Shown here one piece after another: positions 1 to 64,000 of a stretch of DNA of 64,000 nt. A program made the translations under genes and the position numbers. Numbering within the stretch: position 1 is the first letter of the stretch; every line of letters starts with the position of its first letter. The notes beneath the pieces are model-generated. The model was not told where the DNA came from. It worked only from the letters and a program-made list of their open reading frames with translations, and searched no databases. This DNA comes from an uncultured Planctomycetaceae bacterium. Lineage in GTDB: Bacteria; Planctomycetota; Planctomycetia; Isosphaerales; Isosphaeraceae. The stretch is from NCBI GenBank assembly GCA_963833985.1, contig CAWIAD010000002.1:1312001-1376000 (forward strand). Direction: 5' to 3'.

Positions 1-229
1 TCCGTTCCGCCAGCGCAGCCAGGCTCTCGCAGCCGAACGGGCATGGCTGGAGGCCAACTGGCTTGCCGGGCCTGCCTGAGCCTTTTCTCTCACCCTTCCA
101 TCACCAACCGATTTTCAGCCCGTGAATCCAACCCGGCTCATCTCCTGCGCTGCCCGCTCGCGGTGCGCGCACCGGCCGGGAGTGAGCCGCGCCGGGATGG
201 GCCTTTTCCTCTCACAAGGACACAGAAAC

Positions 230-1671
230 GTGATCACAATCACCCGTCATGCGGCGAGACGGCTCCGCGCCGTCTTTCGCCGTTCCGTCCTGGGCATCAG
301 CCACAAGGGCCTGATCCCGCCGCTGGTGCTGGAGGCCGAGGGCCAGCACCTGCGAGCGCAGTTTCGCTACCACGAGCTGGCGGTCGCGTACGTCGCACCA
401 GCCAGAATGCGGCAACTTGATTCCATTCCCGTTCCGCTGGAAGCTCTTGCGGACGTCGAGGGACGCGACGAGAGCGCGGTCGTTATCGAATCTGTGGAGC
501 CGGACAGGATCAGCGTGCGCTGGCAAGATCGCGGGATACCTCAGACCCGCGAGTACCCGGTCGCGCCTTTCGGCAAGCTCGCGCCGTTTCCTGAGACCCC
601 GACGGCATGGACGAGCATCCCTGCCGATGTGCTGACGGCCCTGGCCGAAGCCTCGGCAACCTGCACCGGTGAGAGCACCGGTATGCTCTGGATTGCATCC
701 AGCTGCGGGGCAACGTGCACCAGATCGTCGCCACCGACGGCAGCCAGCTCCTCGTCTGGTCGGGCTTCGGCCTGCCATGGGATGGCGATCTGCTGATCCG
801 TGGTTCCACGATCTTCGCCTGCAAGGCTCTTGCCCGCGACCAGGCAATCCAGATCAGCAAGACGGACACCCACGTCGTCCTGCGGATCGGACCCTGGACC
901 ACCTATGACGAGATCCAGACGGGCGGCCGCTTTCCACGTGTCGAGGATGCCATTCCAGACATCCAGGCTGAGACCACGCGGATCCGGCTTGATCCCGACG
1001 ACGCCCGGTTCCTCGAAACCGCCCTCGCTCGGCTGCCCGGCTGTGAGGAGCTGAACAGTCCGGCGACGATTGACCTGAACGGCAAGGTGGCGATCAGGGC
1101 CAGGGGTGACGGCCAGCCACAGGTCACCGAGCTGGTGCTTGACCGCTCCAGTTACTCCGGGCCACCGATCCGGATGAGCAGCAATCGCGAATTTCTGAAC
1201 CGGGCGATCCAGCTCGGCTTCAGCGAGATCGGCATCTCCGGTCTCGAGACCCCGGTCGTCTGCCGGAAGGACCATCAGATCTACGCGTGGCAGCCGCTCA
1301 GCAGCGATGCGGCCATCGAGCTTACTGACAACGTGATCCGCATCGCAGCTTCGGCTGCCACCTGCACGGCCAGCCAGGACCTTACCAGACCAGAGACCCC
1401 GAGGAGCACCATGAGCGACCAAGCCAGAATCAATGCCCAGCAGCCAGTTACGCAGGCCAGTGACAACGGCCACGCAGCCAGCGACGGTAACGGATCGAGC
1501 CTGGCCACGCTGATCCAGGATGCCGAGGCGCTGCACACGACGCTTGCCGAGGCCAAAACGACGCTGAGCCACCTGATCACCGGCCTGCGCCGGCATCGCA
1601 AGCAATCACGTCTCCTGCACGAGACTTTGCGGTCCATCCGGCAACTCCGGCTGACCGAAACCGCCGAGTGA
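230..1671 (+). CDS. DNA polymerase III beta-clamp-like protein with C-terminal coiled tail (frameshift near 680)
   Basis: GTG at 230 after AAGGA. Adding one C at accggt (~678) joins ORFs 122..796 and 715..1671 as ...STRYALDCIQLRG...IVATDGSQL...GRFPRVEDAIP, resembling clamp motifs ATDGHRL and GxFPxY. Confidence 0.55.
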
Positions 1672-1729
1672 TCGACTGGACCTGTCCCGGCTACCACCAG
1701 CATCCACACCTCTGAAGGAGAAAAGCATC

Positions 1730-2227
1730 ATGCCCATGAAGCTGAACGTCGGCGTTTCGCGTAAGCTCAGCCTGCCGGATTACGGCTCGGTCGGTGCGAG
1801 CTGCAACCTGGAGCTCGAGCTCGAAAGTTCGCTGCTGGAGCGCGACCTCGAGGCGTTTCATGCCCAGATTCGGGGGGCCTACGTTGCCGCGCACCAGTCC
1901 GTCCACGACGAGCTGGCACGGCTTCAGTCGCTCTCCAGCAACAAGACCGAGGCGCCTTCCTGGACATCGGGGCGCAAAGCTCCCACAAATGGCCACCTGG
2001 AAGAAAGTCGTAACGGCCAGTCCAGGCGGTTCCAGGAAGCACGGGAACGTGGCCGCAAGCCCGCCACGCCGAATCAGGTCAAGGCGATCCGGGCGATCGC
2101 GCGTAGCCAGGATGCCGACCTGGAAGGATTGCTGCGTCACAAGTTCGATGCCCCGCGACTGGAAGATCTCACCGTCAAGCAGGCCAGCGATCTGATCGAC
2201 CTGCTCAGGAACTCCGCAAGGAGCTGA
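1730..2227 (+). CDS. Hypothetical protein (165 aa), co-oriented with the clamp-like gene
   Basis: AAGGAG RBS; clean ORF; short helical C-terminal motif ATPNQVKAI...LTVKQASDLIDLL. Confidence 0.75.
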   Translation: MPMKLNVGVSRKLSLPDYGSVGASCNLELELESSLLERDLEAFHAQIRGAYVAAHQSVHDELARLQSLSSNKTEAPSWTSGRKAPTNGHLEESRNGQSRRFQEARERGRKPATPNQVKAIRAIARSQDADLEGLLRHKFDAPRLEDLTVKQASDLIDLLRNSARS

Positions 2228-2399
2228 TCGAGCCAGCCTGAGAGACCACGACGAGCTGGTCTGCTCAGGCGGCTCGGTCATCCCATACCCGCGGTCGAGT
2301 CGGCTGCGGGCACCTTTCGCGAAAGCTCGGCTCCACCTTCCGGGGCAGGCAGTCCGGGCCTTTCATTGGTTCCGGTCCTTATCAAATGGAGGCACAACC

Positions 2400-2558
2400 A
2401 TCGACTACGAAATCTACTCGAAGTTCTTGAAGATCTGCTGTCTGATATTGCTCAGCGGGTTCATTCTGATGCTCTTGGGAGATGGTTGGAAACCGCTGAT
2501 CTCCAGCGTACTGATTGTACTCGTGCTGGCAGCCTGGTTTGGTCGGATGAGGTGGTGA
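2400..2558 (+). CDS. Putative 52-aa two-helix membrane protein with non-canonical ATC start (not in ORF track)
   Basis: GGAGG at 2388-2392, 7 nt before ATC; reads IDYEIYSKFLKICCLILLSGFILMLLGDGWKPLISSVLIVLVLAAWFGRMRW*. Confidence 0.4.
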   Translation: MDYEIYSKFLKICCLILLSGFILMLLGDGWKPLISSVLIVLVLAAWFGRMRW

Positions 2559-3004
2559 GCAGTGTGAATCCTCAGATCATCACCGATCAGGGACAGTCAG
2601 AACGCGTGGATATCACTGCTGCGAGTTGGTGAAACTCTCGAATCCAGTGATCCCTTGAATCGCGCGAGGAGTGACCCGCGCTCGATAGTGTCAGGCCCTC
2701 GGGACCGGCACCCTCGGCGCAGGATTGCGTGAAGCACCTGCCGCGATACTGAAACATATTGATTTTTTTTAGCCGCTAGAATCCTGGAGTGAAGGACTTA
2801 TAACCAATTAGGCCGGGAGGTTCCGTCATGGCACAAGGCGCGACCAGCCACTGTGTGCAATCGTGGCAACGCTCCTCAGGAAGTCACACGTCGATTGACC
2901 CTGGTCGTATGAACGCCAGTCCGGCCGTAGTTGTGGAGCTTGCACTGAATCTCCTCTGCAAGGATCGAGAGAAGCCGATGTGATCGCGACGCAGAATAAA
3001 CTCC

Positions 3005-3850
3005 TCATCCCGAGATCGTGTGGACCTCGACAGTCTGCTCGCGTAGCTTTCCCGTTCCCCACAAGGTCGTCATGGCCACGTCGGCAGCGTCTCGACCGAC
3101 CGCGATTGGGATCAGCGCGGGTCGGATCGCCTCGAGAGTCGCATCGACGTTGTGCCATGCCCCGCTCAGGTAGACCTGTGCAACGCTATGAAAATCGGGC
3201 GGCTCTAGCCCTGGCGCATAGCACGAGGCATAGCGGGCTGGGATGCCAAGCGCCCGGCAGAAGGCAATGACCAGATGCGCGAAGTCGCGGCAGACGCCAA
3301 CCCGCTCCGTCGCTGTATCAAACGCCGATGTCTTGGCATCAGTCGTCCCGTAGTGGTATTCGACATGATTGCGAACCCAGTCAGCAATTGTCCGGACTCG
3401 ACTGCCACCGGACGGGAGTTGACCGAACTCGCCGCGCGCCATCCGGGCAAGGAGGTCGGACTGACAGTAGCGGGACGGCAAGGTGAAGACCAGCAACTCG
3501 GCGGGGATCTCACGAAGGGGTTGTTCGACGGCATCATCGCTGAGGGCAGAGTTAGGAGCAGTCTCGATCGTTGCATTAAACTCAAACGAAAACGATCCCT
3601 TGGGGGCAATGATCCGGCGCTGGGGGTTATCGTAAACGTCCTTCACGAGTTCGTGGAATGGCGTTGGCGTTGTTGTCAGTCGCTCCTGTTCGACTCGGTG
3701 GGAAAGCCCCACGAGCGGTGGCTCAACCATCAGCAAGAGGAACGTCTGTTCGGGCAACTCGTAGGCAGCGCTGGCCCGGACGGAAATCAGCAAGGGTGTT
3801 GTCCTCTTCGGGAGTATTGCACAACGCCGGGATTCACTCTCGCGGGTCAA
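3005..3850 (-). CDS. Transglutaminase-like family protein
   Basis: GVCRDFAHL, DFHSVAQVYL and VDAT give a Cys-His-Asp core; start uncertain. Confidence 0.85.
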   Translation of the reverse strand: MTRESESRRCAILPKRTTPLLISVRASAAYELPEQTFLLLMVEPPLVGLSHRVEQERLTTTPTPFHELVKDVYDNPQRRIIAPKGSFSFEFNATIETAPNSALSDDAVEQPLREIPAELLVFTLPSRYCQSDLLARMARGEFGQLPSGGSRVRTIADWVRNHVEYHYGTTDAKTSAFDTATERVGVCRDFAHLVIAFCRALGIPARYASCYAPGLEPPDFHSVAQVYLSGAWHNVDATLEAIRPALIPIAVGRDAADVAMTTLWGTGKLREQTVEVHTISG

Positions 3851-4049
3851 GCTCGATAGGTCTTTTGACGTGGTGCAGGTGCTATACCAGTATTAGGGGC
3901 GGAACGAGAGTCAGACCTTGTTGTTCGTTACAGAAAGCAATTGTCATGCTAACGGTTATTGATTATTTTGGCTATAGAAATCTAGGTGAAGATTTCTACA
4001 ATGATCTTGAGAGATGGCCAGGATCCAGTTATTGGGAACGGAGTGGAAA

Positions 4050-4793
4050 ATGACGTATTGCTTGGGCATCTTCATGCGCGAGGGGCTTGTGATGGCCTCT
4101 GACTCTCGATCGAACGCCAGTCTCGACGAGGTCAACGTCTGCCAGAAGATGCACACGATCGTCGATCCGGGGGAGCGCGTCTTCATTCTCCTTACCAGCG
4201 GCAACCTCTCTTGTTCGCAGTCGATCCTCACGCTGTTGCGCCGCGACTTTGCGCAGGGCAAGGGCCTTGCCTCTGCCTCGTCCATGTACGACGCCGTCCG
4301 GGTCGTGGGCGAGCAGGTGCGGACGGTCGCAGACATGGACCAGCCGGACTTGAATAAACACAATTTCCGGTTCAACGTCCACCTGCTCGTGGGTGGGCAG
4401 ATACGCGGGCAAGCGCACGACCTCTATCTCATCTACCCGCAAGGCAACCCCCTGCGCGCGACGGAGGACGCCCCGTTTCTCCAGATCGGCGAGTCCAAGT
4501 ATGGCCGCCCCATCCTCGAACGTGGAGTCCGTTACGCGACCACGTCTCTGGAGGACGCTGCGCGGTATGCCCTGATTTCACTTGATTCGACGATGCGATC
4601 GAACGTTGCGGTCGGCCCGCCACTCGACCTCTTGGTCTACGCCCGCGACGAATTGCGGATCACCCACCAGCGGCGGTTCAACGCCCATGATCCGGATCTC
4701 CTGGCGATCCAGACCCGGTGGGAGCAGTCGCTGCGAAAGGCCGTCCAGGAGCTGCCACGAGTCCGCTTCGAAGAGCCCGGTATGAGATCTTGA
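4050..4793 (+). CDS. Proteasome-type protease (Anbu family, Ntn hydrolase)
   Basis: MTYCLGI start with N-terminal Thr; ASDSRSNA, QIGESKYGRPIL, STMRSNVAVGPP. Confidence 0.9.
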   Translation: MTYCLGIFMREGLVMASDSRSNASLDEVNVCQKMHTIVDPGERVFILLTSGNLSCSQSILTLLRRDFAQGKGLASASSMYDAVRVVGEQVRTVADMDQPDLNKHNFRFNVHLLVGGQIRGQAHDLYLIYPQGNPLRATEDAPFLQIGESKYGRPILERGVRYATTSLEDAARYALISLDSTMRSNVAVGPPLDLLVYARDELRITHQRRFNAHDPDLLAIQTRWEQSLRKAVQELPRVRFEEPGMRS

Positions 4794-4915
4794 TCTCGCC
4801 GTCCGCAGGCCGGATCGACTTCGAGAAGAAGGGTCCTCAGGCAGTCGATCACACGGTCGGCACAAGCACTCTCGGCCGCGAGCAACTCGCCACCCGGGCA
4901 GCCGTCGCGGAAGAG

Positions 4916-6439
4916 TTACCAGCCTGGGCGCTCAACTCGGACCTTGGAGGTGAGCCGTACTTCATGATCGCCATGGTCCCGCTCGATCAGGTCCGGGGTA
5001 ACCGAGGTGATCGCTGGCCCTGTCTGTACGGCGGCTCCTTCGGTGAGGATTGACAGGTCGCCGAGGATCACCTGTTCCGAGCCGTCGATCGATGTCCAGG
5101 ATTCCGTGCCGGCGTGCCCCGTCCGGGAGGCCGGTGCGCGATGGTTTGTGACTTCGATCCATTTACCGTCACTGACGCCCGTCTCGATTTCGGTTCGCAC
5201 CGCCTTGCCGTTGTCGTACCTCCAGTAGGACGCCTGGCCGCCGCGATAGGCGAGGGCGGCCAGCGGCAGAGCACGTACTCCGGGGCGCTCGACGATCACT
5301 TCGGCGTAGGCGTACATCCCCGGTAGGATCTGACTGCGGGGGTTTGGCAGGTCAATCTCGGCACGGAGCGTGCGGCTCTTGACGTTCAACGCCCAGGACG
5401 TGCGAGTGACGGTGCCGGGAATCGCCTCGTCGCGGTAATCCTTGGCCAGCACGGTCGCCTTCGTCCCGACATGGACGTAGTTGGCGTCCTCCGCGGGAAT
5501 GTCGACGAAGATTCGGACCTTGTCCATGCGGTCGACAACGTAGATTGGCGCGGCGGTTCCGCCGGGTGACTGGTAAGGGGACCGCGACATCGCCGTCGGG
5601 TCGCCTGTGGATGGCTGGACAAAGTCAAAAGTGTTGGCGTTGCGGGCCACGATCACGCCGTCGAAGGGCGCGGTCAGCGTGAGATAGCCTACCCATGCCT
5701 CCAGCCGCCTCGCCTCGCTCGTGGCGACGATCAAGTCGGCGCGGGCGACCGAGACGTCAACCGTCGCCTTCGCGAGCGTTGCCTCCTTGGAGAGCAGCTC
5801 CGCCTCCGCCTTCATGATGGTCGCCTTCGCCGCGTTCCGCGACGCGAGGCCCGACTTCCACTCGTTGGTCGACTCGAGGAGAATCTGGCGGTCGACCACG
5901 CCCCGTTCGACCTCGATCGTCAGGCGCTTGATCTCGGTGTCCCAGCGGTCGACCTCGGCCTGGTACTTGCCCAGGATCGCCCTGGCCTCGGCGAGGCTCG
6001 CTTCGGCCGCCTTGACGTCGGCCTCGGCCACCTTCACCAGCTTCAGGGCCAGCTCGATTCGTTCCTTATCTAGCTCCACGGTCGCCTTCTTCGTCCCGAA
6101 ATCCTCAACCGTCTCGGGTACGAAGAGCGTGGCGAGTATTTCCCCCTTCTTCACCTTGTCGCCGATGTCCACGATCCACTTCTCAATAAAGCCCGTCACC
6201 TTTGGGTAAATCGAGGTGCGCTCGTAACTTTCGATGAAGCTCGGCTGACCGACGACCCGGACGATGTTCCGCACCGATGGGTGGATCAACCGTACGGTCG
6301 GGGGCTCCGAGGCGCTCGCGTAGTCGGTCTCGGGCTCGTTGTGGCAACCGGGCGCGACGAGGACGGCCAAGAGCCAGAACACGAACCAGCGGCAGCCCGG
6401 GGAACGTTCCGGAACAGAGGGACTGAGAGTACGACGCAT
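4916..6439 (-). CDS. RND efflux periplasmic adaptor (MFP) subunit
   Basis: Lipoprotein-like N-terminus (LVAPGC), lipoyl-like VDIGDKVKKGE, coiled hairpin, LTAPFDGVIV. Confidence 0.9.
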   Translation of the reverse strand: MRRTLSPSVPERSPGCRWFVFWLLAVLVAPGCHNEPETDYASASEPPTVRLIHPSVRNIVRVVGQPSFIESYERTSIYPKVTGFIEKWIVDIGDKVKKGEILATLFVPETVEDFGTKKATVELDKERIELALKLVKVAEADVKAAEASLAEARAILGKYQAEVDRWDTEIKRLTIEVERGVVDRQILLESTNEWKSGLASRNAAKATIMKAEAELLSKEATLAKATVDVSVARADLIVATSEARRLEAWVGYLTLTAPFDGVIVARNANTFDFVQPSTGDPTAMSRSPYQSPGGTAAPIYVVDRMDKVRIFVDIPAEDANYVHVGTKATVLAKDYRDEAIPGTVTRTSWALNVKSRTLRAEIDLPNPRSQILPGMYAYAEVIVERPGVRALPLAALAYRGGQASYWRYDNGKAVRTEIETGVSDGKWIEVTNHRAPASRTGHAGTESWTSIDGSEQVILGDLSILTEGAAVQTGPAITSVTPDLIERDHGDHEVRLTSKVRVERPGW

Positions 6440-9400
6440 CAGGGACCTCCAGGCAAGGGGGCTTTCGGGGAGGCGGCGTGTCCGGGCCCCGCGTAAACGC
6501 CGTCCGGGGTGTGGATGGGACAGTTGAGTTGCGGTTGAGATGGGACAGGCGGGCCCAGTTGGGGAAGGGCCCTTTCGTCGGACTTCTCCTCGCTGGCGAA
6601 GGCCTTCGGGTCGAAATGCGAGCTCTCGGGGTCATCCGGGCATATCGATGGCGAGTGCGCCGCCTTCCGACCGATCACGACCGCGAAGATCGAGGGGACC
6701 ACCAGCAGTGTGGCCACCGTCGACATCACCAGCCCGCCGATCACCGCGCGGCCGAGCGGGGCCTGCATCCCGCTGCCTCGTTCGAGTGCAAGTGCCATGG
6801 GCACCATGCCGATGGTCATCGCGCAGGCAGTCATGAGGATCGCCCGCAGACGGTCCCGCGCCGGCGATCGCTGCCTCCGTCGAGGGCTTGCCCGCCTTCC
6901 AGTGGTCGTTCATGAACGCGACGAGCAGCACCGAGTTCGACACGGAGACGCCAAGGCTCATGATCGAGCCCATGAACGACTCGATGTTCAGCGAGGTGTT
7001 GGTGAAATAGAGGATGATCGCGATGCCCGCGAGCACTCCCGGCACGGCGCCGATCGAGATCAGTCCCAGGCTCGGCGACTGGAAAAAGGCCGTCAGGAGC
7101 AAGAGGATCACGAATACTGCGACGGCCAGTCCAATGCCGAGCGTCTTGAACATCTCATTCATCGGCGGAACCTGGCCGATGAGCTCCACCCGGACGCCTT
7201 CGGGCGGCTTCCCGGCCGCTGTGATCGCCCGGGCAACCTGGCGCGCGGCCCGGCCCATGTCTTCACCTTCCACGTTCGCGGTCAGGGTCAGATAGCGCTG
7301 CGACATGTCGCGGTCGTACTGGCCAGGCCGCACACCCCGGCGGACCGTCGCCACGTCGCGGACCATCAGGTTGACCAGGGGGTTCACCGTCGCGATCGGC
7401 AAGCTCCCGATGTCTTCGGCCTTGACCATCCTGGTTGGCGGTATCTGTACTTGGACCAGGTAGTCGAAGCCGGTGCTGCCATCGATCCAGTAATTAAGGT
7501 CGGTGAAACGGGTCGACGCCGTCGCCATGATGAGCGCCTTGCGCACATCCTGGACCGTGGCGTCGCTAAGGCCCGCCTTCTCGCGGTCGATATCGACCTC
7601 GATGGAGGGGTAGTCGAGCGTCTGCTCGAACTGGACATCGCGGAGGAAGCGGATGCGCTTCATCGTGCCGGCAATCTTCTCGGCATGCATCCGGACATCG
7701 TCCAGGTCGGTACCGATGAGCTGGACCGCGATCGGCGTCGGCGAGCCGAAGCTCATGACCCTGGTCACCATGTCGCCCGGCTCGAAGCCAAAGCTCGACA
7801 GCTTGGCTTGCTGCTCCGCCTCCTCGTGGGACAGTCCGCCCTGTTCCAGCCGTTTCACCATCCAGGGGATGACCCGCTCGGGAAGGACCTTGCGGAGCCG
7901 CTCGCGAAACGCGTCGAGCTTGATGCCGCTGTCGTCGCGGAGGGCGACCCGCAACTGGCCGTCATCCGGCCCCCGCATGAAGAGAATCATGTTATCGATG
8001 CCGAAGTTCGGGGCGACCTGGCCGACGAAGCCCATCGTGATCTTGATGTTCTTGGTCTTCGCCTCGCTCTTGATCTCGTCGAGGCACTTCACCGCCATCT
8101 GCCGCGTCAGGTCGAAGTTCGAGCCGGGCGGAGGCCGGAACCGGAGCACGAACTCGCCCGAATCCACTTGTGGGAACAGCTCGGTGCCGACCCGCATCCC
8201 CACCACCCAGAGGATCAGGCCACATACCGCGAGATAGCCCGGCACCACCCACCAGCGCAGGCGCACCAACCATTCCACGGCGTGAGCATACGACTCGAGC
8301 AACCGGTCGAACAGCCCGCGCTTCTTTCTGTCATGCATCTTTTGCTTGAGCATGTATACGCACAATATGGGCAAGCACATGATCGATAACAGATACGACG
8401 AGATCATGGCGAAGCCGACGGCCAGGGTCAGCGGCATGAAGAGAGCCCGGAGCGGGTCTTGCATGATGAACGCAGGCACGAATACACACAGGATACACAG
8501 TAGTGCCAGCAGGATCGGCACGGCTGTAGCGTAGCTTGCACGCAGTACTGCCGTGGCGATCTTTGGCTCTTGATCCATCTGTACGTGCACGTTCTCGATC
8601 GTCACTGTCGACATATCGACGAGGATCCCCATCGACAGCGCCATACCGCCCAGCGACATGATGTTGATCGTATTGCCCGTCAGCCAGAGCCCGACCAACG
8701 ATCCGAGCAGGGCGAGCGGGATGATGACCACGACGACGACCACGCTCCTCAGGTCGCGGAGGAACAGGAAGATCATCAGTCCGGTCAGGCCGGCCCCGAT
8801 AAGACCCTCGGTGGCCACGCTCTCGACAGCCGCCAGCACGGTGGGCGACTCGTCGAACTCGAAGCTGATCTTGACGTTGTCCCTGTATTCCTTGGGGATG
8901 ACACTGCTGAAGAGCTTCATCGACTTGCGGGTGTCGGCCACGACGGACAACGTCGACCCTGTTGCCGTCTTGATGACCGGCAGATAGACCGCCTTCTTGC
9001 CGTTGACCAGCGCGAAGCCGTAAGTGATGTCGGTATCATCCTGGATGGTTGCCACATCGCGGAGGTAGACGTTCCGCCCCAGTTTAAGGGGGATCGTACC
9101 CAGGCGCTGGATGTCGACCACCGTCGCGTTGTTGGCGACGATCGGCATCGAGTCCTGGATGTAGACGTTGCCCGCCGGGACGATGGTATTCCCCTTCGCC
9201 AGGGCGTCGACAACATTCTCCGGGGTCAGATTGTTTTCGCGGAGCTTATGGGGATCGACGCGGATGATGATCGACCGCATGTTCGGGCCGAAGGGGGAGA
9301 CAGCGACCGTGCCGGGAACGTTCTTCTGAACCTGCGGCCGGATGAGGTTCTGCGCCAGTCTCCCAGTTGCCCGAGCGAGGCATCCTTGCTCTCCAGCACG

Positions 9401-9831
9401 AGGTAGCCGACCGGGACGCTGCCCGCGTCCATCCGCATGATCATCGGCGGCATTGTCCCCTTGGGCATCCACGACATGGCGCGGTCGGACATTGCCACGA
9501 CTTGGGCCATCGCCTGGCCCATGTCAGTGCCGGGGTAGAACGAGAGCTCGCACAGGGAGACCTGCTGGATATTCCGCGAATTGATGTCCTTGATCCCATC
9601 GACATACTGAAAATAAAGCTCGATCCCGTTGACGATGAACCCCTCCATCTGACCGGGGCTCATGCCAACGTAATCGAGGAACACGTAGATCTTCGGTACG
9701 TTCAGCGAGGGGAAGATGTCCACCCGCATTCTGTCGTAGGCCAGCTCGCCCCCGCTGATCAGGGCCACGACCAGCGTCAGGGTAGTGATCGGGTGCCGCA
9801 TGGCGAAGACGGTCGGGTTCATGGGCCACAC
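6439..9831 (-). CDS. RND efflux permease (AcrB/CzcA family), frameshifts near 9360 and 6850
   Basis: ORFs 9226..9831, 6632..9472 and 6439..6834 join: VDIFPSLN, INIMSLGG...VTIENV, then RLRAILMT...APLGRAVIGG. Confidence 0.88.
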
Positions 9832-9950
9832 CGTTTGTTGTTATGATAATCCTGTCGCAATGTTATAAGACAACGGGCGTTCCTTGGCTCCGCAGTCTAG
9901 AGGTTTGCACAGCCGGCGGTCACCGACGTGAGGCAGCGGGTACGAGCATG

Positions 9951-10841
9951 CTACCGGCCGTTTCCCTTCGCAGTTAAAGGAGTCGTTCCCACACCGGCGA
10001 TCTCCTCGGATTGGCCCGGATCCTTCACATTCGGGAATGCGTCCTCGGGGCGCCCGTGAACCAGAGTATTCGCGCCGTCGCCTCCACGCTTCAGGAAGGC
10101 CCCCAGCAGTTCGAGCGGCAAGGGGAAGATGATCGTGGAATTCTGATCCGAGGCCACGTCCGCGAGAGCCTGGAGGTAGCGCATCTGCATCGCCATGGGA
10201 TAGGGAGTCATGATCTGCGCGGCTTGACGGAGTTTATCGGCAGCCTGGAACTCCCCCTCGGCGTTGATGACCTTCGCGCGCCGTTCGCGTTCGGCCTCGG
10301 CCTGGCGGGCCATGGACCGCTTCATCGGCTCGGGGAGATCCATGTCCTTGACTTCCACGACCGAGACTTTTACCCCCCACGGCTCGGTGTGCCCGTCAAT
10401 GATTTCTTGCAAGCGGTGGTTCACTTTATCCCGCTCCGTCAAGAGGTCATCGAGTTCTGCCTGCCCGAGCGTGCTGCGCAAGGTAGTCAACGCCACCTGG
10501 GAAGTGGCGAACAAGAAGTCGGCCACCTCCAGAACGGATCGCATTGGATCCACGACCCGGAAATAGAGCACGGCATTGACGCGGACCGAGACATTGTCCC
10601 GAGTGATGACATCTTGAGGCTCGATAACTCTCGTGATGGTCCGCAGGTCCACTCGCGTCATGCGATCGACCGGCCAGAAGACCAGGATCAGTCCCGGTCC
10701 CTTGGGCTTGGTCATGGCTCGGCCCAGGCGGAAGACAACCCCTCGCTCGTACTCGTTCAGGACGCGAATGCAGCTCAACAGGTACACGGCGACCAGTGCC
10801 AGGGCGATCCCCAAACCCATCGCGATCTCGACTAGCCACAT
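9951..10841 (-). CDS. SPFH / stomatin-like (slipin) protein
   Basis: EYERGVVFRLG, QDVITRDNV, RQAEAERERRAKVI; AGGAGG RBS before ATG at 10841. Confidence 0.92.
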   Translation of the reverse strand: MWLVEIAMGLGIALALVAVYLLSCIRVLNEYERGVVFRLGRAMTKPKGPGLILVFWPVDRMTRVDLRTITRVIEPQDVITRDNVSVRVNAVLYFRVVDPMRSVLEVADFLFATSQVALTTLRSTLGQAELDDLLTERDKVNHRLQEIIDGHTEPWGVKVSVVEVKDMDLPEPMKRSMARQAEAERERRAKVINAEGEFQAADKLRQAAQIMTPYPMAMQMRYLQALADVASDQNSTIIFPLPLELLGAFLKRGGDGANTLVHGRPEDAFPNVKDPGQSEEIAGVGTTPLTAKGNGR

Positions 10842-10972
10842 GACAAAACCTCCTAAGAATGGTTGTCCGGCGAGGCGGTTCGCCAGACCGAATCTCAATC
10901 TCCTGTTAGTCTTTTTTGCGGAGCATCTTTTGTGCGGCGACGCCGCAGGGTTTTGACCGGTTCGCTGCACCG

Positions 10973-11080
10973 AAAAAAAAACGGCGTGGTCCAACACCCT
11001 GAGGTATTCGACCACGCCGGCTTACTCGTCAACGGGCCCCCCGGCAAAGCCGGGTTGCCCCTCATCTAGTCGTCCGACGA
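10973..11080 (-). ncRNA. Riboswitch-like cis-regulatory RNA copy 1 with overlapping intrinsic terminator (resembles DUF1646 / Na+-I class)
   Basis: UCGGACGACUA..GGGCAACCCGGC-UUU-GCCGGGGGGCCC..GAGUAAGCCGG, then a CGGCGUGGUC/GACCACGCCG stem and U9; two homologous copies elsewhere in the window. Confidence 0.75.
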
Positions 11081-11269
11081 CCCCCGCTCATATTTTTATG
11101 GAAGTTGCTCGCTCATGCAAGCCTTCCATTCCAGAGTCATTGTCCTACCTCGAACCCAACGAAGCAAGCGCATTCTTGTAGTTTCTCACATGACAATCCT
11201 AAAATCAAGGGTCGCGAAAGAGATCTCTGCCTGGCCGCTCACCTGCTGTGCTGGTTCAGCTTGAATGGG

Positions 11270-11413
11270 AAGAACGACCGTGCTCGCCCAGCTAGCCAGA
11301 TCGGCCAGGAGCTGGGGATCAACAAGGAACGCGTTCGCCAGATCGAGGCGCACGCGGAGGCCAAGCTCCGTGAACTTGCCGGCCGCGAGGCACTCGGACC
11401 GCTGGAGATTTAA
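11270..11413 (+). pseudogene. Sigma-70 region 4 remnant
   Basis: QIGQELGINKERVRQIEAHAEAKLRELA matches the sigma70 region-4 HTH; no upstream regions 2-3. Confidence 0.7.
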
Positions 11414-11547
11414 GGAAAAGAAAAACCCCATGGCGATCTCCGCGCTCCGTTCGCAGAGCTCGGAAGACCACCGCCCGGCCGAACGATTCGAACGTACGCT
11501 CCTGATTCAAGTTTTGCATCCCGTCGGGCCGACATCCATTCGCCGGC

Positions 11548-11769
11548 TCACAAACCGGGGGTTGCCGGGACGGGTTCCTGCACCTTTCCACCGGGTTGAA
11601 CTGCTTCATCCATGGTCATCACGTAGGTCAAAATCCCCAGCAGCATCAGGCCCACGATGACCCAGAGACGCCAGTCCTTGTGAACCCGTCTCCACGCGGC
11701 GCGGTTTTCCCCTTCCGAGGGATTCGCATGGCGGTCCCTGTGATGCCACCCTTTTTGATGATCTCTCAT
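11548..11769 (-). CDS. Small single-TM hypothetical protein
   Basis: 73 aa with WRRVHKDWRLWVIVGLMLLGILTYVMT; last gene of the minus-strand cluster. Confidence 0.65.
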   Translation of the reverse strand: MRDHQKGWHHRDRHANPSEGENRAAWRRVHKDWRLWVIVGLMLLGILTYVMTMDEAVQPGGKVQEPVPATPGL

Positions 11770-11797
11770 TGATTCAAGCTCCAAGGAGGAAATTGAC

Positions 11798-12400
11798 TCA
11801 CGCGGCAGGATTTGCGTGGTGGTCATCGTTCCAGAGCAGGATGGCCGGGTCCTTCAGGGCATGCTCGTAGCCCAGGATACTCAGTGATGCAGTACTGAGC
11901 ACGAAGTGCCTGGCGTCCTCCGTGGTCAGACCAGTCCAGTGTGCGCCGAGGATTCGGAAGAACTGGCCGTGACCGAAAAGGAGGACGCGGCCTCCATCCA
12001 ACCGTAAGCGGGCGATCACACGGTCGGCACGGGCTCCCACGGCCGCGAGCGACTCACCACCCGGGCAGCCGTCCCGGAAGAGATACCAGCCTGGCCGCTC
12101 GCGGCGGACGTCGGCGGTGAGCCGGCCTTCATAATCGCCATAGTCCCATTCGATGAGGTCCGGAGCGATCTTGGCGACGGCCGCGAAGCCTGCCAGCTCG
12201 CAAGTCCGCCGCGCCCTCTGGAGCGGGCTGACCAGGACCTCGCTGAACGTGATCCCCTCGAGCCGTGCTCGCAGCTTTCTCGCGTTGTCCTCGCCACGCT
12301 CGGTCAAGGGGATATCGGTCCTTCCCGTGTGCCGGCCCTCCAGCGACCACGCCGTCTCGCCGTGGCGAGCCAGGTAAACCTCGGGTAGCGATTCGTCCAT
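11798..12400 (-). CDS. Histidine phosphatase (phosphoglycerate mutase) family protein
   Basis: RHGET motif, SPLQRA, EWDYGDYEG, LFGHG. Confidence 0.9.
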   Translation of the reverse strand: MDESLPEVYLARHGETAWSLEGRHTGRTDIPLTERGEDNARKLRARLEGITFSEVLVSPLQRARRTCELAGFAAVAKIAPDLIEWDYGDYEGRLTADVRRERPGWYLFRDGCPGGESLAAVGARADRVIARLRLDGGRVLLFGHGQFFRILGAHWTGLTTEDARHFVLSTASLSILGYEHALKDPAILLWNDDHHANPAA

Positions 12401-12466
12401 GGCGTGTTCCTTGATTCGGCCGTTCGGATGGTATCGGTCGCAGATCGGGAATGCGGGCGCGGGCGA

Positions 12467-13570
12467 TCACTTCGTCGCCGGAGCTGTATATTGCAATTGA
12501 TCCAGTGGATTGCCAACCGGAGAACCGGCGGTAGGTGGGCATTGTTTTGCAGTCATTTCCATCGCGGCATTGTATTCGCCGCGGCGTGCCGCCCGGTTGC
12601 ACCTGGCTCGATGATAAAGAGCTTGCTGTGCCGCCAAAACGTTGCCTTCTTTGCCTCGCCAGATCTCCAAGGCCGGTTGCTGGAGCGCGCGGCCGAATGA
12701 AAATGACAGCGCCCAAGGCCGTCGCGACTTGAATCGAACATTCATGGCATTCAATCGGGCCGAGGCCTGTTCGCCCGGTTGGCCGCCCGACAAGAACGCA
12801 ATCCCCGGAACGGCAGCGGGGACGGTTCGCAAAAGACAGTTCACCGTGGCGTCGGCCACCTCGTCCACCGTTTGTTGCCTGGAACAGGTCAATCCGGGAA
12901 GCACCATGTTGGGCTTCAGAATCACTCCCTCCAGCGCCACCCGCTGTGTATAGAGCTGGTCGAAGACGTTCCGCAGCACTTCCTCCGTGACAGCGCGGCA
13001 CCGCTCCAGGGTATGCTCGCCGTCCATGAGCACTTCCGGCTCGACGACGGGGACCAGTCCGGCTTCCTGGCACAATGCGGCATAGCGAGCCAGCGCCTGT
13101 GCATTGGCCTCCATGCAGCCTCGACTGGGAATGCCAGTGTCCAAGGCGATCACCGCTCGCCACTTGGCAAAGCGCGCACCCATTTGAGAATACTCTTTGA
13201 GGCGCGCTCGCAATCCGTCCAGACCTTCGGTGATTCTTTCTCCGGGATGACCGGCCAGGACCTTGGCACCGGTGTCAACCTTGATGCCGGGAATGATTCC
13301 CGCATCGACGATGACTTTGACGAAGGGAGTGCCATCCTTCTTCTTCTGGCGGATCGTCTCGTCATAGAGGATTGCACCACTGATGAACTCACCGAGGCTG
13401 CGCGTGGTAACAATCAGCTCTCGATAGGCTCGGCGGGCCTCCTCTGTCTGGGGAATACCCAACCTGGCAAATCGTTTGTCGCAGGTGGGAACACTCTCAT
13501 CCATCGCCAGCAGTCCCTTGTCGTCAGCGATCAGGGTGTTCGCGGTATCTATCAACTCTTGCGCGTTCAT
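12467..13570 (-). CDS. Fructose-bisphosphate aldolase, class I
   Basis: [43 protein letters not shown]. Confidence 0.93.
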
Positions 13571-16026
13571 TTAGGGGTGCTCCACTTCCAGTCTTGGATC
13601 TCGGGCATGTCCACGCCGTGCTTGTCGATGTACCGCTTGTGCTCGATCAGCTTGTCTTGAAGCTGTTGCTTGAGATAGGTCCCCTTGGTACCCGTCTGGG
13701 GAAGGCGATCGATCGTGTCCATTACCAGGTGGAAGCGATCCATGTCATTCATGACCGTCATGTCGAAGGCGGTCGTGATCGTGCCCTCTTCCTTGTAGCC
13801 TCGGACGTGCAGATTGCGATTGGCCCTGCGGTACGTCAGCCGGTGGATCAGCCAGGGGTATCCGTGGAAGGCAAAGATGATGTGTTTGTCCTTCGTGAAC
13901 AGCGAATCATAATCCAGGTCGCTCATCCCGTGCGGACCCTCGGTGTCGGGTTCCAGCTTCATGAGATCGACGACATTGACCACCCGGATCTTGAGATCGG
14001 GAAGGTGTTCACGAAGAATGGAAACGGCGGCCAGCGTCTCCAGTGTGGGGACGTCGCCGCAACAGGCCATCACCACGTCCGGCTCACCGCCCTGATCGTT
14101 ACTGGCCCATTGCCAGATGCCGATCCCCTCCGTGCAATGCGCGACGGCGGCATCCGTGGTCAGCCACTGGGGGGCATCGTGCTTGCCGCAGACCATGACA
14201 TTGATGTAGTTCAGGCTGCGCAGACAATGATCCATGGTCGACAGCAGACAGTTGGCGTCGGGTGGCAGGTAGACGCGCACCATCTCGGATTTCTTGTTGA
14301 CGACGTGGTCGATGAAGCCGGGATCCTGGTGCGTGAAGCCGTTGTGATCCTGCCGCCAGACGTGGGAAGTCAGCAGGTAGTTCAGTGAAGCGATATCCCT
14401 CCGCCACGGCAGTTCCGCACACATCTTCAGCCACTTGGCGTGCTGGGTGAACATCGAATCGACGATACGGATGAACGCCTCGTAACTATTGAAAAGCCCG
14501 TGCCGCCCTGTCAGCAGGTACCCCTCCAGCCAGCCCTCGCATTGATGCTCGCTGAGCATCTCCATGACGTCTCCGCTGGTCTCGAGGAACTCATCGTTCT
14601 CCTCGGTCGCAGCTTCCCACTGCCGATTGGTAACCTCAAAGACGGCCTCGAGCCGATTGGAGATTGTCTCGTCAGGACCGAACACGCGGAAGTTGCGCGG
14701 ATGCTCGTTCAGCTTGATGACGTCCCGCAAGAATGGGCCCAGCACATGCACATTGCCGGCCACGACGGCGGTAGGCGCTGGGACTTTGACGGCGTAGTTA
14801 CGGAAGTCAGGCATGCGGAGTTCGCGCAGAAGTTTTCCACCGTTGGCATGGGGATTGGCGCCCATTCGTCGGTCGCCCTTTGGCGCCAGGTCGGCCAGCT
14901 CGGACAGGAGCCGACCTTGCTTGTCGAAGAGTTCCTCCGGCTTGTAGCTGCGTAACCAGCTCTCGAGCTGCTGGAGATGCTCGGGAGGAGTCGTTGAAGA
15001 CACGGAGAGCGGCACCTGGTGCGCTCGGAACGTACCCTCGACCGGCAGCCCATCGATGATTTTCGGTCCGGTCCAGCCTTTGAGCGATCTGAGCACGATC
15101 ATCGGCCAGCGCGGGCGTGTGGCGTCGCCCTGGGTGCGGGCTTCGTGCTGGATCTTCTGGATTTGCTCCACCACCTTATCGAGGGTTGCGGCCATGGTCT
15201 GGTGCATCTCGGCCGGTTCTTCTCCCTCGACGAAGAAAGGCGTCCAACCGTAGCCGCGGAACAACTGGTCAAGTTCCTCGTGGGTGATGCGCGCGAGCAC
15301 CGTCGGGTTGGAGATCTTATAGCCATTGAGGTGCAAGATCGGCAGCACCACGCCGTCGCTGACCGGGTCGAGGAATTTGTTGGAATGCCATGCGGTGGCC
15401 AGTGGGCCGGTCTCAGCCTCGCCGTCGCCGACGATACAAGCGACGATCAGCTCGGGATTGTCAAACGCGGCCCCGAAGGCATGGCTGATCGAATACCCCA
15501 GCTCGCCTCCCTCATGAATCGAACCCGGTGTTTGGGGCGAAACGTGACTGGAGATGCCTCCGGGAAAGGAGAACTGCTGGAACAGTTTCTGAAGCCCGGC
15601 CTCATCCTGGCTGACGTTGGGATAGACCTCGCTGTAGGTGCCCTCGAGGTAGACGTTGCCAACGACCGCCGGAGCGCCGTGCCCGGGGCCGGAAATGTAG
15701 ATCATGTTGAGGTCATGCTCCTTGATGACCCGGTTCAGATGGGCGTAGATGAAGTTCTGTCCGGGAGTCGTGCCCCAGTGTCCCAGCAGCAGTTGCTTCA
15801 CGTGCTTCAGCTTCAGCGGCTCCCGCAGCAAAGGGTTTCCGCAGAGGTAGATCTGGGCGACCGACAGGTAATTCGCGGCCCGCCAGTAGGCATGGATCTT
15901 GCGAAGCTGTTCCAGGTCGAGGGGACCTTTCTTGTCCGGCGACTGCGACGCCCGAATCGTCGGGGGCGGGGCAGTGCGGAGTCTTCTCCGCTCGGGTTGG
16001 CTCTGCTTGACCGTGAATTTCGACAT
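13567..16026 (-). CDS. xfp: Xylulose-5-P / fructose-6-P phosphoketolase
   Basis: [44 protein letters not shown]. Confidence 0.95.
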
Positions 16027-16077
16027 CGTCTGGCTCCTTGATCACTTCTCGTTGGTGTGAATTCTTGATGGTAAAAA

Positions 16078-17340
16078 TCATGATGGCCGGGCCGTGAGAC
16101 AAGCCGCGGCCCTGGCAATCATCAGCTCTTCGTCTGTGCGGATGACCCGAACCTTGACCGGACCCTGGTCGGTCGAGATCAGCAGATCGCTCGATGCGTT
16201 GCGGCCTTCGTCCAGGGAGATTCCGAGGAATTCCAGGCCAGTGCAGATCCGGCGGCGGATCTCGGGTGCGTTCTCACCGATCCCCGCGGAGAATACGAGT
16301 GTGTCCAGCCCGCCGAGCGCGGCGGCAAACGCGCCGATCCACTTTCTCGCCTGGTAGCAGAACAGTTCGATCGCCTCGGCCGCGCGGACATCGCCTTTCT
16401 CCCGTTTCAGGAGATCGCGCACGTCGGAGCTGGTTTCCGAGACGCCCAGCAAGCCGGACTTGTGGTTCACGAGGCTGTCGAACTGGACGGCCGTCATTCC
16501 TTCGACCCGCGCGAGGAACCGGACCAGCCCCGGATCGATGTCACCTGTGCGCGTACCCATGACCAATCCGGATGCCGGTGTGAAGCCCATGGTCGTGTCG
16601 ACAGATTGGCCACCGCGGACTGCCGCGAGGCTCGCCCCGGCGCCAAGGTGTGCCAGGATGATACGGCCCTGGGCTTCTTCTGGGCCGACGAGTCGGGCCA
16701 GCTCCTCCATCAGATAGGCGTACGAAAGGCCGTGGAAGCCATACCGCCGCACCCCGGCAGCCTCGAACCGCCGCGGGATCGGCAAAATCTGGGCGACGCG
16801 GGGCATGTCGTGATGAAATGCGGTGTCGAAGCACACCACCTGGGGTAAGTCTGGATCATGGTTTCGGAACGCCTCGATCAGTTCGATCTCGCCCGGCATG
16901 TGATCAGGGTCGTACGAGCGAATCTTCCGCAATTCGTCGATCAGATTGGCCGTGACCCGCTCGGGCTGATGGTAGCGACTCCCTCCATCAACGACGCGAT
17001 GACCGACCCCGGCGATCTCCGCGAACCCGACTTCGCGCTGGAGCCAATCGATCAGCAGGTGGACGGCGGCCTTCTGGTCCGGGGCATCGATCGGCCGATC
17101 CTCCTTGCGACCGCCTCCGCCCTGGGTCATGACCCATCGGGCATGCTCGAGCCCGATCCGGTCGACCCGTCCGGACAGGAGCCGCGCTGACGGATCGGTG
17201 CGATCGAAGAGCGCGAACTTGAGGCTCGATGATCCGCCGTTAATGGTCAGGATGGTCGAACGTCCCGGACTTCCGGACCCAGGAGTCTGGGAACCGAAAC
17301 CAGCATTGAGGTCATGAACGTGATGTTTTGATTGAGACAT
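16078..17340 (-). CDS. ackA: Acetate/propionate kinase
   Basis: INGGSSSLKF, GHRVV, FDTAFH, RYGFHGLSY, TMGFTP, GIGEN. Confidence 0.93.
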   Translation of the reverse strand: MSQSKHHVHDLNAGFGSQTPGSGSPGRSTILTINGGSSSLKFALFDRTDPSARLLSGRVDRIGLEHARWVMTQGGGGRKEDRPIDAPDQKAAVHLLIDWLQREVGFAEIAGVGHRVVDGGSRYHQPERVTANLIDELRKIRSYDPDHMPGEIELIEAFRNHDPDLPQVVCFDTAFHHDMPRVAQILPIPRRFEAAGVRRYGFHGLSYAYLMEELARLVGPEEAQGRIILAHLGAGASLAAVRGGQSVDTTMGFTPASGLVMGTRTGDIDPGLVRFLARVEGMTAVQFDSLVNHKSGLLGVSETSSDVRDLLKREKGDVRAAEAIELFCYQARKWIGAFAAALGGLDTLVFSAGIGENAPEIRRRICTGLEFLGISLDEGRNASSDLLISTDQGPVKVRVIRTDEELMIARAAACLTARPS

Positions 17341-17386
17341 AGCTGATTCTGCAAATAGTGACGAGATGAGGTCATAGCGATGCATA

Positions 17387-18283
17387 TCAACGAATGTTTT
17401 CCTTGGAAAGAGATTCGTAACCGGATAGAACGTCGAATAATTCCTCATCAATGGAAGTCTGGCGCAAGCGTCGGAATGTCTGATTCAGGGTTCCCAGAAG
17501 GTCGTCGATGTTTTTCTCGGCTCGCTGCATGGCGGCCAGGCGGCTCGCGTTTTCTGCGGCCAAAGATTCGGCGCAGGCCCTGTAAATAGAGACGAAAAGA
17601 TACTCCCGCACGAGCGTCTCCAGCGTCCGTTCGTGGTCCCCGATGACCTCGGGCAGGTTCCTGGTCGGCCAGGGAAGATGAGCCAGCCTGATTTGCCATT
17701 TTTCATCCAGGGGGAGCAGGCGTTGACTGACAGGTTCGTAGGCCGCCCCGGCCTTGGGGCGATTGTGGAAGAGGAAGAGTTGACCAGAGTCTCCCTTGCG
17801 GTGATGTGCTTCACTTTCAACCAAAATCTGACCGACGAGTGGGGTGATGGCATTCACGGAAGTCGGAACGTTGAAAACGCCCGAGGGCGGGAGACCGGCA
17901 TCGGCCAGCCGCGCTCGAACGCGATCACCCACCGCCCAGACTCTCTTTGCGTCAGAAACAAGTTCGAGTTCCTTGGCGACAAAATCCGCCAGCAGATCAT
18001 TGAACTGGCCGACGAGTCCCTGGTCCGAGCCGAAGACGATGGCGCTAACCACCTTCGCGCCAGCGCCAGGCAGTTCGGCTTGCTCGATCGCGTTCGTCCT
18101 CAGACTCCTCAGGCATACGCCCAGCCCCAGTTCCACGGTGCGATCATAGTCCGCCAGGGCAAGCACCGAGTTCTCAAACTGTCCGATGCTGGCGGCTGCC
18201 AGGGCCTTCATCGAGCGGACAACGGATTCCAGGTCTCCCGCCCCGCCGATCTTGCGGCGCAGGCTTGCCAATGTATCGCTCAT
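17387..18283 (-). CDS. atpG: N-ATPase gamma subunit
   Basis: [43 protein letters not shown]. Confidence 0.93.
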
Positions 18284-19838
18284 GGCTTCTTCTCGGAGTT
18301 GGTAGCGGATTCTGGTTGAAAGGGCGCGATTGCTCTGGCGACAAGTTGCAGAATCGCTTTGCGGTCCTCGTCGCGCAACTTTTCATTCGAGGAAAACCGC
18401 TGGCGAATTTCTGTCGGCATGTCCGCGACCCCCTTTCTCAGCGATTGCTCGGCATCTCCCACCTTACTGATCGGCACACTGTCGAGGAGACCGCCGGTCA
18501 AGGCCATGAGGATGACGATCTGTTCGGGGACGGACGCTGGTTCGAGCTCCGGCTGTTTGAGGATGGCCCGGATTCGCTGGCCATGGTCGATGATCTTGCG
18601 GGTGTGTTCATCAAGCCGTGTGCCGAACTTGGCGAAGGACTCCAGTTCGGTGAACTGCGCATAAGCGAGCTTCAGATCGCCCGCCACGGCTCGGTAGGCC
18701 GCCCACTGTGCCTTGCCGCCAACGCGTGAGACGGACTTACCAACATCGACCGCGGGCAGTACGCCCAGATCGAATAAGGTCGGCGACAGGTAAATCTGGC
18801 CGTCCGTGATGGAGATGAGATTCGTCGGAATGTACGCAGAGATGTTTTGCGCCTCGGTCTCGATGATTGGCAAGGCGGTGAGCGAACCGCCCTTGAGATC
18901 GTCGCGAAGATGGGTGGCACGCTCCAGTAGCCGCGAGTGGATATAGAAGATATCGCCGGGAAACGCCTCGCGTCCTGGTGGACGGCGGAGCAGCAGCGAG
19001 ATCTCGCGATAAGCGCGGGCGTGCTGGGTCAAGTCATCGTAGACGATAAGTACGTTGCGGCCCGCTTCCATGAAGTGCTCCGCGATGCTGGTCGCGGCGT
19101 AGGGCGCGATGAAGGTGAGCCCGGGTGGGTCGTTGCCTTTGGTCACGACGACGACCGTGTAATCCAATGCGCCTTTTTGCGCAGGTTGGCGATAACCTTG
19201 GCTACGGCGGACGCACGCTGTCCGATCGCGCAATAGACGCACAGTACATTCTGGTCGCGCTGGTTCAGTATGGTGTCGATCGCGATGGCGGACTTGCCGG
19301 TTTGCCGGTCGCCAAGGATCAGCTCGCGCTGGCCGCGGCCAATCGGAATCAGCGCATCGATGACGATGATTCCGGTTTGCAGAGGCACCGAGACGAGAGC
19401 GCGGTCCATGATTGGCCTGGCGGGGCGCTCGATAGGCAAACGCTGGCTGGAGACAACCGGCCCCTTGCCATCGAGTGGTCCGCCGATCGGATCGATGACG
19501 CGGCCGATCAGTCCCTCGCCCACAGGTACGTCCATCACGCGACCCGTGCGCTCAACCTCATCACCTACGTGCAAGTGCTGATATTCGCCAAGGAGCACGA
19601 CGCCGATCTCGTCCGAATCGACGTTGAAGGCGATGCCGAACAGATCGACGGGAAACCTCACGAGCTCATCAAATCCCACGCCCGGCAGGCCCGAGACTTT
19701 GGCAATGCCGGTGGAGACGCTCGTGATCGTGCCCACCTCGCGCGGCGTCAATCGCGGCGTGAACGCTTGCAGCGTCCGGTCGATACCCGCGAATGCCTGG
19801 TCGAAGACAGTATGTAAGCTATCAGTAGAGTTACTCAA
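18280..19838 (-). CDS. atpA: N-ATPase alpha subunit (frameshift near 19175)
   Basis: [17 protein letters not shown] in ORF 19143..19838; [20 protein letters not shown] and TDGQI in ORF 18280..19242. Confidence 0.92.
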
Positions 19839-20700
19839 TGGTCCGCCTTTGGGGCTGCGGCCACCAGTACAGGCCCGTTTCTGGGTTCTCGCTTCGATAC
19901 GAGTTTGACAGCGGCCTTCGGGTCGGGCTTGATTTCGGTCCTGGCATCCTGGTTCAGAAGTTCGCCCGCGCTCTTTTCCAGCGTCGAGAGATAATCCGCT
20001 ATGCTCCAGGCGATCTTGTGTCCATTGGTGGAGAGATCAATGCCGCAGACCAGCTCCGGCGCGGTCTCGAACTGGACTTCAGCCTCCGGGGCGAAGGTTT
20101 CCTTCACCGCACTCTCGATCGCACTTTTTTGTGCCGGTGGCAGATCGAACGTGCTATGCACACTTACTTGATGGTTTGAGGATTTGAAGGCGGTCGCCAT
20201 CTGTTCCCTGGGCGCTCCGGTCAACGCACGAATGCGGCAAACGAAGACGTCGCACATGCGATCCTCGAGGCTCGTGCCGGCCAGGTCCGTCAGCGTCTTG
20301 CGCGTGATGGCGAAGACCTGCTTCTGGGTCCAGCGGATGATCTCTTGATTCAGGTTAATCTGCTCGCTCTGCAACGCGCTCTGACGCTTGCGCGCAAGGC
20401 ATCAGCATCTTTTCGTGCTTCGTCGAGCAGCCGCGTACGTTCGGCTTTGGCCTCGTCCGTGGCCTTGTTCAAGAGTGCTGCCCGCTCCTCGTCAAAGACC
20501 GCATTCTTGTGCTGAAAGTCGTCGCGTTCCTTTTGCGCTTCGGCTTTCTTCGCCTCGGCGTGCGCGAGCTGAGTGGCGATCCCTTTCTCCCGTTCATCGA
20601 TCGCGTGGAGGATGGGTCTGTAAAGGAATCGCTTCAACAACCACACCAGGATGAGGAAGTTGATTGCCTGGGCGAGGACCGTGAACCAGTTGATGAGCAT
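19835..20700 (-). CDS. atpF: N-ATPase b subunit with delta-like extension (frameshift near 20390)
   Basis: MLINWFTVLAQAINFLILVWLLKRFLY; C-terminal ELVCGIDL..IAWSIADYL. Confidence 0.88.
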
Positions 20701-20703
20701 GGC

Positions 20704-20985
20704 TTACTTTCCTGTGGCTTTATCAATGACCTGGTGCCAGAACGGGTTGGCGAAGATCAAGATCATAGAGATCACGAGACAGTAGATGGCGATGGATTCG
20801 ATCATCGCCAAGCCCACGAACAAGGTTCGTGTGATGGTACTGGCGGCGTCGGGCTGTTGTGCGAGCGAGCTCAGGGCAGTCGAGACGGCCCGTCCTTCAC
20901 CCAGCGCGGGGGCGATACTCCCCAGTGCGATCGTGATCCCGGCAGTGATGATCGAGGCGATGGCGATAATGGTCATGCTGTCCAT
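20704..20985 (-). CDS. atpE: N-ATPase c subunit
   Basis: ALGEGRAV, AQQPD, LAMIESIAIY, ANPFW. Confidence 0.95.
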   Translation of the reverse strand: MDSMTIIAIASIITAGITIALGSIAPALGEGRAVSTALSSLAQQPDAASTITRTLFVGLAMIESIAIYCLVISMILIFANPFWHQVIDKATGK

Positions 20986-21015
20986 GGCTGTCCTTTCGTC
21001 GCTGATGGTCAAGGT

Positions 21016-21687
21016 TCATGCTGCGCGGGGTCGCGTAGCGGCCGCAATGTATACGGTGGCGAGGATGCTGAATATGTACGCCTGTACCATGCCGGTCAGC
21101 AAGCCGAGGAGGTACATGAAGTCAGGAAAGATGAGGGGCGTGATCGTGAGCAAGATGGCGACAATCATCGTCCCGCTCATGATGTTGCCAAACAGACGCA
21201 TGGCCAGTGCAAATGTGCGCGACACCTCGCTGATGATGTTGAACGGCAACATGATCCACGTCGGCTTCAAGTAAGACTTCAGGTAACCGCCCGACCCTTG
21301 GCCCCCGATGCCGAAGATGGGCACCGCGACAAACACCGAGATCGCCAGCGCCGACGTGGTGGAGAGCGAACCCGTCGGTGCTTCGTATCCCGGGATGATC
21401 GCACAGAGGTTGGACACGGCGATGAACAGGAACAAGGTCCCCAAAAAGCCCAGATATTTCGCCGGATTGTGGAGGCCCACTTCCTCGATCTGGTCCTCGA
21501 TCGTGGTGACCACGATCTCGAGGAAACCTTGCCAGCGCGAGATGTGCACTTCGGTCACAAGCTTGCGCGTGGTCAGCCACGAGCCAACGGCCATGACGAA
21601 CATCAACATCCAGGTGGTGACGATCGTGCTATTGAGCACGAGAAACTTGTACTGGACGAAAACCAGGTCATCGGGTGAAAGGCGCAA
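21016..21687 (-). CDS. atpB: N-ATPase a subunit
   Basis: TTG start after GAGGAG; SRTFALAMRLFGN, QAYIF. Confidence 0.93.
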   Translation of the reverse strand: MRLSPDDLVFVQYKFLVLNSTIVTTWMLMFVMAVGSWLTTRKLVTEVHISRWQGFLEIVVTTIEDQIEEVGLHNPAKYLGFLGTLFLFIAVSNLCAIIPGYEAPTGSLSTTSALAISVFVAVPIFGIGGQGSGGYLKSYLKPTWIMLPFNIISEVSRTFALAMRLFGNIMSGTMIVAILLTITPLIFPDFMYLLGLLTGMVQAYIFSILATVYIAAATRPRAA

Positions 21688-21994
21688 GGTTGGTCTCCTC
21701 ATCCAATGGAGTCTGTTTATCCGCCTGCGCGTGCGTGAGCCGCCTCACGACAATGATCCGCGCGATAAGGAATCCAACAAGGCATGCCACGAGCCTCGAC
21801 CAGTGACCTTGTGAAACAAAGTAGAATCCTGCCAGAATCAGACCGGTTCGCAGTAGCAAGCTGCCAAGGAACCAGAGCGCCGGTCTCTCGGACGCTACGC
21901 CCTTTTGAACCGTCCACCAAAGCCCGCCGAAGAAGAACGTACCGAGCAAAGCGCCGCCAAAGAACGCCAGGGCAAGAGCCAGGATGTCATTCAT
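21668..21994 (-). CDS. atpR: N-ATPase-specific membrane subunit AtpR
   Basis: FFGGLWWTV, FLGSLLLR; position between atpQ and atpB. Confidence 0.85.
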   Translation of the reverse strand: MNDILALALAFFGGALLGTFFFGGLWWTVQKGVASERPALWFLGSLLLRTGLILAGFYFVSQGHWSRLVACLVGFLIARIIVVRRLTHAQADKQTPLDEETNLAPFTR

Positions 21995-22308
21995 CCAGAT
22001 CCTCCTGCATCTCCTTGTATTCCGTTTCGACCCAACGCCAGGCATTGACACAGCCGACGATCAAACCAGTGAGAAGCAACATGAGCGTCCATGAATGCGT
22101 ACTCGGATAGTGTCTGTCCACCCATAGACCAAGCGCCGCGCCGATCAGGGCCGGAATCGTCACCGACCAGCCGACCAATCCTGACATGCCCAGGCCAAAC
22201 CAGACGCTCTTCGTGCCGTCGCGCCGCGCCTTCAGCTTGCGTGCCGCCTGTGCGCCGACCTCCCGGCTGAAGATCGTCTCCAGGTTCGCGGAATTTACAT
22301 TGAAGTTT

Positions 22309-22316
<8 letters not shown>
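21987..22316 (-). CDS. atpQ: N-ATPase AtpQ (AtpI/AtpZ-like)
   Basis: WFGLGMSGLVGWSV, GCVNAWRWV; operon position. Confidence 0.85.
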
Positions 22317-24527
<2,211 letters not shown>

Positions 24528-24531
<4 letters not shown>

Positions 24532-25925
24532 CCGGTCACCTCCTCGGGCTTGGGGTTATGCCAGTAGCCGTTTGGTGCGATGAGGAGATCAGCCTCTTTC
24601 GGCCCCCAGGTGCCGCGCTGGTAGGGGAGGGTCGCGTGGTGAGACCTGAGTACCGGCTCGACCACTGACCAGGCGGCCTCGACCGCGTCCTCACGCGTGA
24701 AGAGAGCGCCATCGCCGGCCATGGCGTCGCTCAAGAGCCGCTCGTAGGGCGATTCCGCTCCCGGCTGCTCCTCGACCAGATAGAGCTCTCGCTGGTCGCC
24801 GACGAAATCCTTGCCTGCGCGTTTGACCCGAGCGGCGAGAGCGATGGCGGAATTGGGCGAGAGCTGGAATCGTAGGTAGTTGGCCGGGCCGCTCGGCGGC
24901 GCTGAGTCGGCGAAGAGCTTCTGTGGTGGCGGCTTGAGCTCTACCAGTACCTGGGTCGCCGTTTCAGGCAGGTATTTGCCGGAGCGCAGGTACCACGGCA
25001 CACCCTCCCAGCGCCATGAGTCGATGAAAAGCCGCAAGGCGCAGAAAGTCTCGACGTCGGAGCTCTCCGCAACGTTCGGCTCCTCACGGTAGCCATCGTA
25101 CTGGCCGCGGATCAAGTCGTCGGGCGTCAAGGCGCGCGTGGCTTGAAAAACCTTGGCTTTCTCGCCGTGCACGGCTCCAAAGTCCCTGACGGCCGGCGGC
25201 TCCATGGCAAGCAGAGCAACGATCTGGAAAAGATGGTTCTGGATCACATCGCGCAGACAGCCGGCAGTTTCGTAAAACGAGCCGCGGACCCCAACGCCAA
25301 AATCCTCCGATAGGGTTACCTGCACGTTGGCCACGTAGTTGCGGTTCCAGATCGGTTCCAGAAACGAATTGGCGAAACGGAAATAGAGGATGTTCATGAT
25401 CGCCTCCTTGCCAAGGAAGTGGTCGATCCGGAAGATCGAGTCTTCCGGGAACACCGACCTCGCGACGCGGTTAAGCTCACGCGCCGAGGCCAGGTCGCGG
25501 CCGAAAGGCTTTTCGACGATGACGCGCCCCTGATTGGCGAGCTCTGCGGCGCCGAGACCTGTGATCACGGTCTGGAACAACGAGGGTGGGATCGCGAGGT
25601 AATGAGCCGGGCGCTGGGCGCGACCCAGCCCCTGCTTGATCTTCGTGAACGTGTCCCGGTCGTTGTAGTCACCGCTCACGTAAGTGAGTAGGGACAGCAG
25701 ATGCTGGAAGGCATGCTGGTCATCGATCCCGCCCGATCGCGTTATACTGTCCTGTACGCGGTCGCGCAACTGCGCAAGACTCCATTTCGGGGAGGCGACG
25801 CCGATGACCGGGACATTCAGCGCGTCGCGTTTCACCATTGCATAAAGCGCCGGGAAGATCATCTTGTGGGCGAGATCGCCCGTAACACCGAAGAGCACCA
25901 ACGCGTCCGAAAGAGAGGCGCTCAT
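24528..25925 (-). CDS. zwf: Glucose-6-phosphate 1-dehydrogenase
   Basis: [28 protein letters not shown]. Confidence 0.95.
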
Positions 25926-26029
25926 CAGGCACCTTCCTTCTTGGCGGCGGCTTGTCCCTCGTGTCTGAAAACTCGTACCGCAGGGCGGACAGCCTTGAAA
26001 CCGAGCTGACTTCCGAATCGATCCTTCAT
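25925..26029 (-). pseudogene. gnd: 6-phosphogluconate dehydrogenase stub (start fused to the last ~25 codons)
   Basis: [10 protein letters not shown], then with frame changes [20 protein letters not shown]; ends overlap the rpiB stop and zwf start. Confidence 0.6.
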
Positions 26030-26484
26030 GTCTCAACCTCCTGATTCACCAGCGCCTGCACTTTCGCCATCCGGCGTTTGTGGCGTGGGGCGCCGCTGAA
26101 GCGAGCGGCCAGAAAGGTCTCGATCACTTCCCAGGCGAGAGCAGACCCGATCACTTTTCCACCCAGACAGAAGACATTCATGTCGTCATCTTCAACTCCC
26201 TGATGGGCCGAGAAGACGTCATGGATGAGCCCGGCACGAACCCCTGGAACCTTGTTCGAGGCGATGGACGCCCCCACTCCGCTGCCGCAGAGCGCCACTC
26301 CGCGTTCAACCTCCCCCGCGGCGATAGCTCTGGCCAGGGGGATGATGAAATCGGGGTAGTCGTCTCCTGACGTCAGTTGGTGTGCGCCGAAGTCCACGAC
26401 CTCGTGGCCCGACCCTCGCAGCGAGTCCGTCACCTCCCCTTTCAACGTAAACCCTCCATGGTCCGCAGCGATTCGTATGCGCAT
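26026..26484 (-). CDS. rpiB: Ribose-5-phosphate isomerase B
   Basis: [23 protein letters not shown]. Confidence 0.93.
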
Positions 26485-26489
26485 CGTGC

Positions 26490-28529
26490 TTACTCCTTGA
26501 CATGACGGACCAGGTCATGGGTTTGCTTGCAAATATTATCTATCGTGAAGCCATAGTGCTTCATCACGACCGGCCCGGGGGCCGATGCCCCGAAGGTGTC
26601 GACGCCGATCACGGCGATCTGGGGACCGACATAGGATCTCCAGCCGAGGGAAACGCCGGCCTCGATTGCCAGCAGTGGCACACCCGGTGTCAGGACCTCA
26701 TTGCGATACCGATCTGACTGCATAGAGAAGATGTCTGTACTCGGCAAACTCACCACTCTTGCCTGTACTCTCTCAGTCGCCAGCCGATCACGGGCCTCCA
26801 GCGCCAGATGCACCTCGGAACCGGTTGCGATCAGAATAATGTCCGGTCGTGCACCAGACGGAGAGTCCGTGAGTACGTAGCCGCCACGCGGCACTCCAGA
26901 GGGTACGCCCGGATAGCAAGACGGATCGAGCACGGGGAGTCCCTGCCGAGTCAGCACCAGGGCAACGGGACCTTCCCTTCGCTCGATGGCGATCCGCCAG
27001 GCGGCAACCGTCTCATTGGCATCCGCCGGGCGGATGACAGTCATGCCGGGGATCGATCGCAGTCCCACCAGTTGTTCGACAGGCTGATGGGTCGGACCGT
27101 CCTCTCCCATGGCGATGCTATCGTGGGTGAAGACATAGATCACCGGCAGGCCGTTCATGGCCGCCAGGCGCATCGGAGGTCGCATGTAGTCGCTGAAGAT
27201 CAGGAACGTTCCTCCGAAGGGGATGAGGCCACGGTGCAACGCCAAGCCGTTCAAGATGGCACCCATAGAGTGTTCCCGGATGCCAAAGTGCATGATGCGT
27301 CCCGCCAGGTTCTCCGGCTCGAAGTTCCCGGCCCCGTCCATGTTTGTGTGAGTACTGGGAGCAAGATCGGCCGAGCCTCCTATCAACTCGGGCAGGCGAG
27401 AGCCCAGTACGGTGATAGTCTTTCCCGAAGCGATACGCGTCGCCATCGGGCCATCCGCCGCGGTGAAAACCGGGAGGTTGTTGTCCCAATCCTCGGGAAG
27501 CTGCCGGTGTATGACCCGCTCGAATTCCGCTGCCAGGTCAGGGTATTCTTCCGCAAAGGCGTCGAGACGCAACTCCCACTCCGCCTGCGCGGTACCTCCC
27601 CGGGTGATGGCTTCCCGGAAATGCTCCAGAGCCTCCTCCGGAATATGGAACGGTGGTTCCACCGGCCAGCCCAGCCCTTCTTTGGTCAGACGCACCTCCT
27701 CCAAACCGAGCGGCTCCCCGTGGGCAGCCGCGGTGTCCTGCTTGTGGGGGCTGCCGAAGCCGATGTGGGTGCGAACGAGGATCAAGGAAGGCCGGCCGGT
27801 CTCTTCCCGGGCAGCATCGAGCGCGGCGACGACCGCGTCGATGTCATTGCTCTGTTCGATTCGCTGGACGTGCCAGCCGAACGCTGCGAAACGGGCCATC
27901 CGGTCTTCGGTAAATGCCAGCTCCGTGCTACCTTCGATCGTGATGTGGTTGTCTGCATAGAGGACGACGAGCTTCCCCAGCCGCAGATGACCGGCCTCGG
28001 ATCCGGCCTCGGAAGAGATCCCTTCCTCCAGGTCCCCATCGCTGGCCAGGACATAGGTGTAATGGTCCACGACGGTGTGACCAGGCCGATTGAAGCGCGC
28101 TGCGAGAGCGACCTCGGCGATCGCCATACCGACGGAGTTGGCCAGACCCTGTCCCAAGGGACCGGTGGTTGCCTCAACGCCGGGGGTCTTCCCGTATTCC
28201 GGATGGCCTGGGGTACGGCTTCCCCACTGGCGGAACTTCTCGAGCTCCTCAAATGGCAGGTCGAAGCCCGTGACATGAAGCAGCGCGTACAAGAGAGCAC
28301 ACCCATGTCCGGCCGAAAGCACAAATCGATCCCGGTCGGGCCAGAAGGGATCACGCGGGTTGAACTTCAAAAAGCGATCCCAGAGCGCGTAGGCCATGGC
28401 CGCCGAACCCAGGGGCAGACCAGGGTGCCCTGACCTGGCCTTCTGCACGGCGTCCACGGCCAGGAAGCGCAGAGTGTTGACGCAGAGTTTGTCCAGTTCG
28501 GGTGGAGCGTTTGTGGCTAAGAGTGTCAT
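26490..28529 (-). CDS. tkt: Transketolase
   Basis: [44 protein letters not shown]. Confidence 0.96.
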
Positions 28530-29716
28530 GTTGGCGTTGAACCTCTTCTGATCGTGAGCGGGATTTCGCGACGCTTTTTTGTCTCGGGCTGACCGTCGAT
28601 CCGAAGTGAGCCCGTGGCTCGGGACACGTCGGCGCGGGCCCCTGTCGGCAGGAATTCCGGCACGTCAAGACGCGCCACGCCGATCCGGTTGTCGGCCATC
28701 CCGTAATAGATGTCGAAACGATCGGGCAAGCCGAGATCATCGCGCCGGTCGATGGCAGTGGGAAAGACGACGTTGGCGACCGTTCCGATACGTTCCTGTG
28801 GTAATTCCGGCGTCAATATTGGCTCCGGTGAACGATAGCGGATCACCCGCGGATGCTGCTCGGAGAGCACCAGCACGCCGGCGGAGTAGCATAACTTGTG
28901 CGCTGCCGTGTTCGAGACTGCCAGTTCGTGGACGCCATGGTAGATGACCATCCATCCGTGTCGCGTCAGCACCGGAGGAGTGCCGCCACCAATTTTGAGC
29001 GATTCCCAGCCCACCACCGGGCTGGCGAACCGGTTATGCAAGGTGAAGTGGCAGAGGTGATAGGGCTCATCGCCAGGATCACCCAGTGGACAGTAGGAAA
29101 TCCAAATGCTCTCTCGATGGAGATCCACGACGCGGGACGCCGGTTGGCAGACTGTTTCCTCAGGGCGAGTCCCGGGAAAGAGAGGTCTGTGGAGGAGGGC
29201 CATTGCCGGTTGCCCGTCAGGATCGGGAATGGCGACGGGGAAGATGCTGGCATCCTTATTATCCACACCGTCGAACTCGATGCCTTCATAAGGGCGGAAG
29301 GTCGCCAGCCCCAGACGTTGCCAGTGGAAAAGGTCTTCCGAGAGGGCAAGGGCAATCCGCGGACCTTTGGGTGAAAGTGCTGTGTAAGTCATCACGTAAC
29401 GCTTGAGGTCTTGACCGTAACTTATCCGTGCATCCTCACATCCTCCGCTGCCGTCAGGCCGCAGCTCGTAATCCGTTTCTGGCTCCAGTGCGATGCCGAG
29501 CCGTTCGACTCCCTCCGGGTCGCCGGCCTCATTGAATTTCACTCGGGCAATACCGATGCGCGAGAAATTTCCCTTTCCGACCAGGCGCGGGAAGAGGTAG
29601 TACTGACCGTCAGGGCCGCGCACCCCGGCGGGGTTCAAGACCCCTTCGACCTCCAGCGGATTACCCGGCTCGGGCTCCATCAGCATCCCCAGCCGCTTCA
29701 TTTGAAATCCTGCCAT
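28526..29716 (-). CDS. GH130-family glycosidase / mannoside phosphorylase
   Basis: GVLNP, GCEDARI, NKDA, LLHRP, KIGGG, NVVFP. Confidence 0.85.
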
Positions 29717-29748
29717 CGCCTCTCCTCAAGACGTCATACGTAATCAGC

Positions 29749-30492
29749 TTAGATTAAACATGCGATGATTGCTTCGATAACCCGTTTGGTCTCATGTGGT
29801 TCTTTGACCCGGATCGACAAGACGCCAGCTTCCTCGGCCGGATAGTCGTTGCCGCCAGGAAACAAGGCATCTCCGATGAAGATCATCTCTTCAATGGCTA
29901 TGCCCAGCATGTCCCTTAGCTTTCTAATCCCGTAGGCCTTGTCGATGCCGGGCTTCGTGACGTCAATGGACGTCGCGCCACCGAGTCGGACAGAAAACTC
30001 CGGAATCAAGGTGTCAAGGATGGCTTTCATCTTCTTTCGCTTGTTGAAATCCGGGTCCCATTTCACCTTTTCTTGCAGAGGAGCTTCTTGACCCAATGCG
30101 GAAAAGGTGATCTGACTACCCCTGTCTTGAATCAACTCTCCCCAGACTTTTTCGGGCTTCAGGCCCGATTGCTCGATTGCCTGCTTCAGTGAACTGATAA
30201 TCCTATCTTTCTGTTCACTCGTGAAATCTTCCGCGTAAAGTTTTTTCCAACCTGTTTCGTACTTGTAGAACTGTGTTCCACATGTAGGGAGGAGCGAAAG
30301 GTTCTTCAGGCGTTCGTCACAGGTAAGATGAGAGAGCACTTGTTTTTGAAACTGCGGCCAGTTGCCGCCGGAGATCACAGCGACCTTGATCACGCCAAAC
30401 AGTTTATTGAGAAGGGTCGCCATCTCGGGATCCAGCGACGACTTGCTCTGGGCCAGTGTTCCATCGAGGTCGAATACAACGAGCTTTTTCAT
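29749..30492 (-). CDS. HAD-IIB hydrolase, phosphomannomutase-like
   Basis: FDLDGTL, ISGG, DRGSQITFS, GGATSIDV, FIGDALFPGGND. Confidence 0.85.
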   Translation of the reverse strand: MKKLVVFDLDGTLAQSKSSLDPEMATLLNKLFGVIKVAVISGGNWPQFQKQVLSHLTCDERLKNLSLLPTCGTQFYKYETGWKKLYAEDFTSEQKDRIISSLKQAIEQSGLKPEKVWGELIQDRGSQITFSALGQEAPLQEKVKWDPDFNKRKKMKAILDTLIPEFSVRLGGATSIDVTKPGIDKAYGIRKLRDMLGIAIEEMIFIGDALFPGGNDYPAEEAGVLSIRVKEPHETKRVIEAIIACLI

Positions 30493-30548
30493 TTTACGGT
30501 TTCTGTGTTCTTGACCCTGTTCACCATCCCGATCCTTTCCGGCTGGAA

Positions 30549-31539
30549 CTATCCAGGCAGAGCGACCTCCAGCATGGTGACTGGAGTTTGTGGATGGTAA
30601 GTACATGCGCCGACCTCCGCCGGCAAGAGCACGACGTCGCCCTGGCCGATGGGATAATTGGTGCCGCTGTACTCCAGCTCTCCTTCGCCGGCGATGCACA
30701 CCAGCACTCGAGGTGTGGCAGTCGCACCGACGCCGAATGGCGATTGTCCGGTGGTACGCCACACCGAGAAATGTGCACAATGAAAGAGGCGCTCACGCCT
30801 CACCGGCGCATCCTCGAGCACCACCGGTGCCACCGGACCGATTGCGACTTGTCTGAAATCGAGGCAGGCAACCGCCTGCTCGACTTGCAGGGGTCGGGGC
30901 TTACCAGTCTTGGGGTCGAGCCGATCCCAATCGTAAAGGCGATACGTGACGTCGCTGTTTTCCTGGACCTCGAACACGACAAGGCCGCTGAGGGAGTGAG
31001 CGGTCCCGGCCCGGAGGAAGACGGCGTCGCCGACCCTCGGCCTGAAGCTTGCCAGAAGCTCAGCCACCGTCCTGTTAGCGAGAGGCTCGCTTCAGATCGT
31101 CTTGAGTGGTCCCTGGCCTCAGACCCGCGTAGATGCGGCTCGCTGGCCCCGCGTCCAGCACGACCCACGCTTCGGACTTGCCGGTTTCGCCCGCCGGGAT
31201 ATAGTCCTTCTGCCCATCCTCCGGATGTACCTGGACCGAGAGCTTTTCGTGAGCGTCGAGGAACTTGAGGAGCACAGGGAACCGTCGGAAACGGCCCGCC
31301 AGTTTACCCAGCAGTTGGTCGGGCGACTGCTCCACCAACTGCTGGATGGTCGACCCTTTGAGCGGACCGGCAGCGACCCTGCTGGGATGGTCATCGCGGT
31401 CGCTCAGTAGCCAGGCTTCGCCGATAGGTCCGTCGCCGGGAAGTGGTTCCCTGAGCAACTCGGCCAGGCGCCGGCCACCCCAGAGTCGATACTGGAAGAT
31501 CGGTTCGAATCGCAGCGGGTACATTGGAAGGTTGATCAT
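30549..31539 (-). CDS. manA: Type I mannose-6-phosphate isomerase (frameshift near 31080)
   Basis: WGGRRL, IGEAW, KFLDA..LSVQVHP, KSEAW; second frame GTAHS and EVQENSDVTYRLYDW. Confidence 0.88.
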
Positions 31540-31604
31540 GTCGTGTCTCTTGTTGTACCGGGCGGAGCATCTGCGGGCGCATTTTCTAAGCGATGCCCGT
31601 GGGG

Positions 31605-32441
31605 TCAGGGGCCATGCTTCTTCGCTGAGTGATATTCCTTGCGAATATGCTCGATATCTACCGTAGGCGGGGGGAGCGTCATCTTCAGCCCTTCCAGGTG
31701 CTCAATGACGATCCGGGCCACGGCGAGGTTCCTGAACCATTTGTGGTCAGAGGGGATAATGAACCAGGGGGCGTGATCGGTGCTGCAACGGGAGAGTGCA
31801 TCCTCGTAAGCCGCCGTGTACTCGTCCCAGGAGGTTCGCTCCTTGTGATCTGCCTCACTGATCTTCCATTGTTTGGAAGGATCGTCGAGCCGATCCTTGA
31901 AGCGCTTCAGTTGCTCTCCTTTGGAGATGTGTAGGAAGAATTTGAGGATATGGGTATCATCCTCGACGAGCCCACTTTCGAAGGCATTGATTCGATCGTA
32001 CCTTCGGGACCAGGTCTCCTTCGGGACCAGGTCATGAACTCGGGCGATCAACACGTCCTCGTAATGAGAGCGGTTGAAGATGGCCACTTCACCACGGGCA
32101 GGCGCGGCACGATGGATCCGCCAGAGGAAATCGTGCCCAAGCTCGAGCGCGCTCGGTTGCTTGAACGACACGACTTTGCAGCCTTGTGGGTTCATCGCAC
32201 CCAGGATGTGACCGATCGTGCCATCCTTACCCCCTGCGTCGAGCGCTTGGAGACAGATCAGGAGTGATCGCCGTCCATTGGCATAAAGCAACTCTTGCAG
32301 TTCTCTCAGCCTTTGCAAGTCGTGCTCAATCTCCTTGGCGGCCTCCTTGTGGTCCTCGTGATGGTTCTTCAACTTCGGGTCGATATCCTTCAGGCTGACC
32401 GTGGTGCGGGGCGGCACTCGGAAGCGTTCCACATAGCTCAC
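31605..32441 (-). CDS. ppk2: Polyphosphate kinase 2 family (polyP:nucleotide phosphotransferase)
   Basis: ALDAGGKDG, FKQPS, HDFLWR, FNRSHYEDV, KWFRN. Confidence 0.92.
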   Translation of the reverse strand: MSYVERFRVPPRTTVSLKDIDPKLKNHHEDHKEAAKEIEHDLQRLRELQELLYANGRRSLLICLQALDAGGKDGTIGHILGAMNPQGCKVVSFKQPSALELGHDFLWRIHRAAPARGEVAIFNRSHYEDVLIARVHDLVPKETWSRRYDRINAFESGLVEDDTHILKFFLHISKGEQLKRFKDRLDDPSKQWKISEADHKERTSWDEYTAAYEDALSRCSTDHAPWFIIPSDHKWFRNLAVARIVIEHLEGLKMTLPPPTVDIEHIRKEYHSAKKHGP

Positions 32442-32533
32442 TTCGCTCCTCCTGCCGGCGGTTGCCGAAGGATTTTTTGTCCAAGGTTCCGGACGTGGGT
32501 CGTCCAGAACCTTCTGTCGCGCATCTGGTGGAG

Positions 32534-33085
32534 TTACACGCCCACGGTGGCCAGCCGATCCCCGTGGACCGTCGTTGCATCCGCCTCACTTTGATGCAGT
32601 AGGTCCTTGGCATGCTCAACCTCTTCGGAGGTTCCGTGAGCAACGAGAAGGAGTTTGCCGTTCTTCACCTCAGTTTCGTATTGCAGGACGCTGTTCTTCG
32701 GAATGCCGATGCTGACCAGTGCGGCGCCCAAGGCGCTGAGTCCACCCATGACCGCGGCGCTCTCGAGCGCTCCGACGATCCAGACCACCAGCGGTCCCGC
32801 AACGAGCACCGTCCCGATGCCAGGCAACCAGAAGAACGCGGAGCCGAACAGTAATCCCCAGAAACCGCCCCAGAAGGCCCCCAGCTTTCCCCAGTACTTC
32901 ATGCGGTCGCCGGTGTTGTAATAGCCGACGACGTTCTCCTCTGTGTGGTAATCCTTGCCGATGATCGACAGCTTCTTCATGTCGAAGCCACTCTTGTGAA
33001 GTTCGCGGATCGCGTCTTCGGCGCGCTCATGAGATTCGAAGATTGCGACAACGGAGTTTTTGTCTGACATCATCTGGTTCCTCAT
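32534..33085 (-). CDS. General-stress / DUF1269-like membrane protein
   Basis: VVAIF..H..AE.AI.EL..SGF, GAFWGGFWGLLFG glycine-rich helices, YETEVKNGK. Confidence 0.8.
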   Translation of the reverse strand: MRNQMMSDKNSVVAIFESHERAEDAIRELHKSGFDMKKLSIIGKDYHTEENVVGYYNTGDRMKYWGKLGAFWGGFWGLLFGSAFFWLPGIGTVLVAGPLVVWIVGALESAAVMGGLSALGAALVSIGIPKNSVLQYETEVKNGKLLLVAHGTSEEVEHAKDLLHQSEADATTVHGDRLATVGV

Positions 33086-33211
33086 TGGTGAGTACTGGTG
33101 GAACTGGCAAAAGCTGACGTGCGAAAAGGTGAACTGCGCGTCACGGCTGTATTACGCTAATGCGTCGGATTGGTCGTGAAGTTCTTGCGGCCTAGAGACC
33201 GGAGCGCGAGC

Positions 33212-33321
33212 AAAAAAGAAGCCGGCGTGGTCAAGAACCCTGAGGTCCCAGGCCACGCCGGCTTACTCTTCGACGGACCGCCCGGAATACCCGGGCTGCC
33301 CTTCGTTTAGTCATCCGACTA
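33212..33321 (-). ncRNA. Riboswitch-like RNA copy 2 with terminator, heading the ~22 kb cluster
   Basis: UCGGAUGACUA..GGGCAGCCCGG..CCGGGCGGUCC..GAGUAAGCCGGCGUGG...CCACGCCGGCUUCUUUUUU. Confidence 0.75.
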
Positions 33322-33484
33322 CTTCAGATCGTTTCCCAGAGCCGACGAGATAGTTCCACGTCGAGTCTCAAAGAACACTCGTCATGGTATGCGCGGCGAC
33401 AAGGGAAAAGCAAATGAATTCGTGCTAAGGTCGGAATTCTTCATACCAGATCAATCTGAGAAGGGTGACAGCGGTTCAGACGTT

Positions 33485-33919
33485 CTACTTCCTCTTCGCC
33501 TCGCGGACCTGTGGCGTTTCGGCCAGTGTGAAGCGCACGCGCTCCTCGCCGGTGAGCGTGCTGATATCGTGGTGCATGCTCACAACCTTGATGCCGGTGA
33601 CTTCTTCGACCAGGGCTTCCATGAGAGGTCGCGCAGTTTCGAGAAGATGTGTACGTACTTGTTTGAGCAGATCTCTCCCCTTTTCGGCCGGCAGCGACTT
33701 GACCAGGTGCTGTTCCGCTGCGGTCAAGACGCCTTGGAGGCGGACGATGAGCAAGTCGCCGATCAAGTGAGTGCGGATATCCTTGGGCCCCCGGCCCATG
33801 TTTTCCTGCTCAAAACGACCCATCCCTGCACAAATGGTGGCTTCGATTTCCCCTTGTGTTCTCAAGACCGTTCCATCAACCGTCCGATAGCTGAGGACTC
33901 GGGTTCTCGCAGAGAGCAT
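33485..33919 (-). CDS. DUF2294 / MpsC-like protein
   Basis: TQGEIEA, MGRGPKDI, LQGVLTAAEQHL, SMHHDIST.TGE; start uncertain. Confidence 0.85.
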   Translation of the reverse strand: MLSARTRVLSYRTVDGTVLRTQGEIEATICAGMGRFEQENMGRGPKDIRTHLIGDLLIVRLQGVLTAAEQHLVKSLPAEKGRDLLKQVRTHLLETARPLMEALVEEVTGIKVVSMHHDISTLTGEERVRFTLAETPQVREAKRK

Positions 33920-34073
33920 CCCAGCCCGAATCGTCCAGGCGCCGGCTAACCGGCAAGTATTATTTGTAAAGAAGACAATATCCTTGCAATGGGCGCGAAG
34001 GATGAGATAATAATGGAATCTTGGGAAGCTTGTCCAAGCATGTGGGCAAATCCCGTGACAATCTGAGTTGGGA

Positions 34074-34183
34074 TCGTCGGATAACTACATAAAGGGCAAC
34101 TCGCCTTTGCGGGGGGCTCGTTAGCGAGTAAGCCGGCGCGGCGGATACCTTGGGGTAGTCCGCCGCGCCGGCTTCTTTTATTT
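34074..34183 (+). ncRNA. Riboswitch-like RNA copy 3 with terminator
   Basis: UCGGAUAACUA..GGGCAACUCGC..GCGGGGGGCUC..GAGUAAGCCGGCGCGGCGG...CCGCCGCGCCGGCUUCUUUU. Confidence 0.72.
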
Positions 34184-34252
34184 GCTGGGTGCCGTGCACA
34201 TGGGCCAGGGTTGAATTCGCTGTCCAGAACCCTAGCGCTCACGGAGAAACAG

Positions 34253-34361
34253 ATGAAATCAGTCTCGATCAAGTCGTCTGTCCCCTCAGAAAACGAGCAG
34301 GTACTGGAATCCGCGCGTGGACTGCATGTGCAGATCCATGTCTCTGGTCAGAATGGTTCTA
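34253..34361 (+). pseudogene. 5' stub of the gene downstream of RNA copy 3, cut by the IS630 end
   Basis: GGAG RBS and ATG at 34253 (MKSVSIKSSVP...); the frame runs into the IS630 terminus at TA 34360-61. Confidence 0.4.
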
Positions 34362-34446
34362 AGCGGCTCGCCGCGGTTTCTTTTCACTTTTTGATTTGAG
34401 ACCGCGCCCGTACCCCTGGAAGCCTGTGTCAACTGCCGCGCGGAGG
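34359..34446 (-). pseudogene. IS630-family transposase, C-terminal piece separated by the four-gene transposon
   Basis: Removing 34447-38671 plus one GGAGG restores ...TTRASL-RAAVDTGFQGYGRGLKSKSEKKPRRAA* in frame. Confidence 0.85.
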
Positions 34447-34599
34447 TGTGCGTGAGCAGGCTAAGCGACGCGAAATCAGCGATTCCTGAGCAACATCGCT
34501 GAGGGTACCAACAAAATTCCCCTCGAAGAGCCTGGTCACTTGATCAAGCTTCCCGAGGGGTGTACTCCGTGGTTTACCACAACAGCGGAGTACTCGACC

Positions 34600-35184
34600 A
34601 TGTATCATGATTTACCCCGGACCGCCAGGCTCTGGTCGTTTCTTTGGGCTGTCGACCAGCATCTCGCAGAGGAAACCCGCAAGCAAGCATGTTCATGTGG
34701 CGGCCGCCTGCACGCCGCCAACTATCTCCGCAAGCCACGCGGCACTGCCGTCCAGCTACCCGAGCAAGAATGCCTCAGACTGAGCTTCTGCTGCGATCGC
34801 GAGGGCTGCAGGAAGAGAGTCACACCGCCGTCGGTGCGCTTCCTGGGCCGCAAGGTCTACCTGGGCGCGATCGTGATCCTCATCAGCGCCATGCGGCAGG
34901 GACCCTCGCCACGCCGCGTCCGCGAGCTTTCCACACGCTTCGGCGCCGACCGCCGGACCATCGCCCGCTGGCAGGTCTTCTGGCGCGAACGCTTTCCTCA
35001 GACACCATTCTGGAAGGTTGCAGGCGCCCGGTTGGTGCCGGTCCTGGAGATCCTCTCCCTTCCCTACTCACTTGTCGACGCCTTCCTCTCCCGCCATCGC
35101 ATCTGCAAAGGGTGGACGCTCCTGCTGCGGTTTCTCGCACCGATCACGATCCCCGGCGGCCTGCGAATCGAGGTCTCGCGATGA
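34600..35184 (+). CDS. Transposon orf1: Cys-rich (Zn-binding-like) plus HTH-like protein
   Basis: CSCGGRLH...CCDREGCRKR, then ELSTRFGADRRTIARW; ATG at 34600 after GGAG. Confidence 0.75.
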   Translation: MYHDLPRTARLWSFLWAVDQHLAEETRKQACSCGGRLHAANYLRKPRGTAVQLPEQECLRLSFCCDREGCRKRVTPPSVRFLGRKVYLGAIVILISAMRQGPSPRRVRELSTRFGADRRTIARWQVFWRERFPQTPFWKVAGARLVPVLEILSLPYSLVDAFLSRHRICKGWTLLLRFLAPITIPGGLRIEVSR

Positions 35185-35280
35185 TCGCTTTCCACCCGCA
35201 GAAGATGCTCGTCGCCGATTTTGATCCGCCGATTTATAGAGGTTGTCACGGTCCCTTCACCCGACTTGTGAGGAGATGTG

Positions 35281-36754
35281 ATGACTCAAAGACACCCCTG
35301 TTCAACCGCTGCCTTGTGGGCACGGTTTCGGTTCTCCGTGGTGGGCTCGCTCCTGAGCTCTCCCCCTGCGCGGATCGCTTCAGACAGCGATCTGCTCCCT
35401 TGCCGAAAAGACCTGGTCGCATCCTGTGACGGGGCGCGATGTCCGCGTCGCGGCCGCCACCATCGCGCGCTGGTACTACACGGCGCTCCACCAGCCTGAC
35501 GACCCGGTCGCCGCCTTGCGTCGTGCCGTGCGGAAAGACTGCGGAAAGATCTCGCTGGCGGCGACCCTCGCCGAGCGACTCCATCTCCAGTATCGCGATC
35601 ACACGGACTGGAGCTATCAACTGCACTACGACAACCTCGCCGCGCTCTTGAAGGCCGATCCCTCACTGGGGCGGCTCCCCTCCTATTCCACGATCAAGCG
35701 TTTCATGCAGGCTCACGGCCTGGTGCGCAGACCGAGGCTCCGGCCCGGCGGACGCCCTGGCGAAGTCCGCGCCCAAGAGAGGCGTCAGACACGGGAAATC
35801 CGCAGCTACGAAGCCACCCATGTCGGAGCGCTCTGGCATCTCGATTTCCACCACGGATCGCTCAAGGTGCTCACTCCCGGCGGCCAGTGGCTGCGGCCAA
35901 TCGCGCTGGGCATCCTCGATGACCACTCACGACTGTGCTGCCACGTTCAGTGGTATCTCTCGGAGACCGCCGAGGACCTGGTGCACGGACTCTCCCAGGC
36001 GATCCAGAAACGGGGCCTGCCGCGCGCGCTGTTGACCGATAACGGCTCCGCGATGGTGGCCGAGGAAGTCACCGAAGGGCTCTTGCGTCTGGGCATCGTC
36101 GCAGAGCGAACGCTCCCTTATAGCCCGTATCAAAACGGCAAGCAGGAGGCGTTCTGGGGCACGCTCAAGGGGCGGCTCATGAAGATGCTCGATGGTGTCA
36201 GGGAATTGACCCTGGAATTGCTCAATGAGGCAACCCAGGCCTGGATGGAAATTGAGTACAACCGCGCCGTGCACCGCGAGACCGGCAGCTCGCCGGTCGA
36301 CCGCTTCGCCAAGGCCCCCGATGTGCTTCGCTCGAGCCCTTCGAGTGTAGCGCTGCGTGCGGCATTCCGCCTGGAGACCAAGAGGAGCCAGCGTCAAAGC
36401 GACGGCACCATCTCACTGGAGGGGAGGCGCTTCGAGATTCCGGCAAGGTACCGTCACTTCCGCGCAGTGACCGTCCGTTACGCCCGCTGGGACCTCGGCC
36501 GGATCGATCTGGTCGACGAGCAAAGTGGAACCGTCCTGGCTCCCATTTATCCCCTCGACAAAGCCGCCAACGCCGACGGCCGCCGGGCCGTAACCGGGTC
36601 CGGTGGCACCGAGGTGCCGTCCCCAGAGCAGCGGCGCGACGCCGGCGAACTGCCACCCCTCCTGAAAAGGATCCTCCAGGAGTACTCGGCCACGGGCATG
36701 CCGCCGGCCTATTTGCCCAGGACATCCCCGAAAGACAACGGAGAACCCTCATGA
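35281..36754 (+). CDS. DDE integrase/transposase (rve-type, Mu/TnsB-like C-terminus); frameshift near 35370
   Basis: WHLDFH, LTDNGS and NGKQE form the DDE triad; DGTISLEGRRFEIP C-terminal region. Confidence 0.9.
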
Positions 36755-37595
36755 ATAGCAAGAAACTGCTGGCACTCTATGGGCTGAAATGGAACCCGTT
36801 TTCACCCGAGCTTCCTCCCGAAGCACTGCTGGCGCCCCCCAGGATCGAGCAATTTGCCTGGCGCGTGGAACAGCTGGTCCAGGAAGGAGGCTTCGCGCTG
36901 ATCACGGGTGAGTCGGGCACCGGCAAATCGGTGGCGCTGCGGATTGTGGCCGGGCGGCTGGCGGCGCTGCGGGATGTCACCGTCGGTGTGATCGAGCGAC
37001 CCCAGTCGAAGAGCCCCGACTTCTATCGGGAGCTGGGGGACATCTTCGCGGTGAAGCTGGCACCGCACAATCGCTGGTGCGGGTTCAAGGCGCTCCGCGA
37101 GCGGTGGAAAGCCCACGTGGCCTCCTCGCGGATCCGCCCGGTGCTGCTGATCGACGAAGCCCAGGAGATGAGCCCTGAGGTCCTCTGCGAGCTGCGTATT
37201 CTCTCCAGCGCCGACTTCGATGCCACGTCGCTTTTGACCGTGATCCTCTCGGGAGATGAACGACTGCTGGAACTGTTGCGGCACGAAGATCTGGTGCCCC
37301 TGGGCACCCGGATTCGCACGCGACTGGTCACCGAGCCCGCCACCCGCGAAGAGCTCCTGGAGTTGCTTCAGCACGCGCTGGCCAAGGCCGGCAATGCCGC
37401 GCTCATGACGCCCCAGCTCGCAGAGACACTGGTCGACCACAGCGCGGGGAACTACCGTTTGCTCATGATTATGGGAGGTGAGCTCTTGGCCCATGGCATG
37501 GCGCACGAAATCGGGCAGCTTGACGAGAAGTGCTACCTCGAGGTCTATCAGCCGCGAGGCCCGCGCCCGCGCTGAAGAAGAAAGCGAAGGTGTGA
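36751..37595 (+). CDS. ExeA-like AAA+ ATPase (transposition helper); likely 1-nt slip near the C-terminus
   Basis: YGLKWNPF, Walker A GESGTGKS, Walker B LLIDEAQ; ORF stops at 37575, while adding one C gives ...ALKKKAKV* at 37595. Confidence 0.88.
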
Positions 37596-37597
37596 CG

Positions 37598-38551
37598 ATG
37601 GCGACCAGTGGCGAGCAAGTGCTTCCGGTGGTGCGTGTGGCCGAGCTTCCCAGCGATGAGCTCGCGGAGCGATGGCTGGTGGAGCAGCTCTGGTGTGCCC
37701 ACGCGGTGGGCGTCATCGGCGGCGCTCCGAAGTGCGCCAAGACGTGGCTGGGGCTGGACATGGCCCTCTCCGTAGCCACGGGCACACCATGCCTGGGCAA
37801 GTATGCCGTACCGGAGCCGGGACCGGTTCTGGTTTACCTGGCTGAGGATGCGCTGCGGGCTGTGCGCGAACGTATCGAGGGAATGGCCCGGCATCGCGGT
37901 CTGGATCTCGACGAGGTGTCGATCCACGTGATCACGGTCCCGGTGCTCCGGCTCGATCACGATCGAGACCGCACGCGGCTGTGGGAGACAGTGCGGGGGC
38001 TTCGGCCTCGGCTGCTGGTGCTGGATCCCCTGGTGCGACTTCACGGCATCGACGAGAATCATGCTGGCGACGTCGCCGAATTACTCGGGTATCTGCGGTC
38101 GTTGCAGCGTCAGCTTGGCCTGGCGGTTCTGCTGGTGCATCACACGCGGAAGAACGCCGCGGACGGTGTTGCCGCCGGTCAGGGCCTGCGTGGGTCGGGT
38201 GACATACATGCCTTCGGCGACTCGAACCTGTATCTCCAGCGCACGAAGGAGCACCTGATCCTCTCCAGCGAGCACCGGTCGGCGCCGGCAGTCAGCGCCT
38301 GTTTATCTGGAGCTGGTCGCCACCGACGCGGGGACAGCTCACCTGGAGGTCATCGCAGCGCCTGATGATCGGAACGGGCGCGACCTCGAAGGGCAAGTGC
38401 TGAATCTTCTGGCTCAAGGCCGAGTGCTTACGCGAGCGAGCCTGCGTGATTCGCTGGCGGTGAAGAACGAGCGTTTAGGGACGGTACTGGAGTCACTGGA
38501 GCGCACGGCAAGATCGGCCGCACAACTGGAGGCTGGCGACGTCTCCGCTGA
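37598..38551 (+). CDS. RecA/RepA-like (AAA_25, SF4-helicase-like) ATPase with C-terminal wHTH-like region; two frameshifts
   Basis: GAPKCAKT, YLAED, LLVLDPL, VHHTRK, LRGSGD; continues PVYLEL...LRDSLAVKNERL...GGWRRLR*. Confidence 0.75.
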
Positions 38552-38566
38552 TCATCCGGAGCGGAC

Positions 38567-38601
38567 CGTTCCGTTCCCCTTCCGGAGAGGGGAACGGAAC
38601 G
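38567..38601. repeat. Perfect 14-bp inverted repeat with 7-nt spacer inside the transposon right arm
   Basis: CGTTCCGTTCCCCT-tccggag-AGGGGAACGGAACG. Confidence 0.9.
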
Positions 38602-38671
38602 ATCCTCCTGCAGTGAAATACACCATCGATCATCTTGCCCAGATGGCCATCGATTATCGCGGCCACTCTCA

Positions 38672-39155
38672 GGAGGCTGGCCCGTGTGGTGTGACTTCGC
38701 TGCGGCATCTCCTGGTACTCCACCTGCCGGAACACAGACTCGATCTCATTAAGGTCCGGCGCATACGGCGGAAGGAAATACAGGTAAACCCCTCTTGCAG
38801 CCAGCCCTCGTCGAGCTCGCCGGACGACGTGGCTGGTGTGCAGACCCGCATTATCAAGCACCACGACACGAGGGACGCTGGCTCGGGGTAATGCCCCGAG
38901 GAACTTCAAGAAATCATAGGAGTCCCAGGTGCGATCCGCGGTGAAGACTTCGAGCCGCGGTGAGTGCCCGTAAGGCCGATATGCCGCCATGGCGTTGCCC
39001 CGGCGGCGCTGCGGACTCTCGTAGCCGATCCGCTTACATTGTCCCCGCAGGGACCAGCTATAGGCCGTCAGCAAGGTGGGTGCAAAGCCGCATTCGTCAA
39101 GGTAGTAGAGCTTCAGGCAGCCAGCTGATGCTTTTTTTTCAAGTTGTCCAGCACC
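38672..39155 (-). pseudogene. IS630-family transposase, catalytic (orfB) part with A8G slippery site; N-terminus lost at the ISAs1 junction
   Basis: YYLDECGF, VVLDNAGLH, LPPYAPDLNEIE; T8 at 39132-39139 on the plus strand reads TTG AAA AAA AAG on the minus strand. Confidence 0.85.
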
Positions 39156-40415
39156 CAGGGCGATTGCGCCATAATGGGTAATTTGGCATGATTGGGCGGA
39201 CGCGATTTCGCCGCTTGTTGCGAATCAGCAAGGGTCGAGGAGATCGCGCGAGCCCGGAATTCATGACATGTCGAAATCCAAGTCTGTTCGGATCGCGGAC
39301 CATTTCGCGGAACTGACCGATCCGCGGCGTCGTGCGGTGACCTACCCGTTGATCAATGTGGTAGTCATTGCCGTGTGTGCTGTGATCTGTGGCGCGGATG
39401 ATTTCGTCGCCATCGCCAAGTTCGGCAAGACGAAGCATGAGTGGCTGGCGCGGTTTCTCGATCTGAAGACCGGCATACCGTCGCACGATCGTTTCAATGC
39501 GATCTTCGCCGCCCTCAAACCGGCGGAGTTCGAGAAGTGTTTGCTGAGCTGGATCACGGCTCTGCATGAAGTCACCGGCGGGCAGGTGATCGCCATCGAC
39601 GGCAAGACGCTTCGCCGCAGCTTCGATACGGCCAGCAGCAAGACGGCCATTCACATGGTGAGTGCCTGGGCGACCGCCAATCATATTAGCTTGGGGCAGG
39701 TCGTCGTCGACGCCAAGAGCAACGAGATCACGGCCATCCCGAAACTGCTGGAAATGCTCGAATTGGCCGGCGCGATGGTCACCATCGACGCGATGGGTTG
39801 TCAAACCGAGATCGCGCGGCGAATCGTCGACGCAGGCGCGGATTACTGCCTGGCCGTGAAGGATAACCAACCCACTTTGCATCAGGGGATCATCGACTAC
39901 TTCGCGAGGCACGTGGAGGACGACTTCGCGGGCGTCCGGATGCGTCACCATACGACTGATGAAAAAGGGCACGGGCGAGTGGAGACTCGTCACTACATGA
40001 TCTGCCCTGTTCCCGACGATTTGCCAGACCGTTTGCGTTGGCCCGGCCTGAAGGCGATTGGAGTTGCCATCAACATAACACAGCGCGACGGCGAGACGGT
40101 CGGCGAAAACCGCTATTACATCCTGAGCAAATTCGTCGCGGCCAGCCGTTTCGCCGATGCCGTACGGTCGCACTGGGGTATCGAAAACCAACTGCACTGG
40201 CAACTCGATGTCACCTTTCAGGAAGACCAATGCCGCATCCGCCAAGGTCACGCGGATGCGAACTTCAGCATCCTCCGCAGGGCCGCACTGAGCCTGTTGA
40301 AGAACGAGACCACACTGAAAGTCGGCATCAAGAACAAACGCCTCACCGCCGGCTGGGACGAAGCCTATCTCGAAAAAGTGCTGATCGGCTCATGACTTAA
40401 GGTGCAATCGCCCTG
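39156..40415 (+). mobile_element. ISAs1-family insertion sequence
   Basis: IRs CAGGGCGATTGCGCCATAA and rc CAGGGCGATTGCACCTTAA (17/19); flanks not duplicated. Confidence 0.92.
39268..40395 (+). CDS. ISAs1-family transposase
   Basis: DPRR, IAIDGKTLRRS, KSNEITAIP, TIDAMGCQ, HGRVETR, HWGIENQLHWQLDV. Confidence 0.95.
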   Translation: MSKSKSVRIADHFAELTDPRRRAVTYPLINVVVIAVCAVICGADDFVAIAKFGKTKHEWLARFLDLKTGIPSHDRFNAIFAALKPAEFEKCLLSWITALHEVTGGQVIAIDGKTLRRSFDTASSKTAIHMVSAWATANHISLGQVVVDAKSNEITAIPKLLEMLELAGAMVTIDAMGCQTEIARRIVDAGADYCLAVKDNQPTLHQGIIDYFARHVEDDFAGVRMRHHTTDEKGHGRVETRHYMICPVPDDLPDRLRWPGLKAIGVAINITQRDGETVGENRYYILSKFVAASRFADAVRSHWGIENQLHWQLDVTFQEDQCRIRQGHADANFSILRRAALSLLKNETTLKVGIKNKRLTAGWDEAYLEKVLIGS

Positions 40416-40526
40416 ATCCGCGGGGTCACCAAGCGGAACCCTCGCGCGGTCGTCGATCGCCTGCTCTCCCTGACGGGATGACAACGAGGCCAACTACGGC
40501 AAGCACAGACCAGAGTCTCTGGGAGT

Positions 40527-43500
40527 TTATTGCTCCTCTAGCCTGAGCAGTGCTGGCCTTCTACTTCCGCGAGTCTGTACGACCAAATTCTGCTCGGCAC
40601 AGCGACCAACCAATTCGACGGGTTCCGAGAGGAAAGCAAACGGACGGGGTTTCACTTGCCGTCGGATCTCGTCATGGCACTCATCCAGTTTATGGATCTC
40701 CGTATAGGGCGACGGTCGGCTGTGGAAGAAGCCCTCCTTCAAGTCGAACACCCAATTCCCTAGCCCAGCGGTCTCTCCTGTCAAACGCCACTCCTGCGTA
40801 CGTCGATTCACGACCCATGCCATTCCATTGGATTGCCGCACTGCAAGCTCGTCGCCATCAGGAGAGAATTGCAGACCGACGATCCACCTCGTCCCTCTTT
40901 GGTACAGTTCCTCACGAGGTTGAAAGCATTCAACCGACGCTTTTCCTCCTTCTAGGCCAGCGACTGGGAGGATCAGCACGGTGTTGGAGCGGAAGCCTAT
41001 GGCCAATAGAGACCCATCGCTCGATAAGGCGATGCTTGCGATACCTAGCTTTGTAGTCTCGAACTCACGACTTGGACAGAAATCCTGTCCGTCCTCGGAC
41101 AGCCATAGCTCGTCAAGCCGACTATTCTGGAGGACATCTGGGCTTTGTTTCGTAAGCCATTCGAGGACGCCGATCCCGAATGGCTGGACCGATTCGCCTA
41201 TGATGTGATACAGATGCGCGTTCTGACCACCGACGGCGAACAGCGTACCGTCGTGCGTACAAGCTACGCACGATGGTCTCCACGTCAATTCGATCGACAC
41301 CAAGACATCGATGCCGGAGGGAGTGTACCGCCATACGTTCAGTTGCCCCTCTAACTCGGCGACTCCAAGCAGTGGCGCGGTCGAAGCAGCGGCCAAGCCT
41401 GCGAATTGGCCCGACAGCCGTTTCGATTGCCGGCTTTCTGCTCGCTCCAACTCGAGCGTGATAATCTCGTCGGCCTCCGTGGCCATCGCGAAACGGCTGT
41501 CATTGTCGTAGAAGCAACCGGCAATGACACGGCTGCTCGCTCCACGATGAACGTAGACCACCTTGCCGTTAACCGCGTTCCGAGTCACAAGTCGCCCATC
41601 TGAGGTTGTCATTCCAAGAAGCTTCTCGTCTCGGCTGAGCGCCGTCCATGTCGTCGTTGGCGGCACAGATACGGAATGATCGCCCCGCATGACCAGAACC
41701 TGACCCCACCGCGTGCCGATGTAGAAGCTTCCGTCTTCTCGACCGGAGGGCGCCACACACGTCGCGTCGCATGCGCCCGGAGTTCGCGTTGCGACCAGCT
41801 TCTGCTGATGGCTAACTGAGTAGATCACGACTTCGCCAGCGCTGGTGACGACTGCGCAATGCATGCCGTGTGGATCAGCGGCAATGTGCGTTACTCTGCC
41901 GTCCAGTTGACATTGCGTTCTCGTGTCTTCGAGGATCGACGCATCGGACAGTACCTGATGAACCCACAACGATTGATCCTGAGTCACCGCGAACATGCGG
42001 GTTCCCTCGCCTGAAAAGGTGACCGAAGTGACGGAACTCCCAAGATCCAAGTGCCCTCCCCAAATCGCTTGGTGCTGATCGAGTAACTCCCCTTCCAGCC
42101 AAAGCGAATAGAGTCTTCCCTTCTCAGTGCCGATGATCAGCAGATCATCTCTCTGCGGCACGAATGCTACGCACGAGCAAAGATCTCCTTTCTCGGGCAA
42201 CTCAAAGTTCACGTTGGTCCGAGAGTCCAATCGACGGACGTATACACGATCCGCATGGTCGGCAATTGCTACACAGAGCTTCGCTTTTTCTGATATCGCA
42301 ACGTCGAGTACGGGAATCCCTTGCTTCATAGCCCCCGGTCGGTCTTGAGCGTCGGGCGTGTCATTATTGACATAGAACGAGTGAATAGGTTCACCGCCTG
42401 AACCTTGCGCCAGGCCATTTTTATCCTCGACCCATAGATGCACATTCCCTCTTGTATTTCCAGTCGCAAGCACTCGCGCTACTTGTCCCCATTGCGCAAG
42501 TGCAGTGGTGACGCGAGCGTGTGGTCAATGTGCGGTGTTCCACGACAGCAACATGGGGGTTGTAAGGAAATTGACTTCTCTCCAACATAATTCCACTTGC
42601 TTCCCAAGGCACAATGCTCCCATCCTGAGCAAAGCTGACCACCAGTTCGGGGTCGGGTCTCTTTGGTGTGAGAACGGCTAACGCCGTGATCGAGGACGTG
42701 TGAACGTGGAACGCAGGAACGGTGAGATGGTCGGGGCGTGCGATGGTACGCACCCATTGCCGTCGAGGGTATCCGAATTCGCGCCACTTCGTGACCAAAG
42801 CGACGAGTTCCCCATCAGGGGGTTCTGCACGGTCGTCGATCTCCCTCCAAGTTGGCGCGGCTTCGTGCTGTAAACACTGGAACAAATGGTCTGGGTGGTC
42901 GAGCACAAAAGCCATGTGGCGCTTGAGTGCTTTGGCAATCTGACGTATCGCCTCACATTGGCGGTAATTCCGAGGCAACTTATCGCCCACTCGTTCGAGG
43001 TCGTCGATAAGCCCGACGACAAGCTCGGAGCCACTCTCGGAGGCCTTTGCCTCGAGGAACTTCAGGTCAGTAAGCAGGGGCGCGAGGTCGTCCCATCTCT
43101 CGGCCTCGAGGAGGTGAGTGGGCAGGAATCGGAGGTAATACGCCGACATTCCTGCGGCGTTGGCCCTCCACTCTGCGAGGCCGGCTTTTGCCAGGCGATC
43201 ATGGCCGTTGGATCGGCTCACATAAAAATGCCTAGCGCGTGCTTTGTCCGTGAGCCACCCTGCCAGCCACGAGGCGGCGAAGCTGTAGCGAGCGCCGCCC
43301 GAGCTAGGCTGGGCGTGCAACCAGGTCGCGACCCGGTCCAGGAGGTCCCGCAGTTTGTACTCGGCCTCCATTCCTGTCGCCGCCCCGATCAGTTTCGTTG
43401 TCGGTGGTTCCTGCGCAGCGAGGATGACTTCGAAGACGGTCCTCGTATCCTCGAACCCCCGGGCATCGGGAAATAGTCGTCTCAGCGAGCGGCTGACCAA

Positions 43501-45480
43501 CGCGTCGAGCCCCTTAGGTAGCTTGTCCAACTCGTCAAAACTGTTCTGATCCTGCTCGATGCCCTGAATTGCCAGCCTGACGTAGAGGAAATTCCGATCA
43601 CTTCTCTTAATCAGGAGGGAGGCTGCCTCATCCAACGTCACACGGGCTTGCGCAAGTCGCTCTTGCAAGTTTGGCTCACCGAGCCAACTGGAGATGAACC
43701 GACGCAGGTCTTCATCGACGTCCTTAAGGTGGGCTGGATTGTCAGCCCCGATCTCCACCGGTGGGCGCACATCAGAGAATTGCTGCAGGACCTCGGGGTC
43801 ATTGCTTGCGGTGGCAACGACTCGAAGCCAGGCGGGCAGTCGCCGGGTGCGACAGCAGAGAAGGTCCAGGATAGTCTGTTTTGAGACGTTGCGGTCAAGC
43901 GATTCGTCGAGCGCGTCGATCACGATGTACGCCACGTCGTCCCGATTGCGCGGCAGGCGTTGGAGGGGAGCGAGGATCCCGGCCTCGAAGGCGCTGGCGG
44001 GGTCAGCGCGACAATTCGCCGGACCGAGCGCTTCTTTCTCTGCATCGGACAGCGCCTCCCAGTATCCCGCCAGGTTGCCAGCTAGCATGCCGGCCAGGCT
44101 CCTGACGAAGCGCGACGGAGCCAACGTCTCAGGGGTATCGTACTGGCAGAAGTGGTAAGCCAGGATCCGCCCACTTGGGTTGCGGCGGACAAGCTCGGCC
44201 AGGAATGTGGATTTACCAACCCCCATGTTCCCCGTAAGTAGGAGAACCCGCTCTGCGCCGTGTGCGAGCCAGGCGTCGACTTCGTCGAAGAGCCAGGGCC
44301 GGTGGGTGTAGCGACTGAGCTTCTCCTGGAGGTAAGCCGAAAAGTCCAGCGGTTCAGGCACCGACGCCGTGCTCTCCAGCCAGTCACGTAATGCCGCAGC
44401 GAGGTCCCCAGCAGTCTGGAACCTCTCTTCTGGCTGTTTCCGGAGACACTTGCGGACGATTTCATCTAGGCTTCTGGGGACCGACGTATTCAAATCTCTG
44501 AGAGGCGGCGCCTCATAGTTTTCGATCCAGTTTTCGATCTCCTCCCTCGTACCCTGAAACGGTCGCCGACCGGTCAGTAACTCGTAGAAAACCACGCCCA
44601 GACTCCAGACGTCCGACCGCCGATCAGGGCTGCCAGCTCGGCCCTGCACCCATCGCAATTGTTCGGGAGAAGCGTAAATGCGCGTGGCGCCGGGCGAGGC
44701 TTGGCGCTCAAGCAGCTCACCCGCCGCACCCGCAAGGCCAAAGTCGGCGATGCGCGGTCCGCCCTCGTCGTCGAGGAGGATATTCGCAGGCTTCAAATCG
44801 CAGTGGATCAGCGCCTGCCTGCCCTTCCCCCGCTCGTGTAGGCGATGCAGCGAGTCCGCCACTCGTTGCATGAGCTGGGCCGCCTCTCTGGGCTGGACGC
44901 CGGAAGGGTGGCTGCGGATCAGATCTTCCAGGGAGCCTCCCGAGAGCAACTGCATGACGACGTAAGGTTGGCCGTTTTCGAACTGGCCGTAATCGTGCAC
45001 CTGGACAACGCCCTCCAGCTCAAGCCTGGCAAGCGTCTGCATCTCCTGCTCGAAGCGTCTGACTGCCTGCGGGCTGGAAAGGCGGTTCGAGTTGAGGACT
45101 TTTAAGGCCACCTCGCGACCCATCTTCGTATCCCTCGCGCGAAACACGGTACCAAAGCCGCCTGCGCCGAGCTTCTCGACAAGGGCGTATCGGACGCCAT
45201 ATTCCTTTGGTTCCGCGTCCCACGCACGCCGGACTGCCGCGTCCTGCCCAGGAAAGCGGCCTATATACTCGGCCAAAGTCGGCAACTCACCTGCATGCCA
45301 CCGGATGGGATGCTCCTCGCGCAGGAGATCCTCGAGCAGGTTCGGCCTCTCGGTATCCGCCACCTGCATGAGGTAGTCCTCGATGGACGGCCGCTGACCA
45401 GCCTTGAAGGCTTCTTTAAACTCGTAGCATAGGCGTACCCGTCTCCTGTCAGGCGATCCACGTTGGTCTTCAGAGAGCAT
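40527..45480 (-). CDS. Ser/Thr kinase - NACHT/STAND-like ATPase - WD40-repeat protein (~1,650 aa; frameshift near 42500)
   Basis: LGAGGFGTV, VALK, HCDLKPANILL, DFG; GNMGVGKS, AYHFC, IVIDALDE; degenerate WD40 blades (HTSSITALAV, SVTSVTFSGEG, IALSSDGSLLAIG, LQFSPDG). Confidence 0.85.
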
Positions 45481-45513
45481 GGCTGACTGCGCTCCAGTGC
45501 GGGTCTTGTCGGC

Positions 45514-46113
45514 CTACCTGTCGGCCGCGAAGGTCTGGTCCCATTGCTCGTGGATGTTTACCAGTTTGCGGTAGACCGTTCTCTCCGTCATCCTTAGTGC
45601 CTCGGCGATCTCTGCCCGGGTTCTCCCTCCAAGGTCCATCTCGGCGATTTGTTTCAGCTCCGCGTCATCCAGCTTGTCGATCGCAACGCGGTAAGTGTCA
45701 CGTAATTCGGCGAGAGCCTCAGGCCCGGTGAGCTGACTCACGACGCCGTCCATGCCATCTGCAACATTCATTGATGAGTCTCGGCCACCGCGTTTCTTTG
45801 CTGTTATTCGATCGCGCTGGTCGTAGACCTTGCGGATCATGATCTTCACCAGTAGCCCCCAGAGTTCGTGACGGTTCTGCAGGTTCCGGATCTGGCCCGC
45901 CTTGACTGCGGCGCAGAAGCTATCGAATGCGCTAAGTGCAGCGTCCTCCTCATCCTCCGTCGGACGGGGTATGTTTCCGAACTTCCTGCGGTAAGTTTGG
46001 CGTCCCAACCCTACTAACCTCTCGAGATATCGCTCGACGAGCCGGGTCACGGCATCCTCGTCACCCTCGTAGAGCCCGTCGAACCAGGCTGTCACGCTGT
46101 GCTGCTCTGCCAT
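45514..46113 (-). CDS. ECF-type sigma factor (kinase-associated type)
   Basis: SVTAWF..L..GD..AV..L..RY, DEEDAALSAF, LWGLLVKI..RKV, KKRGG, EIAEALRMTERTVYRKL. Confidence 0.88.
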   Translation of the reverse strand: MAEQHSVTAWFDGLYEGDEDAVTRLVERYLERLVGLGRQTYRRKFGNIPRPTEDEEDAALSAFDSFCAAVKAGQIRNLQNRHELWGLLVKIMIRKVYDQRDRITAKKRGGRDSSMNVADGMDGVVSQLTGPEALAELRDTYRVAIDKLDDAELKQIAEMDLGGRTRAEIAEALRMTERTVYRKLVNIHEQWDQTFAADR

Positions 46114-46368
46114 GGGTGAGTTCATCCCAATTTCCCGGTTCGATCGCGCGTCTCGAACCTGCAAGTCCTCTGAGGGCGCGAAACTTCGGACGCAAGACCC
46201 CGTCTCCAGGTTCCCGCCCTACTGCGCGATGTGTGCGAGCATTTCTTGCCCGTCGTGTCAGTCCCGGCGGGAAACGGCGGAGTTTACACGCGGAGACGGC
46301 GATCGCCGCGGGAAGTCACCGTTGACGTCGCCATGAGACGGGTCGCCGTCTCTGGGAGAACTAAAGCC

Positions 46369-47628
46369 ATGTTACCGCTAACTATGAAGCACTTGGAGTG
46401 GGCAGCGCTGATTCTGCTTCTTCCAGCGGTCGCCCGGAGCCGGACGGCGGAAACCCTCGTCCCCCACCCTGCCGTGGAATCCGCGGCGGCCGGGGCGAAC
46501 CCGATGAACGCGACGCGCCAACTCGGTCGGTTCGGTGAGTCGTTCGTCCGCGAGAACCTGCGCGCTAGCGGATACGAAGTCTACGACGCCAATCTGAATG
46601 ATCGCGGAATCGACCTTCTCGCGGTGAAGCGGAGCCCTCAAGGCGAACTGATCGAAGTGCGGCCGATCGAGGTCAAGACGCGCTCGCGAGGAGTTGATTT
46701 CCGGCTCGAAAGTACCCAGGACGGCTTTCAACTCTCCTCTGGGTGGACCGACAAGCGGCTCGCTCAACTGGCGCGGGATCACCCCGATCCTACGCTGCGC
46801 CGCCTCGCGGCCGATGTGCTGGTCCTCAAGGATTCGCATCCCGAGAGGATCAGGCCGCGACTCCACGGCCTGTCAACCGGTGATAACGCCTACAAGGTCT
46901 TCCTCATTGAACCGAAGTCGGGGGCCATTCAGGGCCTGGAGAGCGAGAGTTCACTCACGAGATTCCTGAGGAAGCTCGCCGAGGCCAACGTTAAACCAGC
47001 CATCCGACAGGCCGCAGTCCGGCACCTCCAGCAGTTCGACCAGATCCAGGCTGGCGTCTTGAGTCGCGAGGCGTCTTCCACCGCCGTAGCGGCCCGACCG
47101 GTAACTCCGGCCAGCGCTGTCTCAAAGCAGGTGCCGGGCCCAACATCGACGTCCCTTTCGGAGGCCGCCGAGGTCGTGGCCTCCGAATCCGGGGTGATCG
47201 CCAAGGCGCTTCCCATCGCGGCCAAGACAGTGGCTGTCGCCGCAGTGGTTGCCGATGGCGTCACGCGTGGCCATCAGGCCTATCAGGTCGAGCAGCGGTT
47301 CCAGCGGGGCGAGATATCCGACCGCGATCGGGTTCTCGCCCATGCCAGGAACGGCAGCGGGATGGCCTTGAGCTGGACAGGGGCTGCGGCCCTCGCATCG
47401 CAGGGAGCCGCTTGGGGCTCGGCGCTCGGTCCCTTCGGGACGGCAGGCGGTGGTGTCATCGGCGGCGTGGCCGGCTACCTGGGCGGAGAAAAGGTGGCCG
47501 AGGTCGCGGTCGAACATGGCGCCGACGCTATCTACGCCGGAGTCAATGCCGCCCGAGATTCGGTGGGATGGGTCAACGGCCAAGCCACTCAACTGTGGGG
47601 CGTGACCAGGTCCCACCTTGGTTGGTGA
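46369..47628 (+). CDS. Putative exported protein with PD-(D/E)XK nuclease-like domain and C-terminal glycine zipper
   Basis: Signal-like MKHLEWAALILLLPAVA; GRFGESFVRENL...GIDLLAV...IEVKTR; GAAWGSALGPFGTAGGGVIGGVAGYLGG. Confidence 0.7.
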   Translation: MLPLTMKHLEWAALILLLPAVARSRTAETLVPHPAVESAAAGANPMNATRQLGRFGESFVRENLRASGYEVYDANLNDRGIDLLAVKRSPQGELIEVRPIEVKTRSRGVDFRLESTQDGFQLSSGWTDKRLAQLARDHPDPTLRRLAADVLVLKDSHPERIRPRLHGLSTGDNAYKVFLIEPKSGAIQGLESESSLTRFLRKLAEANVKPAIRQAAVRHLQQFDQIQAGVLSREASSTAVAARPVTPASAVSKQVPGPTSTSLSEAAEVVASESGVIAKALPIAAKTVAVAAVVADGVTRGHQAYQVEQRFQRGEISDRDRVLAHARNGSGMALSWTGAAALASQGAAWGSALGPFGTAGGGVIGGVAGYLGGEKVAEVAVEHGADAIYAGVNAARDSVGWVNGQATQLWGVTRSHLGW

Positions 47629-47788
47629 TGCCGACGGCCCTCCAGCCGTGGACGACCTACGGGCAGTCGGCGAGTTTGGTAGCGGCTTGCGGACGCGAAT
47701 AAACGACTACCACGCGATTGCTTCATCCAGGCTCCGGATCATCCCGATCGACCGGTCTGAGAAACTCTTTCATTGAAAGGACCTCATC

Positions 47789-47929
47789 ATGGCCAGACGA
47801 GTGCGACACATCCAGGCGAGGCCGGGCGAGTGGATCAAGGTTCATCGGCCCCGGCGCCAGAACAACTTCGACGATTACGGCTGGATCATCATCGTTATCT
47901 TCCTGCTCCTCAGCTTCCGGGGATGCTGA
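47789..47929 (+). CDS. 46-aa single-TM small protein (not in ORF track)
   Basis: AAAGGA RBS; MARRVRHIQARPGEWIKVHRPRRQNNFDDYGWIIIVIFLLLSFRGC*. Confidence 0.6.
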   Translation: MARRVRHIQARPGEWIKVHRPRRQNNFDDYGWIIIVIFLLLSFRGC

Positions 47930-48343
47930 CCGATCGTAGCAGCGTCACACGCACAGCTCAGCCATAAAGCTCGCCGGCTCGTGGCAGGGAGGGCAGCTTT
48001 GGGCTTAGCATTGTCAAGATGCACAAAGCCACCGTCGACAGGTTTTGGGACATCGGCGAGTTGCACTGGTTGAGCCGGGGCGCGCTCCCCCCTCTGCCGT
48101 ATACGCGATTCTACCTCGCTGAGGGTGCCTTCCGGGCACGTGATCAAATTCCGGCGCCGCTCGCGAATACCCTCGGGCGTCGGGGATCGCTCCGAGTTGC
48201 CGAGCCCGAGAGTTCGTCCTGCCCCAAGTTCACTGGAGATCGGTGGCCTTGGTCTGGCTCGGGCCGAGAGAGAAACGACTTCTGCCCGAGTTAGGTGACG
48301 GCCGACCCACATCGCCACGACGTCTCAGGATTGCATTGAAGAT

Positions 48344-48829
48344 TCAGGACAGATTGTATTGACTCTTCAAAATGCCTACTGCGATGACGGTAACTTCTAG
48401 TTTTTCGATGTAATCCAACTCAGGGACCGCATTTTCCGGTTCCCATAGGTAGGAACGGCCGTACTGCTCTTCTGGAAGCTCCGAACAGTCGATCTTCTGC
48501 TTGGTGGTGTCATTCACAAGCCACACATGGTATTCGCTCTTTCCGGTTCCCGTGTACGTTCCACGATACCGGCACATCCGGTCCTTCTTCGTAATACTCT
48601 CGTACCATTCCGATTCGTCTACTCGTCCGGCTGCTAGTCGATACGTCCTGACGCCAGCAGCCATCAGTTCCTCAAGGGCAATGGCGGCAGCATGGCCGCA
48701 CTGCATTTTCCATTCGTCACGGAACTTGGACTTCAGGCGATCGCGAACCCTTTTCACCAACATTGAGCGGGAGGTCGCGTTTGTGGGATCGAATGCTGCC
48801 GCCGCTTGGTTTCCTTGTTCGTCGGTCAC
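48344..48829 (-). CDS. Hypothetical protein with transglutaminase/papain-like Cys-His-Asp pattern
   Basis: QCGHAA...YHVWL...KIDCS; GGAG RBS before GTG. Confidence 0.6.
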   Translation of the reverse strand: MTDEQGNQAAAAFDPTNATSRSMLVKRVRDRLKSKFRDEWKMQCGHAAAIALEELMAAGVRTYRLAAGRVDESEWYESITKKDRMCRYRGTYTGTGKSEYHVWLVNDTTKQKIDCSELPEEQYGRSYLWEPENAVPELDYIEKLEVTVIAVGILKSQYNLS

Positions 48830-48983
48830 CGGTTCGACTCCACCAAGGTCGCAGGAAGTGAGCTAGTATGGTCACAGTATCCATCAACCTGGAACGGGTA
48901 AACGTCCCTTGCCTCAGTTGGCCCATTACTACGCCGCGCCTTCGAAGCGTCTCGCCCCCCACTCAGAGTGTGCTTTCCAACTA

Positions 48984-50156
48984 GTGTCCTGAGTTACAAA
49001 TTCGCCAAATAACCTTGACTTATCATGTATTCGTCATATAATCTCTCAAAGGAGATTTATGATGAATAAAGGTGGTCGCCCCAAGGCTACTCTCACTTTG
49101 AATGATGTCGAGCGCCAGAAACTCGAAGCGTGGTCGCGCCGGCCCAAGACCAGCCAGCGTCTCGCCCTCCGTTCGCGGATCATCTTGGCTTGCGCTCAAG
49201 GTTTCGATAATCAGGAAGTCGCCGCACAGCTCCGGGTGAATGTCGTGACGGTCGGGAAATGGCGGAAACGTTTCCTCCTCGATCGTCTCGACGGCCTGTC
49301 CGACGAGCCAAGGCCGGGGGCGCCCTGCAAAATCACGGACGCAATGGTCGAGGCCGTTGTGACCAAGACTCTGGAGGAGAAACCCAAGGCCGCCACGCAT
49401 TGGAGCACTCGGGGCATGGCGGAAGCCGTCGGCTTGTCTCAGACAGCGATCTCGCGTATCTGGCGAGCGTTCGAGTTGAAGCCTCACCGCAGCGAGACGT
49501 TCAAGCTTTCCACGGACCCCTTTTTCATCGAGAAGGTCCGCGACATCGTCGGGTTGTATATGAGCCCGCCGGAGCGCGCTATCGTCTTGAGCATCGACGA
49601 GAAGAGCCAGGTGCAAGCGTTGGACCGTACCCAGCCGTTGCTTCCCATGGGGCCTGGCCAGGCGGAGAGGCGAACTCCGGATTATGTACGCAATGGGACG
49701 ACTTCGCTGTTCGCCGCCTTGGACGTCGCGACAGGTCGTGTGATTGGCAAATGCTACCGTCGCCATCGACAACAAGAATTCCTCAAATTCCTCAACGAGA
49801 TCGATAGCCAGATCGCCAAAGCACCAGGCGTCGAGATTCACCTCGTCATGGACAACTACGGCACACACAAAGCTCCAGCCGTGAAGCGGTGGTTCGCTCG
49901 CCATCCCGAGTATCATCTGCATTTCACTCCCACCAGCGGCTCTTGGCTGAACCAGGTTGAACGATTCTTCGCGGAGATTACCGAGAAGCGAATTCGCCGT
50001 GGAGTATTCCGGAGCGTGGCGGCGTTGGAACAGGCGATCCATGAATTCCTGGCAAAACACAACGTAAATCCCAAGCCTTTCGTATGGACGGCAGATGCTG
50101 ATATGATCTTAGATCGAGTGACGAGTGTTTGTGAGCGAACTTCTAACTCAGGACAC
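48984..50156 (+). mobile_element. Intact IS630-family element in a CTAG site (TA duplication)
   Basis: IRs GTGTCCTGAGTTACAAATTCGC and rc GTGTCCTGAGTTAGAAGTTCGC (20/22); TA at 48982-83 and 50157-58. Confidence 0.95.
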
Positions 50157-50159
50157 TAG
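49059..50159 (+). CDS. IS630-family transposase
   Basis: HTH region, [26 protein letters not shown]; stop codon supplied by the target TAG. Confidence 0.96.
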
Positions 50160-50174
50160 CTCCTTCGGGGTTCC

Positions 50175-50208
50175 GTGGTGCAGTCGTGGTGCAGTCCGTG
50201 GTGCAGTC
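50175..50208. repeat. Three direct repeats of GTGGTGCAGTC (candidate integrase arm-type sites)
   Basis: Copies at 50175, 50186 and 50198, about 100 bp from the tRNA 3' end. Confidence 0.6.
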
Positions 50209-50249
50209 AGGTTTCTGAGGGGCTGAAACGGGCCCGAAACTCGAACCCA

Positions 50250-50289
50250 AAAGAAGGCCCCGAGGCGGCTTTCGCGGCTTCGGGGCCTT
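50250..50289 (-). terminator. Intrinsic terminator-like hairpin downstream of the tRNA
   Basis: AAGGCCCCGA..TCGGGGCCTT stem followed by CTTTT on the minus strand. Confidence 0.6.
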
Positions 50290-50304
50290 GTTGACGTAAG
50301 TTTA

Positions 50305-50376
<72 letters not shown>

Positions 50377-50535
50377 GTGGGTCAGGCGAGAGCCAGTCCG
50401 GGCGAAGGACTCGAAGTCTTCCGCCCGGGGTGGCAACGGCCTGAATCACTGATTGAGGGTAACAGCCCGCTGGGCGGCGATCAACACCGAAGCGCGAAGA
50501 CCGCCCGCTCGGCCGTTCGCACGATCGCCGCGCAC

Positions 50536-51882
50536 TCAACGTAACGGCTTGAACGCAATGGCGCGGAACTCGACGGGGTCGTTGTGGCCGGCGAGGCCGA
50601 AGTAGCCGCTGGTGCGGTCCTTGCCGGGGTGGGCACTGTTCGCCATGAAGTCCTTCACCGTGCTCAGGTCGGCGTCCAGGATCACCGTGCCGTTCAGCTC
50701 GACCTTGATCTTCGGGCCGGTCACCGTCACCTCCTGGAAGTTCCACTCGCCCACGGGACGCTGATAACCCACCTTCGAGGGAGCCATGCCGTAGGCTGAA
50801 CCGTGGTACTGACGCGGGTCGAGCTGGCCGTACTTCGTGCTCGTGTCGTCAATGATCTGAAGCTCGCACATGCCCACGTAGGCGGTGTCGCCTTCGCCCG
50901 GATAACGGATCGCCAGGCCGTTGTTGCCGCCGGGCGGCAGCCGGAACTCCAGCCGGGCCGCGAAGTCGCTCAGGTCCTTCTTGTAGTAGATCGTGCCGCC
51001 CTGGCCGGGCTTGCACATGAGCACGCCGTCCTTCACCTGGTACTCGTCGATCGGCCCCGCCCAGCCGTTCAGGTCGTGGCCGCCGAAGATCTTCGTGAAA
51101 CCCTCGGCGCCATGCTTCGATAGAATCGCGTTGGCTTCATCGGCGGGGATCTCCCGCACCCGGATGTTCCGCCAGCGGATCTCGCTGCCGTGCGTCTGAA
51201 GCTGGATCGGACCCTTCGGCGGGATGGGCAGATCGTGGTTCCAGTAGTTCTCCAGGATCACGTGATCGACCACGAGCTTGCCGTTCAGGTAAACCGTGGT
51301 CCGCGCTCCGGTCTGGATGATCCGGAACGTGTTCCACTGGCCGATCGGGTTGTCGGCGCAGGTGAGCGGGTCCTTGCCAGCGTGCCCGGCCGCATTGTTC
51401 CAGAGGCCGCCCGAGCCCTTGTCCGCGCCCATCCTGGCATAGCTGGGCTCGGTGAAGTCCCAGATCTGGATCTGCGGCGTGCCGCGCAGGTACACGCCGC
51501 TGTCACCCTTCGGGCCGATCTTGAATTCGACGAAGAGCTCGATGTCGCCATAGTCCTTGTCGGTGGTCAGGTAGACGCCCTGGCCGTCGTTGACGATCTC
51601 GCCGCTGTCGACGCGCCAGTGCTTCTTGAAATCCTCGGCGTCGCGGGCAAGCTGTGCGGCTTTCTCGTCAGAGCCCAGCGCCGCGAACTTGCGCGGGTCG
51701 GCCGTTTCCTGTCCGTGCCAGCCGGTGAGGTCCTTGCCGTTGAAGAGGGAAATGAAGCCGGCCTGCGCCTCGGCGGTCGTGGGGGCCGCGGCCCGCACCG
51801 CCGTGCCTTGCCAGGCCAGAAGTACCATGCCAGTGCAGATCAGGAAGAATCGAGGACATCGCATGCGCGGAGACCCTTTCAT
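50536..51882 (-). CDS. Double DUF1080 (3-keto-disaccharide hydrolase-like) exported protein
   Basis: SLFNGKDLTGW, GDSGVYLRG, GPIQLQTH; second domain GNNGLAIR and FRAI; ATGA overlap with the upstream gene. Confidence 0.9.
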   Translation of the reverse strand: MKGSPRMRCPRFFLICTGMVLLAWQGTAVRAAAPTTAEAQAGFISLFNGKDLTGWHGQETADPRKFAALGSDEKAAQLARDAEDFKKHWRVDSGEIVNDGQGVYLTTDKDYGDIELFVEFKIGPKGDSGVYLRGTPQIQIWDFTEPSYARMGADKGSGGLWNNAAGHAGKDPLTCADNPIGQWNTFRIIQTGARTTVYLNGKLVVDHVILENYWNHDLPIPPKGPIQLQTHGSEIRWRNIRVREIPADEANAILSKHGAEGFTKIFGGHDLNGWAGPIDEYQVKDGVLMCKPGQGGTIYYKKDLSDFAARLEFRLPPGGNNGLAIRYPGEGDTAYVGMCELQIIDDTSTKYGQLDPRQYHGSAYGMAPSKVGYQRPVGEWNFQEVTVTGPKIKVELNGTVILDADLSTVKDFMANSAHPGKDRTSGYFGLAGHNDPVEFRAIAFKPLR

Positions 51883-54672
51883 GGAAGCCTGGTGACGAAG
51901 TTGTAATGGCCGGAGCCGACCTCGAGCACGGTCTTGCCCTCGGCGGTTCGCTGCACCCGCACGCCCGCGGCCTGGCCGAGCGGGCTGCCGTTCTCGGTGA
52001 TGGCGTCCGCGGAGGGAGCCGGCAAGATCACCCTGGCGGTGGTGTTGGCGGGGATGGTGGACTTCAGGGTGAACGTCTGGCCTTCCCTGGTCCAGGCGGT
52101 GGTGATCCGGCCGTGGATGCTTTCGTACGAGGTCTCGGCGTGGGTCAGGCGGTGGCCTGGGTGGGGTTCGATGACGATCTTCCGGTAGGCCGGGCCGTCG
52201 CTCTTGATGCCGCCGATGTTCTCGACCATCCACTGGTACACGGCGCCGAAGGAGTAGTGGGCGAAGGAGTTCATGCCGGGGTCCTGGAAGCCCTTTTCCG
52301 GGGTCCAGCCGTCCCAACGCTCCCAGATGCTGGTGGCGCCCTGCTTGATGGAGAAGCCCCACGAGGGGAAAGTGTCATTGAAGAGCAGGCGATAGGCCAC
52401 GTCCTCGCGGCCGATCTTCGAGAGCACGAGCATCAGGTCCTTGGTGCCGATGAAGCCGGTGGTGAGGTGGTTGTGGTGCTTCTCGATGTCCTCGACGAGG
52501 TAGCGCGCCGCCTGCGCAGCACGCTCGCCGTCCACGAGGTCGACGGCCAGGGCGAGGACGTAGCAGGCCTGGGTATCGCTCCGGATCCGGCCATCCGCCG
52601 AGACATAGGCCTTGTTGAAGGCCGCCTTGACCTGCTGGTAAAGGTCGTGCAGCCGCGCGGCGTCCTCGGTCTTGCCCAGGATCTCGGCGGCCTCGGCCGT
52701 GAGCCTGGTGCTGAGGGCGAAGTAGGCCGTGAAGATGACGTCCTTGGGCGTATCGGCGCCGATGCTCAGCCAGTCGCCGAAGCAGTGGTACTGACCAGGC
52801 GGAAGCAGATCGGGCGTGCACCGGCTGCGGCAGAACTCGATGAACCTGAGCATCGAGGGATACTGCCGTTCGAGCACCCGGCGGTCGCCGTAAACCTGGT
52901 AGACGGTCCACGGGCAGATCACGCCCGCGTCGGCCCAGGCGGGGCCGCCGTCGTCGCCGGCCACCTTCACCGGGGCCACCATGGGGAACTGACCATCGGC
53001 GCGCTGGCCGTCCGCCAGGTCGATCAGCCACTTGTCGAAGAAGGCCTGCACGTCGCAGTTCAGCGTGGCCGTGCGGATATAGACCTGGGCGTCGCCGGTC
53101 CAGCCCAGGCGCTCGTCGCGCTGGGGACAGTCCGTGGGGATGTCGATGAAGTTGGCGCTGGGTCCAGTAAGAGTTGCTCTGCAGCGTGTTGAGCATGGGC
53201 TCGGAGCAATGGAACTGGCCGACGACGGGAGTCTGGCTGGAGAGGGCGATGCCGGTCAGCGTGCCCGGCGCGGGGGCTGACCTGAGCCCGGTGATCTCCA
53301 CGTACTGGAAGCCGTGGAACGTGAACCGGGGGGTCCAGGTTTCCTCGCCTTGGCCCGCGCAGATGTAGGTATCCACGCAGCGAGCCGCGCGCAGGTTGGT
53401 CGTGTAGATCGTCCCGTCGGGATTGAGCCGCTCGGCGAACCGCAGTGTGATCTTCTGACCGGGCTCGCCGCGAACCGAAAGCCGGGGCACACCGGCGAAG
53501 TTCTGGCCCATGTCCAGCACGTAGGCTCCGGGCTTCGGCTCGGTGATCGCCTTCGGCTTGAGCTCGGCGAAGGGAAGGACGGGCGGGCCGGGATGTGCCT
53601 GGACGACGGGATGGACCTCGGAGCCGGTCACCACGGCAGCCCAGCGCGAATCGTCGAAGCCGGGAGTGTCCCACCCGGACAGCGCCGCCCGGGCGTCGTA
53701 GGTTTCGCCCATGAGAAAGTCGGCCTCGGAGATGGGTCCGGTGGCCGCTTTCCAGGTCGGTCCGGTGGCCACGGTGTCGGTGCTGCCGTCGTCATACTCG
53801 ATATGGAGTTGGGCCTTGAGGCGGGGGTGCTTGCCGTAATGGTCGCGCAGCTTGCCAAAGCCGACGTAGCCGCTATACCAGCCGTCGGCGAGGATCGCCC
53901 CCAGCGCGTTCTCTCCCTGGCGAAGCTGGTCCGTCACGTCGTAGGCGCGGGAATAAACGCGCCGGGTGTAGTCGGTCCAGCCGGGGTTGAAGGAGTCGTC
54001 GCTGACCCGGCGGCCGTTGAGGTAGAGGTCATGAATGCCCAGCGCGGTGGTGTAGACCGTGGCGTGCTTGACGGGCCTGGAGAGCGGAAACGTGGTACGC
54101 AGATAGGCCGGTGGAGGCAGCACCAGGTTCGCTCCGCCGGCGCCGGCCTTGAGTGCGTTGCGCGGGGCGTCGTAGCCAATCCACTCGGCTTTCCAATTCG
54201 AGGGGTTGAGAAGCCCCATCGACCAGGCCGCCGTGCTGCTCCAGGCCGAGGGCGTGCCGTCCTTGTCCCAGACCTTCACTTTCCAGAAGCAGTGCTGGTG
54301 CGAGGTAAGCGGCTTGCCGGCGTAGACGATGGCGGCCGTCTCGCCGCTCTGGACCTGGCCGCTATCCCAGAGCTCGCCCTGGTCCTGGCCCAGGGCCTCG
54401 GGGCTGGCGGCCACCAGCACGCGGTAGGCGGTCTGCTTCTGCCCGCGCTCGGGCGACGTGACGATCCAGCTCAGCCGGGGTTGGGCCACGTCGATGCCCA
54501 GGGGTTTCGCGCGGTACTCGCAGCGCAGTTCTGCGGGGCTGAGCCCCGATGCGGGCTCCGGAGCGGGCTCGGCTCGGGCGATGGGCGTCATCATGGCAAG
54601 TGCAGCCAGCACGAGGAAGAGAAGGTTCCCGGACGGAGGGGATGCGGTGGAAGAGGGACTCGTGTCGATCAT
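51879..54672 (-). CDS. GH78 alpha-L-rhamnosidase (frameshift near 53155)
   Basis: LRCEY, PGWTDY, DMGQNFAG, FTFHGFQY, PTDCPQRDERLGWTGD, ATSIWERW, MNSFAHY. Confidence 0.9.
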
Positions 54673-54684
54673 GGTGCGTCTTTC

Positions 54685-55857
54685 CTATACAGCGGTCGTG
54701 GCCAGCGAGTTGCCATAGCCGATGATCACGGTGGAAGCGATGAGCACAAGCAGTGTCAGGGCGACAAGCCGGCGGGTATGCCGGCTGGTGCCGGCCCATT
54801 CCTTCAGGGCGATGCCCCAGAGGGTGCTGAAGATCATGATGCTGGCCATGTGCAGGGTCCAGCTCGAGAACTTGAAGCGGCCCATCTGGGTTTCGCCCAT
54901 GGTGTAGAAGAAGAACTGGAAGTACCAGGTCGTGCCAGCCAGGGCACAGAAGAGGTAGTTCCAGATGAGCGGAACTCGCTCCGAGGCGCCCGGGGCTCGA
55001 AGTCCGGGCGCGTGCTCGGCGACCTCTTCACCGGGTGCGTCGATGGTGGTCTCGATGATGGTTTCCTGTTCGCGGGCGGGCGACGACCGGCCGTTCAGGC
55101 CAAGGTACTGATGCGCCGTCTTGTTCTTCAGGTGGAGGATGAGACACCAGATGAAGTTCGTGGTGAACCCGCCCAGCAGCAGCACGACCAGCACCGGCAG
55201 CCCTTGCCAGAGCGTCGTGGTGCCGTGCTGGAGGGTGATCTCCTTGATCGGGTCGCCCGCGGCCAGGCCGTACGAGAAGCAGGCACTCATGACACCAGAG
55301 AAGGTGGCGACCAGGATTCCTTTCTTGAAATCGAATTCCTTGATCGCGGCCTTCTTCTGCTCTTCGGACATCTCGCGTTCCTTGGACATGCCGGCCATAC
55401 CCGCGACGGCGATGCCGGCCATGCACACGAAGACGCCGAAGAGGATGATCTGGCCCGAAGTTGTGGGCACGATCTTCGTGAGCAGCTCGCCGCGAAAGAT
55501 CGGCGGCATGAGCGTGCCGAAGGCCGCCGTGAACCCGAGCGCCACCGCCATGCCCAGCGACATGCCCAGGTAGCGCATGGTGAGCCCGAAGGTCAGCCCA
55601 CCCAGGCCCCACAGAACCCCGAAAAAATAGGTCCAGAAGAGCGTGCTGCTGGGCGCCTCGCGGATCACGGAGGTCAGGTCGCTGGTCATGATCGAGGCCA
55701 GCAGCCAGGGCGCGATGATCCAGCTAAAGAAGCCGCCGGTGAGCCAGTAGGTCTCCCAAGACCAGTTGCGGACGAACCGGTAGGGGACGTAGAAGCTCCC
55801 GGAGGCCAGGCCCCCGAGCCAGTGAAAGACGACGCCGAGGAAGGGATTGGGGGTCAT
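54685..55857 (-). CDS. rhaT: L-rhamnose/proton symporter
   Basis: ASGSFYVPY, WSWETYW, LTMRYLGMSLG, SSWTLHMA. Confidence 0.92.
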   Translation of the reverse strand: MTPNPFLGVVFHWLGGLASGSFYVPYRFVRNWSWETYWLTGGFFSWIIAPWLLASIMTSDLTSVIREAPSSTLFWTYFFGVLWGLGGLTFGLTMRYLGMSLGMAVALGFTAAFGTLMPPIFRGELLTKIVPTTSGQIILFGVFVCMAGIAVAGMAGMSKEREMSEEQKKAAIKEFDFKKGILVATFSGVMSACFSYGLAAGDPIKEITLQHGTTTLWQGLPVLVVLLLGGFTTNFIWCLILHLKNKTAHQYLGLNGRSSPAREQETIIETTIDAPGEEVAEHAPGLRAPGASERVPLIWNYLFCALAGTTWYFQFFFYTMGETQMGRFKFSSWTLHMASIMIFSTLWGIALKEWAGTSRHTRRLVALTLLVLIASTVIIGYGNSLATTAV

Positions 55858-55894
55858 GGGCGGTGCTCAGAAGGCAGTAGGCAGAAGGCAGTTT

Positions 55895-55927
55895 GTAGGG
55901 TGGGTCGAGCCGCAGGCGAGGCCCACC
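55895..55927 (+). repeat. GTAG-type REP-like palindrome flanked by AGGCAG repeats
   Basis: GTAG-GGTGGGTC...GGCCCACC in the rhaA-rhaT intergenic region. Confidence 0.5.
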
Positions 55928-56048
55928 AGGGCGGCCGTGGGCCGCGGGTAGTAGGTAGTAGACATAGGCAGTAGGCAGTGAAGAGGAAGGGGAAGACAGG
56001 CATTCTTGCCTGTCAATTCTAGGCAGGGGGCAGGTGGCGGTGGGACGC

Positions 56049-57317
56049 TTACCTGCGATTCAGGATTTCGGTTTCATAACGCTTCAACTCGTCGAGCCAG
56101 GCCGGGCCGACGGGGACGTTCCGGATCTGGCAGTACTGGTCCCAGACCGCGCCGAAGGGGAGCGTCTTCAGCTCTTCCAGGAGTGCCAGCCTTGCGGTGT
56201 AGTTGCCCTCGGCCTCGAACTGCCTCAAGGTTTGTGTGGGCTCCAGCAGCGCGATCAGGAGCGCCTTGAGCATGCACCGGGTGCCAATGACCCATGCCGC
56301 CACGCGGTTGATGCTGGCATCGAAGAAATCCAGGCCGATATGCACGCGGCCGAGGTAATCGCCGCGCACCAGCTCCTGTGCGATGGCTTCCAGCTCGTCA
56401 CTGAGGATCACCACATGGTCGCTGTCCCAGCGCACACCTCGGCTGACATGCAGCAGGATCTCATCGAGCACGCTGAGCACGGCGGAGATCTTGTCCGAGA
56501 GGACTTCCGTGGGGTGATAATGTCCCGCGTCGAGGCAGAGCAGCTTCTTCCGCGAGACGGCGTAGCCCAGGTAAAACTCGTGCGAGCCGACGACGTAGCT
56601 CTCCGAGCCCAGGCCGAAGAGCTTGCCCTCCACGGCGTCGAGATTCAGCCTGGGGTCGATGGGCTCGGCGAAGACGGCATCGAGCGACTCGGCCAGGCGC
56701 TCGCGGGGCCCCTTGCGATCGATGGGCGAATCCTTCATGCCGTCGGGAATCCAGACGTTCGTGACGCAAGGCGTCCCCAGCGCCTTGCCGAAGGCCGCGC
56801 CGATGCGCCGGCAGACGATGCCGTGATCAATCCAGAACTTGCGGATCGCCGCATCGGGGTGGGCCAGCGTGAGACCGTCGGCCGCTCTGGGGTGGGCGAA
56901 ATAGGTGGGGTTGAAGTCGAGGCCCATCCCTTTCGACCTCGCCCAGTCGATCCAGCGCGAGAAGTGGGCCGGCTCGATCGCGTCGCGTTCCACTCTCTTG
57001 CCGCCGGTCTCGGCATAGCTGGCGTGCAGGTTGAATCGGTGCGTTCCAGGGATCAGCGACAGGGCCTTATCCACGTCGGCCCGCAGCTCCTCGGCCGTGC
57101 GCGCCCGGCCCGGGTAATTCCCAGTCACGGCCAGGCCACCGCCCAGCTCGGAACCGGTATTCTCGAAGCCGCAGACATCGTCGCCCTGCCAGCAATGCAG
57201 CGAGATCGGGATGGAGCCGAGCCGCTGGATGGCCGCGTCGGCATCCACGCCGAGCGCGGCATATCGTTCCTTCGCCAGGGCAAAGGACTGTTCCACGTTC
57301 CCGGAGAGTGAGATCAT
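56049..57317 (-). CDS. rhaA: L-rhamnose isomerase
   Basis: [57 protein letters not shown]. Confidence 0.95.
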
Positions 57318-57503
57318 GAGCACAGACTCGCAGGAGGGCTCAATTCATCGAGGGAGCACGACCGGATTCTCGCACGGAAACAGGGCCTGATCCAGTGGCT
57401 TCCCGGGCCGTCCGGATTTCCGCCCACGCAACGCCGGGCGCCCTGTACACTCAATCTCCATGAGCCGCTTGACGCGCACCAACCCTGACGAGAGGAGGCC
57501 TTC

Positions 57504-58601
57504 ATGAGTTATGAACGCGCCTGTTCACGATGGATCCTGTTCGCTGCGCTCCTCTGGCCTGTCCACGGAGTGACTGCCGAGGAACCGGCGGCCCACGCAC
57601 AGACGGCAGCCCGGCACGATCGGCCACCGCGCAAGGTGATCGTCGGGACCACCATGACGCGGTGGTATGGCGATTACCCCGGACTCGACGGCCGGCTCGA
57701 GCAGATGGGCAACCTGATCGACGCGATGGCGGCAGAATCACGCGCTCGCTATGGCCGGCCGCTGGACCTTGCTTTGTTCACGGAGTTCGCGGTCACCGCG
57801 GGGAAGCCGGGGCCGGCAGGCGCGGTGGCCGTGCCGCTTGAAGGTGCGGTGCTCGAGAGGCTTGGCTCCAAGGCGCGGGAGCACAACACCTACGTCGTCT
57901 GCGGCGGTATCTTCCGCGACGCCACGGCGGCCGGCGCGTGCGGAAATGCGGCCGTTGTGATCGACCGCAAGGGCCGGCCGGTGGGCCGGTACGTCAAGGT
58001 CCATCCCGTGCTGGATGAGGTCAAGCCGGGCGGGCAGATCGTGCTGGAGGGGGGCGTGCAACCGGGAGCGGAGTACAACGTGTTCGACCTCGACTTCGGC
58101 CGCGTAGGATTGCAGATCTGCTATGACGTGGAGTATCCCGAGGGCTGGCTGCGCCTGGCCGAGAGAGGCGCAGAGCTTGTGCTTTACCCGACCCAGTCCC
58201 CCCAGCTCACACGGCCCGCCATGTACGCGGCCACCCACGAATACTGGGTCGTCTCGTCCACGTTCCGGAACAACGCCTCCATCTTCGAGCCGGGTACGGG
58301 CCTGGTGGCCGCTCAGATCAAGGAGCCCAAGCAAACTCTCGTCCACGAGATCGACCTGAGCACCGTCATCCTGCCCTGGACTTCGCGCTTGCGCAACGGC
58401 GAAGCCTTTCGTGAGGCATTTGGCGATCGCGTCGGCTTCCATTACTCCGAGTCCGAAGACCGCGGGGTCTTCTGGTCCAACGATCCGAACTGCTCGATCG
58501 GACAGATGGCGCGCAGCCTCGGTCTACTGGAATCCACGACCGAACAGCATGCGCGCGCTCGCGACGCACAGGATCGGCTCCGCGGAGGCCCGGCACGCTG
58601 A
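57504..58601 (+). CDS. Carbon-nitrogen hydrolase (nitrilase superfamily) with signal-peptide-like N-terminus
   Basis: E-K-C triad in LFTEF, YVKVHP and QICYD. Confidence 0.88.
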   Translation: MSYERACSRWILFAALLWPVHGVTAEEPAAHAQTAARHDRPPRKVIVGTTMTRWYGDYPGLDGRLEQMGNLIDAMAAESRARYGRPLDLALFTEFAVTAGKPGPAGAVAVPLEGAVLERLGSKAREHNTYVVCGGIFRDATAAGACGNAAVVIDRKGRPVGRYVKVHPVLDEVKPGGQIVLEGGVQPGAEYNVFDLDFGRVGLQICYDVEYPEGWLRLAERGAELVLYPTQSPQLTRPAMYAATHEYWVVSSTFRNNASIFEPGTGLVAAQIKEPKQTLVHEIDLSTVILPWTSRLRNGEAFREAFGDRVGFHYSESEDRGVFWSNDPNCSIGQMARSLGLLESTTEQHARARDAQDRLRGGPAR

Positions 58602-58631
58602 AGCTTTCAAACCATCTCATGACTCACCCCA

Positions 58632-60353
58632 TCAGGGTTGGCCCCAGGCCGATTTCAGCTCATGCACCACGAGTGAGTCGATCTTGACCGGACCACCCTG
58701 GCGGAGCACGGAGATCGTACGGTTGTGGCCGCCGGGAATCGCGGCGACCGACATGGCGATACGACCGTCGTTGCCGAAGACCTCGATCGAGCCCCGGTCC
58801 AGGAACACCCTGAGGTTGATCTTGCCGTTGTAGGGTTGCAGCGGCGCCCGTACGTTCTTGCAGACAAGCTCGTGGCGAGCCGGCTCGTAAACGAGCCTGG
58901 TTCCGCGCAGGTCAAGACCAAGGTTTTCAACCCCATCGGTCGATGCCTCCAGCGCGATCTCGAACAGATCGCCGGAGAGCTCGCGGAGCGGGTCCTCACC
59001 GTTGGAGAGTGTCAGCGCGCTCCACTCGCGTTTCTGTCCGCGCAGCGACGCGAGCTCGAGCACGGGCTGAGCCATGAGGCGGATGCCCTCGTCCGTGTTC
59101 TTCAAGGTGAGCTCCACGGGAAGCGTCATCTGCTGGTTGAAGGGCATCCCGGGAAACGTGGCGGCGTTGTTCCAGCCGATCTGGATCCGCCGGCCGTCGG
59201 GCGTGTTGCTGTACGACTGCGCGGCGTAGAAACTGCCATACCAGAGCTGGAGCTTGTTCTTGCCCGAGGTCGGGCGGAATGCGCGGCCATCGAAGTCTCC
59301 CAGCATGTACTTGCCATCGGCGGCGTGCAGCACCCAGCGCGTCTTTGAGCGGTCGCCATCGACAGGCAGCTCGAAGAGGTCGGGGCACTCGAAGAAGCCG
59401 TCGATCTTGCTCTGGTAGGTCCAGGCCTTGAGGTCGGACGACGCGTAGAACGCGATACTCTGCTTGCCGCCAGTCTCGTCGTAGACGGCCATCACCCAGT
59501 GCTTCGCTGGCTCGAACCAGAGGAGCCGCGGATCACGCCCGGCGTGTTTCACGACCGGGTTGCCCTCGTATTCCTTCCAGGTTTGCCCCCGGTCGTTGCT
59601 GAAGAGGATACATTCACCCCGGCCCGTGCTGGTGAAGGCCGCGGCGAGCGGTGGAGCTTGGCCGCTTTGAGATCTGGAAGTGTTTCGTGTGTCGACGACT
59701 GCACTGCCTGAAAAGCACCAGTCGCCGAAGGCGCGCGGGCGGAGTGCGATCGGCTGTTCGTGCCAGTGGACCAGGTCGGTGCTCAGTGCGTGGCCCCAGT
59801 GCATGTTGCCCCAGCTCCAGCCGTACGGGTTGTGCTGGTAGTAGAGGTGATAGGCGCCGGCCTGGTAGACCAGCCCGTTGGGGTCGTTGAGCCAGCCGCG
59901 CCGGGACGTGAAGTGGAACTGGGGCCGGTGCGGCTCGTGGTACATGCCCTGAGCGTCGGGCACCTGATCCGCCTGCGAGATCCGGGCCAGGCTCTCCGCG
60001 GGATGCTCCAGCGCGTCCACCTCGATGCGCAGCGTCTTGCCGCGGTGGGCGTCCAGGTCCTCGAAGACCCAGAACTCGGGCTGGTTCTCGGCCAGCTCGA
60101 TCTCGAACTCGCGGTGGGCCTGGCCATCGATGCGCAAGCTCATCCGCCGCTTCGGGGCACCGGTGCGCACCGGCAAGTGCAGGTATCGGTGTGTGAGCAC
60201 CAGCTCACGGCTGGCGGTCGCGGCCTGGCCGGTTGAACTCGCCACGGCGACTGGGCCGGCGGCATCAGTAGCCGGACCTGTGGTCTCTGCCGCCGACAGC
60301 ATGCCGGCGGCCAGAACCAGGGGCGGGAAGATCTTCAGGAAGAATGGCATCAT
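58632..60353 (-). CDS. GH32 levanase / beta-fructosidase
   Basis: WLNDPNG, HWGHA, FSGSA, RDP, ECP, DRGSIEVF. Confidence 0.92.
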   Translation of the reverse strand: MMPFFLKIFPPLVLAAGMLSAAETTGPATDAAGPVAVASSTGQAATASRELVLTHRYLHLPVRTGAPKRRMSLRIDGQAHREFEIELAENQPEFWVFEDLDAHRGKTLRIEVDALEHPAESLARISQADQVPDAQGMYHEPHRPQFHFTSRRGWLNDPNGLVYQAGAYHLYYQHNPYGWSWGNMHWGHALSTDLVHWHEQPIALRPRAFGDWCFSGSAVVDTRNTSRSQSGQAPPLAAAFTSTGRGECILFSNDRGQTWKEYEGNPVVKHAGRDPRLLWFEPAKHWVMAVYDETGGKQSIAFYASSDLKAWTYQSKIDGFFECPDLFELPVDGDRSKTRWVLHAADGKYMLGDFDGRAFRPTSGKNKLQLWYGSFYAAQSYSNTPDGRRIQIGWNNAATFPGMPFNQQMTLPVELTLKNTDEGIRLMAQPVLELASLRGQKREWSALTLSNGEDPLRELSGDLFEIALEASTDGVENLGLDLRGTRLVYEPARHELVCKNVRAPLQPYNGKINLRVFLDRGSIEVFGNDGRIAMSVAAIPGGHNRTISVLRQGGPVKIDSLVVHELKSAWGQP

Positions 60354-60527
60354 CGCTCTCCCAACGCGGTTTGGGGTCGGATCCGGTCTGGCGAAAAACG
60401 AAGCGTACCGCAAATAATCCTGCCTGAATATCGAATAGTTGGTGACTTTGCAGGCAGTTCCTGTGCTGCGCGTCATCTGTGGCCCCCGGGGCTGGGATAC
60501 GAATCGGTCCTGTTCGAGGGATGTGTC

Positions 60528-61968
60528 ATGTCGCTGGACGTGCAGCCTGACGAGTCGATGAAGGAACCTGGCGTGCTGGAACCGACGCTGCTGGATACCG
60601 AGCCGGGCACGGGCGAGGCACGGGAGCTCGCCGGGGAGGCGGCAATACCGTCAACCAGCCGTCCCGAACCTGTCTCGGCCGTCGAGCGGCTGACGTCGGT
60701 GGACGTGCTGCGCGGATTTGCCCTGCTGGGCATCCTGGCCATGAATATCGTCGGGTTCGCCTGGCCGGGTGCGGCTTACGAGGATCCACTACAGGGCGGC
60801 GGCTTCGAGGGTACCGACCGCGCTGTCTGGTTCTTCAATCATCTGGTCTTCGAGGCCAAGATGATGACCATCTTCTCGATGCTCTTCGGCGCGGGGCTGG
60901 TGCTCATGAACGAGCGCGCCGGCGCGCGGGGCGTCGCTGCGCGGAGTCTACTATCGCCGCGTGCTCTGGCTGCTGGTCATCGGTGCCATTCACGCCTACC
61001 TGATCTGGGAAGGGGACGTGTTATTTCTGTACGCGGAGTGCGGGCTGATTCTTTACCTGTTCCGCAATATGAAACCGCGCACGCTGATCCTTCTGGGCGT
61101 CACGTTCATGCTGCTGATTGTTCCCCTGGTCCTGGGCTTCGGCGCGGCGATCCAGGGCATGAAAGCGGTCACGGCCCGGGTTGATGCCCAGGTCAAGGAC
61201 GGCGAGACGCCGAGCAAGTTGGATCAGCGCATTCACGATCTCTGGACGAACTCACTCCAGAAGGAAATGAGGCCTGACCCCGAGCAGCAGCAGAAAAAAT
61301 GGGACGAGGAGATGGCGGCCTACCGGGGCGGTTATATCGGGATTGTGAGGCACCGCGCCTTCCACCTGCTGATGGGTCAGACCATTGGGTTCCTGCTCGG
61401 CGGCTTCTGGTTCGCGGGAGCGCGCATGGTTCTGGGCATGGGACTGATGAAGCTGGGCGTTTTCGCGGCCGAGCGGACGCGGAGGTTCTATACGTGGATG
61501 ACCGCGCTGGGTTATGGCATCGGGCTGCCACTCATGGTTTTCGATGCCACCGAGCTGATCCGCCATGGATTCAAGGACGAATACATGTTGCAGGGCGGGA
61601 TATTCTATAACGTCTTCGGCAGCCTGGTGGTGGCGCTCGGGCACGTCGGGCTGATCATGCTCATCGTCCAGGGCGGCGCCCTGACGTGGCTGACACGCCG
61701 GCTGGCGGCCGTGGGGCGGATGGCGCTCTCCAGCTACCTGACCCACTCCATCGTCTGCACCACCCTCTTCAACGGCTATGGGTTCGGCCTCTTCGGCCAG
61801 ATCCATCGCACCGGGCTGGCCGGCATCGTGCTGTTGATCTGGATCTTCCAGCTCTGGATCAGCCCGATCTGGCTCCGGCATTTCCGCTTCGGTCCCGCCG
61901 AGTGGCTCTGGCGGTCGCTGACGTACTGGAGGATCCAGCCGATGAAGAATGAACTCGCCCCGGGTTAA
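60528..61968 (+). CDS. DUF418 (YeiB-like) membrane protein (frameshift near 60930)
   Basis: DVLRGFALLGIL, FSMLFGAG, WEGDVL, GRMALSSY, GPAEWLWRSLTY. Confidence 0.88.
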
Positions 61969-63527
61969 TCAGGCTGGACCGGCCGATGTGTGCTGTTCTC
62001 GATGAGCCTGGCGCAGAAGCCAATCAGGTTGGCGTAGTCCGTCACGGCAATCCGCTCGTCCACTCCGTGAATGCGCTCAAGGTCCTCGGCTTTCAGGCGG
62101 AGCGGCAAGAAGCGGTAGATGTCGCGTGCCAGGGGAGCAAAATGGCGTGAGTCGGTGGCGGCCATGCACAGACCGGGCGCCACGACGGCTTCGGGAAAGA
62201 TCTCGCTGATGGTGCGCTGGAGCGTGTGGAAACTCTCGGAGCCTGTCGAAGGGACCGCCGAGGGCTCCGAGACCTTCCCGGACCAATCGCAATGCACCTG
62301 GGGATCCGCGATCACGTCTTGGACTCGCTGAAGCGTCCTGGCCAGGGTCTCGCCGGGCAACAGCCGCAGGTTCACGAGCGTCTCCGCCTGAGCAGGCAAG
62401 ACGTTGGGGGCAACGCCTCCCCGGGTCATCGTGGGCGCCATCGTCGTTCGGATCAAGGCATTCATCGATGGCTTCTGTTCGAACTCCCGGAGGATCAAGG
62501 CTTCCGTGAGCCAGCGATTGGCCAGAGCGATGCGCCGGGGTCCGTTCATCTCGGGCCCGAGGTAGTCAAGCATCGCGGCCGTGGCACCATCGAGGCGCCT
62601 GGGAAACGGGCGGGACTGAAGACGGTCGATCGCGGCGGAAAGGCGGCCAATGGCCGTCATCGCCGGAGGCATCGAAGAGTGCCCGGGTGGGCCCTCCGCC
62701 CGGACCCGGATCGTGCCGTAGCCCTTCTCGGCAATTCCCACATAGGCCACCGCACGGTCGAAGCCGCCGATGATGCCCTCGGTCAATCCGCCTCCTTCGT
62801 CAAGGACAAACCGGAAGTGGACCCCACGCGTCCGGAGCGATTCGGCGATCCGCAGGTTCCCCGCCGTTCCGCCTTGTTCCTCATCGTGTCCGAGGGCGAG
62901 ATAGACATCACATTCCGGGTGAAACCCTTCCGTGAGAAGCCGTTCCACCGCCTCGAGCATGCCGAGCGCTCCGGCCTTCACGTCAAGCGCTCCGCGTCCC
63001 CAGATGTATCCATCGGCAATTTCCCCCGAGAACGGGGGATGCGTCCACTTCGCTTTCGAGTTGTCCTCGACGGGAACAACGTCCAGGTGGGACATCAGGA
63101 GGATCGGCTCACTCGCCGGGTCGGAACCCTTCCACCGGTAAAGCAGGCTCATCGCGCCGTGGATCTCGCGCTCAAGCCGTGCGTGAACCCGCGGGAACGA
63201 CGTCTCCAGGAACGCCCGCAGTTCCAGGAACGGCCGCGGATTCGTCGCTGCCGCAGTATCCGCCGCGACCGTGGGGAACTGGATCGCGCGTGCCAGACGT
63301 TCGGCGTGGCCGGGAAGCGGCTCGCGTGGTTGCACCCGGGGCGGGTGAACCTGTTTCGACGTGAAGTGGACCGTATGGAGCGCGAGAATCACGACCAGCA
63401 CGAGGACCGCGATGGCCAGAAGCATTACCGAGGCGGCCAGCACCCGCATCAGCCTCCGCCCGCGCCGGGCGATTGCCTCGGGACTTCCCCCACCTGCCGC
63501 GCGATCGCTGAACGTCAGCTCTGGCAT
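61965..63527 (-). CDS. M20 family metallopeptidase (carboxypeptidase S-like)
   Basis: SHLDVVP, GRGALDVK, GHDEE, DEGG, GHSSMPP, ATDSRH, IHGVDE. Confidence 0.92.
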   Translation of the reverse strand: MPELTFSDRAAGGGSPEAIARRGRRLMRVLAASVMLLAIAVLVLVVILALHTVHFTSKQVHPPRVQPREPLPGHAERLARAIQFPTVAADTAAATNPRPFLELRAFLETSFPRVHARLEREIHGAMSLLYRWKGSDPASEPILLMSHLDVVPVEDNSKAKWTHPPFSGEIADGYIWGRGALDVKAGALGMLEAVERLLTEGFHPECDVYLALGHDEEQGGTAGNLRIAESLRTRGVHFRFVLDEGGGLTEGIIGGFDRAVAYVGIAEKGYGTIRVRAEGPPGHSSMPPAMTAIGRLSAAIDRLQSRPFPRRLDGATAAMLDYLGPEMNGPRRIALANRWLTEALILREFEQKPSMNALIRTTMAPTMTRGGVAPNVLPAQAETLVNLRLLPGETLARTLQRVQDVIADPQVHCDWSGKVSEPSAVPSTGSESFHTLQRTISEIFPEAVVAPGLCMAATDSRHFAPLARDIYRFLPLRLKAEDLERIHGVDERIAVTDYANLIGFCARLIENSTHRPVQPD

Positions 63528-63653
63528 GCCGTGGCTCCATTCAAGACGATTGACCAGTCTGTCATGCGATGGAGGCCAAGCGGACCCGAAGAAGTCCTTG
63601 GAGAGGATTGCCGTCCGCTTGCCCGGTGCTGAGGGCCAAGCCTGGTTGCTCTC

Positions 63654-63912
63654 CTCGTGGGGTACGATTCCGATCGTGCCCTTCCATTCTCGTGGGGTAG
63701 GATTCTATCCGTGCCCTTCCATTCTCGTGGGGTACGATTCCAATCGTGCCCTTGAATTCTCGTGGGGTAGGATTCTATCCGTGCCCTTGAATTCTCATGG
63801 GTACGATTCCAATCGTGCCATCCCTGGTCCATCAGGCAGAAAAAGTGCCACGAATGGAATCGAGTCCCACGAGGAGATCGAACAGGTGACATGATCGGAA
63901 TCGTGGCCCACA
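63654..63912. repeat. Cluster of ~35-bp palindromic REP-like units (5 tandem, 2 inverted degenerate)
   Basis: CTCGTGGGGTA(C/G)GATTC....CGTGCCCTT.. at 63654, 63689, 63724, 63759 and 63794; inverted copies at ~63846-63875 and ~63886-63912. Confidence 0.85.
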
Positions 63913-64000
63913 AAGAGCGGCCTCCCGGTCATGCAGGATCGCATCAACCGGCTGAATGCCTGTCAAAGAACGATTGCGAACCTGCTGAGTAATAGGATAC

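Follow-up and report, generated by a model that had tools for sequence, protein, structure and literature searches.

The window, by which we mean the whole stretch of 64,000 nucleotides analysed here, carries three copies of a leader RNA that overlaps an intrinsic terminator (Table 1), and our analysis suggests that this leader is an antiterminator operated by a protein, probably through binding by a putative RNA-binding protein of the DUF2294/MpsC family (type A). A search with the pattern GTCGGAYRACTA..GGGCARC..GAGTAAGCCGG gave exactly 3 matches in the window (11017-11078 and 33258-33319 on the minus strand, 34076-34136 on the plus strand) and none in 100 shuffles of it, which bears out the original prediction of three copies with a common sequence pattern. 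The neighbouring genes also proved to be those it had named: SPFH and RND genes at copy 1, a sugar/N-ATPase cluster at copy 2, a truncated gene at copy 3 and a DUF2294 gene, now identified by a PF10057 match, between copies 2 and 3. Copy 2 lies 163 nt 3' of the DUF2294 stop codon on the same strand. The TTG start of DUF2294 at 33865 was placed by comparison with homologues; the ORF list gives 33485-33919. A promoter-like site precedes each copy, and the candidate of copy 3 overlaps that of the divergent DUF2294 gene. The same promoter position class was present in 78 of 133 homologous leaders, against 16 ± 4 in shuffles. In the whole genome there are 10 copies, 7 of them outside the window.

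Table 1. Position of the leader copies and neighbouring features in the window.
Feature	Position	Strand	Remarks
RND permease (three ORF pieces) and HlyD-type membrane fusion protein	4916-9831	-	co-oriented after SPFH
SPFH/Band 7 protein	9951-10841	-	first gene after copy 1
Leader copy 1	10974-11081	-	core 11013-11078 and overlapping intrinsic terminator; 112 bits; upstream of SPFH
Co-oriented run after yflT	11798-32441	-	predicted single operon
N-ATPase atpDCQRBEFAG	17387-24217	-	TIGR03305/03306/03322 matches
YflT-domain general-stress membrane protein	32534-33085	-	PF11181; first gene after copy 2
Leader copy 2	33215-33322	-	core 33254-33319 and terminator; 107 bits; upstream of yflT and sugar/N-ATPase run
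Promoter candidate, copy 2	33384-33413	-	Sigma70-like regex match; end 66 nt 5' of core
DUF2294/MpsC/YbcI, type A (basic-residue type)	33485-33865	-	PF10057, E 1.4e-34; candidate RNA-binding antiterminator
Promoter candidate, copy 3	33984-34011	+	Sigma70-like, 9/12 consensus bases; consensus match only
Promoter candidate, DUF2294	34007-34036	-	Sigma70-like, 10/12 consensus bases; consensus match only
Leader copy 3	34073-34178	+	core 34076-34140 and terminator; 94 bits; divergent to DUF2294
48-codon stub	34253-34399	+	5' remnant of GAF-HisKA-HATPase-REC kinase, after copy 3
Integrase/AAA transposon	35426-37575		after stub

The core of each copy in the window folds as a single interrupted hairpin (z = -3.2, -4.2 and -2.2), and the full leaders preferentially form a long terminator (z = -5.5 to -5.9) that draws in the 3' AAGCCG strand. 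Folding of all three copies thus agrees with the proposed transcriptional ON layout, in which this strand is shared with the 5' strand of the terminator. That the inner stems vary with their pairing kept is supported by compensatory changes among 104 homologous sequences: both members of the pair were changed in 11 of 21 pairs of the core and in 15 of 20 of the terminator, levels that none of 500 shuffles reached, the conservation of P1 and P2 in these counts being imposed by the search pattern. In 24 cross-subtype sequences, the middle P2 pair was C-G in 14 and U-A in 6. The terminator was more stable than the antiterminator in 130 of 131 leaders, by a mean of 10.3 ± 2.8 kcal/mol, and a U-tract was present in 129 (L041, a chance match that has no terminator, and L109 are left out of the fold statistics). 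Because the terminator is favoured by approximately 10 kcal/mol, the default outcome is expected to be a stop. The internal loops of the core are conserved (GG-AYG-ACU ... AGU-AAG-CC) and its apical loop is not. In a clostridial form of the element the apical stem is missing, and the hairpin measures about 50 nt compared with about 65 nt.

The RNA and DUF2294 form a cassette that travels together with a fixed geometry. Pattern matches (133 in total) came nearly all from Planctomycetota. Among 150 genomes of this phylum, model R1 gave strong matches in 3 of the 13 that are DUF2294-positive (G003, G077 and G105) versus none of the 137 that are negative, where one weak match was found (E = 6.8e-4); the other 10 positive genomes had no R1 match. 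The DUF2294 gene itself is present in just 14 of 151 genomes of the phylum. When we considered the 70 matches having at least 600 nt on each side, DUF2294 lay within 3 kb of the leader in 38. Type A was divergent upstream in 17 and co-oriented upstream in 2, and a type B paralog was the first downstream gene in 13 (plus 2 unclassified). In this genome, each of the 5 best tblastn matches to DUF2294 is within approximately 300 nt of a leader copy. Of 33 clostridial-type loci, 31 have the RNA variant directly 3' of the DUF2294 stop codon (the clostridial-type count leaves out the partial matches L197, L199, L205 and L206, and L191, which is too short). An element at this position leaves the gene upstream of the switch and outside its control, and licT/glcT-type regulator genes are likewise upstream of, and uncontrolled by, their switch. 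Since DUF2294 adjoins the RNA in two distant bacterial groups, it is the likely factor. The original prediction is supported in that the leader is a conserved, covarying cis-regulatory RNA of a multi-operon regulon. The DUF2294 gene had been mentioned in the original prediction, which missed its tie to the RNA.

We propose that the terminator wins by default and transcription stops, and that active type A protein would clamp the internal loops during transcription, allowing read-through into general-stress genes and, in this genome, also into a pentose-phosphate/phosphoketolase/acetate-kinase/N-ATPase energy operon. More tentatively, the type B paralog, which is encoded after the leader and lacks the basic residues of type A, could serve as a feedback modulator. 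The antiterminators BglG, SacY, LicT and GlcT act on RAT hairpins and consist of a CAT RNA-binding domain and PRD domains. Like the RAT, the leader forms an unbranched, internally looped hairpin that overlaps a terminator, termination is the default, and the candidate regulator gene lies alongside. It differs from these systems in that the window protein matches PF10057 only, without CAT or PRD, and in that the hairpin has no Rfam match and up to 27 targets per genome. ANTAR regulators such as AmiR, NasR and EutV bind twin hairpins by loop motifs through a helical domain. The likeness lies in a small output domain, alone or fused to a receiver, and in the terminator leaders of a multi-operon regulon; however, the DUF2294 model is alpha/beta and its RNA a single hairpin with a variable loop, and no ANTAR Pfam domain was found in the linked proteins.

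The DUF2294 protein has 126 residues, and in type A the basic residues R26, R43, K69, R72 and R80 are kept in 73 to 80 of 80 sequences. Its AlphaFold model (pLDDT 95) has a predicted alpha-beta-beta-alpha-alpha-beta-beta order. A Foldseek search with this model gave nothing at E ≤ 0.001; the best structural matches were VIA (Z 6.5) and the KH-type protein RbfA (Z 5.6, rmsd 3.9, 88 aligned), and in a comparison with type II KH-like proteins RbfA and KhpB (Z 4.5) scored level with unrelated rows. Because there is no clear structural relative, the putative RNA binding has no support from the fold. PDB sequence searches returned nothing significant, the ESM Atlas nothing except PF10057, and no protein position separates the RNA subtypes beyond phylogeny. 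The literature searched contains no description of DUF2294 as RNA-binding. To the same family belongs MpsC of Staphylococcus aureus mpsABC (YbcI, PF10057), the deletion of which leaves growth unaffected (PMC6689103); the available portion of that paper gives it no function and names no RNA partner there.

The alternative that the leader is an undescribed small-molecule ON riboswitch, sensing for instance bicarbonate/CO2, pH or a linked metabolite, with DUF2294 just a fellow traveller, seems to us unlikely, although several observations speak for it. The internal-loop nucleotides are very highly conserved across two phyla, Planctomycetota and Bacillota, the core overlaps the terminator as an aptamer would, and there are many copies per genome (5 to 27). 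Moreover, clostridial-type targets are coherent (34 loci: MFS 12, purK 11, PEP carboxylase 4, and PEP carboxykinase 2, the last occurring with a gamma carbonic anhydrase-like gene), and SbtA is a target in Anoxybacillus. Against it, type A is encoded upstream or divergently in the fixed geometry described above, genomes negative for DUF2294 give no strong RNA match, and the core is an unbranched hairpin in which we found neither a pseudoknot partner nor a conserved apical loop. In addition, receiver-domain fusions, a layout typical of an output domain, make up 35 of 102 longer DUF2294 homologues. For a protein-operated antiterminator, our best leads to the signal are inorganic carbon in Bacillota, where the MpsC/YbcI family is found next to inorganic-carbon transporters, and phosphorylation in the receiver-domain fusions. 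Targets differ by group, being stress genes in one and bicarbonate enzymes in the other, and a model with a single signal does not so far account for this.

A rather improbable alternative is that some other protein, such as CsrA, binds the leader and that DUF2294 acts in the same pathway without RNA contact. The terminated fold does contain a small 5' hairpin with GGA in its loop; this hairpin is stable in 62 of 132 leaders, compared with 39 ± 6 when the flanks are shuffled. However, it is DUF2294 that invariably partners the leader in gene context, and a second subtype of the leader (GG-CAG-AUY ... RAU-ARG-CC plus terminator) reads GGCAG and lacks the GGA. Six of 19 other Planctomycetota loci, and Anoxybacillus, carry this subtype II 3' of DUF2294, against a background of 0/400 and 1/264. 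The subtype regex failed at the remaining 13 of those 19 loci, in 3 of which the core is visible by eye. With the core-only model R2, subtype II went undetected and a Staphylococcus plasmid locus showed no core.

If protein-operated antitermination is correct, the DUF2294/MpsC/YbcI family, present in Bacillus and Staphylococcus and misleadingly named in Pfam (Na+ membrane-potential system), would gain a function, and a new protein-RNA pair would join the short list of transcription antiterminators. With purK, PEP carboxylase, PEP carboxykinase and SbtA as targets, inorganic-carbon sensing in heterotrophs could be tested directly, using a protein of 126 residues and an RNA of 65 nt. In planctomycetes, a stress regulon would be named and the N-ATPase operon would gain a candidate regulator. 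A broader view, which we regard as speculative and doubtful in its entirety, is that DUF2294/MpsC proteins are an undescribed antiterminator class, gated by CO2/bicarbonate or receiver phosphorylation, with a feedback paralog free of the basic residues, running in planctomycetes a mobile regulon, up to 27 operons in size, through which general-stress proteins would be tied to a phosphoketolase/acetate-kinase/N-ATPase energy module.

The original prediction took the leader for a cation-sensing switch akin to the Na+-I (DUF1646) riboswitch, and the corresponding explanation, a Na+-I variant through which high Na+ would turn on the efflux and N-ATPase genes, is now very hard to sustain. According to the available text of PMC9337991, Na+-I is an ON switch built from two distinct stems, P1 and P2, with conserved positions in the loop of P2. 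The switch logic, an aptamer or core sharing a strand with an intrinsic terminator, is common to Na+-I and the leader, and both may stand upstream of an ion-translocating ATPase. In architecture the leader differs, being one interrupted hairpin with an unconserved apical loop. RF03071 gave no match on the window copies at E ≤ 10; genome-wide its best match (E 0.10) was elsewhere and below the cut-off, and one control genome passed. In Rfam at the gathering level, a tRNA was the sole match in the window, and E-value scans of the copies and an Acetoanaerobium variant returned sub-threshold terminator-like matches only. We found no description of the leader RNA in Rfam or in the literature searched, including the supplements of PMC6429828; those of PMC5737381 and PMC11109978 may still list it. 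The Rhodopirellula-1 motif (PMC2864571), likewise a planctomycete candidate cis-regulatory hairpin outside Rfam, was rejected as the same element: the alignment rows and consensus in its supplement are another sequence, and the 10-mers of the leader core are absent from the aligned columns.

The genes downstream also argue against cation sensing. Cation transporters and Na+-coupled enzymes accompany Na+-I but are not prominent here: the commonest first genes are DUF2294, DUF3309, CsbD, YflT, DUF1328, transglycosylase-associated genes and kinases, mostly general-stress. The run after yflT, headed by copy 2, comprises ppk2, pmi pieces, HAD, GH130, tkt, rpiB, zwf, a tal fragment, the N-ATPase, ackA, xfp, fba and a histidine phosphatase, with gaps of at most 92 nt except 294 at pmi. 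The N-ATPase, second to an F-ATPase, shows the atpDCQRBEFAG order with AtpR, and atpF and atpA are each split by a one-base indel. Its c subunit carries the N-ATPase Glu in helix 1 but reads ESIAIY instead of ESTxxY, lacking the Thr, and therefore even the transported ion is uncertain; a helix-1 Glu in subunit c may compensate (PMC2881411). The leader precedes an N-ATPase/phosphoketolase operon in 3 of 5 picked genomes (4 loci in 3 genomes other than this one). However, only 1 of 79 loci with flanks of up to 3 kb includes an N-ATPase subunit, which lies farther downstream in some relatives, and N-ATPase and leader are mostly separate in the phylum sample: AtpR occurs in 14 of 150 genomes, one of them with an R1 match, on a different contig, and genome G407 lacks AtpR although it has 24 leaders. 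Hence the regulon initially placed around the N-ATPase holds as a multi-operon regulon; the N-ATPase operon is targeted repeatedly among relatives but is just one of its many targets.

It is scarcely credible that the leader is a promoter-terminator cassette, or a small RNA, that mobile islands have duplicated and spread and that does no switching. Against this stand the compensatory changes in each of the two mutually exclusive structures, a co-oriented downstream ORF in 73 of 76 matches and conservation from Planctomycetota to Bacillota. In its favour, the copies are concentrated where G+C is low and transposases are frequent, and contig C1 carries an 81% identical paralog of the copy 2/DUF2294/copy 3 block. 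The surrounding region (2-50 kb) has 60.2% G+C versus 64.9% for the genome, a value as low being found in 4% of 20-kb windows, and ends at a tRNA adjoining transposases. We found no direct repeat of the tRNA end flanking it; the 'island' first proposed is thus plausible from its low G+C and tRNA/transposase border but not from flanking repeats. On contig C1, the paralog of the stub (L134:13210-15162) is the start of a GAF hybrid sensor kinase.

The leader pattern of the original prediction, which had described three copies of a riboswitch-like RNA in the window, gave exactly three matches there and none in 100 shuffles, and the genes named beside each copy agree with the annotation. When folded in isolation, the core of each copy formed a single long hairpin interrupted by internal loops. 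When the 3' flank was included, all three copies instead formed a long terminator that took up the AAGCCG strand and ended in a U-tract, which bears out the proposed overlap of this 3' strand with the terminator, the layout of an ON switch. Forcing the bottom stem of the core cost 4.5, 11.8 and 10.4 kcal/mol in the three window copies. The source genome (10.16 Mb in 2 contigs, 96% complete) carries 10 copies: the 3 in the window, 6 within 21 kb on contig C1, and 1 at 3.6156 Mb on contig C2. This solitary leader has no clear downstream ORF; it sits close to a HicB-like gene, where G+C is low (57%). The block formed by copy 2, a DUF2294 gene and copy 3 is repeated on C1 with 81% identity.

Scanning the contigs of GTDB genomes with the pattern yielded at least 133 stretches (about 370 estimated), nearly all from Planctomycetota by title among the matches listed. 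Among these listed matches, a U-tract was found in 129/131 leaders with sufficient 3' sequence, the GCCG strand was paired within the terminator in 127 of those 129, and the terminator was the preferred structure in 130/131 leaders, by 10.3 ± 2.8 kcal/mol. A sigma70-like promoter pattern, ending mostly 45–80 nt ahead of the core, was present upstream of 78/133 listed leaders compared with 16 ± 4 in mononucleotide shuffles, and a co-oriented ORF followed the leader in 73/76 matches. An alignment of 104 listed sequences contained two-sided changes in 11/21 core pairs and 15/20 terminator pairs, supporting the earlier view that the inner stems vary while remaining paired; the invariance of the bottom two stems carries no information in this alignment, since the search pattern had set them. 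Across subtypes, the middle pair of P2 was C-G in 14/24 and U-A in 6/24 sequences. A search of Rfam 15 and of the accessible literature gave no entry for the leader RNA. The planctomycete motif Rhodopirellula-1 was rejected because its sequence, in the accessible part of PMC2864571, differs from that of the leader.

DUF2294 (PF10057) was the largest neighbour class, being the best downstream ORF at 29 and the divergent upstream ORF at 27 of the 134 distinct matches listed, counts that are automatic ORF picks and include partial ones. Other neighbours were DUF3309, CsbD, DUF1328, YflT, transglycosylase-associated protein, Hsp20, SPFH, KaiC-like, HPr, kinases and glycosyltransferases; we take DUF3309, CsbD, YflT and their companions to be typical general-stress genes. 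In a phylum sample, PF10057 occurred in 14/151 genomes. R1, a model of the leader, was run over 150 genomes of this sample with strict filtering and 51 scored candidates in each; it gave strong matches in three, each PF10057-positive, and a single weak match in the 137 PF10057-negative genomes; ten PF10057-positive genomes had no R1 match. A second RNA subtype (GG-CAG-AUY ... RAU-ARG-CC plus terminator) followed DUF2294 in 6/19 loci by regular expression (background 0/400 and 1/264) and in three more by eye. At loci L212, L225 and L227, terminator-like leaders without a recognised core lie ≤250 nt behind DUF2294 and are possibly more subtypes. In 2/3 Bacillota plasmid records R1 located a variant of the leader directly 3' of DUF2294: one in Acetoanaerobium with E 1.3e-7, the other in Anoxybacillus with E 3.5e-4 and preceding a sodium-dependent bicarbonate transporter; R1 found none in the Staphylococcus record. 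Upstream of the mpsA/ndhF-dabA-DUF2294 operon of this plasmid (L139, Staphylococcus pettenkoferi) the core was not detected; a terminator-like hairpin with a U-tract was seen by eye just 5' of the operon. Using the Acetoanaerobium protein as query, we collected 38 clostridial-type metagenome loci, and the element was present in 31/33 scorable ones, several of them near-duplicates, in most cases no more than roughly 15 nt from the DUF2294 stop codon. The first genes in 34 loci encoded MFS (12), purK (11), PEP carboxylase (4), PEP carboxykinase (2) and other or short products (5).

DUF2294 proteins fall into two types: five basic residues are near-invariant in type A and absent from type B. Among 70 planctomycete matches with enough flank, 17 had a divergent type A gene, 2 had type A upstream in the same orientation, and 13 had type B as the first downstream gene. 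Both type A geometries coexist in the window, where the gene is followed by copy 2 and copy 3 diverges from it. A type B paralog without the conserved Arg/Lys lies directly behind a leader on C1, which also carries a truncated A/B pair. A receiver domain occurs on 35/102 longer homologues, and P0276, P0318, P0352 and others are fusions with PAS, receiver or whole hybrid-kinase domains.

The leader combines a promoter-like site, a mutually exclusive core and terminator, a stop as default, and a fixed linkage to DUF2294. We consider it probable that type A DUF2294 binds the conserved internal loops of the core, which would allow read-through past the terminator. The leader system would work much as the RAT and ANTAR antiterminators do, but it lacks their defining domains. 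Several points stand against the type A reading: the fold, although predicted with confidence, gives no support, a search with the model returning no clear relative among solved structures; some DUF2294 genes have no detected leader; no co-variation between DUF2294 residues and RNA subtype was found; and, in the accessible part of PMC6689103, deletion of mpsC in S. aureus gave no growth phenotype. An orphan riboswitch for a small molecule is unlikely, and binding of the leader by a different protein is decidedly doubtful. The original prediction also noted a resemblance to the DUF1646 motif, and a variant of this Na+-I riboswitch is now very improbable. The Rfam model RF03071 did not match the copies at E≤10, its two genome-wide matches were both sub-threshold and away from them, and an Rfam scan of the window at gathering level returned tRNA only. 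The Na+-I riboswitch has two stems and conservation in its P2 loop, and the genes downstream of it serve mostly cation transport (from the accessible part of PMC9337991), whereas the leader has one stem and an unconserved apical loop. An inert repeat is just as hard to credit, the covariation of core and terminator exceeding 500/500 shuffles and every slid control. For the proposed type A antiterminator, inorganic carbon is a candidate signal suggested by the bicarbonate-using targets of Bacillota, though not by those of planctomycetes.

The proposed link between leader and N-ATPase is real yet local. Among five relatives chosen for genes in common with the N-ATPase cluster (5 to 27 leader matches each), three account for 4 loci at which a co-oriented leader heads a run from yflT or zwf to N-ATPase, xfp and fba; of the remaining two, one has AtpR on a different contig, and the other has 24 leaders and no AtpR. 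In an even phylum sample AtpR was present in 14/150 genomes, just one of which had an R1 match, on another contig. The window run recurs behind a leader in three further genomes and may be a stress module that generates ATP and energises the membrane. Its subunit c has the helix-1 Glu and ESIAIY in place of ESTxxY, a kind of motif for which the accessible part of PMC2881411 leaves the ion question open. The one-base indels that break atpF and atpA relative to a homologue may be assembly errors; for these and the other broken genes the cause would be either assembly error or decay.

Features of the window and of related loci
Feature	Position	Strand
Transglutaminase-like gene, divergent from proteasome-subunit-type gene	3005-4793	
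RND permease, three pieces	6439-9831	
Leader copy 1, pattern match	11017-11078	-
Co-oriented run: pentose-phosphate genes, phosphoketolase, acetate kinase, PPK2, complete N-ATPase	11798-33085	-
atpA indel	about 19173	
atpF indel	about 20390	
tal, pmi fragments	24214-24531, 30800-31539	
Leader copy 2, pattern match	33258-33319	-
DUF2294 gene, type A	33485-33865	-
Leader copy 3, pattern match	34076-34136	+
Transposase genes near tRNA	35426-40395, 49059-50159	
ECF sigma factor, Ser/Thr kinase with STAND-like ATPase and WD40 repeats (two ORFs), low-G+C region	40527-46164	-
tRNA gene, margin of low-G+C region	50305-50376	-
Truncated A/B DUF2294 pair	C1 about 1410400-1411000	
Type B paralog	L134:10229-10648 (G000:C1 about 1415229-1415648)	
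Solitary leader	G000:C2:3615595-3615701	
Terminator-like hairpin, S. pettenkoferi plasmid	L139:451-497	

The tRNA edge of the low-G+C region, with its transposases, is likely an integration site. The leader cluster on C1 likewise includes a transglutaminase-like gene.

Follow-up and report, generated by a model that had tools for sequence, protein, structure and literature searches.

The window, as we call the whole 64,000-nucleotide stretch analysed here, contains a 4,225-bp transposon (34447..38671, plus strand) that belongs to the Tn6049 family as a helicase-bearing variant without a zinc-finger gene. The preliminary description of this DNA had reported TG...CA ends, terminal inverted repeats identical at 15 of 24 positions and a GGAGG target duplication, all of which we confirmed on the sequence. 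The left terminal repeat lies at 34447..34470 (plus strand), and the right end (38624..38671, minus strand) combines its terminal repeat with a second 24-bp repeat, these being candidate transposase sites. Judged against random positions in the window, the terminal identity has a chance probability of 9e-5. The GGAGG copies flank the ends at 34442..34446 and 38672..38676 (both plus strand). The insertion interrupts an IS630 (DDE_3) transposase gene on the minus strand, with its upstream part at 38672..39074 and its last codons and stop at 34359..34446. Removing the transposon in silico restored this reading frame (...TTRASL running directly into RAAVDTG... and on to the stop), which reproduced the argument by which both ends had been placed. 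The ends are also fixed independently, because five further full copies in the source genome start and stop at the identical bases.

The six copies differ from one another at 15 positions. Their target duplications measure 5, 5, 6 and 7 bp, with none in the remaining two, and the 7-bp case was confirmed by an empty site; a 5-bp duplication, as first proposed, therefore holds for the window copy but not as a fixed length. Two copies are inserted within other insertion-sequence genes. Swapped target duplications were seen between copies, which fits replicative rearrangement, although recombination between copies or assembly error also produces them. The source genome additionally contains a degenerate 9.7-kb derivative, in which the transposon ends enclose unrelated genes. 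Orientation bias relative to replication direction was set aside, as GC skew in this genome is too flat for replichore placement.

Profile matches confirmed the four co-oriented genes that had been claimed: Cys-rich/helix-turn-helix, rve DDE, AAA_22 and AAA_25. That account of the gene content was correct as far as it went, but it overlooked a conserved palindrome at 38563..38605 and a fifth gene, encoding a CHC2 zinc finger, in many close relatives. Gene A (34600..35184, plus strand; 194 aa) encodes a DUF6431-like protein with four invariant cysteines (C31, C33, C65 and C70), which form a predicted zinc site, and a helix-turn-helix at residues 84–135; we predict a DNA-binding accessory or regulator. 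A fold search with its low-confidence model (pLDDT 64) returned generic helix-turn-helix folds only, and the gene is represented by 2,682 clusters. Gene T (35281..36754, plus strand; approximately 491 aa in relatives) encodes a DDE transposase in which D, D and E are invariant within WHLD, TDNG and KQE motifs. Its closest solved protein is ShCAST TnsB (E 8.8e-7), and among family models IS481 and IS3 score best. Gene C (36751..37575, plus strand) encodes an ExeA-like AAA+ ATPase of the MuB/TnsC kind, with 274 aa in the window copy and 281 aa in two other copies; its closest solved proteins are MuB and TnsC (E 5.9e-4 and 6.5e-3). Gene H (37598..38551, plus strand) encodes an ATPase/helicase resembling RSF1010 RepA with a C-terminal winged helix; it stops at 38365 in the window copy and encodes 317 aa in the other five.

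As assembled, the window copy is not intact, with a frameshift in T near 35367 (a missing GC) that is common to all six copies and two indels in H, at 38293 and 38505, that are unique to it. Intact forms at all three positions are present in short-read contigs, and one such contig, which shows no other difference from the window, retains the GC near 35367. The GC is lost at 16 of 19 scored sites in MFD-labelled GTDB records, which are mostly long contigs, versus none of 8 in other records (L037 was dropped as an in-frame variant and L033 was unscored). Intact and short T forms also coexist within one genome. Given the record-type bias, the coexisting forms and the intact short-read contig, programmed frameshifting or phase variation in T is less likely than consensus error, and the frameshifts in the window copy are probably assembly errors.

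Relation to Tn6049 and other transposons

Although the preliminary description knew of no characterised family with this layout, the first three genes match those of Tn6049 from Cupriavidus metallidurans CH34 in the same order (36%, 56% and 57% identity for A, T and C). The left end shares its first 12 bases with the right end of Tn6049 and agrees with it at 18/24 positions in all, and internal 24-bp repeats are common to both. Tn6049 is likewise multi-copy, with 12 copies in CH34, and has a short target duplication (5 bp on pMOL28, and reportedly 4 bp on the Pseudomonas aeruginosa plasmid pHS87a). The family is therefore already named. Tn6049 itself differs in being 3,517 bp long, with a 71-residue acidic peptide as its fourth gene and neither helicase nor palindrome. 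As the fourth gene here encodes an AAA_25 helicase, the window transposon is a relative of Tn6049 rather than Tn6049, and the helicase is not universal in the family. The proviso that the element might match a catalogued family was thus half borne out. The Tn6049 module has been published as one that 'could not be categorized' (PMC6210171), and RefSeq labels its enzyme IS481. We found no description of a helicase–palindrome module in the literature searched (ISfinder, TnCentral, the 2009 paper naming Tn6049 and supplements lay outside this search).

The assignment to DDE elements of the Mu/Tn7 type, with an AAA+ partner, stood, as the closest solved proteins attest. Like Mu and the TnsA-less Tn7-like ShCAST, the transposon has CA ends and repeated end sites, and the pairing of TnsB-like transposase with TnsC-like ATPase that marks the Tn7/Tn5053 group is present. 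In contrast to these elements, it has no phage genes or Cas, and its duplication is 5–7 bp rather than a fixed 5. As to a TniQ/TnsD target selector, no gene matched TniQ in Pfam or NCBIfam; A has cysteine and helix-turn-helix parts, and its low-confidence model resembled generic helix-turn-helix folds only. IS21 and Tn552 share the transposase–ATPase pair, TG...CA ends and a variable short duplication. However, T scores 54.9 bits with the IS21 model NF033546 (cut-off 160), and C hits AAA_22 but none of the IstB models. Staphylococcal plasmids yielded no T match at E 1e-15, Tn552 itself being compared by its known features. With the IS481 model NF033577, T scores 116 bits against a cut-off of 224, and the transposon has four genes rather than a single one.

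The helicase and its slot

RSF1010 RepA is the best match to H in the PDB by sequence (E 6.5e-13) and also by fold, with RadA/Sms and other RecA-fold motors ranking high in the fold search. The RepA/SF4 catalytic motifs are all kept and are invariant across 35 H sequences (K48, E83, D143, H181, LRGS and R227). Identity between the two is 18%; RSF1010 RepA, unlike H, has no winged helix, and its partners RepB and RepC are proteins in their own right.

Among 109 related loci, the slot behind gene C holds the RepA-like helicase in 60 and is replaced or empty in 49. It is empty in seven, and one such three-gene version has four copies in a single genome; the slot is therefore dispensable or supplied in trans. 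A CHC2 primase zinc finger, absent from the window copy, occurs with H in 27 loci and alone in three, and two loci have a DnaA_N fusion. Other elements encode a peptide of 70 residues with an acidic-x-F end in 24 of 29 cases, whereas F is the final residue in none of 109 T or C proteins. This end resembles the tail of host SSB, which terminates in EEDIPF. Four further types (X115, X135, X168 and other) had no significant family match. The zinc finger, DnaA domain and SSB-like tail point at replication.

We found that H is under purifying selection (median dN/dS 0.21) and co-diverges with the transposon core genes: across 47 loci its distances correlate with those of T, C and A (rho 0.84, 0.84 and 0.79), compared with 0.82–0.88 for pairs of core genes. 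Eight of 11 well-supported H splits match the T tree, which implies some exchange of H. H lies inside the transposon ends across several phyla, and of 19 strong H matches found independently of the transposase, 18 are directly behind an ExeA-type ATPase, eight of these from distant lineages. Among weaker relatives, all six scanned are primase–helicase fusions. Plasmid records contained no H match at E 1e-10. Viral collections contained no transposase relative and no exact palindrome; they held six primase–helicase relatives lacking winged helix and palindrome, and of P0279 only the non-helicase part matched. No RNA holder was listed. Three of 17 longer homologues are C–H fusion proteins, which we interpreted as frameshift run-ons and left unused.

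These data bear on whether the helicase is merely passenger cargo, acquired from a plasmid or a satellite replicon, that has no role in transposition. The 49 loci with a replaced or empty slot, the promiscuity of Tn6049 without a helicase and the unrelated genes of the 9.7-kb derivative would all suit this reading, but purifying selection on H, its co-divergence with the core, its constant and closely spaced place after C and its recurrence behind ExeA-type ATPases in a search blind to the transposase make it very unlikely. H is a long-lived, swappable module that is not core to the whole family. The question posed earlier, whether the AAA_25 gene consistently lies within TG...CA ends, has a positive answer across several phyla and a negative one for Tn6049 and the three-gene version, whose copy numbers leave a core role unsupported for the family as a whole; the counter-case, that homologues usually lack the gene, was likewise half borne out.

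A palindrome behind the helicase gene

Directly downstream of H lies a conserved palindrome (38563..38605) of two GTTCC units, a short spacer (about 8–20 bp across loci) and two GGAAC units, which is a candidate H binding site or origin. It follows H in 43 of 51 H loci versus 0 of 47 loci without H. Of the eight H loci missing the strict pattern, L164, L175 and L177 have a different structured sequence instead. The same layout lies downstream of a stand-alone primase–helicase gene, a CHC2 + Toprim + AAA_25 relative (L241). In a hairpin analysis 91% of cells pair and the sequence folds well (z −5.4), but 11 of 16 pairs had no two-sided change, so a hairpin is indistinguishable from symmetric protein sites. 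Rfam searches with this and other tails from 17 loci gave no match except an unrelated group II intron.

This arrangement resembles known replicons. As described in PMC9371898, SaPI origins have a winged-helix helicase gene followed directly by at least two opposed iterons on each side of an AT core; similarly, PMC4234260 describes pRN1-type replicons with a winged-helix helicase gene and then opposed repeats or a stem-loop. H, with its C-terminal winged helix and the opposed repeats directly after its gene, has the SaPI-type layout, and by this analogy the palindrome is a candidate origin. Unlike H, which has a RepA/RecA fold, the helicases of those replicons are not of the RepA/SF4 type (in SaPIs they are SF3/MCM-like AAA+ proteins), act together with a primase and support autonomous replication. 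In the window copy the palindrome has only two repeats on either side of its short spacer, and the element around it is a DDE transposon without a primase domain.

The palindrome also helps to weigh what else H might do. If H were a remodelling motor that strips the transpososome or migrates a branch, as ClpX does for Mu, the palindrome could be its loading site; the high rank of RadA/Sms and other RecA-fold motors and the position of the palindrome, approximately 65 bp from the right end in the window copy, would fit. We consider this highly improbable, as it leaves the primase zinc finger, the DnaA domain and the primase-fused relatives unexplained. Alternatively, the slot protein might select targets like TnsE of Tn7, with H binding single-stranded DNA or forks and nucleating C there, so that insertion occurs into replicating DNA. 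The slot directly follows the AAA+ gene, which is the position of target selectors in Tn7 elements, an SSB-like tail or DnaA domain would suit fork finding, and two copies lie within other insertion-sequence genes. An origin of TnsE from PriB, a primosome protein, has been predicted (PMC10293859), and Tn4430 reportedly inserts at forks (bioRxiv 10.64898/2026.05.30.728999). A target selector, however, needs no private palindrome, yet one accompanies H in 43 of 51 loci and never occurs without it, and a similar site follows the stand-alone primase–helicase gene; we regard target selection as unlikely.

Proposed replication of the joined DNA

We propose, with about even confidence, that the slot module of H and the origin-like palindrome starts replication through the transposon after strand transfer. 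Of the functions suggested beforehand, a role in replicative resolution is the one best supported by the sequences. T, aided by C, would make nicks at the 3' CA ends, which would then be joined to the target with a 5–7-bp stagger. As neither a TnsA-like nuclease nor a resolvase is encoded between the ends, we infer a branched (Shapiro) intermediate that needs replication. H may then use its winged helix to recognise the inverted repeats close to the right end, load there in ring form and unwind the DNA, after which host primase and polymerase would take over; in relatives, the zinc finger, DnaA domain and SSB-like tail could offer other ways of engaging that host machinery. Because the slot combines a plasmid-type helicase with an origin-shaped palindrome, the transposon likely supplies some of the machinery that copies its DNA. 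To our knowledge, Mu encodes no helicase. Mu relies on host restart proteins (PMC3334882).

Several observations run against the replication reading. The slot is sometimes empty, and no primase catalytic domain lies inside the window transposon. The palindrome spacer is short for melting and the SaPI helicases belong to a different superfamily, and there are the H loci without the strict palindrome and the exchange of H. The same module could instead replicate a circle, if the transposon excises or copies out as one and thereby becomes a small self-amplifying element. The complete helicase–winged-helix–iteron layout, the zinc-finger or Toprim-bearing relatives and the IS481 and IS3 scores of T would be in keeping with this, and IS3 transposes through circles. 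We nevertheless think it distinctly unlikely: no abutted right–left end junction was present among the loci examined and no circle joints in four shallow contig sets (both weak tests), the window copy has no primase, and no plasmid record matched H at E 1e-10.

More broadly, and at somewhat less than even confidence, Tn6049-like elements may form an extensive, uncharted group of DDE transposons whose replication slot is modular. In one branch, a replicon of plasmid or satellite type would have been domesticated as the element's private helicase and origin, which would load a fork of its own on a transposition intermediate or excised circle independently of host restart proteins. In other branches a zinc finger, a DnaA domain or a mimic of the SSB tail would serve this purpose, and distant DDE/ATPase pairs outside the group would have acquired the same helicase–origin cassette. 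The family is abundant, with all of the 8,000 transposase candidates that were scored passing; it occurs in many phyla and is wrongly annotated as IS481, and Tn6049 has been found on a clinical Pseudomonas plasmid. Knowledge of how joined DNA is handed over to replication comes mainly from Mu, and for Tn3-type elements the matter is under debate; a transposon of 4 kb with its own helicase and candidate origin, and with natural slot swaps, makes this question testable.

A Tn6049-like element and its copies

The element is 4,225 bp long (window 34447-38671), begins with TG, finishes with CA and has GGAGG on either flank. Scripted excision restored the frame of the interrupted IS630 transposase gene exactly as the preliminary description had claimed, and the imperfect inverted repeats that it reported match at 15 of 24 terminal positions (chance 9e-5); the right end bears a second 24-bp repeat. 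The source genome (10.2 Mb, contigs C1 and C2) holds six full copies, which differ at 15 positions besides one insertion, as well as partial left ends. The proposed 5-bp duplication is present in this copy, but other lengths also occur: the copies in this genome have 5, 5, 6 and 7 bp, with none in two, and an empty site in another part of the genome corroborates the 7-bp case. Among random pairs, 0.24% would be expected to show a 5-8 bp junction match. The element is genuine and has moved recently.

Two copies (C2:1407341-1412921 and C1:284682-290263) carry an identical 1,356-bp insertion at the same TTA within the transposase gene, which we take to be a two-frame transposase of ISAzo13 appearance. 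These copies occupy different sites, with duplications of 7 and 6 bp, so the interrupted form moved or was copied in trans. The stretches C2:5875171-5882060 and C2:1404677-1412921 have 2,664 bp of left flank in common, including another transposase gene, consistent with composite movement, duplication or rearrangement. A degenerate 9,681-bp derivative (L002, C2:4486188-4495868) has both ends, fragments of the first and helicase genes and the palindrome, without a duplication; labelled by eye, the genes enclosed are those of a sigma-factor-like protein and a long Ser/Thr kinase, together with further IS genes. In the window, an ISAs1-type transposase gene (39268-40395; DDE_Tnp_1 and DDE_Tnp_1_assoc) lies just upstream within the same IS630, which therefore looks twice interrupted. 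On the other side are an MpsC-family gene (33485-33919) and the intergenic stretch before it (33960-34200), whose inverted repeat (34126-34175) has partial matches elsewhere.

All six copies have a transposase gene split by a missing GC (near 35367 in the window); in relatives it is an unbroken frame of 490 residues. The GC is lost at 16 of 19 scored sites in MFD-labelled GTDB records (one in-frame variant was dropped and one site was not scored), compared with 0 of 8 in other records. From contig sizes, we infer that the MFD-labelled records are long-read assemblies. A short-read contig that in all other respects matches the window retains the GC, and a second is free of either indel breaking the AAA_25 gene of this copy (depth under 5 for both). 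These comparisons suggest that the transposase and AAA_25 breaks are probably assembly errors, and analysis relied on the unbroken frames of a different copy (L001). At 36167, in the transposase core, this copy alone encodes Lys; the other five and nearly all relatives have Glu.

Four genes and a variable slot

All four genes named in the preliminary description were recognised. The first (A, 194 aa) encodes four invariant cysteines and a helix-turn-helix and has no match in Pfam; DUF6431 is present in 32-44% of members of its Atlas neighbours. The second (T) encodes a DDE transposase, related most closely among solved proteins to ShCAST TnsB and scoring under the cut-offs for IS481, IS3 and IS21, and the third (C) an AAA_22 ATPase nearest to MuB and TnsC. 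The fourth (H, 317 aa) is nearest to RSF1010 RepA helicase by sequence and predicted fold. Across 35 sequences it never varies at the Walker A, catalytic Glu, Walker B, His sensor and Arg finger positions, and its C-terminal part is a winged helix. This winged helix (residues 261-313) weakly matches Z-DNA-binding Z-alpha domains (E 0.01-0.07). That H remodels the transpososome seems to us very improbable.

The preliminary description knew of no characterised family with this layout. A plasmid search reached Tn6049 of Cupriavidus metallidurans, a named transposon with the same ends and first three genes (36, 56 and 57% identity), although that family is still uncharacterised. In contrast, its fourth gene encodes a 71-residue peptide rather than a helicase. 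Excerpts of published accounts describe Tn6049 as 3.5 kb long, in 12 copies and with a gspA-like ATPase (PMC2864759), as promiscuous (PMC4739549) and as having a module that 'could not be categorized' (PMC6210171); the excerpt of PMC13192273 gave nothing further on mechanism. The element is a Tn6049 relative, and not a member of IS21, IS481 or canonical Tn7. In the literature searched, which did not extend to ISfinder, TnCentral, supplements or the paper that first described Tn6049, no account of the helicase module was found.

Among 78 loci from GTDB, ordered by their similarity to this transposase, H lies directly behind C in 59, 8 are broken off at a contig end and 11 are without H. Eighty metagenome loci, sought by a more distant profile, were added, and dropping 22 duplicate copies and loci that were too short gave a final set of 109 (including L001, L100 and L101). 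The slot behind C contains H alone in 31 (some of which stop before a zinc finger would be visible), H with a CHC2 zinc finger in 27, H with DnaA_N in 2, a zinc finger alone in 3, a Tn6049-type peptide in 29, other small proteins in 8, nothing in 7 and an unclear occupant in 2, shares that mirror the two queries used and not natural frequency. The window variant is without the zinc-finger gene, and the gap between H and the right end is only 120 bp. Occupants of about 115 (L151, L168, L179, L183 and L186), 135 (L089:3177-3581) and 168 residues (L088:3376-3879) gave only weak hints of replication proteins (RepB_primase_C, E 0.03; phrog_428, E 0.05).

In the transposase tree (FastTree), H is found on several deep branches, and clades with other occupants lie among these; because the tree is midpoint-rooted, gain and loss of H are not ordered. 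In 47 four-gene loci, H distances correlate with those of T and C (0.84 each) and of A (0.79), and the core genes with one another at 0.82-0.88. By median dN/dS, H (0.21) and the zinc finger (0.24) lie below the core genes (0.29-0.34). H lies within the ends wherever both could be placed (48 elements), which the preliminary description had set as a test, and 12 of the 48 retain a duplication of at least 5 bp. The suggestion that the helicase is a core component is not supported for the family as a whole: H is present in 60 of 109 loci and diverges alongside the core, yet elsewhere the slot is otherwise filled or empty. That H is passenger cargo we consider improbable.

The Tn6049-type peptide terminates in acidic residues and a last Phe in 24 of 29 cases (PF in 21); a terminal Phe is absent from all 109 T or C proteins and present in 11 of 106 A proteins. 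The host SSB ends in EEDIPF, and an excerpt of PMC5872125 describes the SSB tail as the motif on which primase and further partners dock. Judged by its sequence, the peptide may mimic the SSB tail.

A palindrome and replicon-like parts

Directly 3' of H is a palindrome (38563-38605) of two GTTCC units, a spacer and two GGAAC units. Searched for with a strict pattern, it is present in 43 of the 51 H loci that have sufficient sequence and in 0 of 47 loci without H; the pattern matched 12 times in the whole source genome, six being element copies. A helicase-side search (401 + 401 genomes) returned 51 scored loci, best per genome and with the source genome excluded; 7 genomes with weak matches gave no locus. 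An ExeA-type ATPase lies directly in front of H in 18 of 19 strong matches, 8 of these 18 being distant (25-32% identity where BLAST gave an alignment; ends unmapped), and is absent in front of 30 of 32 weaker ones. All six weaker matches scanned are primase-helicase fusions, and one (L241; CHC2, Toprim, AAA_25) has the same palindrome layout behind it. Just such a helicase-then-repeats layout is described for SaPI origins (PMC9371898, in excerpt), and pRN1 requires a stem-loop behind its helicase gene (PMC4234260, in excerpt). From this layout, the primase-fused relatives and L241, we infer that H, the palindrome and the zinc finger are what remains of a replicon since dismantled, in which the helicase and its site persisted but the primase core disappeared.

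Distant members have other conserved, structured-looking non-coding tails behind the helicase gene, one in L074, L083, L085, L086, L181, L182, L225, L228 and L252 and a different one in L164, L175, L177, L258 and L262. The members scanned gave no Rfam match; the tails are candidate RNA motifs or alternative origins. L258 itself, a distant element of the DDE/ExeA kind, has a more distant AAA_25 gene and is present in at least 5 copies in one genome (G635).

Possible roles of the slot in transposition

Replication of an excised circle by helicase and palindrome is, in our estimate, quite unlikely. By analogy, the slot protein might instead target forks, as TnsE does; excerpts offer precedents in TnsE (PMC10293859) and Tn4430, and we regard this as unlikely though worth weighing. 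Our best reading, held with middling confidence, is that the slot module starts replication through the element after strand transfer. Against it count empty-slot elements that also multiply (4 copies in genome G303), the short palindrome spacer and the absence of a primase from the element; swapped duplications in G304 and L035 would fit it but can arise in other ways. Following the model excerpted from PMC3562280, a transposase of the nick-and-join type, without a second-strand nuclease, would leave a branched intermediate. On this intermediate the slot would supply or recruit a replication fork, with H loading at the palindrome close to the right end.
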